Source: Paracoccaceae bacterium (GTDB lineage Bacteria; Pseudomonadota; Alphaproteobacteria; Rhodobacterales; Rhodobacteraceae). From it: a DNA stretch of 64,000 bases. Position numbers and translations under genes: made by a program. The DNA is taken from assembly GCA_965229765.1 (NCBI GenBank), contig CBDDJT010000003.1, forward strand, positions 967,311 to 1,031,310, read 5' to 3'. Within the stretch, counting starts at the first letter, position 1. Every line of letters starts with the position of its first letter. The notes under the pieces were generated by a model. That model saw nothing but the letters and a program-made list of their open reading frames with translations. It did no database searches and was not told where the DNA came from. Shown piece by piece: positions 1 through 64,000 of the stretch.

Positions 1-3000
1 CCCGCCGTTCCCGTCCGAGATCTCGTAGGTAAAGCTCTCCTGCGCCGTTTCCGGGGGCGCCAGATGTTCATAGGCGCCGCCGGGATCGAAGGCGAAGCTG
101 CCGTCGGCGTTCAGCGTCAGGGTCGCACCCGAATTCAGCGTCGCCGTATCGCCGGGCGCGAAGTCCTGCGGCACCTCGTCCACCGAAACGGAAAAGCCGG
201 TGACCGCCAGGGCGTCGCTTGCGTCAACATCCGTATCGTTGCCCAGCACGTTGCCGATCAGCGCCGTGTCCTCGCTGGTCGCCGGGGTGTCGTCGTTCGC
301 CGCGGGATCGTCGTTCACCCCGGTGATCTCGATGGTCGTGCTCTGCGCCACACGCTCATCGCCCGAGACCACGTCGAACGTCACCTCGAAAACCGCGGAT
401 TCGCCCGCGGCCAGACTGTCGTAATTCGCGGTATCGACGGTCAGCGTGCTGCCCTGCACCAGGAACGCAACCTGCGTGCTGTCGCTGCCCGGCGCCACCG
501 CCACCTGGACGGAATCCGGGTCGATCGCCGGCACGTCGGGCGCATCCGCGTCGCTGGCCGTCAGAACGTCATTCAGGTCGAAAACCACGTTAGACAGGAC
601 ACCGGCGTCCCCCTCCGGCACCGGCGCGAAGTCTTCTGTGGACACCTGGACCGGGTCGTTCACCCCGGTGATCGTGATGGTGACGGAGGCCGTGCTCGTT
701 CCGCCGTTGCCGTCCGAGATCTCGTAGCTGAAGCTCTCCTGCGCCTCGTCGCCCGCGCCCAGGCCCTCGAAGGCGCCGTTCGGGTCGAAGTCGTAGGTCC
801 CGTCCGCGGCCACCGTCAGCGTCGCGCCAGAGGCCAGCTCGATCAGGCTGCCCGCCGCGTGGTCCGTCGGCTCGCCATCGACGTCGGTCGTGACGCTGGT
901 CACCGAGAGCGCGTCCTCCTCGGCATCCGTGTCATTGCCCAGCAGCGCACCGGCCAGCGCGCTGTCCTCGTCGGTCGTGGCCGTGTCGTCGCCCGCCACC
1001 GGGGCGTCGTTCACGCCGGTGACGGTGATCGTCACGCTCGCCGTGCTCGTCCCGCCGTTGCCGTCCGAGATCTCGTAGCTGAAGCTCTCCTGCGCCTCGT
1101 CGCCCGCGCCCAGGCCCTCGAAGGCGCCGTTCGGGTCGAAGTCGTAGGTCCCGTCCGCGTTCACCGTCAGCGTGGCCCCCGAGGCCAGCTCGATCAGGCT
1201 GCCCGCCGCATGGTCCGTGGGCTCGCCATCGACGTCGGTCGTGACGCTGGTCACCGAGAGCGCGTCCTCCTCGGCATCCGTGTCATTGCCCAGCAGCGCA
1301 CCGGCCAGCGCGCTGTCCTCGTCGGTCGTGGCCGCGTCGTCGCCCGCCACCGGGGCGTCGTTCACGCCGGTGACGGTGATCGTCACGCTCGCCGTGCTCG
1401 TTCCGCCGTTGCCGTCCGAGATCTCGTAGCTGAAGCTCTCCTGCGCCTCGTCGCCCGCGCCCAGGCCCTCGAAGGCGCCGTTCGGGTCGAAGTCGTAGGT
1501 CCCGTCCGCGTTCACCGTCAGCGTGGCCCCCGAGGCCAGCTCGATCAGGCTGCCCGCCGCGTGGTCCGTCGGCTCGCCGTCCACCTCGACGCGCACCGAG
1601 GTGACGCTCAGCGCGTCCTCCTCGGCATCCGTGTCGTTGCCCAGCAGCGCACCGGCCAGCGCGCTGTCCTCGTCGGTCGTGGCCGTGTCGTCGCCCGCCA
1701 CCGGGGCGTCGTTCACGCCGGTGACGGTGATCGTCACGCTCGCCGTGCTCGTCCCGCCGTTGCCGTCCGAGATCTCGTAGCTGAAGCTCTCCTGCGCCTC
1801 GTCGCCCGCGCCCAGGCCCTCGAAGGCGCCGTTCGGGTCGAAGTCGTAGGTCCCGTCCGCGTTCACCGTCAGCGTGGCCCCCGAGGCCAGCTCGATCAGG
1901 CTGCCCGCCGCATGGTCCGTGGGCTCGCCATCGACGTCGGTCGTGACGCTGGTCACCGAGAGCGCGTCCTCCTCGGCATCCGTGTCATTGCCCAGCAGCG
2001 CACCGGCCAGCGCGCTGTCCTCGTCGGTCGTGGCCGCGTCGTCGCCCGCCACCGGGGCGTCGTTCACGCCGGTGACGGTGATCGTCACGCTCGCCGTGCT
2101 CGTTCCGCCGTTGCCGTCCGAGATCTCGTAGCTGAACGTCTCCTGCGCCTCGTCGCCCGCGCCCAGGCCCTCGAAGGCGCCGTTCGGGTCGAAGTCGTAG
2201 GTCCCGTCCGCGTTCACCGTCAGCGTGGCCCCCGAGGCCAGCTCGATCAGGCTGCCCGCCGCGTGGTCCGTCGGCTCGCCATCGACGTCGGTCGTGACGC
2301 TGGTCACCGAGAGCGCGTCCTCCTCCACGTCCGTGTCATTGCCCAGCAGCGCACCGGCCAGCGCGCTGTCCTCGTCGGTCGTGGCCGCGTCGTCGCCCGC
2401 CACCGGGGCGTCGTTCACGCCGGTGACGGTGATCGTCACGCTCGCCGTCGAGGTCCCGCCGTTGCCGTCCGAGATCTCGTAGCTGAACGTCTCCTGCGCC
2501 TCGTCGCCCGCGCCCAGGCCCTCGAAGGCGCCGTTCGGGTCGAAGTCGTAGGTCCCGTCCGCGTTCACCGTCAGCGTGGCCCCCGAGGCCAGCTCGATCA
2601 GGCTGCCCGCCGCGTGGTCCGTCGGCTCGCCATCGACGTCGGTCGTGACGCTGGTCACCGAGAGCGCGTCCTCCTCCACGTCCGTGTCATTGCCCAGCAG
2701 CGCACCGGCCAGCGCGCTGTCCTCGTCGGTCGTGGCCGCGTCGTCGCCCGCCACCGGGGCGTCGTTCACGCCGGTGACGGTGATCGTCACGCTCGCCGTC
2801 GAGGTCCCGCCGTTGCCGTCCGAGATCTCGTAGCTGAACGTCTCCTGCGCCTCGTCGCCCGCGCCCAGGCCCTCGAAGGCGCCGTTCGGGTCGAAGTCGT
2901 AGGTCCCGTCCGCGTTCACCGTCAGCGTGGCCCCCGAGGCCAGCTCGATCAGGCTGCCCGCCGCGTGGTCCGTCGGCTCGCCATCGACGTCGGTCGTGAC

Positions 3001-5910
3001 GCTGGTCACCGAGAGCGCGTCCTCCTCCACGTCCGTGTCGTTGCCCAGCAGCGCACCGGCCAGCGCGCTGTCCTCGTCGGTCGTGGCCGTGTCGTCGCCC
3101 GCCACCGGGGCGTCGTTCACGCCGGTGACGGTGATCGTCACGCTCGCCGTGCTCGTCCCGCCGTTGCCGTCCGAGATCTCGTAGCTGAAGCTCTCCTGCG
3201 CCTCGTCGCCCGCGCCCAGGCCCTCGAAGGCGCCGTTCGGGTCGAAGTCGTAGGTCCCGTCCGCGTTCACCGTCAGCGTGGCCCCCGAGGCCAGCTCGAT
3301 CAGGCTGCCCGCCGCATGGTCCGTGGGCTCGCCATCGACGTCGGTCGTGACGCTGGTCACCGAGAGCGCGTCCTCCTCGGCATCCGTGTCATTGCCCAGC
3401 AGCGCACCGGCCAGCGCGCTGTCCTCGTCGGTCGTGGCCGCGTCGTCGCCCGCCACCGGGGCGTCGTTCACGCCGGTGACGGTGATCGTCACGCTCGCCG
3501 TGCTCGTTCCGCCGTTGCCGTCCGAGATCTCGTAGCTGAACGTCTCCTGCGCCTCGTCGCCCGCGCCCAGGCCCTCGAAGGCGCCGTTCGGGTCGAAGTC
3601 GTAGGTCCCGTCCGCGTTCACCGTCAGCGTGGCCCCCGAGGCCAGCTCGATCAGGCTGCCCGCCGCGTGGTCCGTCGGCTCGCCATCGACGTCGGTCGTG
3701 ACGCTGGTCACCGAGAGCGCGTCCTCCTCCACGTCCGTGTCATTGCCCAGCAGCGCACCGGCCAGCGCGCTGTCCTCGTCGGTCGTGGCCGCGTCGTCGC
3801 CCGCCACCGGGGCGTCGTTCACGCCGGTGACGGTGATCGTCACGCTCGCCGTCGAGGTCCCGCCGTTGCCGTCCGAGATCTCGTAGCTGAACGTCTCCTG
3901 CGCCTCGTCGCCCGCGCCCAGGCCCTCGAAGGCGCCGTTCGGGTCGAAGTCGTAGGTCCCGTCCGCGTTCACCGTCAGCGTGGCCCCCGAGGCCAGCTCG
4001 ATCAGGCTGCCCGCCGCGTGGTCCGTCGGCTCGCCATCGACGTCGGTCGTGACGCTGGTCACCGAGAGCGCGTCCTCCTCCACGTCCGTGTCGTTGCCCA
4101 GCAGCGCACCGGCCAGCGCGCTGTCCTCGTCGGTCGTGGCCGTGTCGCCGCCCGCCACCGGGGCGTCGTTCACGCCGGTGACGGTCACGCTGACGGTCCC
4201 CGTGGTGCTGGCGCCGCCCCCATCGGTGACGCTGACCCCGACGGTCACCGTGCGGGTTTCGCCCGCGCCGAGGTCGTCGAACCCGCCCCCGGGCGTGAAG
4301 GTCAGAACGCTGCCCTCCAGCGTGAACGACCCGCCCTCGGCTGCCGTGCCCTCTGTCACCAGTGCATAGTCGAAGTCGCCCGGATCGTCATCCGCATCGG
4401 GGTCGCTGACCAGCGTGGCAAGGTCCAGCGTGGCGGGCCCGTCCTGCGTGGCGTCCAGCGTGCCTTCCTCGAAGGTCGGTGCGTCGTTCACGCCCGCGAC
4501 CTCCAGCGTCACGGTCCCTGTCGCGGTGTTCCCGGCGGCATCGGTCACGCTGAAGGTAAAGCTGTCCGTGCCCTCGAAATCCGGATCGGGAATATAGACG
4601 AACGAGCCGTCCTGAAGCACCACAACCGTGCCGTTCTCGGCCCCCGTGACAAGACCGTAGGCCAGATCGTCGCCATCTGCATCGGTGGCCGTCAGCGTGC
4701 CGGCCAGCCGGGTGTCCTCGGTCGCGTCCAGACTGGCGTCGTCCGGCACCGGCGCGGCGTCGGGGGCGGCGTCGGGGGCCGGGACCTCGTCCTCGGGGAC
4801 AGGGGCCACGGGGTCGTCCGGCGTGGTGCCGCCGTCGCCGGCGGGCGGCGGGGTTCCGCCGGTGTCACCCGCGTCCAGATCCTCGCCCGCGCCGGTGTCA
4901 AACGGCGTGCCGGTCTCGGGGTCGACCTCGTCTTCGGCGGTGGCGCTGCCCAGCTCGACAAAGGTCTCACCCGCGTCCACCCGCTGCACCGCCAGCGCGA
5001 AGGCGGCGGCGGCATCGGCCAGGATTTCTTCGTCGCTGGCAAGGTCATCGACGGTGCGCTCGATCTCGATGGGCTCGGCCCCGCCGGGAGGCTCGATGAT
5101 CCACGCGCTGTCGGTGTCCTCGATCGTGGCGATCAGGTTGCCGTTGAGATCGCGCAATTCGATCGTCCCGATGCCGCCGTCCGGATCGACGTTAAGCGAG
5201 ACCTCGACCGTGGTGACGCCATTCACTGTCTGGATATCGACCAGCACGGTCGTGCCGCGAATGCCCATCGTGGCGGCGGGCGTGGTCACCTCCATTCCGC
5301 CGGTCTTGGCAACCTGCCCGGCGATGAAGACGAAACTGCCCTCGATCAGGTTGAAGGCGCCGCTGTTGCCCTCGGTGGCGTTGGGGTCGTAGATCAGCTC
5401 GTCCAGCAGCATCCGCGAGCCCGAGGCGAGCGTGAAGATCGTGCCGTCCGCGAAGGTCAAAGAGCAGGTGCCGCCGTCCTCGGTGATGACCACGTCGTTC
5501 TGGAAGACCTTCATGCCCACGCGCAGCGTCTCGACGGTGCCGTCGGCGCGCTGCACGCGCGCCACGCCTTCCAGCGTCTCGACCTGTCCGATGGGGTTGC
5601 CGGCGATCGCGCCGCCGGCCTGCGCGTACTGGCCCGGCGCCTCTGGCCCGGTCAGCCGCTCGACCACGTGGGGCGCCAGCATGGCGCCCTCGGGCGTGGT
5701 CAGCCCGGCGGGCGCGCCCTGGCCGAAATAGCCCAGCACGCGCACGTCCGCGCCATCCTCGTTCAGCAGCAGAAGGTCCGGGCCGTCACGGTGAAATTCC
5801 GCCCGGAACAGCAGCGCCGGATCGGGCACGACGACGGGCGCGCCGTTTTCCACATGGAGAACAATCGTCTCCTGTGGGTGGTCCGTATCGGAAATAAGAC
5901 CGAACAGCAT
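1..5910 (-). CDS. Giant repetitive adhesin-like protein, N-terminal part only (ORF runs off the left edge). It has a FecR-like N-terminal domain, an acidic/Pro-rich linker, then cadherin-like / tandem-95 (VCBS-type) repeats. Probable T1SS substrate.
   Basis: My own reverse-complement translation starts at ATG 5910-5908, with AGAGG 6 nt upstream. It reads MLFGLISDTDHPQETIVLHVENG...VQRADGTVETLRVGMKVFQNDVVITEDGGTCSLTFADGTIFTLASGSRMLL (FecR-type motif). Repeated units follow: VNDAPVAGDDAATTDEDSALAGALLGNDTDVEEDALSVTSV...ETFSYEISDGNGGTSTASVTITVTGVNDAP. The frame stays open to position 1. The gene is absent from the supplied track because no stop lies in the window. The listed + ORF 64..5991 is its Arg-rich antisense shadow. 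Confidence 0.85.
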   Translation of the reverse strand, partial: MLFGLISDTDHPQETIVLHVENGAPVVVPDPALLFRAEFHRDGPDLLLLNEDGADVRVLGYFGQGAPAGLTTPEGAMLAPHVVERLTGPEAPGQYAQAGGAIAGNPIGQVETLEGVARVQRADGTVETLRVGMKVFQNDVVITEDGGTCSLTFADGTIFTLASGSRMLLDELIYDPNATEGNSGAFNLIEGSFVFIAGQVAKTGGMEVTTPAATMGIRGTTVLVDIQTVNGVTTVEVSLNVDPDGGIGTIELRDLNGNLIATIEDTDSAWIIEPPGGAEPIEIERTVDDLASDEEILADAAAAFALAVQRVDAGETFVELGSATAEDEVDPETGTPFDTGAGEDLDAGDTGGTPPPAGDGGTTPDDPVAPVPEDEVPAPDAAPDAAPVPDDASLDATEDTRLAGTLTATDADGDDLAYGLVTGAENGTVVVLQDGSFVYIPDPDFEGTDSFTFSVTDAAGNTATGTVTLEVAGVNDAPTFEEGTLDATQDGPATLDLATLVSDPDADDDPGDFDYALVTEGTAAEGGSFTLEGSVLTFTPGGGFDDLGAGETRTVTVGVSVTDGGGASTTGTVSVTVTGVNDAPVAGGDTATTDEDSALAGALLGNDTDVEEDALSVTSVTTDVDGEPTDHAAGSLIELASGATLTVNADGTYDFDPNGAFEGLGAGDEAQETFSYEISDGNGGTSTASVTITVTGVNDAPVAGDDAATTDEDSALAGALLGNDTDVEEDALSVTSVTTDVDGEPTDHAAGSLIELASGATLTVNADGTYDFDPNGAFEGLGAGDEAQETFSYEISDGNGGTSTASVTITVTGVNDAPVAGDDAATTDEDSALAGALLGNDTDAEEDALSVTSVTTDVDGEPTDHAAGSLIELASGATLTVNADGTYDFDPNGAFEGLGAGDEAQESFSYEISDGNGGTSTASVTITVTGVNDAPVAGDDTATTDEDSALAGALLGNDTDVEEDALSVTSVTTDVDGEPTDHAAGSLIELASGATLTVNADGTYDFDPNGAFEGLGAGDEAQETFSYEISDGNGGTSTASVTITVTGVNDAPVAGDDAATTDEDSALAGALLGNDTDVEEDALSVTSVTTDVDGEPTDHAAGSLIELASGATLTVNADGTYDFDPNGAFEGLGAGDEAQETFSYEISDGNGGTSTASVTITVTGVNDAPVAGDDAATTDEDSALAGALLGNDTDVEEDALSVTSVTTDVDGEPTDHAAGSLIELASGATLTVNADGTYDFDPNGAFEGLGAGDEAQETFSYEISDGNGGTSTASVTITVTGVNDAPVAGDDAATTDEDSALAGALLGNDTDAEEDALSVTSVTTDVDGEPTDHAAGSLIELASGATLTVNADGTYDFDPNGAFEGLGAGDEAQESFSYEISDGNGGTSTASVTITVTGVNDAPVAGDDTATTDEDSALAGALLGNDTDAEEDALSVTSVRVEVDGEPTDHAAGSLIELASGATLTVNADGTYDFDPNGAFEGLGAGDEAQESFSYEISDGNGGTSTASVTITVTGVNDAPVAGDDAATTDEDSALAGALLGNDTDAEEDALSVTSVTTDVDGEPTDHAAGSLIELASGATLTVNADGTYDFDPNGAFEGLGAGDEAQESFSYEISDGNGGTSTASVTITVTGVNDAPVAGDDTATTDEDSALAGALLGNDTDAEEDALSVTSVTTDVDGEPTDHAAGSLIELASGATLTVAADGTYDFDPNGAFEGLGAGDEAQESFSYEISDGNGGTSTASVTITITGVNDPVQVSTEDFAPVPEGDAGVLSNVVFDLNDVLTASDADAPDVPAIDPDSVQVAVAPGSDSTQVAFLVQGSTLTVDTANYDSLAAGESAVFEVTFDVVSGDERVAQSTTIEITGVNDDPAANDDTPATSEDTALIGNVLGNDTDVDASDALAVTGFSVSVDEVPQDFAPGDTATLNSGATLTLNADGSFAFDPGGAYEHLAPPETAQESFTYEISDGNGG
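659..4168 (-). repeat. Tandem array of ten near-identical 351-bp (117-codon) units inside the adhesin gene, flanked by more diverged repeats of the same type
   Basis: The boundary motif gttcac(c/g)ccggtga..gtgat..gt.ac recurs at 659, 1010, 1361, 1712, 2063, 2414, 2765, 3116, 3467 and 3818, and in degenerate form at 4169. The + strand shadow ORFs at 1172, 1523, 1874 ... 3980 show the same 351-bp spacing. Units differ at only a handful of positions. Confidence 0.95.
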
Positions 5911-6170
5911 GCCAAACCTCTAAAAAACGTCGAAAAAAGTCTTTGGGATACTAGTCGAAAAGGAGATTCGAGCAAGAAAATTACCACGTGAAGTAAGACG
6001 GCGCGGTTGACGCGCGGCACCGTGTCGGCCTTTCTGATCCCCGAAGCGGGCGCATCACCGGCAACGCACAGGCAGGACCACTGAAACGGATCGCACGCAA
6101 ACTGGGATGGGGGCGGCTGGCGGGGATTGTCCTGCTGCTGGCGCTGCTCGCGCTCAGGGTCGGCGATCCC

Positions 6171-8291
6171 GTGGCTCTGGCCGACATCCGCAATTCGACC
6201 TTCGACATCTACCAGCGCCTCAGCCCCCGGCCCGCCACGCCCGCCCCCGTGGCGATCATCGACATCGACGACCCCAGCATCGAGGAGATCGGCCAGTGGC
6301 CCTGGCCGCGCGCCCGCTTTGCCGAGGTGATCGACAAGGTGATGGCCGACGGTGCCGTGGCCGTGGCCTTCGACATCGTCTTCGCCGAGCCCGACCGCCT
6401 GTCGCCGCCCGCCATCGCGGCAGCCAACCCGGGCATGGAGCCCGCGCTGCGCGACGCGCTGGCCGCCCTGCCCGACACCGACATGCAACTGGCGCAGGCA
6501 ATGGGCCGCGCCCGCGTGATCGTCGGCCAGACAAGCGTGCGCAGCGCGCTGGCCAACCGGGAACAGGCGGTGGCGATGCGCGACGTGCCGCACGCCTTTC
6601 TGGGCCCCGATCCCACGCCCTTCCTGCAAAAGTTCCCCGACATCGTTCAGAACCTGCCGGTGCTGGAAGACGCCGCCGCGGGGCGCGGGGTCTTCACCGT
6701 GCGTCCCGACAGCGACGGCATCTACCGCCGTGTGCCGCTGGTGATGATGGTGCAGGACAAGATCCGCCTTGGCCTTGCACCGGAACTGCTGCGCGTCGCA
6801 ACCGGCGGCGCCGCCTTTGCCGTGCGCGCCAACGAGGCCGGGGTCGACGGCATCGTGCTCGCCCGTCAGCTTGTCCGGACCGACCGCGACGGCAGTGTCT
6901 GGCCGTGGTTCGGCCCCTCGGACCCGGCCCGTTTCGTCGCCGCCGCCGATCTTCTGGCCGGCAGGATGCCGCCGGGGCGGCTGGCCGGGCATCTCGTGCT
7001 GGTCGGCACCTCGGCGATCGGGCTGGAAGACTTCCGCCCCACACCGCTGGGCGTGCCCATGCCCGGGGTCGAGATCCACGCGCAGGTGCTGGAAAACATC
7101 CTTGGCCAAAGCCTGCTGTCGCGCCCCAACTACATGGTGGGCGCGGAACTTGCGGCGGCGCTGGTGCTTGGGCTGCTGGTCATCGCGCTGGCCCCGGTGC
7201 TGCCGGCGGGCTGGCTGGTGGCGCTGTCGCTGGCGCTGCTCGGCGGGGTCGCCGGGGCCAGCGTCTGGCTTTTCCAGTCCCAGCGCCTGCTGCTCGACGC
7301 GGGGTTCCCGGTGGCCGCGACACTGGCCATGGTCATGCTGATGTCCACGGCCAACTACCTGGCCGAGGAACGCCAGCGCCGCCAGATCCGCAGCGCCTTC
7401 GGCCAGTATGTCTCGCCCGCGCTGGTGGCCCGTCTTGCCGACAACCCGGCGGAACTGACGCTTGGCGGCGAACGCCGCGACCTGTCGATCCTGTTCAGCG
7501 ACGTGCGCGGCTTCACCACCATCGCCGAAAGCTTCCGCGACGATCCCGCCGGGCTGACGCAGCTGATGAACGCCTTCCTGTCGGAACTGTCGCACGCCAT
7601 CCTCGACGAGGCAGGCACCATCGACAAGTTCATGGGCGACGCGGTCATGGCCTTCTGGAACGCACCGCTCGACGTGCCCGACCATGCCGCGCACGCCTGC
7701 CGCGCCGCTCTGGCGATGCGCGCCCGCGTGGACGATCTGAACGCCCGCCGCGGCGCCGAAAGCGGCGGCTCCGCGCAGGTCATCGACGTGGGCATCGGCA
7801 TCAACACCGGGTCGTGCACCGTGGGCAACATGGGCTCCGACACGCGCTTCGACTACACCGCTCTGGGCGACGCGGTGAACCTCGCCTCGCGGCTTGAAGG
7901 CCAGTCCAAGACCTATGGCGTCGGCATCATCCTGGGCGACGCGACGGCCAGCGCGGTGCGGGGCGGCTTCGCCATGCTTGAACTCGACCTGATCCGCGTG
8001 AAGGGCAAGACAGAGCCCGAACGGGTCTTTGCCCTGCTGGGCGGCGCCGAGGTTCTGACGCAGGACGCCTTCACCCCGCTGGCAGAGGCCAACGCCGGGA
8101 TGCTGGCGGCCTACCGCGCCCGGAACTGGGACGCCGCCGAAACCGCCCTGGCCAGGATCGAGGCCGCCGCCCCCGCGATCGGCGCAGATCTCTCGGCCTA
8201 CGCCGCGCTCTACCGTGACCGGCTGGCCGATGTCCGCGCCAATCCCCCCGGCCCCGACTGGGACGGCGTCTTTACCGCGACGTCCAAATAG
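6171..8291 (+). CDS. CHASE2-domain membrane sensor fused to a class III adenylate cyclase
   Basis: The CHASE2-type start is VAIIDIDDPSIEEIGQWPWPRARFAEVIDKV. TM helices follow (LVLGLLVIALAPVLPAGWLVALSLALLGGVAGASVWLF). The cyclase core is SILFSDVRGFTTIAE...IDKFMGDAVMAFW...FDYTALGDAVNLASRLE. The Lys (IDKF) and Asp (FDYT) pair is the ATP-specifying combination in class III cyclases. The track start is GTG 6171, but the real start is probably upstream (see finding). Confidence 0.85.
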   Translation: MALADIRNSTFDIYQRLSPRPATPAPVAIIDIDDPSIEEIGQWPWPRARFAEVIDKVMADGAVAVAFDIVFAEPDRLSPPAIAAANPGMEPALRDALAALPDTDMQLAQAMGRARVIVGQTSVRSALANREQAVAMRDVPHAFLGPDPTPFLQKFPDIVQNLPVLEDAAAGRGVFTVRPDSDGIYRRVPLVMMVQDKIRLGLAPELLRVATGGAAFAVRANEAGVDGIVLARQLVRTDRDGSVWPWFGPSDPARFVAAADLLAGRMPPGRLAGHLVLVGTSAIGLEDFRPTPLGVPMPGVEIHAQVLENILGQSLLSRPNYMVGAELAAALVLGLLVIALAPVLPAGWLVALSLALLGGVAGASVWLFQSQRLLLDAGFPVAATLAMVMLMSTANYLAEERQRRQIRSAFGQYVSPALVARLADNPAELTLGGERRDLSILFSDVRGFTTIAESFRDDPAGLTQLMNAFLSELSHAILDEAGTIDKFMGDAVMAFWNAPLDVPDHAAHACRAALAMRARVDDLNARRGAESGGSAQVIDVGIGINTGSCTVGNMGSDTRFDYTALGDAVNLASRLEGQSKTYGVGIILGDATASAVRGGFAMLELDLIRVKGKTEPERVFALLGGAEVLTQDAFTPLAEANAGMLAAYRARNWDAAETALARIEAAAPAIGADLSAYAALYRDRLADVRANPPGPDWDGVFTATSK

Positions 8292-8309
8292 GGCGCAGGC
8301 AGCAGCCCC

Positions 8310-9632
8310 CTACCTTTCCCGCAGCGCCTCGGACTGGGCCCGCAGGATCGGCTTGGCAAGATAGCTCAGCACCGTCTTGCGGCCGGTCTGGATGTCGATC
8401 TGCGCCACCATGCCGGCGCTGATCGCAAACCGCTCGCCACCCCGTTCCAGCGCGGTCTCGTCGGTGCGCACCACGACGCGGAAGAACTCTGTCCCCTCGG
8501 CATTCGCTATCGTGTCCGCGCCGATCCGCTCCACCGTGCCCGGCAAGGAGCCATAGACGAGGTAGTCATAGGCCGTGATCTTGACCGACGCGCGGTCGCC
8601 CGGCTCGATGAAGGCCACGTCCTGCGGCCGCACCTCGGCCTCGATCAGAAGCCCGTCCTCGATCGGCACGATCTCGACCAGCGGCGCGCCGGGCTGGATT
8701 ACCGCGCCCAGCGTGGTGATCGCCACCGTGTTCACCGTGCCGCGCACCGGCGCGCGCAACTGCGCCCGCGTCACCCGGTTTTCCGCCGCCCGCAGCCCCT
8801 CGCGCACCACCGCAAGCTCTACCTGCAACCGCGCCAGACGTTCCTCGGCGGTCAGCCGGTACGCCCCCTCGGCCGAGGCCATCTGGTTTTTCGCCGCGCT
8901 GATCGCCGCCGCCAGCTTGGGCTCTGTCGCCTCCAGCACCTGCAACTCGCCGCGCGCTTCCGCCAGCCGCGCCTGCAGCCGCAGCACCTCGATCTCGGGC
9001 ACCGCGCCCCGGCTGGCAAGATCCTCTGTCAGCGTCACCTCGCGCTCCAGCGGCGCCACCACCTCCAGCAGCTTGGCCCGAGTCGCGCGCAACTCGGCCA
9101 GCTCGCTGTCGCGCTGCGCCAGCTGGTCGGCCAGCACGGTCATCTCGGTCTGCAACTGCGCCCGGCGCGAGGCGAAGACGCGCCGCTCGGCGGCCACCGC
9201 GCCCGGCGCCCGCGCCTCCAGCCCCTCGGGAAAGGCGATCTCGTCGGCGCCCGACGCCTCGGCGGCCACGCGCGCGGTCTCGGCCATCAGCCCCGCCTCA
9301 CGCTCCAACAGTTCGCCGCGCTGCGCGGCCAGTCCCGTGTCGTCGATCTGCATCAGCACCTGGCCCGGCACCACCACGTCGCCCGGCGCCACGTCGATCG
9401 AGGTCACCACGCCCGCCTCGGGACTTTGCACCACCTGCACCTGGCTGGACGGGATGACCCGCCCCATGCCGCGCGTCACTTCCTCGATCTCGTGCGTGGC
9501 GGCCCAGAAGGCGAACCCGCCGATCCCCGCCAGCACCGCAAGGATCAGGGGCCAGGCGCCGATGGCGCGCGCCGTGCCCGCCGTTCCCGCCAGATCCCCG
9601 CCAAGGGTGTCGTCCGCGCGGCTGCCGAACAT
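8310..9632 (-). CDS. HlyD-family type I secretion membrane fusion (periplasmic adaptor) protein
   Basis: The N-terminal anchor helix is WPLILAVLAGIGGFAFWA. A long coiled-coil segment follows (AQRGELLEREAGL...ELAELRATRAKLLE), then a beta-barrel tail. Its start lies 4 nt after the stop of the upstream ABC gene. Confidence 0.85.
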   Translation of the reverse strand: MFGSRADDTLGGDLAGTAGTARAIGAWPLILAVLAGIGGFAFWAATHEIEEVTRGMGRVIPSSQVQVVQSPEAGVVTSIDVAPGDVVVPGQVLMQIDDTGLAAQRGELLEREAGLMAETARVAAEASGADEIAFPEGLEARAPGAVAAERRVFASRRAQLQTEMTVLADQLAQRDSELAELRATRAKLLEVVAPLEREVTLTEDLASRGAVPEIEVLRLQARLAEARGELQVLEATEPKLAAAISAAKNQMASAEGAYRLTAEERLARLQVELAVVREGLRAAENRVTRAQLRAPVRGTVNTVAITTLGAVIQPGAPLVEIVPIEDGLLIEAEVRPQDVAFIEPGDRASVKITAYDYLVYGSLPGTVERIGADTIANAEGTEFFRVVVRTDETALERGGERFAISAGMVAQIDIQTGRKTVLSYLAKPILRAQSEALRER

Positions 9633-9635
9633 CGC

Positions 9636-11807
9636 CTACCCCGCCCCTTGCGTCTGCACCGGCGCGGTGCGCGCCAGCGCCTGCCTGCGCAACTGCTCCA
9701 GCACCTCGTCCTTCGGCCCGTCGAGGATCTTGCGCCCGCCGTCGATCACCACGAAGCGCGCCGCGCGGTTGGCCAGCGACTGGCGGTGCGTGCACAGCAC
9801 AAGCCCCGTGCCGTCCGCCGTCAGCGCATCGAGCCTTGCCGCCACCCGCGCCTCCATCTCCTGATCCATCGCGCTGGTGGGCTCGTCCAGGAACAACAGC
9901 CGCGGCGCCCGCAGGATCAGCCGCGCCAGCGACAACCCCTGCCGCTGCCCGCCCGACAGGCGGCTGCCCTTTTCGCCCACGAAGGTCTCCAGCCCGTCGG
10001 GCATCGCCGCCACGGCGGCATCCATCCCCGACAGGTAAAGCGCGCGCTCGATCTCGGCGGGCCGCGCGTGCGGGCGGCCCAGGATCAGGTTCTCGCGGAT
10101 CGTCCCGGTGAAAAGCTCGGAATCCTGCGGCAGATAGCCGATCCCAGCGCGCAGTTCCGCCGGGTCGTACTGCCCGATGGCGTGCCCGTCGATCAGGATC
10201 TGGCCCTTCTCGGCCACCAGCAGCCCCGCCAGCAGCCGCCCCAGCGTCGTCTTGCCCGATCCCACCCGGCCCAGAAGCGCCACCGCCTCTCCGGGCTCGA
10301 TGGTCAGGGTCAGCCCGTCCAGCGCCGGTTTCGGCGCGTCGGGGTAGGCAAAGCTGACGCCCTCGACCGACACCCGCGCAGCGCGCACCCGCAGCCCGCT
10401 TTTCACCGCCCCCGCGCGTTCCGGCTCCAGCGCCATGAAGCGTGTCAGCGCCCCCATCGCCTTGGCGGCGTATTGCGCGCGAAAGATCGTCTGCGCGATG
10501 GTCCCCAGCGGCGACAGCACCCGCCCCGCCAGAAGGTTCGCCGCGATCAGCGCGCCCACCGTGATCGCCCCATCGGCCACAAGAAACACGCCCCAGACGA
10601 TGATCGCCACGCTGACCGCCTGCGTCACCAGCCCCGCGCCATTGGCCGCAAGCGACGACCAGAACCGGCTTTGCCCGTTCACCCGGGACGAGGCCGCGAC
10701 CGCGCGCTCCCATTCGCGCTGCATCGCGGGTTCGGCGTTCAGGCTCTTGACCGTCTCGATCCCCAGAAGCGTTTCCACCAGCACCACGTGCCGCTTGCCC
10801 GACATCTGCTGCGCCTTGGCCGCCGCCCGCCCCAGCGGCAACTGCGCCAGAAAGGCAAGGATCAGCACCACCGGCACCGCCACCAGCGGCACCAGCGCCA
10901 GATCCCCCACGATCAGCCACAGCATCCCAAGGAAGACCCCGATGAACATCAGGTCGATCAATGACACGAAACTGGCCGAGGCGAAGAATTCGCGCACCGC
11001 GTCGAAATCGCGGATATGGCTCGCGATGCCCGCCGCGCCGCCCGGACGGTTCAGGATCGGCAGCGCCATCGCCTGCCGGAAGAGGGTCGAGGCCACCTGC
11101 GTGTCCACCCTCCGCGAGATGCGCTCCAGCACATGCGCCCGCACAGCGCGCATGAGCAGATCCAGCCCGATGGCGATGGCCACCCCCAGCGCCAGCGTCC
11201 ACAGCGTCACGAAGGCAAGGTTGGGGATCACCCGGTCGTAGACGTTCATCACGAACAGGGGCAGCGCCAGCATCAGCAGGTTGATCGCCAGCGCGGCAAG
11301 GATCACCTGCACCCAGCCGCCCCAGTTGGCCCGCACCGCGCCCCAGAACCAGTATGCGGGACGTTGGCCGGCGGCCCGCGCCTCGGGCGACAGGCGGCTT
11401 TCGGCGGGGTCGCCCTCTGGCGCGACCAGCAGCGCCTCGCGCCGCACGCGGCGGTTCAGGTCGCGGCGGCGGATCTCGCGCTCCAGCGGCCCCTCGGCGG
11501 GATCGATCACCCGGCACACGCCCGCGCGCCGGTCGATGCCCGTCAGGATCAGCGGCCCGCCCTTCCGGGTGAACAGCACGCAAGGCAGCACGGCGGGATC
11601 CAGCGTCGTCACCCGGCGCAGCACGAGGCGGGACGCCAGCCCCACCTCGGCCAGCCCGCGCGCGACAAGCGCGGGATCGGTCCCGTCAAATCCCTGCGGC
11701 AACCCGCCCAGCACGGCGGCGGCGGAAAACGGGCGCTGATGATGGTCGGCCAGCCAGCGGACCACAGCGATCCCGGCCTCTTCCTGCGGGGGCCCGTCCC
11801 CCTTCAA
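9636..11807 (-). CDS. Type I secretion system ABC transporter permease/ATPase with an N-terminal C39-like cytoplasmic domain (LssB/LapB-like)
   Basis: The six-TM exporter core is followed by Walker A GRVGSGKTTL, signature LSGGQRQ and Walker B LLFLDEPTSAMD. About 150 aa of N-terminal extra domain precede the first TM. The track start is TTG 11807 with no clear RBS, so the start is uncertain (GTG 11765 is an alternative). Confidence 0.85.
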   Translation of the reverse strand: MKGDGPPQEEAGIAVVRWLADHHQRPFSAAAVLGGLPQGFDGTDPALVARGLAEVGLASRLVLRRVTTLDPAVLPCVLFTRKGGPLILTGIDRRAGVCRVIDPAEGPLEREIRRRDLNRRVRREALLVAPEGDPAESRLSPEARAAGQRPAYWFWGAVRANWGGWVQVILAALAINLLMLALPLFVMNVYDRVIPNLAFVTLWTLALGVAIAIGLDLLMRAVRAHVLERISRRVDTQVASTLFRQAMALPILNRPGGAAGIASHIRDFDAVREFFASASFVSLIDLMFIGVFLGMLWLIVGDLALVPLVAVPVVLILAFLAQLPLGRAAAKAQQMSGKRHVVLVETLLGIETVKSLNAEPAMQREWERAVAASSRVNGQSRFWSSLAANGAGLVTQAVSVAIIVWGVFLVADGAITVGALIAANLLAGRVLSPLGTIAQTIFRAQYAAKAMGALTRFMALEPERAGAVKSGLRVRAARVSVEGVSFAYPDAPKPALDGLTLTIEPGEAVALLGRVGSGKTTLGRLLAGLLVAEKGQILIDGHAIGQYDPAELRAGIGYLPQDSELFTGTIRENLILGRPHARPAEIERALYLSGMDAAVAAMPDGLETFVGEKGSRLSGGQRQGLSLARLILRAPRLLFLDEPTSAMDQEMEARVAARLDALTADGTGLVLCTHRQSLANRAARFVVIDGGRKILDGPKDEVLEQLRRQALARTAPVQTQGAG

Positions 11808-11852
11808 CGGGACGGGCGGGCACGCCCGTGGCGGAAGGGCCCGGAACCCGTG

Positions 11853-13268
11853 TCATTCCAGTGCCGGAATGTCCGTGCGGAATATCGCGGCGGGATTGCC
11901 CTTGGCGCGGTCCTGGAACGTTGGATCAAGCGGGATTTCCGCGGGCTGGATGCCGAAATGCGATGCCAGACGGCTTTGCGCGGCCAGAAGCTTGTAGCGG
12001 CTGAACGATAGGCTCGCATCCGCGCTGACATCCTGAAAGCGCACGTTGTAATAGCTGCGCTCGGCCGACAGAAGATCCAGCAGGCTCCGCGTGCCCGCCT
12101 CGAACTGGTCCTTGTACTGCTCTACGATCTGGCGGCTGGCGTGCAGCTGCCGGTCGATCAGCTGCACCCGCGCAAGGTTGGTCTGATGGCTGTTCCACGC
12201 CCGCGCGGCCAGCTCCTGCACGTCGCGCACCACCTCGTCGCGCTCGGCCATCGCCTCGCGCGTGCGCTGGGTATAGGCCACCCGGCGCGGCTGACGACCG
12301 CCGGTAAAGAACTCCCACCGGAACTGGAGCCCGACGAACGCATCGGTCTCGGAGCCCGAGTTGCCGCCCTGGTTGGTGCCATAGGTGACGCCCGCGCGCA
12401 GCTTGACCTCTGGCAGAAGGTCGGCCTCGCCGATCCCCTGCTCGTAATAGGTCCGCCGCACCAGCGTGTTGGCATAGCGCACCTGATAGCTGTTCTCGAC
12501 GGCCTTCACCGTCAGCACCTGCAACGAATTGGGCAGCCCCGTGACATGCGGCACCGCCATGCCGCCGTGCGGCGCGTGACCGATCACCGCCTCATAGCGC
12601 GCCACGGCATCGGCCAGCGCGCGTTCCACGTCCAGCAGGGCCAGGCGCGCCGCCAGCGTGCGCTCGTCGATGGTGAACCCGTCCGCGGCGGGCAGGCGCC
12701 CGCCTGCCACAAGGTCTTTCACCTGCCGCCCGATCTCGTGGTGGCGCGCAAGGTTCTGCGCCATCACGCTGCGCAGGTACCGGTGGCGCATCACGTCGAT
12801 GTAGGCCTCGACCGCGTTCAGCGCCATCGTCTCGGACGCATCCAGCAGCCGGAAGATCGCGCCATCCACCTGCGCCGCGCCCCGGTAGACGAGGTTGGCG
12901 CGCCGGTAGCCGTCGAAGATGGTGTACTCCGCCGCGATCCCCACCTCGGCGGTCAGCCGGGTCTGGCCGTTGTTGGCCGCCGACAGCCGCCCCGGGGCAT
13001 CGACGTAATTGGCGCCCGCGTCGCCGAACAGCGACAGCGTCGGCAGGAACTCTCCCTGAAGCGACAGTAGCTCGAACGCGCTGGCCTGCACATCGGCGTT
13101 CGCGGCCCGCTGCGCCGGGTTCTGCGTGACGGCCGCGCGCACCGCATCGACAAGGGGTTCCGCCGCCGCCCCCCCTGCGCCCAGAAAAAGCGCCATCACA
13201 GCGCCCAGCATACCCGTCCGTCGCCCCCCAAGGCGGCAGTCACCCGTCATTATCACCGGCAGCACCAT
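11853..13268 (-). CDS. TolC-family outer membrane efflux/secretion protein
   Basis: It has a signal-like N-terminus (MLGAVMALFLGAGGAAA) and a two-fold internal repeat OEP architecture of typical length (~470 aa). It sits directly upstream of the T1SS ABC and HlyD genes. Confidence 0.8.
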   Translation of the reverse strand: MVLPVIMTGDCRLGGRRTGMLGAVMALFLGAGGAAAEPLVDAVRAAVTQNPAQRAANADVQASAFELLSLQGEFLPTLSLFGDAGANYVDAPGRLSAANNGQTRLTAEVGIAAEYTIFDGYRRANLVYRGAAQVDGAIFRLLDASETMALNAVEAYIDVMRHRYLRSVMAQNLARHHEIGRQVKDLVAGGRLPAADGFTIDERTLAARLALLDVERALADAVARYEAVIGHAPHGGMAVPHVTGLPNSLQVLTVKAVENSYQVRYANTLVRRTYYEQGIGEADLLPEVKLRAGVTYGTNQGGNSGSETDAFVGLQFRWEFFTGGRQPRRVAYTQRTREAMAERDEVVRDVQELAARAWNSHQTNLARVQLIDRQLHASRQIVEQYKDQFEAGTRSLLDLLSAERSYYNVRFQDVSADASLSFSRYKLLAAQSRLASHFGIQPAEIPLDPTFQDRAKGNPAAIFRTDIPALE

Positions 13269-13385
13269 CCCGAAATTTGAACGCCCCGGCAGCAGGGGCG
13301 CGTTAAAACCCTTTGGAAGTTAACGGATATGTGCGCCATGACAACCGTGCGCAGACATCCTGGCCGGGATTCATCCACAGCGTGG

Positions 13386-13769
13386 CTAGGTTGCATACCC
13401 CGCCACGGCGGCAAGGATCAGAACATAGGTCACCTGGTGCGCGAACTGGTCGGCGCCCATGGCGATCCAGTAGCCCTGCCGCTCTGGCGTCAGGTGCAGC
13501 AGACGGCCGATCTGCACCTTTGACCAGTCGATATGGTAGTGCAGCACCACCTCTGCCACCACAACTGCCGCCACCACGGTCATCGACACCGGCGCAAGCA
13601 GAAGCACGGGAACCGTGCAAAGCCCGTGAACCCCGGCATGCAAAAGGCCACCGGGATGCCCGTAGCGGCCCTTGTTGCGCACCATCCAGCCGCTCTGGAA
13701 CAGGTAGTCGGCGGCCAGGTGCTTGATCTGGAACAGCATGAGAAGCCACAGAATCGTGCCGGCGCTCAT
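13386..13769 (-). CDS. DUF3307-family small membrane protein
   Basis: FQIKHLAADYLFQ is a DUF3307-type motif as I recall it. The protein is hydrophobic and 127 aa long. Its start overlaps the stop of the upstream cNMP-binding gene by 4 nt. Confidence 0.6.
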   Translation of the reverse strand: MSAGTILWLLMLFQIKHLAADYLFQSGWMVRNKGRYGHPGGLLHAGVHGLCTVPVLLLAPVSMTVVAAVVVAEVVLHYHIDWSKVQIGRLLHLTPERQGYWIAMGADQFAHQVTYVLILAAVAGYAT

Positions 13770-14470
13770 GGCGATTCGCCCGTACGGGCCAAACGTGCAT
13801 TGGCTTCGATCAGCTTGCGGCGGGTCGCCGTGCTCAGGCTTTGCTCAAGAAACAGGCGGAATTCTCCATCGTTGCGGCAGATACGCCGCAATGTATCCCC
13901 GGGTACTGTAAAGACCCGCGCGCCTGATTCGACAATGACACTTGCCGACGCAGGGCCCGCTTCAAGGACATTCATCTCGCCAACCATGCCGCGCGCGATC
14001 TCGGCGACCTTGGCGCCACCGGCCACCACCCGCGCCGAGCCCGAGGCCACGTAGTGCAGATGCGTCACCGGCTCGCCCTCTTCGGTCAGCACCACACCGT
14101 CGCGTACATCGCGCCATGTCCCGGCATCCAGCAGCCGCCGCGCGGCGGTCTTGGGATAATGCGGCAGCGCGTCGTTCAGGAACGCCGTCTCCTCGGCGTT
14201 GAACCGCACCCTGTGCCGCAGCCAGAAGATCCGCGCGATCCCGATGATGCTGATGACGATCCAGAAGATCTGGATGATGGCCGCAGACAGGTTGAACGAC
14301 GTGGGCAGGCTGATCAGCACCAGAGTGGCGGCAATCAGGTTGAGCAAGGCATAGGTGTAGGAAGAGCCCCGGATCAGGCCGCCTTGAAGGGCGGCATAGG
14401 ACCCGATGTAGAACGCGACACCGGCAAATCCGACCCAGTCAAGAAGGCCAGAGGCGTAGAACGCCGACAT
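13766..14470 (-). CDS. Membrane-anchored cyclic-nucleotide-binding (CAP_ED-like) protein
   Basis: The N-terminal ~95 aa form three hydrophobic helices (WVGFAGVAFYIGSYAAL, YALLNLIAATLVLISL, AAIIQIFWIVISIIGIARIFW). The C-terminal half has the cNMP-binding beta-roll pattern (VLTEEGEPVTHLHYVASGSARVV...GMVGEMNVLEAGPASASVIVESGARVF). I prefer ATG 14470 (GGGGGG 6 nt upstream) over the track's GTG 14491. Confidence 0.7.
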   Translation of the reverse strand: MSAFYASGLLDWVGFAGVAFYIGSYAALQGGLIRGSSYTYALLNLIAATLVLISLPTSFNLSAAIIQIFWIVISIIGIARIFWLRHRVRFNAEETAFLNDALPHYPKTAARRLLDAGTWRDVRDGVVLTEEGEPVTHLHYVASGSARVVAGGAKVAEIARGMVGEMNVLEAGPASASVIVESGARVFTVPGDTLRRICRNDGEFRLFLEQSLSTATRRKLIEANARLARTGESP

Positions 14471-14502
14471 GAAAGACCCCCCCACACACACGCTTCACAC
14501 TC

Positions 14503-15846
14503 ATGGCCGAGCCGTTGCTAGGGAAAAGCCGGCCGTGGTTCAAGTCCGGCACCGACACTCCGTTGTCTTGTTGCGTCGCCGCGAATAGACACGCAGGCGA
14601 CCCTACGGAGACCCCCCGCTTGCCCCAGACCTCCAGCACCGCGACGCCCCTCGCGCAGTCCGCCCCGCGCACCGACTGGGCGCTTGTGGTCACCGCGGTT
14701 GTCGGTGGTGTTGTCGCCGCACTTTTCGTGGGCAAGGTGCCCCCGGCCCTGCCCGCGATCCGCGCCGACCTCGGGCTAAGCCTCGTCGCCGGCGGTTTCG
14801 TGGTGTCCATGTTCAGCGGGCTGGGGATGCTACTGGCCGCCGCGGTCGGAACGCTGGCCGACCGGCTGGGACGGCGGCGGCTGGTGACGGCCGGATTCTC
14901 CTGTCTGGTGGTGGGCGGCCTCCTCGGCGCGCTGGCGGGCGGATTGCCGGCGCTGCTGGTGTCGCGCTTTCTCGAAGGCGTGGGCTTCATCGCCGTGGGC
15001 ACCGCCCTTCCCGCCGTCGTCGCGGCGGCCGCGCTGTCATCCGACCGCCCGCTCGCGATCACGCTGTGGAGCCTGTATACCCCCGGCGGCATGACGCTGG
15101 CGATCCTTCTCGCGCCGCTTGTCATCGGCGCATCCGGCTGGCGCATGTTCTGGCTGGTCATCACCCTCGTGGCGCTGCTGGCGGGACTCGCCGTCATCCG
15201 CGCCATGGGACGCGTCCGGATGCCCGCACCGCCAGCGGGCCGCCCGTCCACCGTGATCCGCGAAACGCTGGCGCATCCGCCGCTTCTGATGCTGGCGCTG
15301 TGCTTCGGGACCTATGCGCTCAACTGGGTCAGCCTGATGGTCTGGCTGCCAACCTTCCTGTCAGACGCCTTCGCGGCGGGTCTGGGGCGCGCCTCGGTCT
15401 TCACCGCGCTCGTGGTGATGGGGAACCTGCCCGGCATCCTGCTCGGCGGCTGGCTGGTCAGGCGCGGCGTCGGGCTGCTGACGCTCGTGACCCTTGCCAA
15501 CGCCGTCATGGTGCTTTGCGTCCTCGGCATCTTTCCCGACGTCCTGCCGCCGGCGGCGCGGCTTGCCCTGTGCGTGCTGTTCTCGCTGGCCGGCGGGCTG
15601 ATCCCCGCCGTGCTCTTCAACGCGGTGCCGCGCTATGCCCGCAGCGCCGGGCACCTCGCGGCGGCGAACGGAATGCTCATGCAGGGCTCGGCGATGGGTC
15701 AGTTCATCGGTGCGCCCATCGTCGCCGCCTCGGTCTCTGCGGCGGGCGGCGCCTGGACCGGCGCCATAACCCCCATGGTCGTCGCCGCGGCGGTGTCGTT
15801 CGCGTCCGGCTGGGCGCTGTCGCGCCAGCCTCCCACCGCGGTCTGA
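14503..15846 (+). CDS. MFS transporter
   Basis: The profile is multi-TM with the MFS loop motif GTLADRLGRRRL. The N-terminal ~40 codons of the track ORF look non-membrane, so the real start may be later (for example TTG 14620). Confidence 0.75.
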   Translation: MAEPLLGKSRPWFKSGTDTPLSCCVAANRHAGDPTETPRLPQTSSTATPLAQSAPRTDWALVVTAVVGGVVAALFVGKVPPALPAIRADLGLSLVAGGFVVSMFSGLGMLLAAAVGTLADRLGRRRLVTAGFSCLVVGGLLGALAGGLPALLVSRFLEGVGFIAVGTALPAVVAAAALSSDRPLAITLWSLYTPGGMTLAILLAPLVIGASGWRMFWLVITLVALLAGLAVIRAMGRVRMPAPPAGRPSTVIRETLAHPPLLMLALCFGTYALNWVSLMVWLPTFLSDAFAAGLGRASVFTALVVMGNLPGILLGGWLVRRGVGLLTLVTLANAVMVLCVLGIFPDVLPPAARLALCVLFSLAGGLIPAVLFNAVPRYARSAGHLAAANGMLMQGSAMGQFIGAPIVAASVSAAGGAWTGAITPMVVAAAVSFASGWALSRQPPTAV

Positions 15847-15856
15847 CCGCCGCCGC

Positions 15857-16942
15857 TCAGGCCAGCACCGCGATCTTGCCCACGTGGTGCTTTTCCAGAA
15901 ACGCCGTCTGCGCCGCGTGCAGCTCGCGCAGGGGCCATGTCGCGGCCAGAAGCGGCCGGATCTCGGCCCGCTCGATATAGCCCACCACGTCGCCGAACAC
16001 ATGCTGCGGCACGATGGTGGACCCGGTGAAGGTCAGGTCGTTGAGGTAGAAGGTCCGCAGGTCCAACTCCACGATGGGCCCGGCGATCGCGCCAGAGCAG
16101 GTATAACGCCCGCCCCGTGCCAAAGCCTCGATCACCTGCGGGAAATACGGCCCGCCGACGATATCGGCCACCACCGTCACGCTGTCGCGCCCGATGGCCT
16201 GCCGCAGGGCGGCGCGCAGGTCGCCGGGCGCGCGCGGCAGCAGCGCATCCGCCCCCAGGGGCGCCAGCGCCGCGTGCTTGTCCGGCGAGGCCATGCCGAC
16301 CACCACCGCACCGCGCCGCTTGGCCAGCTGCACCAGCGCCGATCCCACACCGCCCGACGCGCCCGTCACCAGCACCACGTCGCCCGCCACAGCGCCAGCG
16401 CGCGACAGCATCCCCTCTGCCGTGGTGTAAGAGCACGAAAACGTCGCCAGTTCCGCGTCGCTCAGGTCACTGTCCACCGCCGCCACGTTGCGCGCCGGGA
16501 TCACCGTGTATTCCGCGAACCCCCCGTCCATCTCGGACCCGAAATACCGCGCCCGGTCCATGTCCATCGGCGCGGCGGGGTCGCGCACCCAGTTGTCGGT
16601 GATGACGCGCCGCCCGATCAGCGCGGCATCGGCCCCCTCGCCCACCGCCTCGACCACGCCGCAGACATCGGCGCCCTGGATGCGCGGAAATCCCAGGCCC
16701 GAGGCACCCCACGTCCCGTCGCCGTGCAAGTCGGGCGCCGGATCGCTCGTGGTCGGCCCGCGCACCTCCTTGGCGTACCAGCCCGCCCGCGTGTTGACGT
16801 CGGTGTTGTTCAGCCCGCAGGCGCCGACCCGGATCAACACCTCGCCCGGTCCCGGCGCGGGCCTTGGCCAGTCCTCGTGCCAGACCATCTGGTCCATCCC
16901 GCCATGGCCCATCGTCACCATTGCCTTCATCGTGTCCGCCAT
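15857..16942 (-). CDS. Zinc-type alcohol dehydrogenase / quinone oxidoreductase family (MDR superfamily)
   Basis: The GroES-like N-terminus reads GEVLIRVGACGLNNTDVNTRAGWY. The Rossmann motif is VLVTGASGGVGSALVQLAK. Confidence 0.8.
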   Translation of the reverse strand: MADTMKAMVTMGHGGMDQMVWHEDWPRPAPGPGEVLIRVGACGLNNTDVNTRAGWYAKEVRGPTTSDPAPDLHGDGTWGASGLGFPRIQGADVCGVVEAVGEGADAALIGRRVITDNWVRDPAAPMDMDRARYFGSEMDGGFAEYTVIPARNVAAVDSDLSDAELATFSCSYTTAEGMLSRAGAVAGDVVLVTGASGGVGSALVQLAKRRGAVVVGMASPDKHAALAPLGADALLPRAPGDLRAALRQAIGRDSVTVVADIVGGPYFPQVIEALARGGRYTCSGAIAGPIVELDLRTFYLNDLTFTGSTIVPQHVFGDVVGYIERAEIRPLLAATWPLRELHAAQTAFLEKHHVGKIAVLA

Positions 16943-17088
16943 CGCGCCCTCCGCTCTTTCCGCAGGCCCAAGGCTAGGCCCCCCGGCCCCGTCTGGCCAG
17001 AGCCGGGCCGCAAGCCCGCCGCCAAACCCCTTGGGCCGCCCCCCGAATCCGCGCTAAGCAGGGCCGACCCCGCCCGGACGGAGACCGC

Positions 17089-17781
17089 ATGTCCCTCGAC
17101 TACACGCTCTACTACTGGCCGATCCCGTTTCGCGGCCATATCCCCCGCTTCATCCTCGCAGAGGCCGGCGCCGCCTGGGACGAACCCGGCTTCGACGAGA
17201 TGCTCGCGCTCAAGGACGCAGACCCCAAGGACCAGCCGACCCCCTTCATGGGCCCGCCCCTGCTGCACCACCACGCCAGCGACACCTGGCTGTCGCAGAT
17301 GCCCGCCATCGCCATGGCGCTGGGCCGCCGCCACGGGCTTTGCCATGACCCCGACCTCGACCTGCGGCTCGCCTGCGACGCCTCTGACGTCCTGCTCGAG
17401 ATCACCAACAGCCACGGCGCGCAGATGTGGGATCACGACGACTGGACAGCGTTTCGCGCCGACCGCCTGCCGCGCTGGATGCGTATGCATGACCGCATCG
17501 CGGCCCGGGCCGGGGACGGCTGGCTGTCGGGCACCGAAGCGCCCGGGCTGGGCGACCTGAGCCTCGGCGCGCTCTGGCACACCATGGCCGACCGGCTGCC
17601 GCCCCTGCGCGCCGATCTCGACAGCCACGCCCCCGCGCTGGCCGACCTTGCGGACAGGGTCGCCGCGCGCCCCGCCATTGCCGATCTGCGCGCAAGCTGG
17701 GACGACAGCCCATGGCGCTATTGCGCGGGCCAGATCGAAGCCTCGATTCTCGACATGCTGGAAAGGGACGACAGACAATGA
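17089..17781 (+). CDS. Glutathione S-transferase family protein
   Basis: The N-terminus is thioredoxin-like (YTLYYWPIPFRGHIPRFILAEAG) and the C-terminal domain is helical. GGAGA lies upstream of the ATG. The stop overlaps the next start (ATGA). Confidence 0.6.
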   Translation: MSLDYTLYYWPIPFRGHIPRFILAEAGAAWDEPGFDEMLALKDADPKDQPTPFMGPPLLHHHASDTWLSQMPAIAMALGRRHGLCHDPDLDLRLACDASDVLLEITNSHGAQMWDHDDWTAFRADRLPRWMRMHDRIAARAGDGWLSGTEAPGLGDLSLGALWHTMADRLPPLRADLDSHAPALADLADRVAARPAIADLRASWDDSPWRYCAGQIEASILDMLERDDRQ

Positions 17782-18164
17782 GCATCTTCGACGAGGACCT
17801 GTTCCTCAAGGGACTGGAACAGCGCAAGGCCACGGTGGGCGCCGACTATGTCGAGAAGAACCTCGCCGAGGCCGACGACTTCTCGCGCCCGTTTCAAGAG
17901 GCGATGACCGCATGGTGCTGGGGCTTCGGCTGGGGCGACGACGTGATCGACGCCAAGACCCGCAGCATGATGAACCTCGCCATGATCGGCGCGCTGGGCA
18001 AGATGACCGAATGGGAAATCCACTGCCGGGGCGCGATCCGCAACGGCGTTACCCAGGACGAGATCCGCGCCATCATCCACGTGGTCGCGATCTACTGCGG
18101 CGTGCCGCAGGGACTGGAATGCTTCCGTGCCGCCCGCCGCGTGCTGGCCGAACACGCAGACTGA
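17778..18164 (+). CDS. Carboxymuconolactone decarboxylase (CMD/AhpD-like) family protein
   Basis: MSIFDEDLFLKGLEQRKATVGADYVEKN...AMIGALGKMTEWEIHCRGAIRNGVTQDEIRAIIHVVAIYCGVPQGLE is typical of gamma-CMD. The internal ATG 17778 was chosen because of its ATGA overlap with the GST stop. Confidence 0.8.
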   Translation: MSIFDEDLFLKGLEQRKATVGADYVEKNLAEADDFSRPFQEAMTAWCWGFGWGDDVIDAKTRSMMNLAMIGALGKMTEWEIHCRGAIRNGVTQDEIRAIIHVVAIYCGVPQGLECFRAARRVLAEHAD

Positions 18165-18171
18165 CCGCCAC

Positions 18172-19353
18172 ATGACCTTGGCGCCCGACTGCCCGGTCGA
18201 CTTCTACGGCCCCGAAACGCTGGCCGACCCGCAACCGGCCTACCGCGCCATGCTGGCCGCCGGGCCGGTGGTCTGGCTGCCAGCGCAGGGCCTGCACGCA
18301 ATCTGCGGGTTCAGCGCGCTGACCGCCAGCCTGCGTGACCACCGAAGCTTTCGCTCGGGCCACGGCGTGTCGATCAATGACGATGTCAACGCGATCCTCG
18401 TGGGCAGCACGCTCAACTCGGACCCGCCGCAGCATGACACCACCCGCGCAATCACCTTCACGCCGCTCACGCCCAAGGCGCTGCAACAGGTGCGGGACCG
18501 GATCGAGGCCGAGGCAAACGCCATCGCCGACCATGTCTGCGGCATGGGCAGCTTCGACGCCGCGCGCGACCTCGCCCCGCATATCCCGCTGACCACGGTG
18601 CGCGATCTGGTGGGGCTCGGCGACCGGGGCAAGCCCCGGATGCTCGACTGGGCGGCGGCCACGTTCGAGCTGATGGGCGACCCGCGCGACCGCCGCGAGA
18701 CCGCCACCGCCAACCTGCGCGAGATGCGCGGCTTTCTGGACGATGCGGCGACCATAGACGGGCTGGCGCCCGATGGCTGGGCGCGCCGCGCCATCGACCG
18801 CGCGACCGAGACGGGCATGGACCCTGCGCGCGCGGTCGAACTGATGCGCGACTACATCGCGCCCAGCCTCGACACAACGATTTCGGCCATCGGCTACGGC
18901 ATCCACCTCTTCGCGCGCCACCCCGACCAGTGGGACCGCCTGCGCGCCGACCGCGCCCTGATGAAATCCGCCATCGAAGAGATCGTGCGGCTCAACACCC
19001 CGATCCGCGCCTTCACCCGGTTGCTCGACACCGACGTCACCGTCGCGGGCCTGACGCTGGCGGCAGGCGACCGCGTCCTGATGGTCTTTGGCGCGGCCAA
19101 CCGCGATCCCGCGCGCTGGGACGACCCCGACGGCTTCGACATCGGGCGCGACACGCGCGGGCACGTGGGGTTCGGCCATGGGGTGCATACCTGTCTGGGC
19201 ATGCACCTCGCCCGGCTGGAGATGACGTGCCTGTTCGGCGCGCTGGCCGACCGCGTCGCCCGGTTCGAGCCGCTGGGCCGGCCCGCGACCGCCGTCAACG
19301 CCACCATCCATGCCTATGCCAGCGTGCCGGTGCGGGCGATCGCGGCGGGCTGA
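18172..19353 (+). CDS. Cytochrome P450
   Basis: The haem-thiolate loop is FGHGVHTCLGMHLAR. The EXXR region is AIEEIVRLNTP. The length is ~393 aa. Confidence 0.9.
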   Translation: MTLAPDCPVDFYGPETLADPQPAYRAMLAAGPVVWLPAQGLHAICGFSALTASLRDHRSFRSGHGVSINDDVNAILVGSTLNSDPPQHDTTRAITFTPLTPKALQQVRDRIEAEANAIADHVCGMGSFDAARDLAPHIPLTTVRDLVGLGDRGKPRMLDWAAATFELMGDPRDRRETATANLREMRGFLDDAATIDGLAPDGWARRAIDRATETGMDPARAVELMRDYIAPSLDTTISAIGYGIHLFARHPDQWDRLRADRALMKSAIEEIVRLNTPIRAFTRLLDTDVTVAGLTLAAGDRVLMVFGAANRDPARWDDPDGFDIGRDTRGHVGFGHGVHTCLGMHLARLEMTCLFGALADRVARFEPLGRPATAVNATIHAYASVPVRAIAAG

Positions 19354-19359
19354 CCCCGC

Positions 19360-19403
19360 GCCGACGTTTTGCCGACGTTGTGCCGACGTTATGCTGACGT
19401 GCG
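19360..19403 (+). repeat. Four tandem 11-bp units of the GCCGACGNNNN family
   Basis: The units are gccgacgtttt, gccgacgttgt, gccgacgttat and gctgacgtgcg. They start 7 nt after the P450 stop and end 106 nt before the pirin ATG. Confidence 0.9.
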
Positions 19404-19508
19404 GATTCGGGGCCTTCGGCACAGCCCCCGTGCGCCCGCGCACAGGCCCCCCGCTTGATCCCGCCGCGCCGCGCACGATCTAAGAGGCAGCGAACAGGAG
19501 CCCCGCAC

Positions 19509-20420
19509 ATGACCTTCAGACCCGTCGTTTCCACCCGCCGCTCGCAGCCCACGATGGAGGGCGCCGGCGTCCACCTGCACCGCGTCTTCGGCTTCGGCGA
19601 TCCCGCCGAAAGCGATCCGTTCCTGTTGCTTGACGACTTCCGCAACGACGTCCCCGACCATTACGCCAAGGGCTTTCCCTGGCACCCCCACCGCGGGATC
19701 GAGACGATCACCTACGTCCTGCAAGGCACCGTGGAACACGCGGATTCCCTTGGAAACACAGGCAAACTCGGCCCCGGCTCGGTTCAGTGGATGACCGCGG
19801 GGTCGGGCATCCTGCACCAGGAAATGCCCAAGGGGAACATCGCCGGGCAGATGCACGGATTTCAGCTCTGGGCCAACCTGCCCGCGTCGCTGAAGATGAC
19901 CGCGCCGCGCTACCAGGACATCGGCGGCGGCGACATCCCGACCGAAATCGACGACGACGGCACCGAGGTGCGGATCATCACCGGCAGCTTCTGGGGCCGC
20001 CGCGGCCCGGTCGACGGCATCGCCGCCGATCCGCTGTATCTCGACGTCAAGGTGCCGCCCAACACCCGCAAGTCGCTTCCCGTCGACACCCGCGCCAACG
20101 CCTTCGCCTATGTCTTCCAGGGCAAGGCCCGTTTCGCCGACGCCGCCGCCCCTGTCGGCGTGCGCGTGGAAAAAGAGGTGGCTGGCCAAGAGGTTAACAT
20201 CCGCGACATGTCGGGCAACCGGACGCTGGTGCGGTTCGGAAACGGCGATGACGTGACGGTCCAGACCGGCGAAGAGGGCGTGCGCTTTCTGCTGGTCGCC
20301 GGCCGCCCGATCGAGGAACCGGTCGCCTGGCACGGACCCATCGTGATGAACACCCGCGCCGAACTGATGCAGGCGGTCAAGGAACTTCAGAACGGCACCT
20401 TCATCAAGGCCGCGCACTGA
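19509..20420 (+). CDS. Pirin family protein
   Basis: The pirin metal-site motif is HPHRGIETITYVLQGTVEHADS, on a bicupin of typical length. The internal ATG 19509 was chosen. Confidence 0.85.
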   Translation: MTFRPVVSTRRSQPTMEGAGVHLHRVFGFGDPAESDPFLLLDDFRNDVPDHYAKGFPWHPHRGIETITYVLQGTVEHADSLGNTGKLGPGSVQWMTAGSGILHQEMPKGNIAGQMHGFQLWANLPASLKMTAPRYQDIGGGDIPTEIDDDGTEVRIITGSFWGRRGPVDGIAADPLYLDVKVPPNTRKSLPVDTRANAFAYVFQGKARFADAAAPVGVRVEKEVAGQEVNIRDMSGNRTLVRFGNGDDVTVQTGEEGVRFLLVAGRPIEEPVAWHGPIVMNTRAELMQAVKELQNGTFIKAAH

Positions 20421-20439
20421 CGCGCGGCCCGGGGCGCCC

Positions 20440-21939
20440 TCAGATCAGGCCCCACAGATCGGCACCAAGGAACCACTCCTCGGCGCCGAACTGCGCGTCG
20501 ATCCCGTCGGCGCCCTCCAGCACCACGATCTCCTCGATCCCGAAAGCCGTGATGCCAAGCGCGGCCAGCGTGGCCTCGGGGGTCTCGCCTTCAAGGTCGG
20601 CGCCGAACAGCGCCGCCGCCTCGGGCGTCAGCGCGATATAAAGGGTATCGAATCCATCTCCGCCATAGATGTTGGCGCCGCCGGCGGACGGGTCGCCCAG
20701 AATGTCGCCCTGCACGAAGATGAACGTGTCGTCCCCGGGCGCGCCCATCAAGAGGTCGAAGCCCTGCCCGGCAATCAGCACGTCATTGCCCTTGCCGCCA
20801 CCCAGCTTGTCGTTGCCGGTGTCGCCATCGACCACGTCGTCGCCCTGACCGCCCGCAAGGAAATCGTCGCCCGATCCGCCCGACAGGATGTCGCCGTCCT
20901 GTCCGCCGGCGAAACCGTCGTTGCCGGCGCCGCCAAAGAACGTGTCGATCCCGGCAGACCCATAGCCGATGTCGTCGCCGTCCAGCCCCAGCACCAGGTC
21001 GTCGGCGGCGGAATAGATCGCCGCACCCCCCGCCGCGTCCAGCGCGGTGACCACACCGTCCAGCGCATAGGTGGTGAACGCCGCCAGAACCCCGTGGATC
21101 GACGACGCGGGGTGCAGGTCATCGACGAAACCCACCTGTTCGGCCGGATAACTGTCCAGCACGGCGCCTTCGTCCAGACCCATGTGCTCGGTCAGCGGGG
21201 CGACAAGGCCAAATCCCACGGGATCCTCGGCAATGGCGCGGGTGATCGCCTCATAGTCGATCAGCCCGACACTGGCGCCGCCCTGTTCCAGCGCATCGAC
21301 AGCGGCGCGCAACTCATCATTGAAATAGTCGAACACCAGTTCGGTCAGACCCTGCGTGACCTCGTCCTGAACGCCCACGCTGGGAAAGAAGGTCGCCACG
21401 GGCAGCGTGCCGGCATAGACCGTTTCGACCCCCGCCGCCAAAAGCTCGACAAGGCCCGCGACAATGGCATCGACCGCCGCGTCGGCAGCGGCGAAGGCCG
21501 ATTGCAGGATCTCGGTCAGCGTGCCGCCCCCGGCCGCCCCCAGATCGTTGTTGCCGATCCACACGATGGCGATGGTGCCCGTCAGGTCCGCCTCGCCCAT
21601 GTCGGTCAGGTATCGGTCGATCTGCGCGCCAAGGTTCAGGTCCGCATTCAGTGCAGCATCGTCCTCGGGCACCAGCAACTCGGGCTGAAGCCCGCTATCC
21701 ACGACCAGATCACCCAGCGTATATGTGCCCGCCGCGTCGGCCGAGGCGATGGCATAGTTCGATACCGTCCCGCCGCCCGGGATCAGGTCGTAGAACGCGG
21801 AATGCACCAGCCCGTCGGTGATCCCGTTGGGAAAGGGCGTGGGCCACGCAACCACGCCGGTTCCCAGCGCGAACAGGTTGCCGTCATCGCTCAGGCTGTC
21901 GCCGAAAAAGACGATGTCATTGGCAATCGGCGTCAGCAT
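20440..21939 (-). CDS. SGNH/GDSL hydrolase with C-terminal RTX (GGxGxD) calcium-binding repeats; leaderless, probable T1SS substrate
   Basis: The N-terminus is MLTPIANDIVFFGDSLSDDGN (GDSL block I) with no signal peptide. The nonapeptide run is FFGGAGNDGFAGGQDGDILSGGSGDDFLAGGQGDDVVDGDTGNDKLGGGKGNDVLIAGQG, at roughly 20720-20960. Confidence 0.8.
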   Translation of the reverse strand: MLTPIANDIVFFGDSLSDDGNLFALGTGVVAWPTPFPNGITDGLVHSAFYDLIPGGGTVSNYAIASADAAGTYTLGDLVVDSGLQPELLVPEDDAALNADLNLGAQIDRYLTDMGEADLTGTIAIVWIGNNDLGAAGGGTLTEILQSAFAAADAAVDAIVAGLVELLAAGVETVYAGTLPVATFFPSVGVQDEVTQGLTELVFDYFNDELRAAVDALEQGGASVGLIDYEAITRAIAEDPVGFGLVAPLTEHMGLDEGAVLDSYPAEQVGFVDDLHPASSIHGVLAAFTTYALDGVVTALDAAGGAAIYSAADDLVLGLDGDDIGYGSAGIDTFFGGAGNDGFAGGQDGDILSGGSGDDFLAGGQGDDVVDGDTGNDKLGGGKGNDVLIAGQGFDLLMGAPGDDTFIFVQGDILGDPSAGGANIYGGDGFDTLYIALTPEAAALFGADLEGETPEATLAALGITAFGIEEIVVLEGADGIDAQFGAEEWFLGADLWGLI

Positions 21940-22090
21940 CGGCGGCCCTCTCGGAGGTTGCGGACCGGATCCATCGGTCCCGCCCCATCACATAGGCCAA
22001 ACGGCCAAAACAGTCCATGACAGCGGTTCGCTGTTGACGGCGCCCCCCGCAAGTCCCGACACTGCCGGAAAATCCAAGGGAGGAAGATCC

Positions 22091-23149
22091 ATGAAACATG
22101 CCCTCAGGCTTTGCGCCGCCGCGCTCGTGCTGTCGGCGCCGCTGCCGGCCGTGGCCGACAGCTTCAATGCCACTGTCGCCGCGGGCCATCCGCCCGTGTT
22201 CCGCTGGGTGCGGATGATCTCGGAAGTGTTCATTCCCACCGTGACCTCCACGCTCGACGGCAGCGGCCACTCGGTCAGCTTCTCGGAACAGTACGGCGGC
22301 GCGATCGCCGGCGTCGGCGAAGAGCTTGAAGCCATCGAATCGGGTCTGGTCGAGATCGGCACCTGCCAGGCGCTGTTCGATCCCGCGAAGCTCGCGATCC
22401 AGAACGTGACCTACTACACGCCCTTCGTCAGCGACGACGCCCGCACCGTGTCCGACCTGATGCACAAGCTGCATTCCGAAGACCCGCGGATGACCGCCGC
22501 CTATACCGAGAACAACAACGTCTACCTCGGCGCGCCCATCGCCATCGACGACTACCTGCTGATGACGAACTTCCCGGTCGAAAGCCTCGACGATCTGGAC
22601 GGCAAGAAGATCGCGGCGCCGGGGGCTGCGATCAACTGGCTGTCGGGCACCGGCGCGGTCGGCGTGTCGGGCAACCTGACGACCTACTACAACGAACTGA
22701 AGACCGGCGTGTATGACGGCGTCATCGTTTTCGCCTCGGCCGCCCTGCCCGGCAAGCTATACGAGGTCGCGCCCTACGTCACCCGCGCGGGTCTCGGTGC
22801 CCAGTATGCCGGTGCGCTTTGCGCCAACAAGGACTGGTACGACGCGCTGCCGTCCGAGGTGCAGGCCGCCCTGCACGCCGGCGCCGATGCCGCGCAAGCC
22901 TGGTACATGGACGCGCTCGAGGCCGCCGTCACCGCCTCGTTCGAGGGCATGGCCGCCAACGGCGCCACCATCACCGACGCCCCCGCCGAGATGCGGGCCG
23001 CATGGGCCGCCGGCATGGACAACGCCGCCAAGGTCTGGGCCGACGCGCTCGACGCCAAGGAGATCCCGGCCAGCGACATGCTGACGATCTACATGGACGG
23101 TATGCGCGCCGCCGGCGCCACGCCGCTGCGCGACTGGGACAAAGAGTAG
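22091..23149 (+). CDS. TRAP-type transporter substrate-binding protein (DctP-like)
   Basis: GGAGG lies upstream of ATG 22091. The signal peptide is MKHALRLCAAALVLSAPLPAVA. DctQ-like and DctM-like genes follow directly. Confidence 0.7.
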   Translation: MKHALRLCAAALVLSAPLPAVADSFNATVAAGHPPVFRWVRMISEVFIPTVTSTLDGSGHSVSFSEQYGGAIAGVGEELEAIESGLVEIGTCQALFDPAKLAIQNVTYYTPFVSDDARTVSDLMHKLHSEDPRMTAAYTENNNVYLGAPIAIDDYLLMTNFPVESLDDLDGKKIAAPGAAINWLSGTGAVGVSGNLTTYYNELKTGVYDGVIVFASAALPGKLYEVAPYVTRAGLGAQYAGALCANKDWYDALPSEVQAALHAGADAAQAWYMDALEAAVTASFEGMAANGATITDAPAEMRAAWAAGMDNAAKVWADALDAKEIPASDMLTIYMDGMRAAGATPLRDWDKE

Positions 23150-23152
23150 CCG

Positions 23153-23710
23153 GTGCCAGACCCTGAAACGGCGGCGCAGCGCGATCCCCTCGCGCTGCGC
23201 CTTCTCGACACGCTGACGCAGGCGCTCAACGTCATCGGCTCGCTGCTGATCCTGGGGCTGACGGTGATGGTCGGCCTCGACGTGGCGGGCCGCAACCTTG
23301 CCGGGGCGCCGATCTCGGGCGTGCCGGAACTCGTGACTCTGTCCATCGTGGCCATCGTCTTTCTGCAAGCGCCGCAAGCCCTGCGCGCGGGCCGCTTCAC
23401 CCAGAGCGAGGCGGTGCTGAACGGTCTGCGCCGCCGCGCGCCCGCGCTGGGCCGGGCGCTTGAAACCCTGTTCGACCTTGTCGCCATGGCGATCCTCGGC
23501 GTGATCGTCCACGCCACCTGGCCGCTGTTCGCCCGCGCCTGGACGCGCGGCGATTTCATCGGCGCGCTTGGCGATTTCACCGCCCCCACGTGGCCGGTGA
23601 AGGCCACCATCCTGATCGGGGGCACCATGCTGGTCCTGCAATTCGCCGCCCGCATCTGGCGGCGTTATCGCCACCTGCCCCCCGGCAACCCGGCCGAGGG
23701 CCGGGCATGA
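23153..23710 (+). CDS. TRAP transporter small permease (DctQ-like)
   Basis: The four-TM small protein contains NVIGSLLILGLTVMVGLDVAGRN. Its stop overlaps the dctM-like ATG. Confidence 0.75.
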   Translation: MPDPETAAQRDPLALRLLDTLTQALNVIGSLLILGLTVMVGLDVAGRNLAGAPISGVPELVTLSIVAIVFLQAPQALRAGRFTQSEAVLNGLRRRAPALGRALETLFDLVAMAILGVIVHATWPLFARAWTRGDFIGALGDFTAPTWPVKATILIGGTMLVLQFAARIWRRYRHLPPGNPAEGRA

Positions 23711-25023
23711 CACCGTTCGACATCGGACTGATGGCGCTGGGCGCCATGGGCGTGCTGGTGATGCTGGGCCTCTACGTGCCCATCGCGCTGATGGTCTGCT
23801 CCTTCGCCGGGGTCTGGGCGATCAAGGGCTCGCCGGTGCTGGCCTCCAAGCTGCTGGCGCTTGCCGCCAACGACGCCATCGCCAGCTATTTCTTCGGGGT
23901 GGTGCCGCTTTTCGTGCTGATGGGGTTCCTCGTCTCGGAATCCGGGCTGGGCCGCGACGCCTTCGACGTGGCCAACACGCTGTTCCGGCGGCTGCGCGGC
24001 GGGCTGGGCGTGGGCACGGTGGGCGCCAACGCCATCTTCGCCGCGATCACCGGCATCTCCATCGCCTCGGCGGCGGTGTTCACCAAGATCGCCGTCCCGC
24101 AGATGATCCGCCACGGCTACGCGCCGCGCTTTGCCGTGGGCGTGGTGGCGGGCAGTTCCGTCCTGGGGATGCTGATCCCGCCATCGCTGCTCTTGATCCT
24201 CTACGGCATCCTGACGGAACAAAGCATCGGCGACCTCTTCATCGCGGGCATCGGCCCCGGCATCCTGTTGTCGGTGTTCTTCGCGCTGGGCATCGTGGCC
24301 ATGGCCATCCTGACCCCGCGCTTCGTCGGCACCCCCGACCGGGGAGAAGAGGACGACGGCCTGACGCCGGCGCAGATACTGGCCAAGGGCGGGCCCATCG
24401 CGCTCCTGATCTTCCTTGTTCTCGGCGGCATCTACCTCGGCTGGTTCACCCCGGTCGAGGCAGGCGCGGTCGGCGCGCTGGTGGCACTGGCCATCGGGCT
24501 GGTCCGCCGCACCCTGACGCTGGCGGGCCTCTGGCGCGTTCTGGTGGAAACCGGCCTCGTCACCGCCTCGGTCTGCCTGCTCATCATCGCGGCGCAGATG
24601 TATTCGCGGATGCTGGCCTTCTCGGGGGTGCCCGCCGGCCTCGGCACCTTCGCCACCACGGCAGAACTGGGCTTCTGGGGGCTGATGCTGATCTACGTCG
24701 GCGTGGTCGTGGCGCTGGGCATGATCCTCGACAGCTCGTCCATCATGCTGATCCTCGTGCCGCTGATGCTGCCCGTCGTGCAGCCCATGGGGATCGACCT
24801 GATCTGGTTCGGCATCGTCACCGTGATCGCGGTGGAAATCGGCCTTCTCACGCCGCCTTTCGGAATATCGGTCTACGTCATAAAGTCCACGCTCGACGAT
24901 CCCTCGATCACGCTGGGCGACATCTTCCGCGGCGCCGCACCCTTCGCCCTGATGATGGCCGCCGTCCTCGGCCTCGTCCTCACCTTCCCCGTCATCGCCA
25001 CAGGATTGCTGCCCGGACGCTGA
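23707..25023 (+). CDS. TRAP transporter large permease (DctM-like)
   Basis: This is a ~438-aa polytopic protein. ATG 23707 overlaps the preceding stop (ATGA). Confidence 0.85.
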   Translation: MTPFDIGLMALGAMGVLVMLGLYVPIALMVCSFAGVWAIKGSPVLASKLLALAANDAIASYFFGVVPLFVLMGFLVSESGLGRDAFDVANTLFRRLRGGLGVGTVGANAIFAAITGISIASAAVFTKIAVPQMIRHGYAPRFAVGVVAGSSVLGMLIPPSLLLILYGILTEQSIGDLFIAGIGPGILLSVFFALGIVAMAILTPRFVGTPDRGEEDDGLTPAQILAKGGPIALLIFLVLGGIYLGWFTPVEAGAVGALVALAIGLVRRTLTLAGLWRVLVETGLVTASVCLLIIAAQMYSRMLAFSGVPAGLGTFATTAELGFWGLMLIYVGVVVALGMILDSSSIMLILVPLMLPVVQPMGIDLIWFGIVTVIAVEIGLLTPPFGISVYVIKSTLDDPSITLGDIFRGAAPFALMMAAVLGLVLTFPVIATGLLPGR

Positions 25024-25103
25024 CCGCTTCTTCTGTTCCCAAATACTCCCGCCGGAGGCACGCCGCAAAGCGGCGTTCCGGCCCAACGGAAAGGACCCGC
25101 GCC

Positions 25104-25895
25104 ATGCCCCGCCGTTTCGTAGATATCTCCGTCGCGCTAGAGGCCGACATCGCCTCGGACCCGCCCATCATGCTGCCCAAGATCACCTACATGGCGCATG
25201 ACGAAACCGCCGGGCAGATCGCCAGCTTCTTTCCCGGCCTGAAGAAGGAGGACCTGCCGGGCGGCGAGGGCTGGGCCATCGAGTTCATGCAGGTCGCCAC
25301 CCACAACGGCACCCACCTCGACGCACCCTACCACCACCACTCCACCATGGACGGCGGCAAGCGCGCGATCACCATCGACGAGGTGCCGCTGGAGTGGTGC
25401 ATGAACCCCGGCGTCAAGCTCGACTTCCGCCACCTGCCGGACGGCCATCTCGTGAGTGCGGCAGAGGTCGAGGCAGAGCTTGCCCGCATCGGCCACGACC
25501 TGCAGCCGCTGGACATCGTCGTGGTCAACACGGCGGCCGGCGCGAAATACGGGCAGGACGACTATATCCACGCCGGCTGCGGCATGGGCCGCGAGGCGAC
25601 GATGTACCTGCTGGAACGCGGGGTGCGCGTCACCGGAACCGACGCCTGGTCCTGGGACGCGCCCTTCTCGCATACCGCGAAACGCTGGGCGGCGACCCAC
25701 GACCCCTCGATCATCTGGGAAGGCCACCGCGCGTCGATGGACATCGGCTATTGCCACATGGAGAAACTGTCGAACCTCGAAAGCCTGCCCGCCAGCGGCT
25801 TCACGATCAGCTGCTTTCCGGTGAAGATAAAGGCCGCCTCTGGCGGGTTCACCCGCGCGGTCGCGATCTTCGAGGACGAAGGCGGCGCGGCATGA
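25104..25895 (+). CDS. Cyclase family protein (kynurenine-formamidase-like metal hydrolase fold)
   Basis: The HxGTHxDxPxH motif is present as HNGTHLDAPYHH. Confidence 0.75.
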   Translation: MPRRFVDISVALEADIASDPPIMLPKITYMAHDETAGQIASFFPGLKKEDLPGGEGWAIEFMQVATHNGTHLDAPYHHHSTMDGGKRAITIDEVPLEWCMNPGVKLDFRHLPDGHLVSAAEVEAELARIGHDLQPLDIVVVNTAAGAKYGQDDYIHAGCGMGREATMYLLERGVRVTGTDAWSWDAPFSHTAKRWAATHDPSIIWEGHRASMDIGYCHMEKLSNLESLPASGFTISCFPVKIKAASGGFTRAVAIFEDEGGAA

Positions 25896-26398
25896 CCGGC
25901 GCGCCCGTCACCCCCGACACGATCTCGCGCGCGGTGGTGCGCTTCGACTGCACCGGAACGGCCACGGGCAAGATGCGCAACGAACTGGACGTGCGCATGG
26001 TCAGCCCGATGGAAGAGCACTTCACGCTCGCCACCGACGAGGGCCCGTTCCATGGCGGCGACGCCACCGCGCCGCCGCCGCTGGCGCTGTTCGTGGGCAG
26101 CCTGACGGGCTGCATCATGACGCAGCTGCGCGCCTTCGCGAAACGGCTGGACGTGCCGCTCGACGGCCTGCGCGTCGAGACGCGGGTGGAGTGGGACTGG
26201 GAGGCGACGGGACGAACCTACGAGACCGCGCCAAAAAGCTTCGAGATCGACGTCTTCATCGACAGCGCCGCGCCGCGCGACCGGGTCGCGGCGCTGGTGG
26301 CCGCCGCCAAGCGGGGCTGTTTCATCGAACAGACGCTGGGCCGGGCCAACACCATCCGCCACCGCATCCGCGATGGCGACGGCTGGATCGACGCATGA
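25892..26398 (+). CDS. OsmC/Ohr family protein
   Basis: ATG 25892 overlaps the previous stop. PPPLALFVGSLTGCIMTQL and KRGCFIEQTL are OsmC-like Cys segments. Confidence 0.65.
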   Translation: MTGAPVTPDTISRAVVRFDCTGTATGKMRNELDVRMVSPMEEHFTLATDEGPFHGGDATAPPPLALFVGSLTGCIMTQLRAFAKRLDVPLDGLRVETRVEWDWEATGRTYETAPKSFEIDVFIDSAAPRDRVAALVAAAKRGCFIEQTLGRANTIRHRIRDGDGWIDA

Positions 26399-26415
26399 CC
26401 TGACCGCCCCGCGGC

Positions 26416-26526
26416 GCAAGGTTTTTCGAAAAACCTTGCCCGGCCCGGATCACCGGGCCGGTCTTCCCCCGCCACCGGCGGCGCGGCGCCGGGCGGAGGC
26501 CAGCAAATTCCTTCGAAGGAATTTGC
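26416..26526. repeat. Two 24-bp perfect TTCGAA-centred palindromes flanking a GC hairpin, between convergent genes
   Basis: The first palindrome is gcaaggtttttc|gaaaaaccttgc (26416-26439). The hairpin is cggcccgg-atca-ccgggccg (26441-26460). The second palindrome is gcaaattccttc|gaaggaatttgc (26503-26526). Confidence 0.9.
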
Positions 26527-26536
26527 CCGCGCGGCG

Positions 26537-27385
26537 TCAGCCGCGCGGCGCCCGGAACGTGCCCAGCGTCTCGATGGTGTAGCCGCCCGGATAGGTCGGG
26601 CGCCGCCGTTGCGTGATGCGCCGGGGACGGCGGCGCGCGGGCAGCACCCACAGGATCAGCGCCCGCGCCCTCAGCCCGCCAAACACCGCCCGCTCCACCC
26701 AGCGGGGCGGATCGGCAAAGCCCATCGCGCGGCGCAGGGGCGCGTCGCACATCGCGTGCACCGCCGGCCGGCCCAGCGGGACAAGCCGGCGTGGCAGGTA
26801 GAAGGACAACAGCAGATCGCGCGTCAGACCGCCGATCTCGGCATTCGTCTCGGCATAGGCGAAATGCCGGGCCTCGTAGGCGCGGTTGAAGGCGTCGAAG
26901 GCCTCATAGGTTTCCGGAATGTCCGCGATCCCCATCCGCGCGCCCAGCGCCCGATAATAGAGCACGCCCGCCTCGACCTCCGCCCCCGTCAGCGGCCGCC
27001 TGCCGAAGCGGTCGATCCAGCGGCGGGGCTCTAGCACGAACGTGGACAGGACATAGAGCATGTCCTCGTTGGCGATGCGGAACCGACCGTGCATGTCGTT
27101 GATCCGCGCCAGCGCCGCCTGCCCGCGCGCGCTGTCCTGCCCGTTCTCGGCGATCTCGGACAGCAGCAGTTCGGTGTCGTCGTAGCGCTTGCGCGTGCGG
27201 TCGCGAAACTCGCCCGTGCGCGACAACAGGCTGGAAATCGACGGCACGGCGTAGGTGCGGAAGAGCGCGAACTCCAGCGCCTTTTCGGTGTCCCACGCGA
27301 ATTCGCAGGTGCTCAGCAGGAAGCCGATCCGCTCATACTCGGTCGCGGGATCCAGAGCCGCGATCTCGCGGGTCCAGCGTGACAC
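26537..27385 (-). CDS. MpaB/DUF2236-family oxygenase-like protein
   Basis: The family pattern, as I recall it, is WDTEKALEFALFRTYAVPSISSLL...RYDDTELLLSEI...INDMHGRF. The start is GTG. Confidence 0.6.
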   Translation of the reverse strand: MSRWTREIAALDPATEYERIGFLLSTCEFAWDTEKALEFALFRTYAVPSISSLLSRTGEFRDRTRKRYDDTELLLSEIAENGQDSARGQAALARINDMHGRFRIANEDMLYVLSTFVLEPRRWIDRFGRRPLTGAEVEAGVLYYRALGARMGIADIPETYEAFDAFNRAYEARHFAYAETNAEIGGLTRDLLLSFYLPRRLVPLGRPAVHAMCDAPLRRAMGFADPPRWVERAVFGGLRARALILWVLPARRRPRRITQRRRPTYPGGYTIETLGTFRAPRG

Positions 27386-27396
27386 GGCCCCCGCGC

Positions 27397-28083
27397 CTAC
27401 CGCGCCGCCTCGGCCGCCGCCCGGATCGCGCGGATATTGGCGCCGTAGACCTCGGGGGCGTCCACCGATCCGCCCTTGAAGACACCCGATCCCGCCACCA
27501 GCACGTCCGCGCCCGCCGCCGCCACCAGCGGTGCGGTTTCCGGCGTCACACCGCCGTCGATCTCGACATGCACGGGCCGGTCGCCAATCATCGCGCGCAG
27601 CTGGCGCACCTTGCCCGTCATGTCGATGAAGCTTTGCCCGCCGAAGCCCGGGTTCACCGTCATCACGCAGACCAGATCGATCAGGTCCAGCACATGCGCG
27701 ACCGCCTCGGCCGGGGTGCCCGGGTTCAGCGCGACGCCCGCCTTCATCCCCGCCGCGCGGATCGCCTGCAGCGTGCGGTGGATGTGCGGCCCGGCCTCGA
27801 CATGGGCGGTCAGGATGTCGGCGCCGGCATCGGCGTAGGCCTGAATGTAGGGATCCACCGGCGCGATCATCAGGTGCACGTCCATCACCGTCTTTACATG
27901 CGGCCGGAACGCCTTGACCGCCGGCGGCCCGAAGGTGAGGTTCGGAACGAAATGCCCGTCCATCACGTCCACATGGACCCAGTCGGCGCCCTGCGTCTCG
28001 ATCGCCCGGATCTCGGCCCCGAAATTGGCGAAATCGGCGGACAGGATAGACGGCGCGATCTTGATGGAACGGTCAGGGGTCAT
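27397..28083 (-). CDS. rpe: Ribulose-phosphate 3-epimerase
   Basis: The hallmark N-terminus is IAPSILSADFANFGAEIRAIETQGADWVHVDVMDGHFVPNLTFGP, followed by VMTVNPGFGGQSF. The internal ATG 28083 was chosen. Confidence 0.9.
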   Translation of the reverse strand: MTPDRSIKIAPSILSADFANFGAEIRAIETQGADWVHVDVMDGHFVPNLTFGPPAVKAFRPHVKTVMDVHLMIAPVDPYIQAYADAGADILTAHVEAGPHIHRTLQAIRAAGMKAGVALNPGTPAEAVAHVLDLIDLVCVMTVNPGFGGQSFIDMTGKVRQLRAMIGDRPVHVEIDGGVTPETAPLVAAAGADVLVAGSGVFKGGSVDAPEVYGANIRAIRAAAEAAR

Positions 28084-28225
28084 GGCTGCACTCCGGGTTT
28101 GCGGCGTTCCCATAGCCCGCCCCGCGCGCCCCGTCGAGAGGCCTGCGCCCCGGGTCCGCGACCTTCAATCGCGACCGGCGCGCCGCCTGCCCCCGTGGCA
28201 TCCGGCAGTGTCTGGCGCGGTGACG

Positions 28226-29668
28226 TCATCCCCGCTGCGCCACGTCGGGCGGCGGGCTTGCCCCGGACGCGCCCAGCGCGAGCGCCGCCTCGGGCCCGCC
28301 GTGCCGCTCGATCAGCGCGGCCTGATCGGCAAAGGCCTGCGCATCCGCGGCATCGGGATCGCAGATTGCGCGCAGCGCCGCGTCCATCTCGGCCAGAACC
28401 CCCGCCCGCTCCGGGTCGCAGGCCAGGTTCACCAGTTCCTCGGGGTCCGTCTCCAGATCGAAAAGCTCGGGCGGGAAACCGACGTAATGGTTGTACTTCC
28501 ATCGCCCGCGCCGCAGCATGAACGCGCCAGAGACCGAACCGACCGCGTGATATTCGCTGAACACCGGGCGCTCTGGCTCGGCGGGCGCATTGGCGATGTC
28601 GTAAAGACTGCGCATCCCCTCGGCCGCGTCGATCCCGGTCCCGAAATGCTCGGCAATCGTCACCGACAGGTCCAGCAGGCTGACAGGCGTGTCACAGGTG
28701 CCCGGCGTGATTCCCGGCCCCGCCATCATCAGCGGCACGGCCACGCTTTCCTCGTAGAGGTTCGACTTGCCCCAAAGCCCCCGCGCGCCAAGGTTGTCGC
28801 CATGGTCCGACGTGTAGACAACCGTGGTGTCCCCGCCGTATCCCGCAGCCTCGAGCGACTGAAGGATGCACCCCACATTGTGGTCCAGCCACGTGCACAG
28901 CCCGTAATAGGCCGCGATGGCGCGCAGGCGCTCGTCCTCGTCACGGAACTTGGCCTCGCTGTCCATGAAGGACGCCTGCTTGTCCACCCAGGGGTGCCGT
29001 GCATGGCCGTCGCGCGGGTGCAGTTTGACCGGCGGCAGGCTGTCCGTCGGATAGAGGTCATAGAACTCCTGCGGCACCACCAGCGGGAAATGCGGCGCCA
29101 CCAGCCCGACATAAAGGCACCATGGCCGGTCGTCGCCAGAGGCGCGGCGGGCGTGCAGCCAGTCCTCGGTGCGGGCGGTCACGGCAGCGTCGTAATCGGT
29201 GTATTTGCTGGTGCCCGGGCCGACATGATCCCCCAGCATCCGCCCCCCGCGCGGGGTCCGCTCGTTCTCGCGCCGGATAGAGGCCCAGACCATCCCGACG
29301 CCGCCCGCCACCATCATCGGGATATGTTCCACGTCGAAACCGGCAGGATCCCCGGCAGCCCGATAGTGCAGCTTGCCGATCGATTCCACCGGCACGCCGC
29401 TGGCCTGAAGCGCATGACCCCAGCCGGGGACAGACCCGTCATAGGGCATGGCGTTGTCCCACATCCGCGTCTGGTGCGCATAGCGGCCGGTGGCGAAACT
29501 GGCCCGCGCGGGCACGCAGATCGGCGAGGGCGTGTAGGCATTGGCAAAGCGCATCGATCGGGCCGCCAGCGCGTCGATATGCGGCGTCTGGACGAACGGA
29601 TGCCCGGCACAGCCCATCGCGCGCGACTGGTGCTCATCGGACATGATGACAAGTAGGTTCGTGGTCAT
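28226..29668 (-). CDS. Cys-type sulfatase (alkaline-phosphatase superfamily)
   Basis: The sequence begins LLVIMSDEHQ, and the formylglycine motif C-x-P-x-R appears in SPICVPARASFATGRY. Confidence 0.85.
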   Translation of the reverse strand: MTTNLLVIMSDEHQSRAMGCAGHPFVQTPHIDALAARSMRFANAYTPSPICVPARASFATGRYAHQTRMWDNAMPYDGSVPGWGHALQASGVPVESIGKLHYRAAGDPAGFDVEHIPMMVAGGVGMVWASIRRENERTPRGGRMLGDHVGPGTSKYTDYDAAVTARTEDWLHARRASGDDRPWCLYVGLVAPHFPLVVPQEFYDLYPTDSLPPVKLHPRDGHARHPWVDKQASFMDSEAKFRDEDERLRAIAAYYGLCTWLDHNVGCILQSLEAAGYGGDTTVVYTSDHGDNLGARGLWGKSNLYEESVAVPLMMAGPGITPGTCDTPVSLLDLSVTIAEHFGTGIDAAEGMRSLYDIANAPAEPERPVFSEYHAVGSVSGAFMLRRGRWKYNHYVGFPPELFDLETDPEELVNLACDPERAGVLAEMDAALRAICDPDAADAQAFADQAALIERHGGPEAALALGASGASPPPDVAQRG

Positions 29669-30293
29669 GACAGGTGGTTCCTTTGGTCTGCGGCGGCCTG
29701 GCGCTTGTCCGGCGCACGCGGACGCGCCGCCGCACCTACGGTCCGCTTCGCGCTCGTCCGCGCAAGGCGACAGGTCGGCAACGGTCGCGGCTGCACGGGT
29801 TCTGCATCGGCGGTCGGGTCGGAAATCTCGGCCAAGGTCGTCTCCTTGCCGGTATGTTTCCCGGATAACGCCACGGGTTCAACTGCATCGTTGCGCCCTC
29901 ACCACCTGACCCTCATGCGACACAGGCCCCGTTGTCCAGCGGCCATGCCCATGAGGCGGCGATGCTGTCTGGCACATGCGGCGATCGCGCCACCATCTGC
30001 GCCACCGGGGTCTGGGCCAGAGTGGACGCCGCGCGAGGATCCGGCCACGCCTGCGGCCCGTCCTTGGGCGGCAAGAGGACCGGTTCGGCCCTGCCGACGA
30101 TCGGCGACGCAAGGCTGTCGGTGATCGCCACGAACGGCGACGCGGCATCGCCGCCTCGCAGCGCGCGGTCGAGGTGCCCCGGCACCGGATGCCGGAGAGG
30201 GTCTTCTAAATCCCCGCCCTGCTGCTATTGGGGCTCGTGATACTGCTGCACCACCGCCGCCAGACCAAACCGGCGTTCTAGAAAGGCAAGGCC

Positions 30294-30530
30294 ATGTTCA
30301 AGACCGTCCTTCTGCCCGTCGATCTGTCCTCCCCGCCCAGATGGGAAAACGTGCTGCACACCGCCGCCGTCCTACGCGATCGCGCGATCATCGCGGCCGC
30401 GCACGGGCTGGAGGTCGGAGCCATCGCCATGGTCTCGCCCCGGCGGGAACCGTCGGACGACCGGCCGGGCCCGAACGCCGCCCGCGCCGTCTGCCACGCC
30501 CGCCGGTCGGTCTTCGTGGTCTGGGGCTAG
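30294..30530 (+). pseudogene. Universal stress protein (UspA family) remnant. It is 78 codons long, versus roughly 145 aa for the USPs I recall; the two ends are retained and the core is missing.
   Basis: The N-terminus MFKTVLLPVDLS and the C-terminus GPNAARAVCHARRSVFVVWG match the two ends of USPs. The ATP-binding middle is absent. Confidence 0.5.
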
Positions 30531-30534
30531 CGGC

Positions 30535-31860
30535 ATGGCGAACCACCTTTTCGGCCGCTCGCCGGCCTCCCTGCCCGTCGCCGTCCGCGGTGAAGGCTGT
30601 TATATCCACGATGCGCAGGGCCGTGCCTATCTCGACGGCTCTGGCGGGGCGGCCGTGTCCTGCCTCGGCCATTCCGATGAAAAGGTCCGCGCCGCGATCC
30701 GCGCCCAGCTCGACCGCCTTGCCTTTGCCCACACCGGCTTTTTCAACACCGAGGCTGCCATGGGGCTGGCCGACAAGCTGATCGCCAACGCACCCGATGG
30801 AATCGACCGCGTCTACCTGCTGTCTGGCGGATCCGAAGCCGTAGAGGCGGCAATCAAGCTCGCACGCCAGTTTTGGCTCGAAATCGGCCAGCCCGGACGG
30901 CACAAGCTGATTGCCCGGCGGCAAAGCTATCACGGCAACACGCTGGGTGCGCTGGCCGCTGGCGGCAACGCCGGGCGGCGCGAGAATTACGCACCGCTTC
31001 TGGTGGAAACCCACCACATCGACCCCTGCTTCGACTATCGCCACCGCGCCGAGGGCGAGACGCCCGAGGCCTACGCCGAACGCGCCGCAAACGCGCTGGA
31101 ACACGAGATCCTGCGCCTCGGTCCCGAAACCGTGATGGCCTTCATCGCCGAACCCGTGGTCGGCGCGACGGCGGGCGCGGTGCCCCCGGTCGGGGACTAT
31201 TTCCGGCGCATCCGCCAGATCTGCGACCGCCACGGTGTCCTGCTGATCCTTGACGAGGTGATGTGTGGCATGGGCCGCACCGGCACGTTCTTCGCCTGCG
31301 AACAGGACGGGATCGCGCCGGACATCGTGACCATCGCCAAGGGGCTGGGGGCGGGATACGCCCCCCTTGGCGCCATGCTGTGCAGCGCCACCATCCATGA
31401 CGCCATCGCGCAAGGCTCTGGCAGTTTCCAGCACGGGCACACCTATCACGCCCACCCGCTGGCCGCCGCCGCCGGGCAGGCAGTGCTGGGCCGTATCCTC
31501 GACGACGGGCTTCTTGAACAGGTGCGCGCGCGCGGCGACACGCTGAACGCCGCGCTGCACGCCCGGTTCGGCCATCACCCGCACGTGGGCGACATCCGGG
31601 GCCGCGGGCTGTTCCGGGCCATCGAACTGGTCGAGGATCGCGACACCAAGCGCAGCTTCGACCCCGCGCGCAAGATCCACGCCCGCGTCAAGGCGCGCGC
31701 CATGGACGCGGGGCTGATCTGCTACCCGGCGGGCGGCACCGTCGACGGCAGGCGGGGCGACCACGTGCTGCTGGCCCCGCCCTTCATCATCACCGATGAC
31801 GAAATTGACCTTCTGGTCGACCGTCTGGCCGGCGCGGTTGACGCCGCACTGGCCGCCTGA
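30535..31860 (+). CDS. Class III (omega) PLP-dependent aminotransferase
   Basis: GGAAVSCLGHSDEKV, SGGSEAVEAAIKLARQF, LILDEVMCGMGRTG and DIVTIAKGLGAGY (PLP lysine). Confidence 0.85.
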   Translation: MANHLFGRSPASLPVAVRGEGCYIHDAQGRAYLDGSGGAAVSCLGHSDEKVRAAIRAQLDRLAFAHTGFFNTEAAMGLADKLIANAPDGIDRVYLLSGGSEAVEAAIKLARQFWLEIGQPGRHKLIARRQSYHGNTLGALAAGGNAGRRENYAPLLVETHHIDPCFDYRHRAEGETPEAYAERAANALEHEILRLGPETVMAFIAEPVVGATAGAVPPVGDYFRRIRQICDRHGVLLILDEVMCGMGRTGTFFACEQDGIAPDIVTIAKGLGAGYAPLGAMLCSATIHDAIAQGSGSFQHGHTYHAHPLAAAAGQAVLGRILDDGLLEQVRARGDTLNAALHARFGHHPHVGDIRGRGLFRAIELVEDRDTKRSFDPARKIHARVKARAMDAGLICYPAGGTVDGRRGDHVLLAPPFIITDDEIDLLVDRLAGAVDAALAA

Positions 31861-31901
31861 TCCCGAAGGCGCCAGCCGCCGATCACGGAAAAATCACGGC
31901 G

Positions 31902-33257
31902 ATGTCCCAGGCAGGGGCCACACTGGTCCCTGCCGAAGGACGCCCGCCCATGTTCGCCCCCGCCAGACAGACCCGACCGCCGCGCCGAGACCCCGCGCAA
32001 CACGTCGCGCTGCCGCGGAACGCGGGGTACTTCTTTCCCGCCGCCGCTCCGGCGGAACCACGCTCCGCCGACGCCATCGACGCCCTTGCCCGGGCCCTGG
32101 CCGATCAGCCGCGCCCCACGCCGGACCGTGCACCGATCCCTGCGCTCTATGCCGACTGGGCCGAACTCGTGGCGCGCGATCTGGGCTGCGCCTTCCCGGC
32201 GACGCCCCCCCGGGACGCCGGCGCCGGCGCCGGTGCCGGTGCCAAGGCCGGTGCAGGGCAATCGGACAGCGCGTCCCTGCAAGGCGCCGGCACCGGCCGT
32301 CTGGACCTGTCGCCTGTCTTTGGTGAACCGCGCCTTTCCCACGGCTGGCTGGCAAGAGCGCTTGACCGGGCACAGCGCCGCCTGCTCTCCGCAGCGCCCG
32401 CCGCGGGCCAGTGCGCAGGCACTGCCGAGGCCGCGGGCGCATGGGCCCGCCGTCAGGTCAGCTGGAGCTGGCAATGGCTGGTGCTCAACCAGTTCCTGCC
32501 CACGATCGCGGATGACTGGATTCTGGCCGAGGTGGTCCGGGACGGCGCCCCGCTCTACCGCCAGTTCCGCGCCAGCATGGCGCCCGGACGGACCGGCGAC
32601 CTTCCGGTTCCGGTCGAGTTCAGTTGCGCGGCCTTCGGCTTTGTCGCATCGATGGCGCGGCCCGGCCGCCCCGACCCCGGAATGCCCGGCTTTGCCCTTG
32701 CGGCGCTGCGGGTGCTGGACCCGATGGCAGCTGCGGCGGGCATCGCGACCGGCCCGGCCCCCGGCATCGGGCGCATGGCTTCGACCGCGCGGCGCATCGA
32801 CACCTGCATCGCCCCCACTCCCGACGCCGCCGAACCCGCCGCCGCACTGGCGCGTGACCACCTGCGGGCGGGCCTGCGGATCGACCTTCCCAGTGCACAG
32901 GCCTGCCTCGACGCGCTGGAGGAGATGGGCATCGTCCTGCCGCGTCTCTCGCCCGATGAACTCGCCACGGGCTCCGCCGCCGCCGCGATCCGCGCCGGCC
33001 GCTTCGATCTGGACACACCCCTCTGGTTCTACATCCTCAAAGAGGCGGAGCTGCGCGAACACGGTGCCCGGCTTGGCGCACTGGGAAGCCGGCTGGTGGC
33101 CGAGACACTGGTGGGCATCGTCCAGACCGACCCGACCTCATACTGGCAGGCGGGCGGCTCGGACGCGGGGCGCTGGCACCCGAACGACGGCCCGAAACCG
33201 CTGGCGCGCCCGCTCAGCAGCCTTGAGGAGATCCTGCACGTGGCCCACGCACCATAG
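31902..33257 (+). CDS. Animal-haem-peroxidase-family-like protein, short and apparently degenerate (both haem histidine motifs substituted)
   Basis: Family landmarks are RLDLSPVFG (LDLSxxYG block), WLVLNQFLPTI, PVEFSCAAFGFVASMA, RAGLRIDLPSAQA, and TPLWFYILKEAELREHGARLGALGSRLVAETLVGIVQTDPTSYW. The start is uncertain because the RBS is weak. Confidence 0.6.
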   Translation: MSQAGATLVPAEGRPPMFAPARQTRPPRRDPAQHVALPRNAGYFFPAAAPAEPRSADAIDALARALADQPRPTPDRAPIPALYADWAELVARDLGCAFPATPPRDAGAGAGAGAKAGAGQSDSASLQGAGTGRLDLSPVFGEPRLSHGWLARALDRAQRRLLSAAPAAGQCAGTAEAAGAWARRQVSWSWQWLVLNQFLPTIADDWILAEVVRDGAPLYRQFRASMAPGRTGDLPVPVEFSCAAFGFVASMARPGRPDPGMPGFALAALRVLDPMAAAAGIATGPAPGIGRMASTARRIDTCIAPTPDAAEPAAALARDHLRAGLRIDLPSAQACLDALEEMGIVLPRLSPDELATGSAAAAIRAGRFDLDTPLWFYILKEAELREHGARLGALGSRLVAETLVGIVQTDPTSYWQAGGSDAGRWHPNDGPKPLARPLSSLEEILHVAHAP

Positions 33258-33368
33258 CCGCACCAACGCCCGCGCCCGGCCGCCAAACGGGCTTGCCGGG
33301 CTTCTCGTATCGACTACCCTGACACGGCCAGTTTCCAGATGCCGTGACAAGTGACCCGGAGGACCGAG

Positions 33369-34463
33369 ATGACGACCGCGAACACGTCCAATACATCCAA
33401 CACATCGAACACGTCCAATACCTCGAACACCTCCAACACGTCGAACACTTCCAATACATCGAACACCTCCAACACCTCGGGGATGGAGTTCGCACACGCC
33501 GGCTCTGGCAGTTCGGCGTTTCTCAGCCGCACACTGCTCGACACCGCCGCCGAGGCGACGGAAACCATTGCTCACGCCTCGGTCGACATCGACCCGGCGC
33601 GCATTGCCCCGCGCGACCCCGGCGCCGCCTTCCGCGCCATGAACCCCCGCCACCGGGCGGAACTGCTGGTCAGCACCCTGATGGATGGCGTGGACATCGT
33701 GCCGCTTGGCCCGACCGAGGCCGGGGGCTGGTTCACCGGCGACCTCACGGACCACCAGATCGCCGGGCTGACGCTGGGCGGGACCACCGTGCCCGTGACA
33801 GCGCTGGCGCGCGGCGCCTCGGACGAGGCCTACTGGACACGTCAGCTGCGAGAGGTGCTGGCGCTGGCCTCGGAACGCTGGATCCGCATGGACGAGATCG
33901 TCGCCCAGCAGACCGATATCCTCAGCTACCTCGCCCTGCCCGCGCGGCTGGGGCCGGTGACGCACCCCTGGACGATGGGCTTTCTCGCCGCCGTGCATGA
34001 ATTCACCGTGCGCGTGACGATCCGGGTCAAGGCGATCCATGACATGACCCGCCCCGTGGACTTCGCGCCAGAGGTCGTGCCGGTGATCCAGACGCCGGCC
34101 CATTCCGCATTTCCCAGCGGCCATGCCACGGAATCGCACGCGCTGGCCGAAACGCTTGGCGCGCTCTACGGGCCGCGCACCGGCGCTCTGATCGACCCGA
34201 TATCCGAGCGTATCGCGCTCAACCGTGTGGTGGCGGGCGTGCATTATCCCGTCGATGGCGAGGCGGGGCGCGCCCTTGGCCGCCTGCTGGGCCGGGTTGC
34301 CATCGCCCGGCTGAAGGGAGAGGCGCTGAGCGTGCAACTCACCCCCGTCGCGGGCAGCTGCCGCGCCGCCGGCGCAGAAGGTACCGTGACGCTTGCCGCC
34401 GCGCCGCGCCCGGCGGTCCTCGAATGGATCGCGGCGCGGATCGCCGAGGAACTGGGCGCCTGA
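33369..34463 (+). CDS. PAP2 / vanadium-haloperoxidase-like protein with an N-terminal (Asn-Thr-Ser)x11 repeat
   Basis: GGAGGA lies 5 nt upstream of ATG 33369. All three PAP2 motifs are intact: KAIHDMTRP (Kx6RP), PSGHAT (PSGH) and NRVVAGVHYPVDGE (Rx5Hx3D). I saw no signal peptide or TM segment. Confidence 0.75.
   Translation: MTTANTSNTSNTSNTSNTSNTSNTSNTSNTSNTSNTSGMEFAHAGSGSSAFLSRTLLDTAAEATETIAHASVDIDPARIAPRDPGAAFRAMNPRHRAELLVSTLMDGVDIVPLGPTEAGGWFTGDLTDHQIAGLTLGGTTVPVTALARGASDEAYWTRQLREVLALASERWIRMDEIVAQQTDILSYLALPARLGPVTHPWTMGFLAAVHEFTVRVTIRVKAIHDMTRPVDFAPEVVPVIQTPAHSAFPSGHATESHALAETLGALYGPRTGALIDPISERIALNRVVAGVHYPVDGEAGRALGRLLGRVAIARLKGEALSVQLTPVAGSCRAAGAEGTVTLAAAPRPAVLEWIAARIAEELGA
33381..33479 (+). 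repeat. In-frame 9-bp microsatellite-like repeat encoding (NTS)x11, with synonymous wobble variation
   Basis: The sequence runs aacacgtcc aatacatcc aacacatcg aacacgtcc aatacctcg aacacctcc aacacgtcg aacacttcc aatacatcg aacacctcc aacacctcg. Confidence 0.95.
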
Positions 34464-34471
34464 GGCCGGGG

Positions 34472-36133
34472 ATGGAATTTCGACCGATCTCCCCCGCGCG
34501 CCACCCGCCCGGAACGCTGCCGCGCAACCTGCTGCCGGTGGCGCTGTCCTGCCTGCGGGGTGACGACACCCGAACGCGTGCCCTGATCCCAGCCGAGGGC
34601 ACGGACACCGCCGTGATCTCTGCCGCCGACATCGCCGCCGCCCGGCCCTTTCCCGGCGGCGAGGATCACCTGATCGGTCCGCCCGCCCGGGCCCCCGGCA
34701 GCCTGCACGCCGACGCGCCGCCGGGTCCGCCCGGCCCGCCCCGCCTGCCGCGCGTGGCCATCATCGACATCGGCACCGCCTTCTGGCTGCCTGCCTTCCG
34801 GCGCACCGACGGCACCCCGGCCTTCACCGCCGTCGCGATGATCGAGGCAGAGCCCGACGCCGCCCCCCGCGTGTCGGTGCTGGGCCGCCCTGCGATCGCG
34901 GGTCTGTGCGATCTTTTCGACAGGCACGGCAATGGCGCGGTCGTGGCGCGGCTGGCGCAGGCCTACCCCGGCTCGATCTACGGCGACGGCGGCGGCACGC
35001 GCCCCGCGCTCGGCCCCCGCGGGATGGCGCATGGCACCGCGATGGCCAGCCTGATCCTGCGCGACCGCCCCCTGCCCGGCCTTGTCGCGGTAGAGCTTCC
35101 GGCACAGGCCTATCTCGACCGCTCGGGCGACGTGCTGCGCGGTCTGGCCGTGCCGGCGGTGGCGCAGGCGATGGCGCTTGCCGGCCCCGGGCCCGCGCCG
35201 CTTCACGTCGCGCTGTCCTTTGCCTATCTCGGCGGTCCCTCGCCCGCCGACGGCGACGCCGGCGATCCGCTGCACGCCGCGCTGGAAGCCACGCTCGCGG
35301 CCCGGCAGGGGGACACCTGGCTTTACCTGCCCACCGGCAACCAGCTTCAGTCACGCCAGCACCTGCGCTGCGGCGACATCGCGCCCGGTGCGGGCACCGG
35401 GCCGCTGACCTGGGACATTCCCGGCGCCGACCCGACCCCAAACACCGTCGAACTGCACTGGACCGGCGCGGGTCCGGTCCGCCTGACCCTCACCGATCCC
35501 GCCGGGCAGGCCGCCCATGCCACGCTGTCGCCCGGCGACGTGGTCGCCGCGGGCACGCCCGCCCCGATCGCCGCCGCACATCTGATGGAGCGCGGCGGCT
35601 GGCACAGCCTGCGGATCACGCTGGCGCCCACCCGTGGCCCCAACGCCGCGCCCGCCGGGCAATGGACCGTCGCCCTGCACACCGACCACGCGCTTGGCGA
35701 CCTGCACGGCATGGTGCTGCGCGACGATCCCCCGGGCCTGGCAGAGCTTGTGCGCGCCAGCCGCCAGTCTCGCTTTTTCGATCCCGCCTATCCTCACCGA
35801 GCGCCGAACGGGCTGCCCATCACCGACGATCCCTCGGCACCGCAATCGGTGATCCGGCGGCGCGGCACCGCTTCGCACCTTGTGCTGGGTCAGCGCACCC
35901 GGCGCGTGGCGGTCACAGCGCTGGAACTGGGCCGCCGCACCCCCGGCGACGTGCCCGCGCCCTATGCCGGGCGCCTTCCGAACGGGCAGGATGCCGGCGG
36001 GCTTCTGCCCGTGGCAGTGGGCACCACCCTGCGGCCGGGCATCGTCACACGCACCAGCGGCGGCGGCGCCCATGCCCGGCTGGCCGGAACGTCCGTCGCC
36101 GCGGCCGAGGCGATCCGCATGGCGCTCCGCTAG
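34472..36133 (+). CDS. Divergent S8 (subtilisin-like) serine peptidase-like protein, leaderless
   Basis: Triad-like motifs occur in D-H-S order: RVAIIDIGTAF (Asp ~99), MAHGTAMASLI (His ~187) and LAGTSVAAAEAI (Ser ~541 of 553). GAGG lies 6 nt upstream of ATG 34472, which is 8 nt after the PAP2 stop. Confidence 0.6.
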   Translation: MEFRPISPARHPPGTLPRNLLPVALSCLRGDDTRTRALIPAEGTDTAVISAADIAAARPFPGGEDHLIGPPARAPGSLHADAPPGPPGPPRLPRVAIIDIGTAFWLPAFRRTDGTPAFTAVAMIEAEPDAAPRVSVLGRPAIAGLCDLFDRHGNGAVVARLAQAYPGSIYGDGGGTRPALGPRGMAHGTAMASLILRDRPLPGLVAVELPAQAYLDRSGDVLRGLAVPAVAQAMALAGPGPAPLHVALSFAYLGGPSPADGDAGDPLHAALEATLAARQGDTWLYLPTGNQLQSRQHLRCGDIAPGAGTGPLTWDIPGADPTPNTVELHWTGAGPVRLTLTDPAGQAAHATLSPGDVVAAGTPAPIAAAHLMERGGWHSLRITLAPTRGPNAAPAGQWTVALHTDHALGDLHGMVLRDDPPGLAELVRASRQSRFFDPAYPHRAPNGLPITDDPSAPQSVIRRRGTASHLVLGQRTRRVAVTALELGRRTPGDVPAPYAGRLPNGQDAGGLLPVAVGTTLRPGIVTRTSGGGAHARLAGTSVAAAEAIRMALR

Positions 36134-36240
36134 GGCCCGTCACACCGGATCGGATTTTCCGCCGCCCCGGACCGCAATCGCTGCCTCCGGGGCAGTGGCG
36201 AATGCACCAGTCCGATCGGGTGCGACAGGTCCCGGTCCGT

Positions 36241-37821
36241 TCAGGCCGTCAGCGTCAGCCCCAGACTGCGGAAAGTGTCCAGCGGATAGTCCGGCCGCAT
36301 CAGGTGGCCGATCTCGAAGCCCGGCTCGACCGCACGCAGGCGGGCGGCATAGCGCTCGGCCTGCGCCGTGTCGCCAACCAGCCCCGACAGCGCCACCATG
36401 TAGCGCAAGGCGGGACGGTAGCCGGGCATCCCGATATGGCTTTGCCGGGTGTAATCCAGCGCCTCGTCCACCTTGCCCACGGACAACGCGGCCAGCGCCC
36501 GCTGCATGTGCCAGATGAACTCGTGCCGCAGCCCGCGCGCGGCATCCGACGCCCGGCACGACAGCGCATAGCTGTCGCCGGGGCGGCCAAGCAGCGTCGC
36601 GGCATGGCCTGCGGCGGCCAGCGCATAAGGGTTCACCGCGTCAAGCGCCACGGCCCGTGCGGCAAGGTGCCAGCCCCGGTCCACGTCGCCCTCAAGCTTC
36701 ATGGCCACCTGCGCGGCCAGCGCCAGCACCATCGGGTTGGTCTGCCCCAGCATCAGCGCCTCCCGCGCCAGCTGAAGCGCCTCGTCGGCCTGCCGGCCTG
36801 CATCGGCGCGCAACTCGATCACACTCGTCAGCCGCTGATAACCGCGCAACGCCTGCACCAGCGGCAAGGCGTCGTCCAGCTCGATCAGGCTGGACAGGAT
36901 GTCCTCGGCCGCCGTGATGTCGCGCCTTTGCCCGGTGAACAGCAAGGCCAGCGCCTGCTGCACCCGGAAGAACCCGTTGCCGCGGAAATCGCGCAAGCCG
37001 CGCTCGAAGATCGCCACCAGCACAAGGTTCTGAAAGGCGGAAAATTCGGCGCCCTCGGCGGCGCGGTCCGGCGGGCCGGGCAGATGCGCGCGCCCCGACC
37101 ACAGGAAATGCCCCTGCCGTGGCGAAATCAGGCGCACCATGACCCGAACGCCGCCGGGGTCCACCGCGCTGCCCATCTCCAGCACCAGGTCGGGCGGGGC
37201 GGCATCCCCGGGCACCCGGTCCTCCAGTTCCAGCACGATCGGCCCCTGGTCGGCCAGCCGCCGCGCAAGGGCGTCAACCAGGTCCTCTTCGACCCAGGGC
37301 GCACCGGCGCGCCCGTCCCAGCCCTGCCGCGTGATCCGGATACGCAGCGAACGGCCGGGGATGGCGGGGGCCGCGGGCGCATCCTGCCCCGGCCCGCGCT
37401 GCGCGCCGCGGGCCGCATTCTCGGCGGCGGCCGCAAGCCGCCAGTCCTGGAACCCCGACGCCCCGATATTCAGCTCGGCCAGAAAATCCTCGGACCCGCA
37501 GGCCGGGTCGATCTCGACCCGGACCTCGGCCTCCAGCCAGACAGCCCATTTGTCGGCCCGAAGCACGCCCCGGTAGGGCCCCAGCGCGGTGCGAATGTTG
37601 CTCAGCGCGCGTCGGAAGCTGGCGTTGCCCTTTCCGTCCGGGCTGTCACCCCAAAGCATGTCCTGCAACCAGATGCGCGTGCGCCTGCGTCCCGGAGCCA
37701 GCGCAAGCATGGCCAGGACAGCACGCTCCTTCACCGCGCGCGGCGTCATGGACGCTGATCCCGGACCACCGGCGTGCACACGCACACCTGTGCCCAGCAC
37801 CAGCACCAGGCGGTCTGTCAT
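36241..37821 (-). CDS. Transcriptional regulator: N-terminal winged-helix (OmpR/CadC/SARP-type) DNA-binding domain plus a long C-terminal TPR-like helical repeat region
   Basis: The wHTH pattern is MTPRAVKERAVLAMLALAPGRRRTRIWLQDMLWGDSPDGKGNASFRRALSNIRTAL. The C-terminal half is Ala/Leu-rich helical repeats. The internal ATG 37821 was chosen (MTDRLVLVLG). Confidence 0.6.
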   Translation of the reverse strand: MTDRLVLVLGTGVRVHAGGPGSASMTPRAVKERAVLAMLALAPGRRRTRIWLQDMLWGDSPDGKGNASFRRALSNIRTALGPYRGVLRADKWAVWLEAEVRVEIDPACGSEDFLAELNIGASGFQDWRLAAAAENAARGAQRGPGQDAPAAPAIPGRSLRIRITRQGWDGRAGAPWVEEDLVDALARRLADQGPIVLELEDRVPGDAAPPDLVLEMGSAVDPGGVRVMVRLISPRQGHFLWSGRAHLPGPPDRAAEGAEFSAFQNLVLVAIFERGLRDFRGNGFFRVQQALALLFTGQRRDITAAEDILSSLIELDDALPLVQALRGYQRLTSVIELRADAGRQADEALQLAREALMLGQTNPMVLALAAQVAMKLEGDVDRGWHLAARAVALDAVNPYALAAAGHAATLLGRPGDSYALSCRASDAARGLRHEFIWHMQRALAALSVGKVDEALDYTRQSHIGMPGYRPALRYMVALSGLVGDTAQAERYAARLRAVEPGFEIGHLMRPDYPLDTFRSLGLTLTA

Positions 37822-37992
37822 CTGCTTTACCCCCATCCCGGCGGCCCGGATTCCGGGAACGCACCGGGCCCCAACGGACCGGCATCCAGATTGACGTTGC
37901 GTCAACGCTGCTGCTGCAACGGACCGCCGTCAACCAATCCGAACGCTGCCCGACCACATTTCACCGGCCCGTGTCATTTGGGCAAAAGCTGC

Positions 37993-38901
37993 TCAGGGCC
38001 AGTCCGCGTGCGATCGCTCCGGTGCCCGGGCCAGCCCGCCCCCTGCGCGCAATCGCCGCCGGTAGGTGGCCGGCGGCAGCCCGATGCGCTGCCGGAAGAA
38101 GGCCGAGAACTGGGCAGCCGTGCGAAACCCCAGATGCTGGGCCACCTGATCAACCGTGCGCGCCGACCGCGCCAGAAGGGTCTCGGCCTCGTGAACCAGT
38201 CGTTCATGGATCAGTTGCTGCGGCGGTCGTCCCAGCTCTCGGGTGCAGATGTCGTGAAGCCGGTCCGGCGTCAGGCCAAGGGCCTCGGCATAGCGCGCCA
38301 CCTTCCAGCGGTCGCGGAAATGCACCTCCAGCAACTGGCGGAACTGCCGCAGCGCCTGCGGCGCGGGACCCTGCGTTCCCACCTCGCCCCGCGCCGGCGC
38401 CGCCGCGCGCCACAGCATCACCAGCAACACGCGCACCTGCGCCTCGATCACGGTTTCCGAGCCATCGGCACGCTCTGCCGCCTCGCGCAGGATAAGTCCG
38501 AAAAGCTGGCCCGCCAGCGGGCGCAGTCCCGTCTCGCCATCAAGCGGCAAAAGCACCCGCCGGTCCGCCGTCAGCCGCAGGTCCGTCGCCTCTGGCCGCA
38601 TCCCCAGCGCGCTGGTCAGCGCCCGCTCGCCCAGGATGAGAAGCGCGCCCGCCATCCCCGCCCGCGCAGTAAGCCGCATGTCGTCACGCCAAGGCAGCCA
38701 CAGCAGCGCCGGGCCCGCGATCTCTTCGCTCGCGGCGGCTGCGGTCAGGCGCACGCGCCCCCGGTCCACCAGCACCACGCGCCAGCTCCGCTCGCCCAGA
38801 TCGACAAGCCCGCCAAGCCGACGGTCCTGCAACCCGCCGCGCACCGGTTCGGCGTAAAGCCCCGGCCCGGGACCTGCAAGGAAACCTGAATTCCGTGACA
38901 T
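37993..38901 (-). CDS. AraC-family transcriptional regulator
   Basis: The C-terminal double HTH is VARYAEALGLTPDRLHDICTRELGRPPQQLIHERLVHEAETLLARSARTVDQVAQHLGFRTAAQFSAFFRQRIGLPPATYR. The start is uncertain: ATG 38901 is preferred, ATG 38937 is the alternative. The long track ORF to 39516 is a shadow extension. Confidence 0.8.
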   Translation of the reverse strand: MSRNSGFLAGPGPGLYAEPVRGGLQDRRLGGLVDLGERSWRVVLVDRGRVRLTAAAASEEIAGPALLWLPWRDDMRLTARAGMAGALLILGERALTSALGMRPEATDLRLTADRRVLLPLDGETGLRPLAGQLFGLILREAAERADGSETVIEAQVRVLLVMLWRAAAPARGEVGTQGPAPQALRQFRQLLEVHFRDRWKVARYAEALGLTPDRLHDICTRELGRPPQQLIHERLVHEAETLLARSARTVDQVAQHLGFRTAAQFSAFFRQRIGLPPATYRRRLRAGGGLARAPERSHADWP

Positions 38902-38911
38902 TCCCCAGACT

Positions 38912-38940
38912 TTGACAATATTTTCCCGAATTTCCATATT
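38912..38940 (+). promoter_or_regulatory. Sigma-70-like promoter candidate for the aldehyde dehydrogenase / ABC operon
   Basis: TTGACA lies at 38912-38917, followed by a 17-nt spacer and CATATT at 38935-38940. The element sits in the only AT-rich stretch of the divergent araC/ALDH spacer. Confidence 0.3.
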
Positions 38941-39024
38941 TTCTTTTCGCCCAGACACCCAATCATCCCTGACAACAACAATCAGAGCCGTTCGGCACCG
39001 CCGACTGGCCAGGGAGGATCCCGG

Positions 39025-40422
39025 GTGTACCAAGGGGACACCGCAGCCTTGCTGCGGCCGGACCAGATTGATCGCGACGACACCGCCGTCGCTGCCGCCG
39101 AGGCGGCGGCAGACCGTGCGGCGTCGGCGTTCTGGGACTGGTCCTCGACACCCGCCGACACCCGCCGCGCGCTTCTTCTCAACTTCGCCGAGGCCATCAG
39201 CGACAATTCCGACCGGCTCCGACGGGCGGCCGCATCCGAGATCGGCGCCGCCCCCGGCTGGGTCGATTTCAACATCGCCCTCGCGCGGCAGGTTCTGAAG
39301 AGCGCCGCCGACCTTATCCCGATGCTGGCCGACATAGTGCATGACGACGCCGCCCATGGCGCGCGCTCGATCCTGCGCCGGCAGCCCGTCGGCGTGGTGC
39401 TGGGCATCGCGCCGTGGAACGCCCCCATCGTTCTGGCGGTCCGCGCCATGGCGGGGCCTCTGGCCTGCGGCAACACGGTTGTGCTCAAGGCGTCGGAACA
39501 CTGCCCCGAAACCCACCGCCTGCTGGTCGATACCCTCAACGATGCGGGCCTGCCTCCCGGCGTGGCGAATGTCGTCACCAACCTGCCCGACCGGTCAGAG
39601 GCCGTGGTGCAAAGCCTCATCGCCCATCCGGCGGTGCGCCGCGTCAACTTCACCGGCTCGACCCGGGTGGGGCGCAGTGTGGCGCGGATGGCGGCGATCC
39701 ACCTGAAACGCTGCCTGCTGGAACTGTCGGGCAAGGCGCCGCTGATCGTGCTGGACGACGCCGATCTCGACGCCGCGGTCGAGGCGGCTGCCTTCGGTGC
39801 CTTCTTCAATCAGGGCCAGATCTGCATGTCGACGGAACGCATCATCGTTCTGGACAGCGTGGCGGATGCTTTCGCCGACCGGCTGGTCAGGCGCACGGCC
39901 AAGCTTTCGGCCGCCGATCCGCGCCGGGCCATCGCGCCGCTCGGCACGCTCATCAACGCCGAGGCGGCCCAGCGCGTCCGCGCGCTGATCGACGATGCCG
40001 TGTCCAAGGGCGCCATCCTGCGCATCGGCGGAGAGGTCGACGGCGCCGTGATGCAGCCCGCGGTCGTCGACAGGGTCGGCGCGCAGATGGCGCTTTACCA
40101 CGACGAAAGCTTCGGGCCCGTCGCCAGCGTCCTGCGCGTGCAGGACGAGGACGAGGCCCTGTCGATCGCGAATGATACCGAGTTCGGCCTTGCCGCCGCC
40201 GTCCACAGCCGCGACACCGACCGCGCCATGCGTCTGGCCGACCGGCTGGAAACCGGCATCGTGCATATCAACGGCCCCACCGTCTTCGACGACCCCGCCA
40301 TGCCCTTTGGCGGCATGAAGGCGTCGGGCTACGGACGCTTCGGCGGCGCCGCCTCGCTCGACGAGTTCACCGAATTGCGCTGGATCGCGCAGCACGCGGC
40401 GGGTGCGCCGCACCCGCTCTGA
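39025..40422 (+). CDS. NAD(P)-dependent aldehyde dehydrogenase
   Basis: GGGAGGA lies upstream of GTG 39025. Motifs: VLGIAPWNAPI, VVLKASEHCP, ELSGKAPLIVLDDAD, and FFNQGQICMSTERII (catalytic Cys). Confidence 0.85.
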   Translation: MYQGDTAALLRPDQIDRDDTAVAAAEAAADRAASAFWDWSSTPADTRRALLLNFAEAISDNSDRLRRAAASEIGAAPGWVDFNIALARQVLKSAADLIPMLADIVHDDAAHGARSILRRQPVGVVLGIAPWNAPIVLAVRAMAGPLACGNTVVLKASEHCPETHRLLVDTLNDAGLPPGVANVVTNLPDRSEAVVQSLIAHPAVRRVNFTGSTRVGRSVARMAAIHLKRCLLELSGKAPLIVLDDADLDAAVEAAAFGAFFNQGQICMSTERIIVLDSVADAFADRLVRRTAKLSAADPRRAIAPLGTLINAEAAQRVRALIDDAVSKGAILRIGGEVDGAVMQPAVVDRVGAQMALYHDESFGPVASVLRVQDEDEALSIANDTEFGLAAAVHSRDTDRAMRLADRLETGIVHINGPTVFDDPAMPFGGMKASGYGRFGGAASLDEFTELRWIAQHAAGAPHPL

Positions 40423-40453
40423 CACCGCGGAAATACAACCGGGAGGAAACGAC

Positions 40454-41671
40454 ATGAAACGCAGAACGACCCTCAAGCTGACAGCCGCGCTCGCGCTGTC
40501 GACCGCGCTCGGCGGCGCGGCGCTGGCCGGCAGCCATTCGGCCGACCCGATCGTGATCGGGGCAGTCGCGCCCAAGACCGGCCCGCTGGCCGGCGGGGCG
40601 GCCGTGACCCACTGGCCCAACATCCGGCTCTGGGCCGAACAGGTGAACGCCCGCGGCGGCCTGAACGTCGACGGCACCATGCGCATGGTCGAGATCATCG
40701 AATACGACGACCAGACCAACCCCGGCGAAACCATCAAGGCCGTCCAGCGTCTTGCCACCCAGGACGAGGCCGATTTCATAATCGCGCCCTTCGCCACCGG
40801 TCTGAACATCGCCGCGGCCCCGATCTTCGCGCGCTACGGCTATCCGCAGATCTCGGTCTCGAACATCACCGACCAGGTCGAGGATCTGGCGTCGAAATTC
40901 CCCAACATGTTCTTCACGCTGGGCTCGACCTCGGCCTTCGCCAGCGACGTGGTGCGGATCCTTTCGGAAATGCGTGACGCGGGCCAGCTGACCGGCAACC
41001 GCATCGCGATGGTCAACGTGGCCGACGCCTTCGGCATCGAACTGGCCGCCGCCGCGCGCCCGCTGTTCGAAGAAGCCGGCTTTGAAATCGTCTATGACAC
41101 CAGCTACCCGCTGGGCACGCAGGACCTGTCGCCGGTGGTCAAGGCCGCCAAGGACGCCGAACCCAACGCCTTCGTCGCGTGGTCCTATCCGCCCGACACG
41201 TTCGGGTTGACCGAACAGGCGATCATCGAGGATCTTCAGGTCGAGGCGTTCTATACCGCCGTCGCCACCTGCTTCCCGGCCTTCGGCGGCCGCTTCGGCG
41301 CACAGGCCGAGGGCATCCTCGGCGCGGGCGGCGTGAACCCCGACAGCGAGGCGTTCAAGGAATACGCCGCCGCGCACGAGGCCGCGACCGGCGCCAAGCC
41401 CGACTACTGGGCCTCTGCCACGACCTATGCGTCGCTTCAGATCCTTGAACAGGCGATCGAGACCGTCGGCCTCGACCGCGAGGCCGTGTCGGCCCACCTG
41501 AAGGAAGCCACCTTCACCACGGTGCTGGGCGACATCAGCTTCAACGAGAACAACTTCAACGAAGCGTTCTGGACCGTCGGCCAGTGGCAGGACGGCGTGT
41601 TCCGCGGCGTCGCCGAAACCGGCCGCGAGGGCGCGTCGACCGTCCGCGTGAAGTCCGGCTGGGGCTCCTGA
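40454..41671 (+). CDS. Branched-chain-amino-acid-type (LivJ/Leu-Ile-Val-binding family) ABC substrate-binding protein
   Basis: GGGAGGAA lies upstream of ATG 40454. The signal peptide is MKRRTTLKLTAALALSTALGGAALAG. The pattern is periplasmic type I, and livHMGF-like genes follow. Confidence 0.8.
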   Translation: MKRRTTLKLTAALALSTALGGAALAGSHSADPIVIGAVAPKTGPLAGGAAVTHWPNIRLWAEQVNARGGLNVDGTMRMVEIIEYDDQTNPGETIKAVQRLATQDEADFIIAPFATGLNIAAAPIFARYGYPQISVSNITDQVEDLASKFPNMFFTLGSTSAFASDVVRILSEMRDAGQLTGNRIAMVNVADAFGIELAAAARPLFEEAGFEIVYDTSYPLGTQDLSPVVKAAKDAEPNAFVAWSYPPDTFGLTEQAIIEDLQVEAFYTAVATCFPAFGGRFGAQAEGILGAGGVNPDSEAFKEYAAAHEAATGAKPDYWASATTYASLQILEQAIETVGLDREAVSAHLKEATFTTVLGDISFNENNFNEAFWTVGQWQDGVFRGVAETGREGASTVRVKSGWGS

Positions 41672-41728
41672 TAACGACCGGGCCGGCCCTGAACACCGGG
41701 GCCGGCCCCCACCTGAACGGGACGCGCG

Positions 41729-42595
41729 ATGGACATCTTTCTGACAGGCCTTCTGCTTGGCGGCACCTATGCGCTGATCGCGATGGGGCTGAACCTGCAA
41801 TATGGCGTCGCCCGCATCATGAACCTTGCCAACGGCGAAATGCTGGTGGCCGGCGGCTTCTGCGCGTTCTGGTTCTACACCGCCGGACAGGTCTCGCCCT
41901 TTCTGACGGTGGCCATCGTCGCGCCGCTTGCCTTCGCGGCGAACTGGCTGATCTATCAGGTGATGCTGCGCCCGCTGGTCAAGCGCGCCAAGACCCGTGG
42001 TCAGCTTGAAACGGATTCCATTCTTGCGACATTCGGACTGTCCTTCGTGGCCGTGGGCCTGATGCTGGCGGTCTTCGGCGGGGACTATTTCAACTATTCC
42101 TACCTGTCGCGCCCCGTCACCTTCGCGGGCGAGAACTATGGCCTGAACCGCGTCGCGGCCTTCCTTGGCGCCGTGGTCATCTGCGGGCTGCTCTACCTGT
42201 GGCTCAACCGCAGCCGCGCCGGCCTGTCGATGCGCGCCATCGCCACCGCGCCCGCCAGCGCCCGCCTTGTCGGCATCAGCGTGGGCCACCTCGCGGCCAT
42301 CGCCTTTGCCCTTGGCGGCGCGGTCACGGCGACCGGCGGCGCGCTGATCTCGACCTTCCTGACGCTCGACGCCTCGACCGGGGTGATGTTCACGCTCAAG
42401 GCGCTGATCATCGTCATCATGGGCGGCGTCGGCGACGTGCGCGGCACCATCGTCGCCGCGCTCCTGCTCGGCGTCGTCGAAACCCTCGTCGCCAGCCTGA
42501 TCGACCCGGGCCTGACGCTGGCCGCCGCCTACACGCTCTTCATCCTTATCCTGCTGTTCCGCCCGCAGGGCCTGTTCGGAAGGCGCCAGACATGA
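41729..42595 (+). CDS. Branched-chain-type ABC transporter permease (LivH-like)
   Basis: The polytopic 288-aa protein begins MDIFLTGLLLGGTYALIAMGLNLQYG, which is typical of LivH. Confidence 0.85.
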   Translation: MDIFLTGLLLGGTYALIAMGLNLQYGVARIMNLANGEMLVAGGFCAFWFYTAGQVSPFLTVAIVAPLAFAANWLIYQVMLRPLVKRAKTRGQLETDSILATFGLSFVAVGLMLAVFGGDYFNYSYLSRPVTFAGENYGLNRVAAFLGAVVICGLLYLWLNRSRAGLSMRAIATAPASARLVGISVGHLAAIAFALGGAVTATGGALISTFLTLDASTGVMFTLKALIIVIMGGVGDVRGTIVAALLLGVVETLVASLIDPGLTLAAAYTLFILILLFRPQGLFGRRQT

Positions 42596-43524
42596 CCGCG
42601 TCCGAAATCCGCACGCTCCTTCTCGCCGCCGTCGGCCTCGGCATCGCCGCGCTCCTGCCGCTTACCGGCTCGGGCTACTGGCTGGGCCTCGGGCTCAACA
42701 TCGCCATGTTCACGGTGCTCGCCACCAGCTGGGCGCTCTTCTCCGGGCCGACCCACTATATCTCGCTGGCCACCGCCGCCTTCTTCGGGCTGGGCACCTA
42801 TACCGTGGGCCTTGGGTTCGAGACTCTGCCCTACTGGTCGCTTGTCGCCCTCGCCGGCGTCCTCGGCGCCGTCCTCGCCGCGCTCGTGGGCCTCGCCACG
42901 CTGCGCCTGTCTGGCGTCTACTTCGTGATCTTCACGCTGGGCCTTGCCGAACTCGTGCGCCAGGTCATCACCTGGGCACAGAACATGTCGGGGCAAAAGG
43001 GCCTCTACGTCCTGACCGACATCACCGAGGATCACATCTACTGGCAACTGGTCGGGCTGGCGGCTGTCGTCTACCTCGCGGGCTGGCTGATCGGACGCTC
43101 GCGCCTCGGCTTCGCGTTGCGCATCATCGGCGACGACGAAGAGGTCGCGCGCCACTCGGGCATCGACACCGCCCGCGCCAAGGTTCTGCTTTTCATGGTG
43201 CCGGGCGCGGTCGCCGCGATCACCGGCGCGATGCTGGCGCCACGCTACGTCTATATCGAACCCTCGCTCGCCTTCACCCCGATGCTGTCCTTCCAGGTGG
43301 TCATCATGGCCCTGCTGGGCGGGTCCGGCCGGCTTTGGGGGCCGCTGGTGGGCGTGATCCCCTTCGCCCTCATGTGGGAAACGATCTCGTCGACCTTTCC
43401 CAACCAGACGATGCTGTTGCTTGGCGTGACCTTCCTCGTCATCGTCTATGTCCTGCCCAAGGGCTTCGTCGGGCTGATCGAGACCATCCGGCGCAGGCTG
43501 ACAAACCGCGAGGGCTGGACATGA
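42592..43524 (+). CDS. Branched-chain-type ABC transporter permease (LivM-like)
   Basis: ATG 42592 overlaps the livH-like stop. The protein is polytopic and about 310 aa. Confidence 0.8.
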   Translation: MTASEIRTLLLAAVGLGIAALLPLTGSGYWLGLGLNIAMFTVLATSWALFSGPTHYISLATAAFFGLGTYTVGLGFETLPYWSLVALAGVLGAVLAALVGLATLRLSGVYFVIFTLGLAELVRQVITWAQNMSGQKGLYVLTDITEDHIYWQLVGLAAVVYLAGWLIGRSRLGFALRIIGDDEEVARHSGIDTARAKVLLFMVPGAVAAITGAMLAPRYVYIEPSLAFTPMLSFQVVIMALLGGSGRLWGPLVGVIPFALMWETISSTFPNQTMLLLGVTFLVIVYVLPKGFVGLIETIRRRLTNREGWT

Positions 43525-44258
43525 GAGCCGCCGCCCCCGTCCTGTCGGTCCGCGGCGCGACAAAGCGCTTCGGCGGGCTCGTGGCCGTCAACGCCATCGA
43601 CTTCGACGTGACCGAACATCAGGTCATGGGCCTGATCGGGCCGAACGGCTCCGGCAAGTCGACCACGCTCAACCTGATCTCGGGCGCGCTGAAACCCACC
43701 GCCGGCACGATCTCGCTGCGCGGCACGCCGATCACCGGACTGGCGCCCCAGCGTATCACCCACAAGGGCATCGCCCGCACCTTCCAGCTGGTGCGCCTGC
43801 TGCCGTCGATGAACGTGCGCGACAACGTGGTGGCCGGCGCCGTCTTTGGGCACCGCCGCCGCTGGGGGGCAGAGGCGGCGGCACATGCCGACGCGCTCCT
43901 TGACCGGGTGGGCCTTGGCGGCAAGGGCGACATGCCGGTGGGGCAGCTGACCTATATCGATACCAAGCGGGTGGAACTTGCTCGCGTGCTGGCGGGGGAC
44001 CCGACGCTTCTGCTGCTCGACGAATGGCTGGCGGGGCTGAACCCGACCGAACTGGGGATCGGAATCGACCTGATCCGCTCGCTCCGGGACGAAGGCCGCA
44101 CGATCATCCTTGTGGAACACGTCATGGACGCCATCCGCTCGCTCTGCGACCGCTGCGTGGTGATGTCCTCGGGCAGCAAGATCGCCGAAGGCACGCCCGC
44201 GCAGGTGCTTTCCGACGCGGACGTGATCCGCGCCTACCTGGGGGATGACGATGACTAG
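43521..44258 (+). CDS. ABC transporter ATP-binding protein (LivG-like)
   Basis: ATG 43521 overlaps the preceding stop. Walker A is GPNGSGKST. Walker B is LLLLDEWLAGLNP. Confidence 0.85.
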   Translation: MRAAAPVLSVRGATKRFGGLVAVNAIDFDVTEHQVMGLIGPNGSGKSTTLNLISGALKPTAGTISLRGTPITGLAPQRITHKGIARTFQLVRLLPSMNVRDNVVAGAVFGHRRRWGAEAAAHADALLDRVGLGGKGDMPVGQLTYIDTKRVELARVLAGDPTLLLLDEWLAGLNPTELGIGIDLIRSLRDEGRTIILVEHVMDAIRSLCDRCVVMSSGSKIAEGTPAQVLSDADVIRAYLGDDDD

Positions 44259-44278
44259 GCGCCCCCCTCACCACCGTG

Positions 44279-44394
44279 GCAGGGTTTTCGAAAACCCTGC
44301 GAAAGAGCCTTCGAAGGCTCTTTCGGGCCCCGGCCCGGCGACCCGCGCGCAAGAGCTTTCGAAAGCTCTTGCCAAAATTCTTCGAAGAATTTTG
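44279..44394. repeat. Four perfect TTCGAA-centred palindromes (two abutting pairs) in the livG/livF spacer
   Basis: The four are gcagggttttc|gaaaaccctgc (44279-44300), gaaagagccttc|gaaggctctttc (44301-44324), gcaagagctttc|gaaagctcttgc (44349-44372) and caaaattcttc|gaagaattttg (44373-44394). Confidence 0.95.
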
Positions 44395-44413
44395 CCCGCA
44401 ACGGAGACTGCCG

Positions 44414-45631
44414 ATGCTTGAGGTTCAGGGGCTTTCAGTGGCCTACGGCCAGCACCGCGCGCTGGAAGACGCCAGCCTGCGCGTCGCGCCCGGCGAAATC
44501 GTGGTCATCCTCGGCGCCAACGGCGCCGGAAAGTCGACGCTGCTCAAGGCCGTGTCGGGCATCTGCGAGGGCCAGGTCAATGGCTCGATCACGCTCGACG
44601 GACACGAACTGACGGGCCTTTCGCCTGATCGCATCGTCGAGGAGGGCATCGCACTGGTGCCAGAGGGGCGCGGCGTCTTCGCGGAACTGACCGTGCGCGA
44701 GAACCTGACGCTTGGCGCCTATGCGGGCCGGGCCCGCGACGAAGAGGCGGCGAACCTCGCCCGCGTCTACGAGCTGTTCCCTAAGCTGCGCGAACGCGGC
44801 CGGCAGGTGGTGCGCACCATGTCGGGCGGCGAACAGCAGATGGTCGCCATCGGCCGCGCGATGATGTCGAACCCGCAGGTCCTGACACTGGACGAACCCT
44901 CGCTGGGACTGTCGCCGCTTCTGTGCAAGGAGTTGTTCCAGAACCTTGCCCGCGTGCGCGACCTCGGGCTTGGCGTGCTGCTGGTGGAACAGAACGCGCG
45001 CCAGTCGCTGGCCATCGCCGACCGGGGCTATCTTCTGGAGAACGCCCATATCGTGCATCAGGACAGCGCCGAGGCGCTGCGCAGCGACCCCGCCGTGCAG
45101 GCCGCCTATCTCGGCGCGGGCGGGGCGGCGGCGCCGCACACCTATGACGACGTCACCGACACGGCGCCGCACGGGGACGCGCCCCCCCCGGCAGCCGACC
45201 TGCCGCGGATCGAACCCCGCGCCCGATCGACCCGGACACGGTCCGCCGACGCGGTGCTCGGCGCCTCCATCGCCGACCTTGTCGCCGGCGCCAGCGCCCG
45301 CACCGCGGCCAGCGTCAGCGAAAGGCGCGCCGCGCCTGCGGCAACGGACGCGGGCGCGCACAACGACCGGCTGGCCGCCACGCTGGACGAGATCGCGCGC
45401 GCCGCGCAGGCCGCCCGGGCCCGGCGCGGGCGCCTCGCGGCGATGGAACGCGACCGTCCCCCGGCCGATCCCGCGCCGACGCAGCGCCGACGTGACGCCG
45501 ACGTGATGCCGACGTCCCGATCCGGGGCCGAAACGGCCCCGCCCGTCACCCTTGAAATCTACCGCGCGCCCCGGGTCGAGGTCTATCGCCGCCGCCCCGG
45601 CGCCGCCGAATTCGACCGCAAGGAAGGATAG
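44414..45631 (+). CDS. ABC transporter ATP-binding protein (LivF-like) with a ~170-codon low-complexity C-terminal extension
   Basis: ATG 44414 begins MLEVQGLSVAYG. Walker A is GANGAGKST, the signature is MSGGEQQ and Walker B is VLTLDEPSLGLSP. The canonical LivF end AAYLG falls at ~45115, but the frame stays open to TAG 45629-45631. Confidence 0.8.
   Translation: MLEVQGLSVAYGQHRALEDASLRVAPGEIVVILGANGAGKSTLLKAVSGICEGQVNGSITLDGHELTGLSPDRIVEEGIALVPEGRGVFAELTVRENLTLGAYAGRARDEEAANLARVYELFPKLRERGRQVVRTMSGGEQQMVAIGRAMMSNPQVLTLDEPSLGLSPLLCKELFQNLARVRDLGLGVLLVEQNARQSLAIADRGYLLENAHIVHQDSAEALRSDPAVQAAYLGAGGAAAPHTYDDVTDTAPHGDAPPPAADLPRIEPRARSTRTRSADAVLGASIADLVAGASARTAASVSERRAAPAATDAGAHNDRLAATLDEIARAAQAARARRGRLAAMERDRPPADPAPTQRRRDADVMPTSRSGAETAPPVTLEIYRAPRVEVYRRRPGAAEFDRKEG
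45475..45518 (+). repeat. Four tandem 11-bp units of the GCCGACGNNNN family, followed by a GC hairpin
   Basis: The units are gccgacgcagc, gccgacgtgac, gccgacgtgat and gccgacgtccc. The hairpin ggggccg-aaa-cggcccc follows at 45524-45540. Confidence 0.9.
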
Positions 45632-45634
45632 CAG

Positions 45635-47110
45635 ATGCTCGACGACCTGCACCGCACCAAGACCCTACGGGGGATGTATATCGGCGGCGAATGGCGCCCC
45701 TCGGCGCGCACGTTCGACGATGTGAACCCCTCTGACGGAAGCATCTTCGCCAAGGCGCCAGAGGGCGGCCGGGCCGAGGCGCGCGCCGCGATCGAAGCCG
45801 CCCAGCGCGCCTTTCCCGCCTGGTCCGCCCTGCCCTTCCAGGAACGCGCGCATGCCATGCTGAAAATCGCCGACGTCTGGGAACGCCGCGCCCCCGACTT
45901 CGTCGCCGCCGCCCAGTCCGAAGGCGGCGGCTGGTTCGGCAAGGGCATGTTCGAAGTCGGCTATGTCGCCGAGGTTTTCCGCGCCGCCGCAGGCGTTTGC
46001 TATGGCCCCATCGGCGAGGTGCTGCCTTCCGAGCACGGCAAGGTGTCGACCGCGGTGCGCTATCCGATGGGCGTGGTCAGCGTCATCTCGCCCTGGAACA
46101 TGCCGGGCATCCTGACCTCGCGCGGCTTTGCCTTTCCGATGGCCGCGGGCAATACGATCGTGCTGAAACCGTCCGAGGACACGCCCTATGCCGGCGGGCT
46201 GCTCTTTGCCGAAGTGCTTGAAGAAGCGGGGATTCCCGCCGGCGTCTTCAACGTCGTCACCTGCTCGCGCGACAACGTGCAGGAGATGGGCGACGAACTG
46301 GTCGAGAACCCGCTGGTCAAGGGTATCTCGTTCACCGGCTCCACCCCCGTGGGCCGCCAGATCGCCGCGCGCGCGGGGGCGCATCTGAAAAAGGCCTGTG
46401 TCGAGCTTGGCGGCAAGGACAGCCTGATCGTGCTGGAAGACGCCGACATGGACCGCGCCACAAGCGCCGCCAGCTTCGGCAGCTTCATGCACCAGGGCCA
46501 GATCTGCATGTCGGTCGAGAAGGTGCTGGTGCAGGAAAGCGTCTATCCCGAGTTCCTGCGCCGCTTCGTCGAACGGGCGGCAAAGCTGAAGACCGGCAAC
46601 GTCGCGGACAAATCCAACGTCATCGGCCCGCTGATCAACGACCGGCAGGTCGCGCGGGTGAAGCACCAGATCGAGGACGCGCTGGCAAAGGGCGCCAAGC
46701 TGGCACTTGGCGGCACGGTGCGCGACCGCTTCGTGGAACCCACGATCCTGACGAATGTCACCCCCGACATGGCCGTCTGGCAGGACGAAACCTTCGGCCC
46801 CGTCGCCGTGGTCGTGCCCTTCCGCACGGATGCCGAGGCCATCGCGCTGAACAACGACACGGAATACGGGCTGTCGGCGGGGATCATCACCGCAAACGAG
46901 GATCGTGCGCTGGCCATGGCCGCGCGGCTGGAAACCGGCATGTGCCACGTCAACTGCTCGTCCATCAACGACGAGCCGCACGTTCCCTTCGGCGGCACCA
47001 AGGCCTCGGGCGTGGGCCGGCACGGGGGCCGCTGGTCGATGGAAACCTTCACCGAGACGCGCTGGATCACGCTGGATCGCGGCGGCCGTCCTTTCCCGCC
47101 GGTGTTCTGA
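45635..47110 (+). CDS. NAD(P)-dependent aldehyde dehydrogenase (second copy)
   Basis: AGGAAGGA lies upstream of ATG 45635. Motifs: VISPWNMPG, ELGGKDSLIVLEDAD, and FMHQGQICMSVEKVL (catalytic Cys). Confidence 0.9.
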   Translation: MLDDLHRTKTLRGMYIGGEWRPSARTFDDVNPSDGSIFAKAPEGGRAEARAAIEAAQRAFPAWSALPFQERAHAMLKIADVWERRAPDFVAAAQSEGGGWFGKGMFEVGYVAEVFRAAAGVCYGPIGEVLPSEHGKVSTAVRYPMGVVSVISPWNMPGILTSRGFAFPMAAGNTIVLKPSEDTPYAGGLLFAEVLEEAGIPAGVFNVVTCSRDNVQEMGDELVENPLVKGISFTGSTPVGRQIAARAGAHLKKACVELGGKDSLIVLEDADMDRATSAASFGSFMHQGQICMSVEKVLVQESVYPEFLRRFVERAAKLKTGNVADKSNVIGPLINDRQVARVKHQIEDALAKGAKLALGGTVRDRFVEPTILTNVTPDMAVWQDETFGPVAVVVPFRTDAEAIALNNDTEYGLSAGIITANEDRALAMAARLETGMCHVNCSSINDEPHVPFGGTKASGVGRHGGRWSMETFTETRWITLDRGGRPFPPVF

Positions 47111-47916
47111 TGGCGGCGACCTGGGAAAGCGGCCCGCTGCTGAAGGGCAAGACGATCGTCGTCACCGGCTCTGCCTCGGGCATCGGGCTGGAAACCGCGC
47201 GGCTGTGCACCAAGCTTGGCGCCACGGTGCTGGGCGTGGACGTGACCAAGCGTTTCGACCATGTCGAGGAGTTCTACCGCGCCGACCTGACGGACCCGCG
47301 CACCATCGACGCGCTGGTCGATGCGCTGCCTCAGGGCATCGACGGGCTTGCCAACATCGCCGGGCTTCCGCCCACCGCCCCGGCGGAAAAGGTGTTGAAC
47401 GTCAACCTCTTCGGGCTGAAGCGCCTGACGCTGGGCCTCATCCCCAAGCTGTCGAAGGGCGCCAGCATCGTCAACCTCGCCTCGCTGGCGGGCTTCGGCT
47501 GGCCGCAATCGGCAGAGGCGATCAAGGCCAGCGAGCACGCGGACATGGATGCGCTTGGCCCCTTCATGGACCGATTTGAGATCACCAACGCGGGCGGGCG
47601 CAGCTATTTCTTTTCCAAGGAAGCACTGATCGTCTGGACAATGCAGAACCGCTGGACATGGCGTGACCGGGGCATCCGGATGAACACCGTCAGCCCCGGC
47701 CCGGTCGATACCCCGATCCTGGGCGACTTTCTTGAAACGCTCGGCGCCCGCGCCGAGGAGGACGCCCGCGTGATGGACCGCCCCGGCACGCCGCAGGACA
47801 TCGCGCCCGTGGTCGCCTTTCTGCTGTCGGACATGACCAGCTGGATCCGTGGCACCAACATCCCAGTCGACGGGGGCATGTCGTCGAACATCCTGTGCGA
47901 AATGCACGGGCACTAA
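47110..47916 (+). CDS. Short-chain dehydrogenase/reductase (coniferyl-alcohol-dehydrogenase-like SDR subgroup; the subgroup is tentative)
   Basis: The ATG overlaps the preceding TGA by 1 nt. Motifs: VVTGSASGIGLETA (TGxxxGxG), YFFSKEAL (YxxxK) and NTVSPGPVDTP. Confidence 0.8.
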   Translation: MAATWESGPLLKGKTIVVTGSASGIGLETARLCTKLGATVLGVDVTKRFDHVEEFYRADLTDPRTIDALVDALPQGIDGLANIAGLPPTAPAEKVLNVNLFGLKRLTLGLIPKLSKGASIVNLASLAGFGWPQSAEAIKASEHADMDALGPFMDRFEITNAGGRSYFFSKEALIVWTMQNRWTWRDRGIRMNTVSPGPVDTPILGDFLETLGARAEEDARVMDRPGTPQDIAPVVAFLLSDMTSWIRGTNIPVDGGMSSNILCEMHGH

Positions 47917-47932
47917 CGGAGGAGACCGAGAA

Positions 47933-49492
47933 ATGTCGGCCCTGGCCTGGATCATCCTTCTGATCGCGATCGTCGCCGTCCTGGTGGTGCTTGCGGCATG
48001 GTTCTACGAACGCGCCACCAACGAGGTGAGCCTTGTGAAGACCGGCGTCGGCGGCCGCAAGGTCGTGATCGACGGCGGCACGCTGGCGATCCCCTATTTC
48101 CACGAGATCACGCGCGTGAACATGCAGACTCTGCGATTGTCGGTGGCGCGAACGGGCGACCAGTCTCTTATCACCAACGACCGCTTGCGGGTGGACGTGG
48201 GGGCCGAGTTCTACGTCTCGGTCCAGCCCGAGGCCGAGGCCATCGCCCGCGCCGCGCAGACGCTGGGCAAGCGGCTGTTCCAGCCCGACCAGTTGCGCGC
48301 GCTGATCGACGGGATGCTGGTGGACGCCATGCGGTCCGTCGCGGCGCGGCTGACCATGGACGAGTTGCACGAGAACCGCGCCCAGTTCGTGGCCGAGGTG
48401 CGCGGCGCGCTGGTCGAGCCGCTGGGCCGCTACGGGCTTCAGATCGACAGCGTGTCTCTCTCGGCGCTGGATCAGACGCCGTTTTCGGCGCTGGACGAGA
48501 ACAACGCCTTCAACGCGGTCGGTATGCGCAAGCTGGCCGAGGTGATCGCCAAGTCCAAGAAGGAACGCGCCGAGATCGAAAGCGACAGCGAGGTCAGCGT
48601 GCGCCGCGCCGCCATGGAAGCGGCCAAGCGCAAGCTGGAAATCGACCTTGACCAGCGCCGCGCGGAAATCGCCCAGACGCAAGAGATCGAAACGTTGCTG
48701 GCCGCGCAGCTGGCTGAAGTCGCTCAGAAAAAAGCCGACAGCGAGCGCACGGCGGCGCAGGCGCGCATTCGGATGGAAACCGATATCCAGGCCGCCGACA
48801 TCGCGCGCGAACAGCAGATCCGGGAGGCCGAGATCGCCCAGTCCCGCACGCTGGAACTGGCCGAACGCGACCGCCAGATCAAGCTGAGCGAGAAAAGCCA
48901 GGAGGAAAGCCGCGCCCAGGCCGATGCCGACACCGCGCGCGCCGAGGCGGTAAAGGCCGCCGAAGCGGTGCTGACCGCGCGCCAGATGGCCGAGGCAGAG
49001 CGGCGCAAGCGCCTTGCCCTGATCGCGGCAGAGGAGCAGGCCGAAGCCGCCGCCGCAAAGGCCCGCATCACGGCGGCCAGCGAGAAGGCTACCGCAGCCG
49101 ACCGCACCGCCGCGCGGCGCGAAGAGGCAGAGGCGATGAAGGCCATGGAACTGGCCCGCGCCGAGGCCACCCGCGCCCGGATCGAGGCCGAGAACGCGCG
49201 CTCTGACGCGATCGTGGCGATGGAACTGGAAAAGGCCCGGCTGGAGGCGATGCCGCGCATCATGGCCGAGATGGTCAAGCCCGCCGAGAAGATCGACCGC
49301 ATCAGCGTCAACCACATCAGCGGCGGCCTGCGCGACCGGGGCGACGGGGCAGCGCCCCTGTCGCCGGTGAACCAGACCATTGAATCGATCATGGACATGG
49401 CGCTTCAGCTTCCCACCCTGCAGAAACTGGGCGAAACGGTCAGCGCGAACCTGTCCGGCGTGTCCGAAAAAGGCGCGAAATCAGGCGACTAA
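47933..49492 (+). CDS. Flotillin / SPFH (band 7) domain protein
   Basis: GGAGGAGA lies upstream of ATG 47933. An N-terminal TM helix (WIILLIAIVAVLVVLAAWFY) and an SPFH core are followed by a long Glu/Ala/Arg coiled-coil tail. Confidence 0.8.
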   Translation: MSALAWIILLIAIVAVLVVLAAWFYERATNEVSLVKTGVGGRKVVIDGGTLAIPYFHEITRVNMQTLRLSVARTGDQSLITNDRLRVDVGAEFYVSVQPEAEAIARAAQTLGKRLFQPDQLRALIDGMLVDAMRSVAARLTMDELHENRAQFVAEVRGALVEPLGRYGLQIDSVSLSALDQTPFSALDENNAFNAVGMRKLAEVIAKSKKERAEIESDSEVSVRRAAMEAAKRKLEIDLDQRRAEIAQTQEIETLLAAQLAEVAQKKADSERTAAQARIRMETDIQAADIAREQQIREAEIAQSRTLELAERDRQIKLSEKSQEESRAQADADTARAEAVKAAEAVLTARQMAEAERRKRLALIAAEEQAEAAAAKARITAASEKATAADRTAARREEAEAMKAMELARAEATRARIEAENARSDAIVAMELEKARLEAMPRIMAEMVKPAEKIDRISVNHISGGLRDRGDGAAPLSPVNQTIESIMDMALQLPTLQKLGETVSANLSGVSEKGAKSGD

Positions 49493-51153
49493 CCGGTTCC
49501 CGGTTCCGTTTCGGGACCGGGGCGCTTGCCATAGAACGGCAGGGCCGAGGGGGGGGCCTCGGCCTCGTCCCAGGCGCCCAGCAGGATGCCGCGTGCGGGG
49601 GACCTGCCGCGTTCCGTGGCAACCTCTTCGGGGCTCATCGTGGTGCGCTGCGACAGGCGGCGCGCCCAGTCCGACAGGTGGGCGGCCATCTCGGTGCGCA
49701 CCGCCTCATGCGCGGGGTCCGCGCCGAGGTCGTGAAGCTCGTCCGGGTCGCGTTCCAGATCAAACAGCATCGGGCGGAACCCCTCGGCATGGATGTATTT
49801 CCACCGCTCCGTCACCAGCATGAACTGGCGCGGATCGTCCACCTGCGTGGCCAGCGCCTCCATCGCCGGGGTGATGCCGTAGTCGTTTTCCGAGATCGCG
49901 TAACTACGCCATTTCCCGGGGTTTTCCCCGTGCAGGAACGGGGTCAGAGAGCGGCCTTCGAGGATGTGCGGACGGGGTCTGCCGCCAGCGACCTCAAGGA
50001 ATGTGGGGGCCAGATCGATCGATTCCACCAGCGCGTCGCAGGTGGTGCCGCGCGTGGCGTCGGCGGCGGCCGACGGGTCGCGGATTATGAGCGGCACCTT
50101 GGCCGAACAGTCGTGGAACATGTCCTTCTCGCCCATCCAGTGGTCGCCCAGATAGTCGCCATGGTCCGAGGTCAGGACGATCAGCGTGTCGTCCCAGCGA
50201 CCAGTCTCCTTCAGCCAGGCAAACAACCGTCCCATCTGGTCGTCGCATTGCTTTATCAGGCCCATGTAGGCCGGGATCACGGTTTCGCGCACCTGGTCGC
50301 GAGAGAACGACTGCGACACCCGGCCCTCGATATAGGCGCGGAAGACGGGGTGGGTGTCGGCCAGTTCGGCGTCCGAGCGGTTGACCGGGATCACGTGTTC
50401 CGGCCCATACATGTCGTTGTAGGGCGGCGGCGCGATATAGGGCCAGTGCGGCTTGATGTAGCTCAGATGCAGGCACCAAGGCGTGTCGCCGGCCTGCTCC
50501 ATGAACTCGATCGCGCGGGTGGTCATGTAGGGGGTTTCGCTGTCCTCTTCCCGGATCTCGGCAGGGGCGCGGGCGTTCTTCAGGAACCAGCCAGACAGCA
50601 CGTTTCCATCCGCGTCGCGGGCGGAATTTGCGAAGTCGTGCCAAGGGTTTGGGCCGGGATAGCCCCGCTCGCGCAGCCAGTCGTTGTAGCGTTCTGCGCC
50701 ATGCTCGTCATAAAGACCGTCAGGCCCTTCGGGGCGCATGCCGTCGTCGCGTTCCCAGACGTCGAAGCCGCATTGTTCCGCCCGCAGACCGATGATGCTG
50801 TCGCGCGGGATGCCAAGGCGCAACATGCCCTCGTCATCGGCCTTCATGTGGGTCTTGCCGACCAGCCAGCAATCCATCCCGGCGGCGCGCAGGTGGTCGC
50901 CCATCGTGTGCTCTCCGACCTTGAGCGGCACGCGGTTCCAGGTGGCGCCGTGGGAGTGGCAGTAGCGGCCGGTGTAGAAGGACATGCGGGAGGCGCCGCA
51001 GACGGGGGACTGGACATAGGCGCGGGTGAAGCGGACGCCGTCGGCGGCCAGCGCGTCGATATGCGGCGTGTGCAGGTGGGGATGGCCGGCGCAGGACAGG
51101 TAATCCCAGCGCAACTGGTCGAACATGATGAAAAGGATGTTCTTTTTGCCCAT
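49489..51153 (-). CDS. Cys-type sulfatase / phosphonate-monoester-hydrolase-like enzyme (alkaline-phosphatase superfamily)
   Basis: NILFIMFDQLRWDY is followed by the C-x-A-x-R motif in SPVCGASRMSFYTGRY. The convergent 4-nt overlap with the flotillin stop reads ctaa. Confidence 0.8.
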   Translation of the reverse strand: MGKKNILFIMFDQLRWDYLSCAGHPHLHTPHIDALAADGVRFTRAYVQSPVCGASRMSFYTGRYCHSHGATWNRVPLKVGEHTMGDHLRAAGMDCWLVGKTHMKADDEGMLRLGIPRDSIIGLRAEQCGFDVWERDDGMRPEGPDGLYDEHGAERYNDWLRERGYPGPNPWHDFANSARDADGNVLSGWFLKNARAPAEIREEDSETPYMTTRAIEFMEQAGDTPWCLHLSYIKPHWPYIAPPPYNDMYGPEHVIPVNRSDAELADTHPVFRAYIEGRVSQSFSRDQVRETVIPAYMGLIKQCDDQMGRLFAWLKETGRWDDTLIVLTSDHGDYLGDHWMGEKDMFHDCSAKVPLIIRDPSAAADATRGTTCDALVESIDLAPTFLEVAGGRPRPHILEGRSLTPFLHGENPGKWRSYAISENDYGITPAMEALATQVDDPRQFMLVTERWKYIHAEGFRPMLFDLERDPDELHDLGADPAHEAVRTEMAAHLSDWARRLSQRTTMSPEEVATERGRSPARGILLGAWDEAEAPPSALPFYGKRPGPETEPGTG

Positions 51154-51281
51154 GGCTCCCTCCCTTGGCCTGCGCCCGGTCGCAGGCTAGGGGGTGCGCG
51201 AGGGCTTGTCGAACACTTGTCGGCGCTCCCTTGGACGAATCGGGATTAACGCATTGAAAGAGCAGGAAAACCCCCTGCGGC

Positions 51282-51325
51282 ATCACGTCGGCAAAATGTC
51301 GGCATCGCGTCGGCGCGACCGGCGC
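51282..51325 (-). repeat. Three to four tandem 11-bp units of the GCCGACGNNNN family (read on the minus strand)
   Basis: The minus-strand reading is gccgacgcgat, gccgacatttt, gccgacgtgat, preceded by a degenerate unit. The array lies between the MetE-like stop and the sulfatase start, 129 nt upstream of the sulfatase ATG. Confidence 0.85.
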
Positions 51326-51369
51326 GAAAACCGGGGTTAACGGGGCGTGCGGCGGCGGGCCGCCGCCGG

Positions 51370-52491
51370 TCAGGCGGTGGCGTGCGCGCCCTCGGCCAGG
51401 GTGGCGAGCTTGGCCCAGGCAATCTCGGGGTCGACCGCGCCGAAGCCCGCGAAGGTGCCGAAGCCGCAGTCGGACCCGGCGATCACGCGATCCGCCCCGA
51501 CGATGTCGGTGAACCGCTCCAGCCGCTGGCGCACGAGATCGGGGTGTTCCACGAAATTCGTCGTCGTGTCGACCACGCCCGGCACCAGCACCTTGTCCTC
51601 GGGAATGTCGGCAGCGCGGTCGCGGAACACGGCCCATTCGTGCCCGTGGCGCGGGTTCGACGTCTCGAAGAGCACATAGCGGGCACGCGCCAACATCAGC
51701 GTGTCGAACATGGTGGCCATGGGAATGTCGCAGACATGCGGGCCTTCGTAGTTGCCCCAGCAGATGTGGATGCGCACACGGTCCTCGGGCACGTCCGACA
51801 GCGCGTGGTTCAGCGCCTCGACATGGGCGGCGGCGACGCGGACGAACTCTGCGTCCGAGAGATCGGTGAAGAGCATGTGCCGCGACAGGGCAAGGTCGGG
51901 GCAATCGAGCTGCAAATCGAGCCCGGCAGCGACGATGGTTTCATACTCGGCCTTCATCGCATCGGCGAGCGCGGCAAGATAGGCGTCGCGCGTGGGGTAA
52001 AAGTCGTTCTGCAGGAAAAGCGAGATCACGCCCGGCGAGGCCGCGTTCATGAAGCCGCGTTCGGCCCCGTGCGCGTCCATCGCGGCGCGCAGGTTGGCGA
52101 TGTCCTTTTCCAGTTCGCCCTGCCCCTTGGACCGCACATCGCCCACGCACATGGGGCGGGCGTATTGCGGGGTGCCGCCCGACTTCGCGATGCGGTCGAG
52201 GAAGGAGGGATAAAGCTTGAGGTCGGCGGGCGCGTTGCGCGGGCTGTCGCCGTCAAAGCCGGTGTAGCGGTCCTTCACATAGGTGGCGTAGCTGATCTTT
52301 GAGGTTTCGCCATCGCTGACGATGTCTATCCCGGCGGCAACCTGGCGGCGCACCACATCGTCCACCGCGCGCGTCATCACGGCGTCGAAGGTGGCGGGGT
52401 CATAGGCCTCTGCCCGTTCGCGGGCGAAAAGCTGGTCGACGACATCCTGGCTGCGCGGCAGGCTGCCGACATGGGTGGCGGCAAGGGGCAT
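51370..52491 (-). CDS. Cobalamin-independent methionine synthase II family protein (MetE C-terminal-like Zn alkyltransferase fold)
   Basis: The N-terminus is ATHVGSLPRSQDV. Zn-ligand-like blocks are RIHICWGNYEG and IAGSDCGFG. The length is ~373 aa. Confidence 0.7.
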   Translation of the reverse strand: MPLAATHVGSLPRSQDVVDQLFARERAEAYDPATFDAVMTRAVDDVVRRQVAAGIDIVSDGETSKISYATYVKDRYTGFDGDSPRNAPADLKLYPSFLDRIAKSGGTPQYARPMCVGDVRSKGQGELEKDIANLRAAMDAHGAERGFMNAASPGVISLFLQNDFYPTRDAYLAALADAMKAEYETIVAAGLDLQLDCPDLALSRHMLFTDLSDAEFVRVAAAHVEALNHALSDVPEDRVRIHICWGNYEGPHVCDIPMATMFDTLMLARARYVLFETSNPRHGHEWAVFRDRAADIPEDKVLVPGVVDTTTNFVEHPDLVRQRLERFTDIVGADRVIAGSDCGFGTFAGFGAVDPEIAWAKLATLAEGAHATA

Positions 52492-52516
52492 GGGGTGTCC
52501 TTTCTGCGGGGTCGGG

Positions 52517-53473
52517 TCAGCCGCGCCAGGTGGCGCCTGCGGGATCGTCGGTGCCGATGACGCGGTAAAGCGCGGCCTCGCCGCTCATCGCCGGGGTGAT
52601 GGAATGGGACTGGCCCGGGGGCACAAGCGCGGTGTCGCCGGGGGCAAGCGCGGTGGTGCCGCCGTCCCAGTCAAGCCGCCAGTGGCCGCGCACGGGCATC
52701 AGCACGGTGGCATGATCGCGTGTCTCGGGCGCGGCGGGAGCGTTGGCGCGGGTCAGGAACGTGACCTGAAACCCCGGCTTGTCGCGCATGATGCCGGTTT
52801 CGCCGATCACGGTGACGGGGGCGCCGGAGTGTGCCAGCGCGACCATGTCCCAGTAGCGGCGGACATGGCCGCCGATGACCTGCATGGGCGCGGGTTCGGG
52901 ATAGGTGGCAAGCTCTTCGTCCGTCAGCAGCGGCATGGGCGAGACGCCGCCGGGCAAGGATTCGCCGCGCTTGGTGTCGTAGAGCTTGCCCTGTTCGGAC
53001 AGGATCAGGCCATGGGCGCGGGCATCCTCTATCACCTGCGGTGCCCAGATCACGCCGCCGCCCGCGTCGTCGCCGCCGAGGATGGCCATGATCATCCCGT
53101 AGTCGGTGCCGATGTTCTCGAAGCCCCGGAAGATGCCGGTGGGGATATTGATGATGTCGCCCTCTTCCAGCACCACGTCGCCCGCGTTGCCCCAGCGGCC
53201 CCAGAAGAAGCGCCAGCGCCCCGAGAGGACGAAGAACACCTCTGCCGTGCGGTGCGAATGCAGCGAGTTGCGGCATTTGGGCGGCTGGCCCGCCGCGCCG
53301 ATGTTGAAGCCGGGCGTGTCGCGGATATGGACGTGCTGATCGGGGGATTCCGACACGCCGCCGCCGATGATGGTGAAGTTCTCCTTCTGGTCGGACCCCG
53401 GTGTATGGGCGTCGATGAAGGCCGTCTTGCAGGGGACGAGGTCGCCGTAGCGGACGACTTGGGGGGCGGTCAT
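52517..53473 (-). CDS. Bicupin-domain protein
   Basis: There are two cupin-like cores: SLHSHRTAEVFFVLSGRWRFFWG...DIINIPTGIFRGFEN and HATVLMPVRGHWRLDW...ALVPPGQSHSI. ATG 53473 overlaps the upstream stop (ATGA). Confidence 0.65.
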   Translation of the reverse strand: MTAPQVVRYGDLVPCKTAFIDAHTPGSDQKENFTIIGGGVSESPDQHVHIRDTPGFNIGAAGQPPKCRNSLHSHRTAEVFFVLSGRWRFFWGRWGNAGDVVLEEGDIINIPTGIFRGFENIGTDYGMIMAILGGDDAGGGVIWAPQVIEDARAHGLILSEQGKLYDTKRGESLPGGVSPMPLLTDEELATYPEPAPMQVIGGHVRRYWDMVALAHSGAPVTVIGETGIMRDKPGFQVTFLTRANAPAAPETRDHATVLMPVRGHWRLDWDGGTTALAPGDTALVPPGQSHSITPAMSGEAALYRVIGTDDPAGATWRG

Positions 53474-54453
53474 GTGGCACCTTGATGCAGCAGGATCTGT
53501 TTCCAGATCGCGGTTTCGTCGAAAATGGTGAATTCGCGGCGCAGGCCGCGGGGGCCAAACTCGGCCTGGGTGATGCCCATGACATGCACCATCGCGCCCG
53601 AAGGCGGGCCGAAGGCGCCCCAGCCGTCGTGGCGGCCCCAGAGCGACCAGCGCACCGCGGCGCGGGGCGGCATCATCGGGTCGTCGCGGCCGATCCGGTG
53701 ATGGACGGTGAAGGCGGCCGAGGGGAAGGCGGCGCGCAGGCCGATCCACATGGCGTCCGCCGCGGGGTGGCCGTGGGCGGTGACGCCGCCGGGGTATTCC
53801 AGCTGGCAGGCGCGGTCATAGGCCTGCGGGATGACGCTGAGTTCCGCGGCCATGATGCGCGACAGGATGTCGGCAAGCCGCGCGCCGTGTTCGTGGCCGT
53901 TGCCCTGCCCGGTGTAGGGGCCGGGGCGGTCGGTGTCGGGGGTGAGGGGCCTTGCGGCGGCCTCTGCCCCGCCCTCTCGCGCGATCTGGTCGCGGGCGTA
54001 GTCGCGCGGGTCGAGCCCCATCTGGCGCACGATGGCGCCCTGATCGCGGACCAGCCATTCGTCGTCGATCATGTTGTCACGGGCGTGGCAGTCGGCGTGG
54101 ATGCGGTAGGTCAGCCGCGCGCCGCTGGGTGGGCCGAACACGCCCCCGCCAAGGTGGGTGGCCGTGGACAGGATGCGGTGCGAGGACAGCATCCCCGTCT
54201 CGGGCGTGCCGGACCAGATCACGTCCTCTCCCAGGAGCGTGCGGTCGGGAAACTCGTTGAGGGTGGCCATGGTGGCGGCGATGACGCCCGTGTTGCCGAT
54301 GGTGATGCCCGCAGGCGTGCGCACGACGATGTCGGGGGCGTAGTAGTCGTGGAGCGTGTGCAGGCCGCGATCCTCCCAGATCTCGCGCGTGATGCCGAGG
54401 ATGTAGTCGGGGAAGTCGCGGAACTTGGGGTCGAAGCCTTTCATTGGGTCCAT
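53470..54453 (-). CDS. Tandem NTF2/SnoaL-like (predicted ester cyclase) two-domain protein
   Basis: Two copies of the SnoaL-type pattern are present: GPPSGARLTYRIHADCHARDNMIDDEWLVRD and GPPSGAMVHVMGITQAEFGPRGLRREFTIFDE. Confidence 0.6.
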   Translation of the reverse strand: MDPMKGFDPKFRDFPDYILGITREIWEDRGLHTLHDYYAPDIVVRTPAGITIGNTGVIAATMATLNEFPDRTLLGEDVIWSGTPETGMLSSHRILSTATHLGGGVFGPPSGARLTYRIHADCHARDNMIDDEWLVRDQGAIVRQMGLDPRDYARDQIAREGGAEAAARPLTPDTDRPGPYTGQGNGHEHGARLADILSRIMAAELSVIPQAYDRACQLEYPGGVTAHGHPAADAMWIGLRAAFPSAAFTVHHRIGRDDPMMPPRAAVRWSLWGRHDGWGAFGPPSGAMVHVMGITQAEFGPRGLRREFTIFDETAIWKQILLHQGAT

Positions 54454-55463
54454 CCCTGGGGAATGCGGGCCGAGCCGCGCAGCATCAGTGTGCCGGGAAT
54501 GCGGATCCTGGCGGGGGCGGTGTCTCCGGTCTCGATCCGGGCGAGAAGGCGGTCGACGGTTTCGGCCACCATGCGGCGGACGGGCTGGCGCACCGTCGTC
54601 AGGTCATAGGCGGCCCACGCGGCAAGGGGGACGTCGTCGTAGCCCACCACGCTGACATCGCCGGGGATCGACAGGCCAAGCTCGTGGCGCAGGACGTCCA
54701 TGACGGCAAAGGCCATGTGGTCGTTGCCGACGAAGACGGCGTCGGGGCGGTCGGGGCGGTCGAAGAGCTGGCGGGCGGCGTCCATCGCGGCGTCGCGGTG
54801 ATACATGCCGTCGATGACGGCAAGGGCGTCGCGCCCGGCGTCGGCAAGCCCGGCGAGGAACCCGGCGGCCCGGTCGCGGCCGGTGGAGGAGCCCTGCCAG
54901 CCAGCGATATGGGCGATGTGGTCGTGGCCGCCGGCCAGCAGGAACTCGGCCACCTGCCGCCCCCCGGCGAAGTTGTCGGTCGTGACCTCTGACAGGCGCG
55001 GATCGTCCTGCCCGCGGTTGAACATCAGCACGGGGATGCCGGCGGTGTCGCAGCGGGCGGTCAGGTCGTTCGTCATGGCGACGGATGCGGTGACGATGCC
55101 GTCGACCTGGTAGTCGAGCAACTCGTCCACGATGTGCGAGATGTCCTCGGTCGCGTTGCCGGCCATGAACATCAGGACGTGATAGCCGCGTTCCTGAAGC
55201 GCCTTGGACAAAAGCTCCAGCGCCACGGGGTAGAACTGGTTGTCGAGGTAGGCCACCACCAGCCCGATCATCCGGGTCTTGCCGGTGATGAGGCCGCGCG
55301 CCAGCACGTTGGGGCGATAGCCAAGCTCGTCGGCGGCCTTGCGCACCTTGGCCACGGTCTTGGGCGAGGCGCTGGCGCCGGGGGTGAACACCCGGCTGAC
55401 CGCCGATTGCGACACGCCCGCGCGCCGCGCCACGTCCATCGATGTGACCTTTTCCCCCGCCAT
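54441..55463 (-). CDS. LacI-family transcriptional regulator
   Basis: The N-terminal HTH is VTSMDVARRAGVSQSAVSRVF...ELGYRPNVLARGL, followed by a periplasmic-binding-fold effector domain. The ATG overlaps the upstream SDR stop by 1 nt. Confidence 0.9.
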   Translation of the reverse strand: MAGEKVTSMDVARRAGVSQSAVSRVFTPGASASPKTVAKVRKAADELGYRPNVLARGLITGKTRMIGLVVAYLDNQFYPVALELLSKALQERGYHVLMFMAGNATEDISHIVDELLDYQVDGIVTASVAMTNDLTARCDTAGIPVLMFNRGQDDPRLSEVTTDNFAGGRQVAEFLLAGGHDHIAHIAGWQGSSTGRDRAAGFLAGLADAGRDALAVIDGMYHRDAAMDAARQLFDRPDRPDAVFVGNDHMAFAVMDVLRHELGLSIPGDVSVVGYDDVPLAAWAAYDLTTVRQPVRRMVAETVDRLLARIETGDTAPARIRIPGTLMLRGSARIPQGWTQ

Positions 55464-56227
55464 CAATCCGCCGTCCAGCCGCCGTCGATCAGCATGGACG
55501 TGCCCGTGACCAGCGCCGAGGCGTCGGACGCGAGGTACAGCACCGCGCCCATGATGTCCTGCACCTCGCCCACGCGGCCAAGCTTGATCTTTTCCTGAAG
55601 CCAGCGGACGCGCTCGGGGTCGGCGAAGGTGGGTTCGGTCAGGGGCGTGCGGATGAAGGTGGGGCAGATCGTGTTGATGCGGATGCCGCGCGGGCCCCAT
55701 TCGATCGCCATCGCCTTTATCATGCCTTCCAGCCCGTGCTTGGTGGCGCAATAGACGGCGCGGTCTATGCCGCCCACATGGCCCATCTGGCTGGAGATAT
55801 GGACGATGGAGCCGGGGCGCCCCGCATCGGCCATGCCGCGCGCCAGCCATGACGACAGGAAATAGGCGCCGCGCAGGTTCACCCCCATCACCACGTCGTA
55901 ATCCTCTGGCGTGGTGTCGAGCGCGGGGCCGTGGCGGGCCACGCCTGCGGCGTTCACCGCGGCGTCGAACGGCGCCTGCGCATCGAGCGCGGCGCGCAGC
56001 GCGTCCAGATCGCCGATGTCGAGCGGCAGGGCCTCGACGCTCCACCCTTCGGCGGCCATGGCGTCGACGGCGGCTTGCAGGCGGTCCACGCCGCGCGCGG
56101 CGCAGACGACGTGCGCGCCGGCCTCTGCCAGCGCGACGGCAGCCCCAAGGCCGATGCCCGAGGACGCCCCGGTGACAAGCGCGCGGCGCCCGTCGAGGCG
56201 GAAGGAGGGGGTGCGGGGCAGGGTCAT
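55463..56227 (-). CDS. Short-chain dehydrogenase/reductase
   Basis: ALVTGASSGIGLGAA (TGxxxGxG), NAAG, and YCATKHGLEG (YxxxK). Confidence 0.85.
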   Translation of the reverse strand: MTLPRTPSFRLDGRRALVTGASSGIGLGAAVALAEAGAHVVCAARGVDRLQAAVDAMAAEGWSVEALPLDIGDLDALRAALDAQAPFDAAVNAAGVARHGPALDTTPEDYDVVMGVNLRGAYFLSSWLARGMADAGRPGSIVHISSQMGHVGGIDRAVYCATKHGLEGMIKAMAIEWGPRGIRINTICPTFIRTPLTEPTFADPERVRWLQEKIKLGRVGEVQDIMGAVLYLASDASALVTGTSMLIDGGWTAD

Positions 56228-57273
56228 GTCAGCGCCTTTCCTGTGTCCGGGTCAAAGCCCATGCGGGCCTTGTTGACCTCTCGCATCCGGGCAAGAACAT
56301 CGATACCGGCTTGGGCGAAGACGTCCAAGAGATCGACGAGCACCCAGTTCTCGCGGATCCGGCCGGACTCGAGCCGCCAGAAATCGAGACTGCGCAGCGT
56401 AAGTTGCGCGCCGGTGGGCGGCAGGCCCAGCCAGCCGCCGCCGGTCAGCGTCTGGCGCATGTTGGGCCAGCCGGTGACGGCGACGTAAGCGCCGTCGCCG
56501 AAGAGGTGGCTTTGTGTGCCCCCGGGATAAGCTCCCCGGTCGGGCATGGCGGCAAGAAACGGGATCTGGTGCCAGTGGCGAAAGCCGCGCACGCCGCGCG
56601 CGGTGCCGATCCCGGCGGGGCCATACCAGCCGAAGCGCGGGTGCCAGAAGCGGTCAAGCTCCATCACCTCTGGCCCGCCCTGCGCGGGGTGGCGGCCCAT
56701 GTGGGTCAGCATGTCGATGACGTGGCGCAGGCTGGCGTCGGAGGCGGCGGCATCGCGGGGACCGGGGGCCAGCCCGTCCTGCGTGGCGGGCGCGGGCGCG
56801 GCCCATGCGCGGCCAAGCTGGGGCGCCATCGGCCAAGCGCCGGCCTGCATCATGACCTCGGGGATGTCCCAGAGCGCCTGAACCTCTGTCACGCGGCCGC
56901 CTTCGAACCGGAAGAATTCGTGATAGCGGATATGGGCGAGGTGCCCGGTGGGCGGGATGTCGAGCCACGGGTGCGCGAAGGTGCCGATGTAATGGCCGCA
57001 GGCGCCGACCCAGTCGGCGCCCTCTGGCGTCACGCCCGCCGCGACGATCATGTCGCGGCGTTCGAGGTCGGGCCATGCGGCGGCAAGGGGGGCAAGGGCG
57101 GTGTCCCAGACCCCGCCGGGCCCGGTCACGGTGCCGAAGGGATGGGACAGGCGCACGGGCGCGTCGGGGGTCAGGAGCGCATCCAGCGCCGTGCGCGCGG
57201 CGGTGGCGTCGCCGTGGTAGAGCGCGGCGCGGAACGGGGTAAGCCGTGCCTTGTGGTCGGAGTGCCTGTCCAT
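56224..57273 (-). CDS. Tandem NTF2/SnoaL-like two-domain protein (paralog of 59695..60699)
   Basis: WLDIPPTGHLAHIRYHEFFRFEGGRVTEVQALWDIPEVMMQAG and LGLPPTGAQLTLRSLDFWRLESGRIRENWVLVDLLDVFAQAG align with the corresponding blocks of the 59695 gene. Confidence 0.6.
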   Translation of the reverse strand: MDRHSDHKARLTPFRAALYHGDATAARTALDALLTPDAPVRLSHPFGTVTGPGGVWDTALAPLAAAWPDLERRDMIVAAGVTPEGADWVGACGHYIGTFAHPWLDIPPTGHLAHIRYHEFFRFEGGRVTEVQALWDIPEVMMQAGAWPMAPQLGRAWAAPAPATQDGLAPGPRDAAASDASLRHVIDMLTHMGRHPAQGGPEVMELDRFWHPRFGWYGPAGIGTARGVRGFRHWHQIPFLAAMPDRGAYPGGTQSHLFGDGAYVAVTGWPNMRQTLTGGGWLGLPPTGAQLTLRSLDFWRLESGRIRENWVLVDLLDVFAQAGIDVLARMREVNKARMGFDPDTGKALT

Positions 57274-57295
57274 GCCGCGCGCCGGTGCCCCGCGG

Positions 57296-58624
57296 CTATT
57301 CCGCGGCGCCGCGCACAGGGGCGGCGGCGCCGTAGGGAATGTTGCGCCCGCCGTAGCGGCGCACGCGGATGTTGCACTGTTCGGCGTGGCCGACGAAGCC
57401 TTCGAGCATGCAGAGCCGCGAGCCGTATTCGCCCACCAGCGCGGCGGCCTCGTCGGTCACGATACGCTGGTAGCTGTGGGTCTTCAGGAACTTGCCGACC
57501 CAGAGCCCGCCAGTGTAGCGGCCGGCCCTTTTCGTGGGCAGGGTGTGGTTGGTGCCGATGACCTTGTCACCGTTGGCGACATTGGTGCGCGCGCCAAGGA
57601 AAAGCGCGCCGTAGCAGGTCATGTGTTCAAGGAACCAGTCGTCGCGGTCGGTCATGACCTGCACGTGTTCGTAGGCCATGTCGTCGGCGACGGCGAGCAT
57701 CTCGTCATGGCTGTCGCAGAGGATCACGTCGCCATAGTCGCGCCAGCTGGCGGCGGCGGTTTCCGCGGTGGGCAGGATCGCCAGCAGGCGGTCGATCTCG
57801 GCCAGCGTGTCGTCGGCCAGCTTGCGGGAATTGGTGATGAGGCAGGCGGGCGAGTTGTAGCCGTGCTCGGCCTGGCCGAGGAGGTCGGTGGCGCAGAGTT
57901 CCGCGTCGACGGTGTCGTCGGCGATGAGCATGGTTTCGGTGGGACCGGCGAAAAGGTCGATGCCCACGCGGCCGAAGAGCTGGCGCTTGGCCTCGGCCAC
58001 GAAGGCGTTGCCGGGGCCGACCAGCATGTGGACCGGGTCGATCGTTTCGGTGCCGATGGCCATGGCGCCCACGGCCTGAATGCCGCCAAGAACGTAGATC
58101 TCATGCGCGCCGCCCATGTGCATGGCGGCGACGATGGCGGGGTGCGGTTCGCCGTTGACGGGCGGGGCAGAGGCGACGATGCGCGGCACGCCGGCGACGG
58201 TGGCGGTCAGGACGGACATGTGCGCGCTGGCGACCATGGGGAACTTGCCGCCGGGCACGTAGCAGCCGACCGACTGCACGGGGATGTTGCGGTGGCCGAG
58301 GATCACGCCGGGGATGGTTTCGACCTCGATATCGGTCATGGAGGCGCGCTGCGCCTCGGCAAAGCCGCGGATCTGATCCTGGGCAAAGCGGATGTCGGCC
58401 ATGTCCTGCGCGCTGACCTTCTGCATCGCCGCCTCGATCTCCGAAGGCGTCAGGCGAAAGGCGGCGGGGGCGTAGTTGTCGAACTTGGCGCTGAGGTCGC
58501 GCACGGCGGCGTCGCCACGGGCGGCGATGTCGGCCAGCGTGGATTCGACGGTGGCGCGGACGCGGGCGTCGTCCTCGGCCTTCTCGGCCTCGGGCTTCGA
58601 GCGTTTCAGGTGCGTGATGGCCAT
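57296..58624 (-). CDS. Histidinol-dehydrogenase-family NAD-dependent dehydrogenase (catabolic paralog by context; substrate unknown)
   Basis: GGAGA lies upstream of the ATG. The HisD-type blocks are [45 protein letters not shown] and EHGYNSPA. The gene is embedded in a catabolic operon rather than among his genes. Confidence 0.75.
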
Positions 58625-58635
58625 TCGTTTCTCCT

Positions 58636-59097
58636 TCAGCGGGCTTCGGCGCGCAGGCGCCGGGCGGCGGCCTGACGGGCCTTGTCAAAGGCGGCACCGA
58701 TCAGCGGCGCGAGCGCGTCGTAGGTGGTTCGGGACGGCGACACCACCGCGACCCAGCCCATCCAGCCGTAGACCGGGTGCGGCGTCAGGTCGTCCAGGGC
58801 GGTGAAGTCATGGCCGGTGGCGACGATCCCGCCCTTGGCCGGGCGCGCGGGGCGCGGGCCGAAGCGGGCCTCGTACAAGGTGGGCGGCAGGCCGAGGTTC
58901 AGGCGCCAGACCCCGGGCCGGTCGAGCGCCGAGGCGCGGTCGTTCGCGCCGTCCTTCCGCTTGACGGTGGCGAAGTAGACGCCGCGCGGCATCGCGCCGC
59001 CGGGGTTGTGGAACAGCGCGGTTTCCCCCCAGCTTTCGACCGGGCGGACATCGCCGAACCGGGTCGACAGATCGGCGATGACCGCGTCCGGCGTCAT
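58636..59097 (-). CDS. Small conserved hypothetical protein (possibly DUF6194-like; family recalled from memory, not verified)
   Basis: ATG 59097 overlaps the upstream stop (ATGA). [47 protein letters not shown] resembles that family. Confidence 0.45.
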
Positions 59098-59597
59098 GGG
59101 GCGCCCTCGGGGCGGGGCGGCGTGACCTCGCCCGTGTCGTAGGCTTCCCATCCCTGCCCCTCGAAGACGTCGCGGCCAAGCTGGGCCAGCACGGCGGCAA
59201 AGTCCACGGACACGGGGTTGTCCTTTATCCGGCCGTCCACGACGCGCCAGAAATCCATGTAGGGGATGCGCACCCGCTTGCCGGTGGCGGGAATGCCCAT
59301 GAAGGGGCCGGAATGCGTCGCCTCGATATGGCCGAAGCAGGCGGCCCATTCACCGTCGGCAAGGAATTTCTCGGTCAGGTACGTACGGTCGGTGAAGGCG
59401 GCGCGCAGCGGCCACTGCCAGTTGCGGCGGAACGCCTCTACCCCGTCCTTGGTGCCGCAGCCCCGGTTGCCGCGCCACTGGAAATCCCCGTGGAAATACG
59501 GGGTCATGTCCATTTCCGAGCGGCCGAGCGCGTCTTCCATCCGCTTGACGGCGGCAAGGGTTTCGGCGCTTTGTCTCTGGTGATCTTCGGGTGTCAT
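59094..59597 (-). CDS. Single-domain NTF2/SnoaL-like (ester-cyclase-like) protein
   Basis: The SnoaL-type block is FMGIPATGKRVRIPYMDFWRVVDGRIKDNPVSVD. The start is ATG 59597, with ATG 59621 as an alternative. Confidence 0.6.
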   Translation of the reverse strand: MTPEDHQRQSAETLAAVKRMEDALGRSEMDMTPYFHGDFQWRGNRGCGTKDGVEAFRRNWQWPLRAAFTDRTYLTEKFLADGEWAACFGHIEATHSGPFMGIPATGKRVRIPYMDFWRVVDGRIKDNPVSVDFAAVLAQLGRDVFEGQGWEAYDTGEVTPPRPEGAP

Positions 59598-59609
59598 CCT
59601 GGGGCGCTC

Positions 59610-59637
59610 GCATTTTTGCATACGCTTGCAAAAATGC
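59610..59637. promoter_or_regulatory. Operator-like 28-bp inverted repeat whose core matches the LacI-family half-site pattern
   Basis: The repeat is gcatttttgca-tacgct-tgcaaaaatgc. The central TGCATACGCTTGCA (59617-59630) matches TGNAANCGNTTNCA at 13 of 14 positions. It lies in the divergent spacer between the 59597(-) and 59695(+) genes. Confidence 0.5.
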
Positions 59638-59694
59638 TAATGTCGATGGCATTGATTGGCAAGGCCAATCTCTGGGGAACGGGTGGCGGGCAGG

Positions 59695-60699
59695 ATGCAG
59701 GACATACAGACAGCCAAGCGGATCGTGCTGGATCATCTGGCGCGGTTGGATGGCGCGGCGCCGGGCAGGATCGCCGAGGCGCTTCGCGCGGGCGTGGCCG
59801 ACGGATGGCTTTGGCGGGGCTATCATCCCTTTGGCGCGCTGACCGGGGCCGATGCCGTGGCCGCGCGGTTCTGGGAGCCGCTGGCGCAGGCGTTGACGGC
59901 GCGGGCGCGGCGGATGGACATCTTCTTTGCCGGGCGGAACGAGATCGACGGCGTCAAGGGCGTCTGGGTCGTGTCCATGGGGCACATCATGGGCCTTTTC
60001 GACGCGCCCTGGCTGGGGATCGCGCCCACGGGAAAGATGGCGTTCCTGCGCTATGCCGAGTTCAACCGGGTCGAGAACGGGCGCATCGCCGAGACGGCGA
60101 TGTATTTCGACATCCCGCACCTGATGATCCAGGCGGGGCTGGACCCCTTTGGCGGACAGACGGCGGCGCATCTGGTGCAGCCGGGGCCCGCCACCCATGA
60201 CGGGCTGCTGTTCGAGGCCGCGCCAGAGGCAGAGGGACAGGCGACGCTGGCGGCGATCAACGCGATGATCTCGGACCTCGGGACATGGGGGCTGGGCCTG
60301 CCGCTGGAAGAGGAACTGCGCCGCACGTGGCACGAGGACATGATCTGGTGGGGGCCTGCGGGGATCGGGGCGACCTTCACCATTCCGCGCTATGCGGCGC
60401 AGCATTCGGGACCGTTCCGCGCCGCGTTTTCCGAGCGGACGGGCACGGGCCACGTCGCGCGGCTGGCCGAGGGCGCCTATGGCGGGTTCTTCGGCTGGCC
60501 CAACTTTTCCGCGCGGCTGACCGGGCCGTTCATGGGCCGCACGCCCACCGGCAAGGTTGCAGAGTTCCGGGTGATCGACATCTACCGGCGGGCGGGCGGC
60601 AAGCTGGCCGAGAACTGGGTGTTCATCGACCTTCTGCACTTCTGGGCGCAGCAGGGATGGGACGTGCTGGCCGAGACGACGGGGTGGCGGGGCGATTGA
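59695..60699 (+). CDS. Tandem NTF2/SnoaL-like two-domain protein (paralog of 56224..57273)
   Basis: The two blocks are WLGIAPTGKMAFLRYAEFNRVENGRIAETAMYFDIPHLMIQAG and GRTPTGKVAEFRVIDIYRRAGGKLAENWVFIDLLHFWAQQG. ATG 59695 is preferred over the track's TTG 59656. Confidence 0.6.
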   Translation: MQDIQTAKRIVLDHLARLDGAAPGRIAEALRAGVADGWLWRGYHPFGALTGADAVAARFWEPLAQALTARARRMDIFFAGRNEIDGVKGVWVVSMGHIMGLFDAPWLGIAPTGKMAFLRYAEFNRVENGRIAETAMYFDIPHLMIQAGLDPFGGQTAAHLVQPGPATHDGLLFEAAPEAEGQATLAAINAMISDLGTWGLGLPLEEELRRTWHEDMIWWGPAGIGATFTIPRYAAQHSGPFRAAFSERTGTGHVARLAEGAYGGFFGWPNFSARLTGPFMGRTPTGKVAEFRVIDIYRRAGGKLAENWVFIDLLHFWAQQGWDVLAETTGWRGD

Positions 60700-60858
60700 T
60701 CGCGGCGCCTTGTCCGGGGGCGTTGGCCGGGCTGGGGGCGCATACCGACAGAGGGCGGCGGGTGGCCACGTGCAGCCGCTGCGGCGGGTGAGATCTGCGC
60801 TTTATCCCGGCCAGGTTCGGACGACCTTTGAGCGCGCGCTGGCGTTGCCAAAGCGGCT

Positions 60859-61027
60859 GGCCGATGGGGCGGCCATCCGCTGCCCGGGCCGCTTCGCGGC
60901 TGTTCCGGGCGGGGTTTCTTCGTTCAGAGCGCGCCGGGACATGACCCCAACCGAGGGCACCGGATGGCCGGTGGGGCGGCCAGCCGCTGCCCGGGCCGCC
61001 TTGCGGCTGGTCCGGGCGGGGTTTCTC
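60859..61027. repeat. Two ~61-bp direct repeats, 108 bp apart, each containing a nested GC hairpin
   Basis: Copy 1 (60859-60919) is ggccgatggggcggccatccgctgcccgggccgcttcgcggctgttccgggcggggtttct. Copy 2 (60967-61027) is ggccggtggggcggccagccgctgcccgggccgccttgcggctggtccgggcggggtttct. Confidence 0.85.
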
Positions 61028-61037
61028 CGGCTGATAT

Positions 61038-62192
61038 CTACCCCTTCACCGCGCCCGCCGTCAGGCCGCTGACGATCTGGCGCTGGAAGACCATCACCAG
61101 CAGGAAGAGCGGGGCGGTGATCGAGACGGCGGCGGCGATGGCCTGCACCTCGTCCGAGGCGGTGGTCTCGCGGTTGAACATGTTGGCGATGGCCGGAACC
61201 ATCGTCATGTTCTGCGCGTCGAGCAGGAGCGAGGTCACGAGGAAATCGTTGTAGGCAAGCAGGAAGCTGAAGAGCCCCGTGGTGATGACGCCGGGCCACA
61301 TCACCGGCACGATCACGCGCCAGAACGCCTGAAAATGCGAGCAGCCGTCGACGCGGGCGGCCTCGTCCAGTTCCTGCGGGATGTTCTGGAAGAAGCTGCG
61401 CAGCATCCAGATCGTGAAGGGCTGGTTGATGGCCACAAGCACCGCGATCACCGCCCAGGGTTTGCCGTAGAGCGTCGGCGCGGCCTCTCCGAGGATCGGG
61501 GCCAGCCATTCCGAGGACGAGATGAAATAGGGCAGGTAGCCAGCGACCAGCACCGAGTGCGGCAGGGCGCGGAAGATCAGCGCCACCACCAGCAGCCAGA
61601 AGGCGAAGGAGGACCCGGACCGCGCAAGGCCGTAGCCCGCCAGCGTGCCAACGGTCAGCGACACGATGACCACGCCGCAGGTGACGACCATCGAGTTGGC
61701 GAAGTTGCGGGTAAAGCCGCGATCGACCCAGACGGCGCGGTAATGCTCTGTCGTCAGGCCGATGACATCGGTGCCAAGCGGGCCGGCCAGCGGGTTCAGC
61801 ACGCCCAGCGCCGCGGGCAGGATGACGGTATAGAGGATCAGTGTGCCCAGCGCGAAGACACCGCCGCCAACCATCCAGCCCAGCCAGACGCGGCCCGGCG
61901 GCGACAGGTCGCGCACGCGGCCCGGCAGCCATTTCAGGGCCAGCCGGATCAGCGCCCAGGCCAGCAGGAGCGCCAGCGCGATGTCGAGCAGCGACAGGCC
62001 GCCGGCAAGGTCGCGCGTGCGGGGGCCGACGATGACGCGGATCGGGTTGGAATCGAAGGCGTCGAGCGGGCTCTTGAAGCTCATCACCGTGATCCAGACG
62101 ATCGGGAAGGCGGCGACAAGGCACCAGAGCGCGAGAAAGCCGTTCGAGACGAGCTTCAGGCCAAGAGGCTGGCGGTTGGCAGGGGATGACAT
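61038..62192 (-). CDS. Carbohydrate-type ABC transporter permease (MalG/UgpE-like, with an enlarged first periplasmic loop)
   Basis: The EAA loop is ELDEAARVDGCSHFQAFWRVIVPVMWP. The protein is polytopic and 384 aa. Confidence 0.8.
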   Translation of the reverse strand: MSSPANRQPLGLKLVSNGFLALWCLVAAFPIVWITVMSFKSPLDAFDSNPIRVIVGPRTRDLAGGLSLLDIALALLLAWALIRLALKWLPGRVRDLSPPGRVWLGWMVGGGVFALGTLILYTVILPAALGVLNPLAGPLGTDVIGLTTEHYRAVWVDRGFTRNFANSMVVTCGVVIVSLTVGTLAGYGLARSGSSFAFWLLVVALIFRALPHSVLVAGYLPYFISSSEWLAPILGEAAPTLYGKPWAVIAVLVAINQPFTIWMLRSFFQNIPQELDEAARVDGCSHFQAFWRVIVPVMWPGVITTGLFSFLLAYNDFLVTSLLLDAQNMTMVPAIANMFNRETTASDEVQAIAAAVSITAPLFLLVMVFQRQIVSGLTAGAVKG

Positions 62193-62195
62193 GGC

Positions 62196-63215
62196 CTAGC
62201 GCCCCTTGTGATCGCGCCAGACGCGGCGCAGCGGAAAGGCAAGCAGGATGGCGATGCCGATCATCGTCAGCATGGCGCTGGCAGAGGCGCGGCTGATCGC
62301 GCGCGACCCGGTGCCGTCAGGCAGGAGGAAGTCATAAGTCAGCCATTGCAGCGAGATCACATGCGCGCTGGCCGAGAAGCCGACGATTTCCTCGAACACG
62401 CGGTAGGCGTCCATCAGGTGGATGATGGTCACGAAGACCACCAGCGGCATCAGGTGCGGGATGATGACGTAGCGCAGGCGCTGGAACCGGGTGGCGCCGT
62501 CGATCAGCGCGGCCTCGACCGCGTCCTGGTTGACCGTTTGCAGCCCGGCGTAGAACACCACGAAGGCAAAGGGCGCGACGTGCCAGACGCGGTAGAGATA
62601 CATCATCAGCTCGATCGTCCAGCCCTGCGCGAACATGGCGATGTCGCGCCCCGTCCAGGATTCGAGCGCGGCGGTCAGGATGCCGTCGCCGATGAAAAGC
62701 CAGCGGATCGACAGCGCCCCGATCACCGGCGTGATGATGAAGGGCAGCAGAGAGATGAAGATCACCGGCCCCTTGATCCGTTGCAGCGTGTTGTTGACCG
62801 CCAGCGCGATCAGAAGCCCGGTGCCGATCACCAGCGGCAGGGTCAGGATGGTGAAGACGAGCGTGAAGCGCAGCGCCGACCAGAAGCGCAGGTTCATCAG
62901 CTGGTCCCAGCTGCCGGCATCCAGCGCGGCGCGCAGGCGGTCGGGTTCCAGCACGTTGCGATAGCTTTGCAGGCCGACGAAGGTGGTTTCGGTGATGATC
63001 TTGCCGTTGTCGTCCAGCAGCGGGCGGATCTGCATTTCGGTGGTGCAGATCTGCGAGGGGAAACCGGGGGTGCAGGTCTCGACCTCGACCTGCTGATAGA
63101 TGGGTTGTGTCAGGTGAAAGCTTTGCCACAGCACCGAAACGAGCGGCGCCGCGATGAAGAGCAGCATCATGAGCACCGAGGGGCCCACGAAGATCATGAA
63201 GGTCTTGCGTTTCAC
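62196..63215 (-). CDS. Carbohydrate-type ABC transporter permease (MalF/UgpA-like)
   Basis: The EAA loop is VEAALIDGATRFQRLRYVIIPHLMP. The start is GTG 63215. Confidence 0.8.
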   Translation of the reverse strand: MKRKTFMIFVGPSVLMMLLFIAAPLVSVLWQSFHLTQPIYQQVEVETCTPGFPSQICTTEMQIRPLLDDNGKIITETTFVGLQSYRNVLEPDRLRAALDAGSWDQLMNLRFWSALRFTLVFTILTLPLVIGTGLLIALAVNNTLQRIKGPVIFISLLPFIITPVIGALSIRWLFIGDGILTAALESWTGRDIAMFAQGWTIELMMYLYRVWHVAPFAFVVFYAGLQTVNQDAVEAALIDGATRFQRLRYVIIPHLMPLVVFVTIIHLMDAYRVFEEIVGFSASAHVISLQWLTYDFLLPDGTGSRAISRASASAMLTMIGIAILLAFPLRRVWRDHKGR

Positions 63216-63283
63216 GCGCGCTGTCTCCTGACGGGGTGGCGGGCGGCCCGCAGGGGGCCACCCGCCCTGTCACAAGCCGGGCC

Positions 63284-64000
63284 TTACTGAAGCAGGCCCT
63301 TTTCCTTGGCGTCGGTGACGTAGGCGGCCTCGATGTCGGCCAGTGTCGTCGCGGCGTCCTTGGAACCGGTCAGGTAGGCGGCAAGCCCCGCCCCGAGCGC
63401 GTTGTGCATCGAGCCGATGTGCTTGTTCATCGGATAGGGTGCGGCCATGCCCGAGGCGAAGGTGTCCGCGGCACCCACGGCGGCATCGCCGGGGGTAAAG
63501 CCGGGGGCCAGCCACAGCGCATCGTCATTGTGGGCGGCGATTTCCTCGGGGGTCATGGAGGCCACGATCATCTTGAAGGCGGCTTCTGCCTCTTCGTCCG
63601 AGATGTTCTTGGCGATGGCCCAGCCGTCCCACCAGACGGTGGCCGACAGCGCCTCGGCGCCCATCAGCGCCTTGGCCATGACGATCTGGCCGGGAACAGA
63701 GCTTTCGGCCGGGTCGTTCACCGCGCCGGCGCGCGAGGCCCAGAGGTTGGCCATGGCGATGTCACCCTGCTGAAGCTGCTTGGTGACGAAGGTGGTGTCG
63801 GACACGAGGTATTCCGGGTCCATCAGTTCTGCGAGCGCGGCCATGCGTTCCAGCACGGCGACACCCTTTTCGTTGTTGATCGACGGTGTCCAGTCGGCGT
63901 TGAAGAACGCGCCGCCCTCGCCGAGGTAGTGGTTGACGAAGACGAAGGCGAGGTTCCAGCCGTCCATGAAGTAATGGCCGATCGGATAGTCCACGACGCC
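63284..64000 (-). CDS. Extracellular solute-binding protein (family 1, sugar-type ABC), C-terminal part; the gene continues beyond the right edge
   Basis: The frame is open to the window end and the gene sits directly upstream of the two permease genes. The sequence pattern is periplasmic-binding (WDGWAIAKNISDEEAEAAFKMIV). Confidence 0.65.
   Translation of the reverse strand, partial: GVVDYPIGHYFMDGWNLAFVFVNHYLGEGGAFFNADWTPSINNEKGVAVLERMAALAELMDPEYLVSDTTFVTKQLQQGDIAMANLWASRAGAVNDPAESSVPGQIVMAKALMGAEALSATVWWDGWAIAKNISDEEAEAAFKMIVASMTPEEIAAHNDDALWLAPGFTPGDAAVGAADTFASGMAAPYPMNKHIGSMHNALGAGLAAYLTGSKDAATTLADIEAAYVTDAKEKGLLQ

Follow-up and report, generated by a model that had tools for sequence, protein, structure and literature searches.

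A FecR-headed giant adhesin shares a conserved locus with type I secretion genes and a predicted CHASE2 adenylate cyclase in Alphaproteobacteria

The LapA-LapBCE-LapD/LapG system of Pseudomonas fluorescens and MpIBP of Marinomonas primoryensis are two-step adhesins of type I secretion systems (T1SS). The RIN plug of MpIBP, which begins at about residue 10, stays in the periplasm, exceeds the TolC pore in size and blocks passage through TolC (PMC5550230). RtxA of Legionella pneumophila is likewise a retention-module adhesin (PMC6959600), and the ABC transporter of its lssXYZABD T1SS belongs to the same NCBIfam subfamily (TIGR03375, LssB) as the transporter described below; unlike at the present locus, no cyclase has been described there.

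In Sinorhizobium meliloti, a cascade runs from the cyclases CyaD1, CyaD2 and CyaK through Clr to SMc02177 and SMc02178, and cAMP governs a surface or interaction phenotype (PMC5498481). The genes clr (SMc02175), cyaD1 (SMc02176, a CHASE2 receptor adenylate cyclase) and smc02177 are consecutive; Clr, a soluble cNMP receptor of the Crp type, binds DNA and acts through a TGTTN8AACA box, and SMc02177, an extracytoplasmic FecR-domain protein, is dispensable for perceiving the plant signal tested (PMC5498481). In Burkholderia, the 'BiofilmReg' operon, which is tied to biofilm formation, encodes a response regulator, a periplasmic LysM-FecR protein and a CHASE2 histidine kinase (PMC5192318). In FecR/PupR-type surface signalling regulators, the periplasmic C-terminal signalling domain binds the periplasmic domain of a partner protein. 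Pseudomonas aeruginosa CyaB makes cAMP on surface contact via the Pil-Chp system; its membrane domain is MASE2, not CHASE2, and it is not known to be linked to a T1SS adhesin.

We analyzed a 64,000-nucleotide stretch of a Paracoccaceae bacterium (contig CBDDJT010000003.1, positions 967,311 to 1,031,310), hereafter the window, in which the following features were found.

1..4710, minus strand: adhesin repeat region (visible residues ~400-1970; Pfam, NCBIfam, GC3), its C-terminus lying outside the window, to the left
4711..4953, minus strand: acidic, Pro-rich low-complexity spacer (residues ~320-400) joining the N-terminal module to the repeats (read from the sequence)
4975..5052, minus strand: conserved helix (residues 287-312) closing the N-terminal module (secondary structure of the model; kept in the alignment of homologs)
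5056..5604, minus strand: FecR-like beta-sandwich (residues 103-285; Pfam FecR, Foldseek, phmmer)
5608..5649, minus strand: disordered, strongly conserved linker GPEAPGQYAQAGGA (residues 88-101; pLDDT <50 at residues 92-101)
5641..5868, minus strand: family-specific prefix domain (residues ~15-90, 'DL.L...G...R..DYF'; alignment and structure model)
5911..6080, no strand: divergent intergenic region between adhesin and cyclase (sequence)
6081..8291, plus strand: predicted CHASE2 class IIIb adenylate cyclase (Pfam CHASE2 and Guanylate_cyc), with a periplasmic CHASE2 domain at ~6132-7178, three more transmembrane (TM) helices at ~7190-7420 and a catalytic domain at ~7479-8024
8310..9632, minus strand: HlyD/LapC-type T1SS periplasmic adaptor (TIGR01843, 362 bits, cutoff 209)
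9636..11807, minus strand: T1SS ABC permease/ATPase of the LssB/LapB subfamily (TIGR03375, 721.7 bits, cutoff 693.1)
11853..13268, minus strand: TolC-family outer-membrane channel (Pfam OEP, two stretches)
13386..13769, minus strand: small membrane protein of the DUF3307 family, carrying His-rich motifs (PF11750, 47.8 bits)
13766..14470, minus strand: CBU_0592-cNMP membrane protein (NF047864, 87 bits; PF00027)

All the genes called in the initial annotation were found, on the same strands and at essentially the same coordinates. Its comparison with LapA was apt: like LapA and MpIBP, the locus combines a giant repeat adhesin with an LssB/LapB-type ABC transporter and HlyD and TolC partners, and the adhesin carries a homologous plug. 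The TIGR03375 match of the transporter covers model positions 6-695, and its N-terminal C39-like domain weakly matched a Vibrio C39-like domain (3b79, E 0.055). The TolC-family gene scored 160 bits against TIGR01844, under the cutoff of 225.

The adhesin frame starts at a minus-strand ATG at 5910 and is open past the left edge of the window, with a GC content per codon position of 0.69/0.50/0.93 (GC3 0.93); by GC at the codon positions, a long plus-strand ORF at 64..5991 was rejected as a mirror shadow of this frame. Pfam assigned 13 stretches each of Big_9, Cadherin_4 and Cadherin_5 and a FecR match at residues 139-237, while NCBIfam recognized tandem-95, VCBS and T1SS-143 repeats along with a match of the BapA/LapF type. 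Homology to the periplasmic plug that retains adhesins of the MpIBP/LapA class extends over the first half of the FecR-like sandwich (residues ~103-179): phmmer aligned residues 10-86 of MpIBP RIN (5ix9) with adhesin residues 103-179 (E 5.9e-6), and Foldseek superposed the FecR-like domain on 5ix9 with a TM score of 0.78 and an rmsd of 1.0. Foldseek also matched the periplasmic domains of FecR-type anti-sigma proteins (4m0n and PupR 6ovk), and residues 103-285 adopt the fold of their C-terminal signaling domain. Unlike in MpIBP, the plug is extended to a full FecR/PupR-like sandwich and follows a prefix of ~90 residues and a QYAQAG linker; the prefix domain had no sequence match in the PDB and has no counterpart in MpIBP. 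Unlike the FecR/PupR regulators, the adhesin has no anti-sigma N-terminal domain, TM anchor or TonB-dependent transducer, and the domain sits in a secreted adhesin. At the other end of the module, model confidence (pLDDT) falls at residues 322-330, and by analogy with MpIBP RIM the acidic spacer is a candidate for the segment that threads the TolC channel.

Unlike LapA, the adhesin has no conserved LapG di-alanine site: among 120 homologs, the LapG-type motif [TAP]AA[GV] occurs in only 9 N-termini. The QYAQAG linker motif is present in 74-80 of the 120, with A96 and Q97 invariant in the alignment, and residues 88-101 form a candidate processing or recognition site. The window's adhesin did not reach the retention_LapA model in an NCBIfam profile search, and the ortholog at locus L095 gave a sub-threshold match. 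The initial annotation had seen no c-di-GMP components here, which held for the whole window: a motif screen (not an HMM scan) of six-frame ORFs of at least 120 residues across the 64 kb returned no GGDEF, EAL (DDFGTG) or LapG-type (C[ED][DG][YF][AV]) motif. Whereas the LapA system is linked to a c-di-GMP receptor, the signaling enzyme linked to this adhesin is a predicted adenylate cyclase.

The cyclase scored 189 bits for CHASE2 and 65 bits for Guanylate_cyc, and the closest solved relative of its catalytic domain is P. aeruginosa CyaB (3r5g, E 5e-34). Like CyaB, it is a class IIIb membrane enzyme with identical substrate and metal motifs, and all six catalytic residues are present. The adenylate cyclase prediction of the initial annotation stands; the Lys/Asp specificity pair on which it was based is in fact Lys/Thr, with IDKF and DYT identical to CyaB. 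From the intact catalytic residues and this pair, we infer that the enzyme makes cAMP. The first TM helix (TM1) lies upstream of the first canonical start codon (GTG 6171), and a start there would delete it. Orthologous cyclases have an ATG 10-15 residues ahead of TM1, where the window has only CTG 6081 or ATC 6090. Since no canonical start codon precedes TM1, this copy of the cyclase could be impaired.

The protein heading the secretion-gene run has three TM helices (residues 2-87), a cyclic-nucleotide-binding fold (residues ~92-200) and a long C-terminal helix; its membrane half is the named family CBU_0592 (PF26604/NF047864), and its model (pLDDT 89) matched CRP, GlxR, HCN and CNBHD folds in Foldseek. 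The membrane-anchored cNMP receptor proposed earlier departs from cyclic-nucleotide binders in its phosphate-binding cassette (GEMNVLEAGP-A-SASV), where Ala174 (nt 13949-13951) replaces the canonical clamping Arg, as does Ala in 79 of 79 alignable family members. Because of this replacement, the protein may bind cAMP weakly, bind another ligand or bind none. In animal Popeye-domain (POPDC) proteins, too, three TM helices precede a cyclic-nucleotide-binding fold whose cassette is non-canonical. This likeness is one of overall architecture, with nothing to indicate shared ancestry of the membrane part; the CBU_0592-cNMP protein did not match the Popeye model at E <=0.01, and its distant relatives P0105-P0107 carry precomputed Popeye (PF04831) matches. 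Unlike Clr, the window's protein is embedded in the membrane, lacks the canonical Arg and gave no sign of a DNA-binding domain.

The CBU_0592-cNMP gene overlaps the DUF3307 gene by 4 nt, and DUF3307 comes directly after it in ~11 unrelated loci and lies ahead of TolC in L087, L090, L094 and L097. The gene is immediately adjacent to class III cyclases of three architectures in ~9 of 52 loci. It is not a constant T1SS partner: among ~55 species with this protein, T1SS genes are adjacent only in a relative of 91% identity (L005), which keeps the cNMP protein, DUF3307 and T1SS on a contig that stops inside HlyD, before the cyclase and adhesin. The cNMP-DUF3307 pair is absent from many loci of the wider cassette (e.g. 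L085, L086).

Conservation of the neighborhood was examined in 68 non-redundant clusters of adhesin N-termini, 53 of them informative, with a cyclase counted as orthologous at a CHASE2-domain E value <1e-30. An orthologous CHASE2 cyclase was present in 31 of the 53 informative loci and T1SS genes in 27; in the group of closest adhesin N-termini, the cyclase was present in 19 of 23, and among distant homologs it was often missing. Three gene orders were seen: T1SS genes followed by a convergent cyclase, from which the adhesin diverges (type A); adhesin then cyclase on the same strand (type B); and cyclase, TolC, ABC, HlyD and adhesin, all co-directional (type C). The cassette occurs in Sulfitobacter sediminilitoris, Shimia aestuarii, Maritimibacter sp. 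and Bradyrhizobium japonicum, and the full quartet of cyclase, cNMP protein, DUF3307 and T1SS also in Maritimibacter (L087) and two metagenome contigs (L090, L094). With the CHASE2 domain as sole query, FecR-headed giants and/or T1SS genes were found in 3 of 4 sampled loci. Plug and CHASE2 domain gave a partial correlation of 0.43 given the catalytic domain and 0.12 given HlyD, so that their co-evolution is weak once shared history is removed. The neighborhood is thus kept beyond this strain, and the tie between adhesin secretion and cyclic-nucleotide parts reported in the initial annotation is confirmed as an observation. Its reading of that tie is partly supported, and gating of secretion or retention by a cyclic nucleotide remains purely conjectural. 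Judged from these comparisons, the window holds one copy of a conserved alphaproteobacterial cassette that comprises a giant cadherin/Ig-repeat adhesin in the two-step (LapA/MpIBP) class, a T1SS and a predicted CHASE2 class IIIb adenylate cyclase.

The pairing of FecR-like and CHASE2 domains recurs outside giant adhesins. Among loci chosen through the cNMP protein, four have a CHASE2 cyclase, and in all four a small FecR protein with a Sec signal peptide lies beside it. FecR-like periplasmic proteins adjoin CHASE2 sensors in Roseicyclus and S. meliloti and also in Burkholderia, where LysM-FecR and CHASE2 kinase share one operon (PMC5192318). BiofilmReg differs in its two-component kinase output, its small LysM FecR partner and the lack of a T1SS, and unlike the small FecR protein of S. 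meliloti, the window's FecR domain heads a T1SS giant adhesin. Genes with a cyclic-nucleotide-binding (CNB) domain were present in ~8 of 15 well-sampled T1SS+CHASE2 loci. Their products vary (SulP-STAS-cNMP transporter, cNMP-PP2C phosphatase, cNMP-gated channel, cNMP-EAL enzyme, small cNMP-binding protein); apart from the CBU_0592 type and, in L110, one small CNB protein, all keep the canonical RTA cassette.

We hypothesize, with confidence and doubt in about equal parts, that the cyclase keeps track of the adhesin's plug in the periplasm and uses cAMP as its signal. The LssB/LapB-type T1SS would export the adhesin C-terminus first until the protein comes to a halt, its N-terminal module with the FecR-like form of the plug remaining in the periplasm, as the MpIBP and LapA precedents suggest. 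Because the FecR-CHASE2 gene pairing recurs, we infer that the CHASE2 domain, in the same compartment, may read the state of this module directly or via a shared periplasmic cue. The cyclase would then produce cAMP, to be read by effectors encoded at the locus, here perhaps the CBU_0592-cNMP protein with its partner DUF3307, and at sister loci the transporter, phosphatase, channel, EAL enzyme or small cNMP-binding protein named above. A cAMP signal coupled to adhesin display would thereby tune secretion, retention or downstream surface behavior.

The arrangement could also reflect plain transcriptional feedback, in which the CHASE2 cyclase senses an external, adhesin-unrelated cue and cAMP, via a Crp/Clr-type regulator encoded elsewhere, switches the divergent adhesin promoter and the T1SS genes, adjacency then meaning co-regulation rather than physical sensing. 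CyaD1-Clr control of smc02177/smc02178 offers a precedent (PMC5498481), adhesin and cyclase diverge from one common intergenic region, and CRP-like palindromes with <=2 mismatches occur in 4 of 17 orthologous regions (L086, L097, L109, L110). However, unlike in S. meliloti, the window's region (5911..6080) contains no Clr box, nor any CRP-like site with <=2 mismatches. A conserved -35-like GTTGAC at 6006-6011 faces the cyclase, seen as a GTCAAC block across the 17 aligned regions; no operator is conserved among these. A CNB search detected no Crp-type gene in the window, the locus-encoded effectors are membrane proteins or enzymes in which no DNA-binding domain was detected, and such feedback leaves the specific FecR-like/CHASE2 association unexplained; we consider it unlikely.

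Quite unlikely, in our judgment, is a conventional Lap system with an extra input, in which LapG/LapD-like proteins elsewhere in the genome govern retention and release, and the cyclase and cNMP proteins form an unrelated or secondary module linked by happenstance. The RIN-like plug and the LssB/LapB-type transporter are compatible with it, as is sister locus L170, whose cNMP-EAL protein would form a link between cAMP and c-di-GMP. Against it stand the scarcity of LapG-type sites beside a conserved QYAQAG linker, the retention_LapA results, the lack of LapD, LapG, GGDEF and EAL in the window and in annotated loci L085-L087, L169 and L171, and a literature search that returned no report of Lap systems in roseobacters. 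That cyclase, cNMP/DUF3307 pair and T1SS adhesin merely share a mobile or variable island by chance or hitch-hiking is highly improbable. The cNMP and DUF3307 genes do have a lower GC3 than their neighbors (0.77-0.79 vs 0.85-0.93), G+C falls to 0.66 at 12-14 kb, in line with modular insertion, and transposase genes flank L085 and L088; chance is possible for this pair. For the cyclase it is largely refuted: its linkage to the adhesin N-terminus is retained at identities between ~40% and 65%, under three gene orders and in more than one order of Alphaproteobacteria, and we put the likelihood of a CHASE2 cyclase lying there by chance, as a rough estimate, at well under 1% per locus.

Taken together, these results indicate that many alphaproteobacteria of marine and soil habitats keep a giant adhesin, its T1SS and a CHASE2 cyclase in one neighborhood, and this linkage suggests that surface attachment is monitored or controlled through cAMP in a previously undescribed manner.

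Two-step type I secreted adhesins are a major means of surface commitment in Gram-negative bacteria, and to our knowledge the only well-understood control over them is the c-di-GMP-dependent LapD/LapG switch. The genes that the initial annotation had listed for the adhesin, type I secretion system (T1SS), cyclase, cyclic-nucleotide (cNMP)-binding and DUF3307 locus were all confirmed with Pfam and NCBIfam, and are arranged as follows.

Start ATG at 5910, continuing past the window edge, minus strand: giant adhesin (Pfam, NCBIfam)
End at 8291, plus strand: cyclase with CHASE2 and Guanylate_cyc domains (Pfam)
8310-9632, minus strand, in the minus-strand run: HlyD (TIGR01843)
9636-11807, minus strand: ABC transporter (TIGR03375, LssB subfamily)
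11853-13268, minus strand: TolC (Pfam/NCBIfam)
13386-13769, minus strand: DUF3307 protein (Pfam)
13766-14470, minus strand: cNMP-binding protein, overlapping the DUF3307 gene by 4 nt (Pfam/NCBIfam)

The adhesin region (1-5919) is open on both strands. Codon-position G+C of the minus frame (0.69/0.50/0.93) shows that this strand is the coding one, and the plus-strand ORF at 64..5991 was rejected as a mirror of the adhesin. The giant protein is made of tandem Ig/cadherin-like repeats, with 13 Big_9/Cadherin_4/Cadherin_5 stretches in Pfam and tandem-95, VCBS and T1SS-143 repeats in NCBIfam, preceded by a Pfam FecR match at aa 139-237. The C terminus of the adhesin itself, where RTX repeats and a T1SS secretion signal would be expected, falls beyond the window; in the related locus L099, whose ortholog is complete, four GGxGxD-like motifs are present, some close to the C terminus, and none was found in the adhesins of the related loci L095 and L085. 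The ABC transporter is of the LapB/LssB type, scoring 721.7 bits against TIGR03375 (cutoff 693.1) with its N-terminal domain covered; that domain matched the solved C39-like domain 3b79 weakly (E 0.055). A 515-aa protein at 20443-21987 (minus strand), with a GDSL-lipase domain and eight RTX nonapeptide motifs (HemolysinCabind), is likely a second T1SS substrate, encoded ~6 kb from the secretion genes.

The 315-aa N-terminal module of the adhesin was modeled with a pLDDT of 81.5 and is built as follows.

aa ~15-90: small prefix domain (model)
aa 92-101: disordered linker (model)
aa 105-285: beta-sandwich (model)
aa 287-312: helix (model)
After this helix: acidic, Pro-rich spacer (sequence)

Foldseek revealed that the beta-sandwich resembles the periplasmic signaling domains of FecR-type regulators (4m0n; PupR, 6ovk) and that it also matches 5ix9 with a TM score of 0.78. 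5IX9 is the RIN domain of the Marinomonas ice-binding adhesin MpIBP, a periplasmic domain that exceeds the TolC pore size, so that the adhesin is kept on the cell (PMC5550230). In phmmer, 5ix9 aligned with aa 103-179 over 77 residues (E 5.9e-6). A match in the prefix (aa 15-80) was ruled out, as a search with aa 1-115 was empty and one with aa 100-246 returned aa 103-179. The window adhesin did not reach the NCBIfam retention_LapA model, and the L095 ortholog scored 29.6 bits, below the cutoff of 50, at the same place as the 5ix9 match; the relation to the plug is therefore one of homology and not of curated membership. The sequence and model evidence make the "FecR" domain a lengthened form of the LapA/MpIBP retention plug. 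This plug homology and the LssB/LapB-type transporter assign the locus to the two-step adhesins. A LapG-type site, [TAP]AA[GV], lies beside the plug in 9 of 120 homologs and is not conserved in the alignment of adhesin N-terminal homologs, while the linker GP..P.QYAQ[ASV]G is kept in 74-80 of the 120.

The divergently placed cyclase carries a CHASE2 domain (PF05226, 189 bits), flanked in the sequence by hydrophobic helices: TM1 and three more. Its closest solved catalytic domain is Pseudomonas aeruginosa CyaB (3r5g, E 5e-34), with which it shares identical FSD, MGD, IDKF, DYT, VNLA and SRLE motifs. By the established residue roles of class III cyclases, these supply two metal-binding Asp residues, the transition-state Asn and Arg, and the Lys/Thr pair. 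The motifs common to CyaB thus assign the substrate pair as Lys/Thr and the enzyme to class IIIb. This replaces the Lys/Asp pair of the initial annotation and keeps its assignment to the adenylate cyclases, so that the enzyme is predicted to make cAMP. The open frame of the cyclase begins at 5997 and offers no ATG, GTG or TTG before GTG 6171, which lies downstream of TM1 (encoded at ~6117-6160). In 10 orthologs, the start is an ATG 10-15 residues before TM1, where CTG 6081 and ATC 6090 are the only candidates in the window; the window cyclase may start at one of these codons, or its N terminus may be defective in this copy.

The association of cyclase, adhesin and secretion genes was examined across genomes. 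In homolog searches, many giant genes began with the 315-aa module. A metagenome scan with the adhesin N terminus, de-replicated at 90% identity, gave 68 clusters, 53 of them informative; an orthologous CHASE2 cyclase was present in 31 of the 53 and T1SS genes in 27, and the cyclase was found in 19 of 23 in the closest adhesin N-terminal group. The gene order among the clusters was that of the window (type A), adhesin followed by cyclase (type B), or cyclase, TolC, ABC, HlyD and adhesin, all co-directional (type C). In Sulfitobacter sediminilitoris (GCA_042661405.1) and Shimia aestuarii (GCA_900114635.1), TolC-ABC-HlyD is accompanied by a CHASE2 cyclase in convergent orientation and by a FecR-headed adhesin that is transcribed divergently, and the cNMP/DUF3307 pair is missing; Maritimibacter (GCA_947259265.1) has the entire quartet plus a SulP-STAS-cNMP gene. 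The same theme appeared in three of four loci sampled by a search based on the CHASE2 domain: in Bradyrhizobium japonicum (GCA_041261625.1), a 2268-aa FecR-headed protein adjoins the CHASE2 cyclase, and two metagenome contigs hold T1SS genes and a cNMP-binding gene. The fourth showed neither the adhesin nor the T1SS theme. In some related loci, the adhesin (FecR head and repeats) or the cyclase (CHASE2 and Guanylate_cyc) is split into two adjacent ORFs (L085, 10001-17520; L169, 6001-8233; L171, 6001-8236; all on the plus strand), which could reflect frameshifts, repeat assembly errors or real pseudogenization.

A linkage that survives divergence and gene reshuffling argues that cyclase, adhesin and T1SS are functionally coupled, which we consider probable with good confidence from these genome comparisons, and chance adjacency of the cyclase is effectively refuted. 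We conclude that the locus encodes a two-step adhesin system of the T1SS kind that has its own predicted adenylate cyclase of the CHASE2 type, in place of or beside the c-di-GMP switch.

The cNMP-binding protein belongs to a family combining CBU_0592 (PF26604) with cNMP_binding in more than 100 clusters. In its model (pLDDT 89), three membrane helices precede a cyclic-nucleotide-binding (CNB) fold with an eight-stranded beta-roll and flanking helices, and a long helix forms the C terminus; the fold is similar to those of CRP, GlxR, HCN and Epac (Foldseek E down to 1.7e-9, top matches 1e-8 to 1e-9). The cassette reads GEMNVLEAGP-A-SASV, compared with GEPRSATV in MlotiK1 and GPRTSSAV in GlxR: Gly-Glu and Ser-Ala are kept, while Ala174 stands in place of the phosphate-clamping Arg. 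Position 174 is invariant in the family alignment, and all 79 members that could be aligned carry Ala there. The protein had been described as a cNMP receptor; its membrane anchor and CNB fold are borne out, and it lacks the canonical Arg of such receptors. One ortholog (related locus L094, 927-1757, plus strand) reads GEMNVMEPG-R-ASA, with an Arg one position ahead of the usual site where the family has Pro-Ala, the sole such variant seen. Pfam and NCBIfam revealed no DNA-binding domain in the protein, and it had no Popeye (PF04831) match at E <=0.01; Popeye matches are carried only by the distant relatives P0105-P0107.

Neighbors of the cNMP gene were surveyed in one genome per species, scanned with an alignment of nine close sequences. 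T1SS genes lay beside it only in L005, a 91%-identical relative. A class III cyclase was found <=10 kb away in ~13 of ~52 loci and immediately adjacent in ~9, in three architectures (e.g., in Roseibaca and Roseisalinus), and DUF3307 directly followed the cNMP gene in ~11. The quartet proposed in the initial annotation extends beyond this strain for adhesin, cyclase and T1SS, and not for the cNMP/DUF3307 pair as a constant part. The pair is instead a mobile module tied to cyclases, not to T1SS. Between the two genes, a small CNB remnant is present in the related loci L090 and L094 and a full SulP-STAS-cNMP gene in L087, which suggests a deletion there in the window's lineage. A general role for CBU_0592 and DUF3307 as Lss-type T1SS accessories (the Legionella LssX, LssY or LssZ) found no support, since standalone Rhodobacteraceae CBU_0592 genes have no T1SS neighbors.

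An iterated CNB profile detected CNB genes in ~8 of 15 well-sampled loci with T1SS and CHASE2. They encode CBU_0592-cNMP, SulP-STAS-cNMP, cNMP-SpoIIE (PP2C phosphatase) and cNMP-EAL proteins, a cNMP-domain ion channel and small CNB proteins. Apart from one small CNB protein of locus L110 (PSTA), every effector outside the CBU_0592 type retains the canonical Arg (PRTA/RTA), so the local messenger is, judging by these cassettes, very likely a conventional cyclic nucleotide; the window receptor with its Ala174 is the odd one out. At the sister locus L170, a cNMP_binding-EAL fusion with an RTA cassette (2-1279, minus strand) lies beside a FecR-headed adhesin, a CHASE2 gene and T1SS genes, and possibly bridges cAMP to c-di-GMP turnover there.

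Other explanations bear on how the locus is controlled. Retention may follow the Lap scheme through LapD and LapG encoded elsewhere in the genome. A motif screen of six-frame ORFs of >=120 aa across the 64 kb revealed no GGDEF, EAL or LapG-type motif, as the initial annotation had stated, and LapG protease and LapD were found neither in the window by this screen nor in the annotated sister loci. GGDEF regex matches in sister loci were rejected as shadow frames or unrelated proteins, with only the L170 EAL being real. Feedback of cAMP on transcription through a Crp/Clr regulator is possible. However, neither a Clr box (TGTTN8AACA) near the relevant promoters nor a good CRP site was found in the window, and a comparison of 17 orthologous intergenic regions revealed no conserved operator; all that they share is a -35-like GTTGAC oriented toward the cyclase. 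An inverted repeat of 10 pairs with a T-rich tail (6005-6030, plus strand) overlaps this GTTGAC between the adhesin and cyclase genes; it could form a structure in a 5' leader or act like a terminator.

For the cNMP/DUF3307 pair, chance adjacency is conceivable. The GC3 of the two genes (0.77-0.79) is below that of their neighbors (0.85-0.93), which speaks for it, and with a dip in G+C to 0.66 at 12001-14000 also fits a separately acquired module; gene calling at GC3 above 0.82 misses real genes, these two among them, and a relaxed threshold was used. The independent linkage of the cNMP protein to cyclases argues that it is a member of a cNMP signaling system. That the pair gates secretion or retention at this locus seems unlikely to us. 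Farther along the window, long ORFs at 31842-33254 (plus), 34043-36130 (plus) and 36244-37929 (minus) have coding-like GC3 and no Pfam match at E <=0.001; the second, with an unusually high GC2 of 0.65, may be miscalled. The GC skew turns from negative to positive near 47-48 kb (region ~46000-49000), the cumulative skew minimum, where the predominant gene strand also changes from plus to minus.

The FecR-like domain of the adhesin would lie in the periplasm, the compartment that also contains the CHASE2 domain of the cyclase. The two domain types also meet in other settings. All four cNMP-selected loci with a CHASE2 cyclase hold a small FecR protein with a Sec signal peptide. In Sinorhizobium meliloti, the consecutive genes clr (SMc02175), cyaD1 (SMc02176, CHASE2) and smc02177 encode the CyaD1-Clr module and an extracytoplasmic FecR-domain protein (PMC5498481), and the adjoining of CHASE2 adenylate cyclase and FecR domain is the layout of the window. 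The receptors differ: Clr is a Crp-type protein with a DNA-binding domain and Clr boxes, whereas the window receptor has three TM helices and no detected DNA-binding domain, and no Clr box was found near the promoters concerned. In Burkholderia and relatives, a LysM-FecR protein and a CHASE2 kinase share a biofilm-linked operon, and the signals recognized by CHASE2 are described as unknown (PMC5192318). In a mirror-tree analysis, the plug-CHASE2 partial correlation given the catalytic domain was 0.43 (permutation p 0.0005) and the converse 0.22, the expected direction; given HlyD, it drops to 0.12.

That the cyclase senses the plug directly is possible, if somewhat doubtful. We hypothesize, more tentatively still, that CHASE2 has the FecR-like plug as its physiological partner and effective ligand, and that the cyclase would use cAMP to signal whether the adhesin sits parked in TolC, is under load or has been released. 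Our literature search found nothing linking CHASE2 or cAMP cyclases to T1SS adhesins, cAMP to roseobacter T1SS, or Lap systems (LapD/LapG) to roseobacters, and no functional work on DUF3307 or CBU_0592.

The conserved adhesin and CHASE2 cyclase cassette points to a second, cAMP-based control logic in ecologically important hosts, roseobacters that colonize algae and particles and Bradyrhizobium. The analysis also defines a family of more than 100 membrane proteins that combine a cNMP-binding fold with an Arg-to-Ala cassette and are linked in genomes to cyclases. The long-standing question of the CHASE2 input becomes testable, with FecR-like periplasmic domains nominated as partners, a partnership that would join the S. 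meliloti CyaD1 locus, the Burkholderia biofilm operon and the adhesin loci. If the proposal is true, the locus would encode an outside-in attachment sensor, working through cAMP as a functional equivalent of the c-di-GMP LapD/LapG switch, and the plug would be the first defined input for CHASE2 domains.

Follow-up and report, generated by a model that had tools for sequence, protein, structure and literature searches.

In the RRNPP systems (Rap-Phr, PlcR-PapR, NprR and AimR-AimP), a short encoded peptide is paired with a TPR receptor that has a DNA-binding or enzymatic output. The pro-peptide is secreted and re-imported to the cytoplasmic receptor, whose output is of the XRE-type HTH or phosphatase kind, and Phr peptides are matured by the S8-type proteases subtilisin, Epr and Vpr. 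In the agr and comQXP pherotypes, hypervariable DNA extends across the peptide and the part of the receptor that interacts with it. Csp proteins serve as proteases with a regulated or sensing role and switch on a zymogen that is their partner, CspB stripping the propeptide from pro-SleC. Short-period repeats at an N-terminus can be trimmed stepwise, as in promelittin by DPP-IV and α-factor by Ste13, and tripeptidyl peptidase II is an S8 enzyme. Here we describe a module, comprising an enzyme with a repeat tail, a TPR sensor and a subtilase, whose features hint at a novel type of signalling unit that is peptide-coded and works inside the cell.

The window that we analysed, i.e., a stretch of 64,000 nucleotides from a Paracoccaceae bacterium, carries four genes of interest. 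Gene A (31902-33257, + strand; 451 aa, with a possible alternative start at Met17, 31950) would encode a degenerate homologue of animal haem peroxidases; B (33369-34463, + strand; 364 aa), a soluble PAP2-type phosphohydrolase or phosphotransferase; C (34472-36133, + strand; 553 aa), a divergent Csp-like S8 subtilase; and D (36241-37821, - strand; 526 aa), which converges on C, a wHTH-TPR sensor-regulator. B, C and D are core components 1, 2 and 3 of the module. From the coordinates, the gaps are 111 nt between A and B and 8 nt between the stop of B and the start of C. Third-position GC is 0.82-0.86 across the four genes, which supports the view that all four open reading frames are coding. When the window was compared with a 92%-identical relative (L010), dN/dS was 0.19 for A, 0.085 for B, 0.12 for C and 0.16 for D, and purifying selection acts on all four. 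An earlier note on this DNA had claimed that export signals were absent, and indeed no transmembrane segment or signal peptide was found in A-D (maximum 19-residue Kyte-Doolittle values of 1.05-1.54); the four products are predicted to be cytoplasmic. The note had also placed the four genes, two gaps, a hairpin and an (NTS)11 repeat correctly, and its fold assignments for A, B, C and D are all borne out by Pfam, profile, homology and model evidence. The hairpin, an inverted repeat (gcccggc-N14-gccgggc; 33274-33301, + strand) in the A-B spacer, is probably incidental. It was rejected as a terminator or regulatory RNA: folding of the spacer was unremarkable compared with shuffled sequences (z = -0.32), no T-tract terminator was called there, the hairpin had no match in Rfam, and its arms are not kept in L010. 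A search for a plasmid origin yielded only spurious low-complexity matches.

B matched the Pfam family PF01569 (PAP2) with 33.8 bits (cut-off 27.2). Its motifs K221-X6-R228-P, P249-S-G-H252 and N285-R286-X5-H292-X3-D296 are invariant in 26 homologues, as are the individual PAP2 residues that they contain (K221, R228, P249-S-G-H252, R286, H292 and D296); motif 3 has Asn (N285) in place of the Ser of SRX5HX3D. The closest PDB match to B, by both sequence and fold, was the soluble acid phosphatase of P. aeruginosa (7F17). A structure of B predicted with database proteins (pLDDT 82) gave a TM score of 0.74 to 7F17 versus 0.26-0.34 to vanadium haloperoxidases (target-normalised), so that the modelled fold appears nearer to the soluble class A acid phosphatases than to the haloperoxidases. 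Homologues of B carry PF22778 (VCPO_2nd), and the B profile matched VBPO 1QI9 with an E value of 4e-12. B is thus likely to be a soluble PAP2-type phosphoryl-transfer enzyme, and its catalytic site is intact. Its database annotation reads only "membrane-associated phospholipid phosphatase".

The earlier note had also hinted that the repeat N-terminus of B might matter, and this turned out to be the central feature of the module, with tails in about 80 proteins. In the window, B begins with a disordered tail, M-TTA-(Asn-Thr-Ser)x11, whose 11 units (33381-33479, + strand) are perfect as protein and are written in 9 different 9-mers; TRF reported a period of 9 with 76% matches, and pLDDT was below 50 over residues 1-49. 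A perfect N-terminal repeat tail was present in 17/17 close homologues of B and in 62/62 metagenomic homologues with complete N-termini, the latter with 4-23 perfect units each. Among intact N-termini, the tails contain from 3 to 23 identical units, mostly of three or four residues and in one case of six, and about 45 different units occur across B proteins. The start codons of tail-bearing B genes have Shine-Dalgarno sites. Gene callers often place the start of B downstream of the repeat, and through this annotation artefact many database entries lack the tail.

Synonymous sites are scrambled between units of identical protein sequence, including AGC/TCN serine switches, and comparison of these coding sequences demonstrated that the perfect repeats are evidently under selection at the protein level. 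Copy numbers do differ among relatives (GTH x10 versus x23; SGGY x9 versus x10), as would be expected if the NTS tract were a slippage-prone DNA repeat, variable in length or phase, with no function as protein and with unrelated genes beside it. We regard this as extremely improbable: the units are perfect as protein while heterogeneous at synonymous sites in the DNA, the position of the repeat is conserved in about 80 proteins, and every long locus shows synteny of the neighbouring genes. The unit scrambling and the synteny already contradict slippage, and phase variation by slipped-strand mispairing was rejected because of the same synonymous scrambling. Two functions for the tail itself were also considered. 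An N-glycosylation sequon (N-x-S/T) is attractive for the alpha clade and was rejected in view of GYS, SGE, SGM, FKD, NGV, GHE, SGGx and other units. As with promelittin, α-factor and TPP II, there is a short-period repeat at the extreme N-terminus of B and a serine protease of the subtilase clan encoded beside it; the difference is that the tails have periods of 3, 4 and 6 behind a constant three-residue cap. Since some tails have period 3 and others period 4, a simple fixed-step exopeptidase is unlikely, and the periods 3, 4 and 6 behind a constant cap make any single enzyme of this type unfit and weaken the idea of a "fuse" consumed strictly by a tripeptidyl peptidase in register with the N-terminus. 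The units are perfect within one protein, yet they switch wholesale between close relatives. The side chains found in the units include I, F, Y, M, K, E, H, Q and N.

For C, no match was found in Pfam (including PF00082) or, by sequence, in the PDB. More distant family members, retrieved by a search with the C profile, exceed the PF00082 cut-off of 21.8 bits (P0136, 53.7 bits; P0162, 42.2 bits), so the homology of the window protein to S8 enzymes is transitive. D99 (in IDIG; codon 34766-34768), H187 (HGT; 35030-35032), N290 (GN; 35339-35341) and S541 (GTS; 36092-36094), all on the + strand, make up the S8 set and are invariant in 11 homologues. The S8 catalytic order Asp-His-Ser and the oxyanion Asn are thus present, and by this measure the site is intact. 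An AF2 model (pLDDT 83, pTM 0.88) is predicted to have the subtilisin-like α/β fold, and its top fold matches in the PDB were CspA, CspB and CspC, with E values of around 1e-14 over about 500 columns, a probability of 1.00 and TM scores of around 0.5. The alignment with CspB, CspA and CspC is nearly full length, and C has a prodomain-like N-terminal region and a beta-rich segment (residues 297-416) between N290 and S541. The possibility that profile searches would place the proteins in well-characterised families, which the earlier note had named as an outcome that would speak against it, did not materialise for C, which falls in no characterised family.

D consists of an OmpR/ToxR/AfsR-type wHTH, a middle domain and C-terminal TPRs. 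The wHTH, the output domain, covers residues ~11-81 (37579-37791, - strand); over residues 11-80 the D profile matched ToxR (E = 4.4e-5) and AfsR (E = 6.3e-5), and the EmbR wHTH was also matched. The TPR region, presumably the sensor that binds the tail or a peptide, covers residues ~340-520 (36262-36804, - strand), with TPR matches over residues 344-460, and the profile also matched consensus TPR proteins in the PDB. Trans_reg_C was found in 12/12 D homologues (best E = 9.4e-6), as were TPR families, while the window protein alone was sub-threshold (E = 0.061). BTAD was found in 0/12 close homologues and 1/45 distant ones. By domain content, D of the window would fit the OmpR/ToxR/SARP-type wHTH regulators and, with BTAD absent, not the SARP family proper. 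In Betaproteobacteria-like relatives a class III cyclase replaces the wHTH, and there the homologues of the sensor part are cyclase-TPR proteins; Guanylate_cyc was present in 16/45 D-like partners, and a Crp-like cNMP-binding regulator adjoins the module in 22 loci. These architectures demonstrate what is evidently an output-domain swap, between wHTH and cyclase.

B, C and D are clustered far beyond what chance would predict. The trio is conserved in about 100 loci. All 26 of the 26 metagenomic loci whose flanks reach at least 2.5 kb on each side contain it, as do about 20 genomic loci, all six contigs found through C and those genome loci that are of sufficient length for a judgement, and D was found in every related locus that had enough flank. 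Carriers of the module include Jannaschia pohangensis DSM 19073. At least six gene orders or orientations occur, which argues for functional rather than inherited linkage. At least 391 relatives of B were also detected in metagenomes, and C-like proteins form about 2,000 clusters. The suggestion that B and C are a functional pair is supported by the 8-nt gap and by synteny across loci, their adjacency being kept in most arrangements. Absence of synteny from every other genome, which the earlier note had named as a further outcome that would speak against it, was not what we observed. The cassette as first drawn, A-B-C, did not survive, because the conserved unit is B-C-D. D, which had been described as a convergent regulator lying against the others, is indeed a convergent wHTH-TPR protein, but it belongs to the core rather than the periphery, and its output is exchanged for a cyclase elsewhere.

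A had no Pfam match of its own and is 38% identical to the product of L003 5016-6794, which matches PF03098 (An_peroxidase) with an E value of 2.6e-14. The DHD, RNDEN and RFGH motifs are kept in the A-like proteins of L003, L042 and L052. In A of the window, ARD stands in place of DHD (containing the distal His) and GFVAS in place of RFGHS, and the GDxRNxEN segment has been lost, so that the protein, which retains neither the distal nor the proximal His and has no catalytic Arg, is a pseudo-enzyme. The label "degenerate" given to it earlier was therefore apt, all the haem ligands having been lost; its dN/dS of 0.19 indicates that the gene is still under selection. A (halo)peroxidase chemistry shared by A and B, which had been proposed as their link, is not supported, given this ligand loss and the acid-phosphatase-like fold of B. 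A-like genes adjoin the trio in only 6 of ~103 loci, in three different positions or arrangements, and A is an occasional accessory outside the conserved core.

The flanks of the trio are mostly unrelated housekeeping or ordinary metabolic genes. Variable enzyme-like neighbours do occur, i.e., the haem peroxidase in 6 loci, a PLP-decarboxylase-like gene (in 4 loci of Rhodobacteraceae, immediately upstream of B), YcaO, a DUF900 hydrolase and amine oxidases, together with an EamA exporter in 3 loci. They would fit a RiPP-like pathway in which the tail serves as a core peptide in many copies, attached to its own enzyme, C frees units of three to four residues, neighbours tailor and export them and D, as the regulator sited in the cluster, senses the product; the identical multi-copy units recall multi-core precursors, and the wHTH of D resembles AfsR/SARP-type regulators. 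We consider such a pathway unlikely, because no accessory enzyme is conserved family-wide, most loci have no exporter or signal peptide, the side chains of the units have no common chemistry, and the core has no RiPP recognition element or known RiPP enzyme.

The distribution of the module is patchy and its genomic sites are variable, one locus (L007) being flanked by ParB-methylase and terminase genes and another (L001) by a transposase. Together with the hypervariable cassette described below and a 2026 paper (PMC13431035) in which certain clades of diffusible PAP2 proteins are predicted to act in conflict, this could be taken to mean that the diffusible PAP2 protein is a conflict or anti-phage effector restrained by its tail, which the protease and TPR sensor trigger on infection, unit diversity reflecting an arms race. 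We give this little credence. The 2026 paper names as its clade the class A phosphatases, which are secreted, and the B-C-D context is not described there; PADLOC-DB 2.0 gave no match for A, B, C, D or the accessory proteins E, F and G; 0/40 PAP2 loci on viral contigs carry C or D, all being generic PAP2 cores; most loci lie among ordinary metabolic genes; and the outputs are transcription or cNMP, with no obvious toxin. A defence system was rejected on the PADLOC and viral-contig results. Nothing relevant was found in the literature on the repeat strings or the domain combination, and the module is described by no literature, Pfam, PADLOC or viral match.

The evidence that connects D to the tail comes from alleles of the cyclase type, in which the last ~100 residues of the D TPR region and the B tail form a hypervariable cassette. 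The DNA of these alleles is 95-100% identical, with only 58-68% identity over ~500 bp spanning the 3' end of D and the B tail; in L068 and L083, for example, the D core is 99% identical and the last 98 residues only 52%. The median difference (C-terminal minus core) was -1 for pairs with the same unit (n = 12) and -20 for pairs with different units (n = 64; Mann-Whitney p ~1e-6). These comparisons demonstrate that the C-terminus of D evidently co-varies with the tail unit in cyclase-type alleles. Because the hypervariable end of cyclase-type D physically adjoins the B tail, recombination hitch-hiking could produce part of the co-variation. In D of the wHTH type, to which the window belongs, no hypervariable segment was detected among the few close pairs available. 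Alleles with different units (F, M, A) have C proteins that are 94-97% identical, which indicates that the variable residue is not read by C.

That C does not vary with the unit would also suit a mechanism of zymogen activation only, in which the tail is a propeptide keeping B inactive or unstable, C removes it, and D is just a local regulator or source of cNMP that does not contact the tail. Csp subtilases, which C matches in fold, are known to activate a hydrolase zymogen in this way, B and C are tightly coupled (8-nt gap; adjacent in most arrangements), and the PAP2 site is invariant. We nevertheless think it improbable that this is the whole explanation, since it leaves unexplained the wholesale switching of perfect, identical units between close relatives, the co-variation of the last ~100 residues of D with the unit, and the retention of D despite the output swap and in every gene order.

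We favour, tentatively and at somewhat less than an even chance, a model in which B-C-D is a self-contained cytoplasmic module where D reads the B tail, C processes it and the output switches. The C-terminal TPRs of D would bind the repeat tail or units released from it. C, as an active Csp-like subtilase, would either sever the tail from B or divide it into units, in the manner in which Csp removes the propeptide of pro-SleC or S8 enzymes mature Phr peptides for TPR receptors. Cleavage would shift D, and possibly also the PAP2 enzyme, between states, so that transcription is changed; the N-terminal domain of D would be the output, by DNA binding here and elsewhere by cNMP synthesis, read by the adjacent Crp-like regulator. 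The physical binding of tail to TPR, the cleavage by C and the direction of signalling are inferred. The model assigns no role to the invariant PAP2 active site, which counts against it. We are more hesitant still about the wider proposal that this is an unrecognised class of proteobacterial intracellular signalling, with a perfect array of units of three to four residues as the address on the N-terminus of a PAP2 enzyme, a matching TPR receptor that reads it and has transcription or cNMP as its output, a dedicated Csp-like subtilase that gates it, and alleles that diversify as specificity cassettes of tail and receptor, like quorum-sensing pherotypes but within the cell. If correct, it would represent a new bacterial way of encoding specificity, i.e., a peptide "barcode" on an enzyme read by a TPR sensor, and a natural counterpart to designed pairs of repeat peptides and repeat proteins. 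A family that counts at least 391 metagenomic B relatives and ~2,000 C-like clusters, C having no Pfam family, would then gain a function; regulated proteolysis of the Csp type would extend beyond spore formers, and synthetic biology would have ~45 natural, apparently orthogonal tail-receptor pairs at its disposal.

How, then, do the components compare with known systems? B shares with the class A acid phosphatases ("diffusible PAP2": 7F17, PhoN, PhoC, EB-NSAP) the fold, the complete KX6RP / PSGH / (S)RX5HX3D motif set and the lack of membrane helices. Those enzymes are secreted and of ~220 aa, whereas B is predicted to be cytoplasmic, has an additional beta-domain, a C-terminal extension and the repeat tail, and is always accompanied by C and D. 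A is homologous to bacterial members of the animal haem peroxidase family (PF03098), but in the window it lacks the haem-ligand residues and is accessory to the module. The best structural matches to C are the clostridial germination proteins CspB, CspA and CspC (PDB 4I0W, 9PR9, 9PR8, 6MW4), with which it has in common the S8 order D-H-N-S and the absence of a secretion signal and, as modelled, would share a large beta-rich insert ahead of the catalytic Ser and a prodomain-like N-terminal region. Sequence identity is only 13-16%, the hosts of Csp proteins sporulate while those of C are non-sporulating Alpha- and Betaproteobacteria, and the Csp partner is a cortex hydrolase while that of C is a PAP2 enzyme, so that a Csp-type role in spore germination with SleC does not apply to C. 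D resembles OmpR/ToxR/SARP wHTH-TPR regulators in its N-terminus, which matches the ToxR, AfsR and EmbR wHTH, and, through the D-like partners with Guanylate_cyc, class III nucleotidyl cyclases with TPRs; it differs from SARP, ToxR and cyclase-TPR proteins in having no BTAD, NB-ARC or membrane anchor, and its sensor part, unlike theirs, is dedicated to the B-C pair.

With RRNPP systems, B-C-D shares the combination of an encoded short peptide, an S8-type protease and a TPR receptor with an output. It differs in being wholly cytoplasmic, with neither signal peptide nor Opp-type import; in a peptide that is a multi-copy array fused to an enzyme; in a receptor whose output is a wHTH or a cyclase, whose middle domain is FlgO/TolB_N-like and which has no sequence relationship to RRNPP receptors; and in its proteobacterial hosts. 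With no signal peptide on B, no exporter or Opp linked to the module and these outputs, B-C-D would fall outside the RRNPP systems, and the resemblance appears to be one of logic only. The hypervariable DNA that spans the end of D and the B tail has its parallel in agr and comQXP.

Third-position GC and ORF analysis of the window (GC content about 70%) placed four genes where the earlier note had put them, i.e., A, an animal-haem-peroxidase homologue (31902-33257, forward strand), B, a PAP2 protein with an N-terminal repeat tail (33369-34463, forward), C, an S8 subtilase resembling the Csp proteins (34472-36133, forward), and D, a wHTH-TPR protein (36241-37821, reverse). A and B are separated by 111 nt, and B and C by 8 nt. 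All four proteins were checked, and none has a signal peptide or hydrophobic segment, in agreement with that note. The inverted repeat that it described at 33274-33301 is present in the sequence. The A-B spacer folds no better than shuffled sequences (z = -0.32), no T-tract terminator was called for its hairpin, a search of the hairpin against Rfam matched no family, and its arms are not retained in the closest relative; it looks incidental.

The module is flanked by ordinary metabolic genes (sulfatase, class III aminotransferase, aldehyde dehydrogenase, LIV-type ABC transporter). Both in the window (30535-31860) and in its closest relative, L010 (704-2041), 41 nt separate the end of the class III aminotransferase gene from A, which may therefore share a transcript with that gene instead of with B. 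On the other side, the approximately 1.2 kb from the start of D to the aldehyde dehydrogenase gene (37822-39024) contain no convincing gene: an ORF of 371 aa (37774-38889) is Arg/Pro/Gln-rich with no Pfam match, and the region's sigma-70-like sites are confined to an AT-rich patch (38895-38940). Further along, GC skew switches sign at about 46000-48000, being negative up to about 46 kb and positive beyond about 48 kb, so that cumulative skew reaches a minimum; there were no DnaA-box matches near this switch.

The fold assignments made previously were correct for all four proteins, and the active sites of B and C are intact. B scores above the Pfam PAP2 threshold, its PAP2 catalytic residues are all invariant in 26 homologues, and its residues 1-49 are predicted to be disordered. 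Among solved structures, class A phosphatases, including the soluble P. aeruginosa acid phosphatase 7F17, come closest to it, by sequence as well as by fold (TM 0.74). C had no match in Pfam, NCBIfam or PDB sequences. It can still be placed in S8, because D99, H187, N290 and S541 are invariant among its homologues, because its confident model (pLDDT 83, pTM 0.88) aligns with the clostridial germination subtilases CspB, CspA and CspC over about 500 columns (E ~1e-14), and because distant relatives in its profile search (206 cluster representatives at E <= 1e-30; 1,928 at E <= 1e-10) pass Pfam Peptidase_S8. At the profile level, D combines a ToxR/AfsR/EmbR-type winged helix with C-terminal TPRs (residues ~340-526).

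A and B had been taken to share a theme of (halo)peroxidase chemistry, which is not supported. A, although it has homologues among the bacterial animal-haem-peroxidase proteins, no longer has the distal His, the catalytic-Arg segment or the proximal His, while vanadium haloperoxidases match B more weakly than do class A acid phosphatases. A dN/dS of 0.19 against the L010 orthologue argues that A is not a dead gene. It is found in a minority of loci only, and in three positions (upstream of B, or divergent from either B or D). A second peroxidase homologue, in Jannaschia pohangensis (L012, 13194-14567), has decayed independently of the window lineage, with the distal His replaced by Asn and the RFGH segment deleted; the copies in L003, L042 and L052 keep the canonical motifs. 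On the best-supported reading, the haem-less A and the other accessory genes are add-ons or targets specific to particular lineages.

B, C and D, by contrast with A, travel together, both on contigs with C homologues and in a scan of one genome per species. Among the organisms that carry them are Alphaproteobacteria MAGs, Rhodobacteraceae and an isolate, Jannaschia pohangensis DSM 19073. A metagenome scan with a B profile gave at least 391 relatives, from which 80 loci were fetched; C and D were both present in all 26 loci with at least 2.5 kb on each side, which display at least five gene arrangements besides that of the window. The proposed pairing of PAP2 protein and subtilase therefore stands, but the membership of the cassette does not, the conserved set being B-C-D.

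Elsewhere A is replaced by an E-F-G trio including a trypsin-like protein, a PLP-decarboxylase-like gene, YcaO, a DUF900 hydrolase, amine oxidases or EamA exporters. A RiPP-like pathway, in which the module would serve a peptide metabolite, appears unlikely to us. The E-F-G set recurs upstream of B in the place of the peroxidase homologue (L001, 5192-8784; L004, 5243-8727; L005, 5190-8676; L007, 3223-6798; L024, 871-3563). E has about 290 aa, F about 490-560 aa, with faint NAL1/Trypsin matches and, in L024, a signal peptide, and G about 315-375 aa. The PLP-dependent decarboxylase-like gene lies directly upstream of B (L014, 1980-3239; L016, 7242-8492; L017, 3871-5145; L018, 5046-6332) in Rhodobacteraceae modules whose repeat unit has a basic middle residue (NRT, NKT, NHS). 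L016 additionally encodes an amino-acid permease, and in L014, L016 and L019 there are EamA exporters on the far side of D. In L005/L006 (GCA_000732285.1, JDSH01000009.1, 10001-13475) the module looks pseudogenised or poorly assembled, with C in pieces of 439 and 175 aa and D in pieces of 63, 307 and 174 aa; many hut genes in the flanks are fragmented too.

The N-terminus of B in the window reads M-TTA-(NTS)11, and the importance attached to this repeat was justified; no other feature of the module is as unusual. All 62 complete N-termini of the wider B family carry perfect units, from 4 to 23 of them. The close homologues (16/16) have an ATG start codon with a Shine-Dalgarno site ahead of it; in 15 of them three residues are followed by 5-14 perfect units (NTS, NTT, NNS, NRT, NKT, NHS or NKS), and the sixteenth carries (FKD)4. 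Across the wider family, units of three residues account for 45 cases, units of four for 23 and a unit of six for one, and there are about 45 distinct units, including GHE, GTH, GSQ, GGI, SGA, SGW, AGY, GYS and SGGx (where x is I, V, F, Y, M, A, T or L). Between close relatives the unit can change throughout the tail: SGGI versus SGGF, and SGGM versus SGGA, occur on B cores with 89-92% identity. In the window, nine distinct 9-mers encode the 11 units, and in L044 there are ten distinct sequences for ten units, with both AGC and TCN serine codons. Units that are perfect in the protein yet heterogeneous at synonymous positions indicate selection maintaining the repeat at the protein level, not recent slippage, and a meaningless simple repeat is scarcely credible. 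Automatic gene calls often start B homologues past the repeat (299 rather than 363 aa in L001; L005 and entries P0013-P0041 are also affected, P0016 and P0019 beginning at internal Met codons), which explains why many database proteins lack the tail. The window's own B was not among the results of a word-index search.

On Betaproteobacteria-like contigs, more distant relatives of B have as neighbours a class III cyclase-TPR protein and a C-like subtilase of larger size. The sensor part is common to D and the cyclase-TPR protein, so that it is the output that is swapped. A Crp-like cNMP-binding regulator, convergent to the cyclase-B-C operon, follows the module in 22 loci (including L020, 11107-12471), and a GerE/LuxR-type protein likewise follows in 18; both look as if they read the cyclase output.

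Within the cyclase-type SGGx alleles, the F, M and A forms have C proteins that are 94-97% identical, so that C does not discriminate the variable residue of the unit. The core of D is 95-99% identical, and its last ~98 residues only 52-68%. The DNA of L068 (SGGM) and L083 (SGGA) is 95-100% identical except for about 500 bp (58-68%) that run from the 3' end of D through the spacer into the B tail. Identity of the D C-terminus was 84% (V-V), 77% (Y-Y) and 76% (A-A) for pairs sharing a unit, and at most 71% for pairs with different units (41 pairs, cyclase-type SGGx); three more subgroups follow the same rule. When core identity was 60% or higher, the median difference between C-terminal and core identity was -1 with the same unit (n = 12) and -20 with different units (n = 64; Mann-Whitney p ~1e-6, the pairs not being independent). 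Tail and D C-terminus thus co-vary as a cassette. Hitch-hiking contributes to this, because the two segments are adjacent in the cyclase-type arrangement, and the same pattern was not detected among the few close allele pairs of wHTH-type modules such as that of the window. Variation of this kind is the signature of polymorphic signal-receptor loci such as agr and comQXP, and it makes the C-terminal TPRs of D the putative partner of the tail.

The best-supported reading, which we propose tentatively and as a possibility that falls short of an even chance, is that the module is a cytoplasmic three-component switch. The TPR end of D would bind the tail of B, or units released from it; the Csp-like subtilase would process the tail; and D would turn the state of the tail into transcription, through its wHTH in the window's module. 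In cyclase-type modules the counterpart of D would instead produce cNMP, read by the adjacent Crp-like factor. The direction in which information flows is part of this proposal, as are the cleavage and the binding. A rival reading, in which C does nothing but activate B as a zymogen, we regard as doubtful. A conflict system seems distinctly improbable.

No relevant paper on this combination was found, a paper on diffusible PAP2 clades (PMC13431035) does not describe the B-C-D context, no PADLOC model matches, and the viral contigs scanned contained no copy of the module. Each protein falls in a known fold family (PAP2, S8/Csp-like, wHTH-TPR), but their combination is undescribed in the literature and databases searched; what defines it is the perfect oligopeptide tail, universal among its members, together with the tail-TPR specificity cassette. 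In logic only, and without homology, it comes closest to the RRNPP peptide-TPR receptors and to the action of Csp on pro-SleC.
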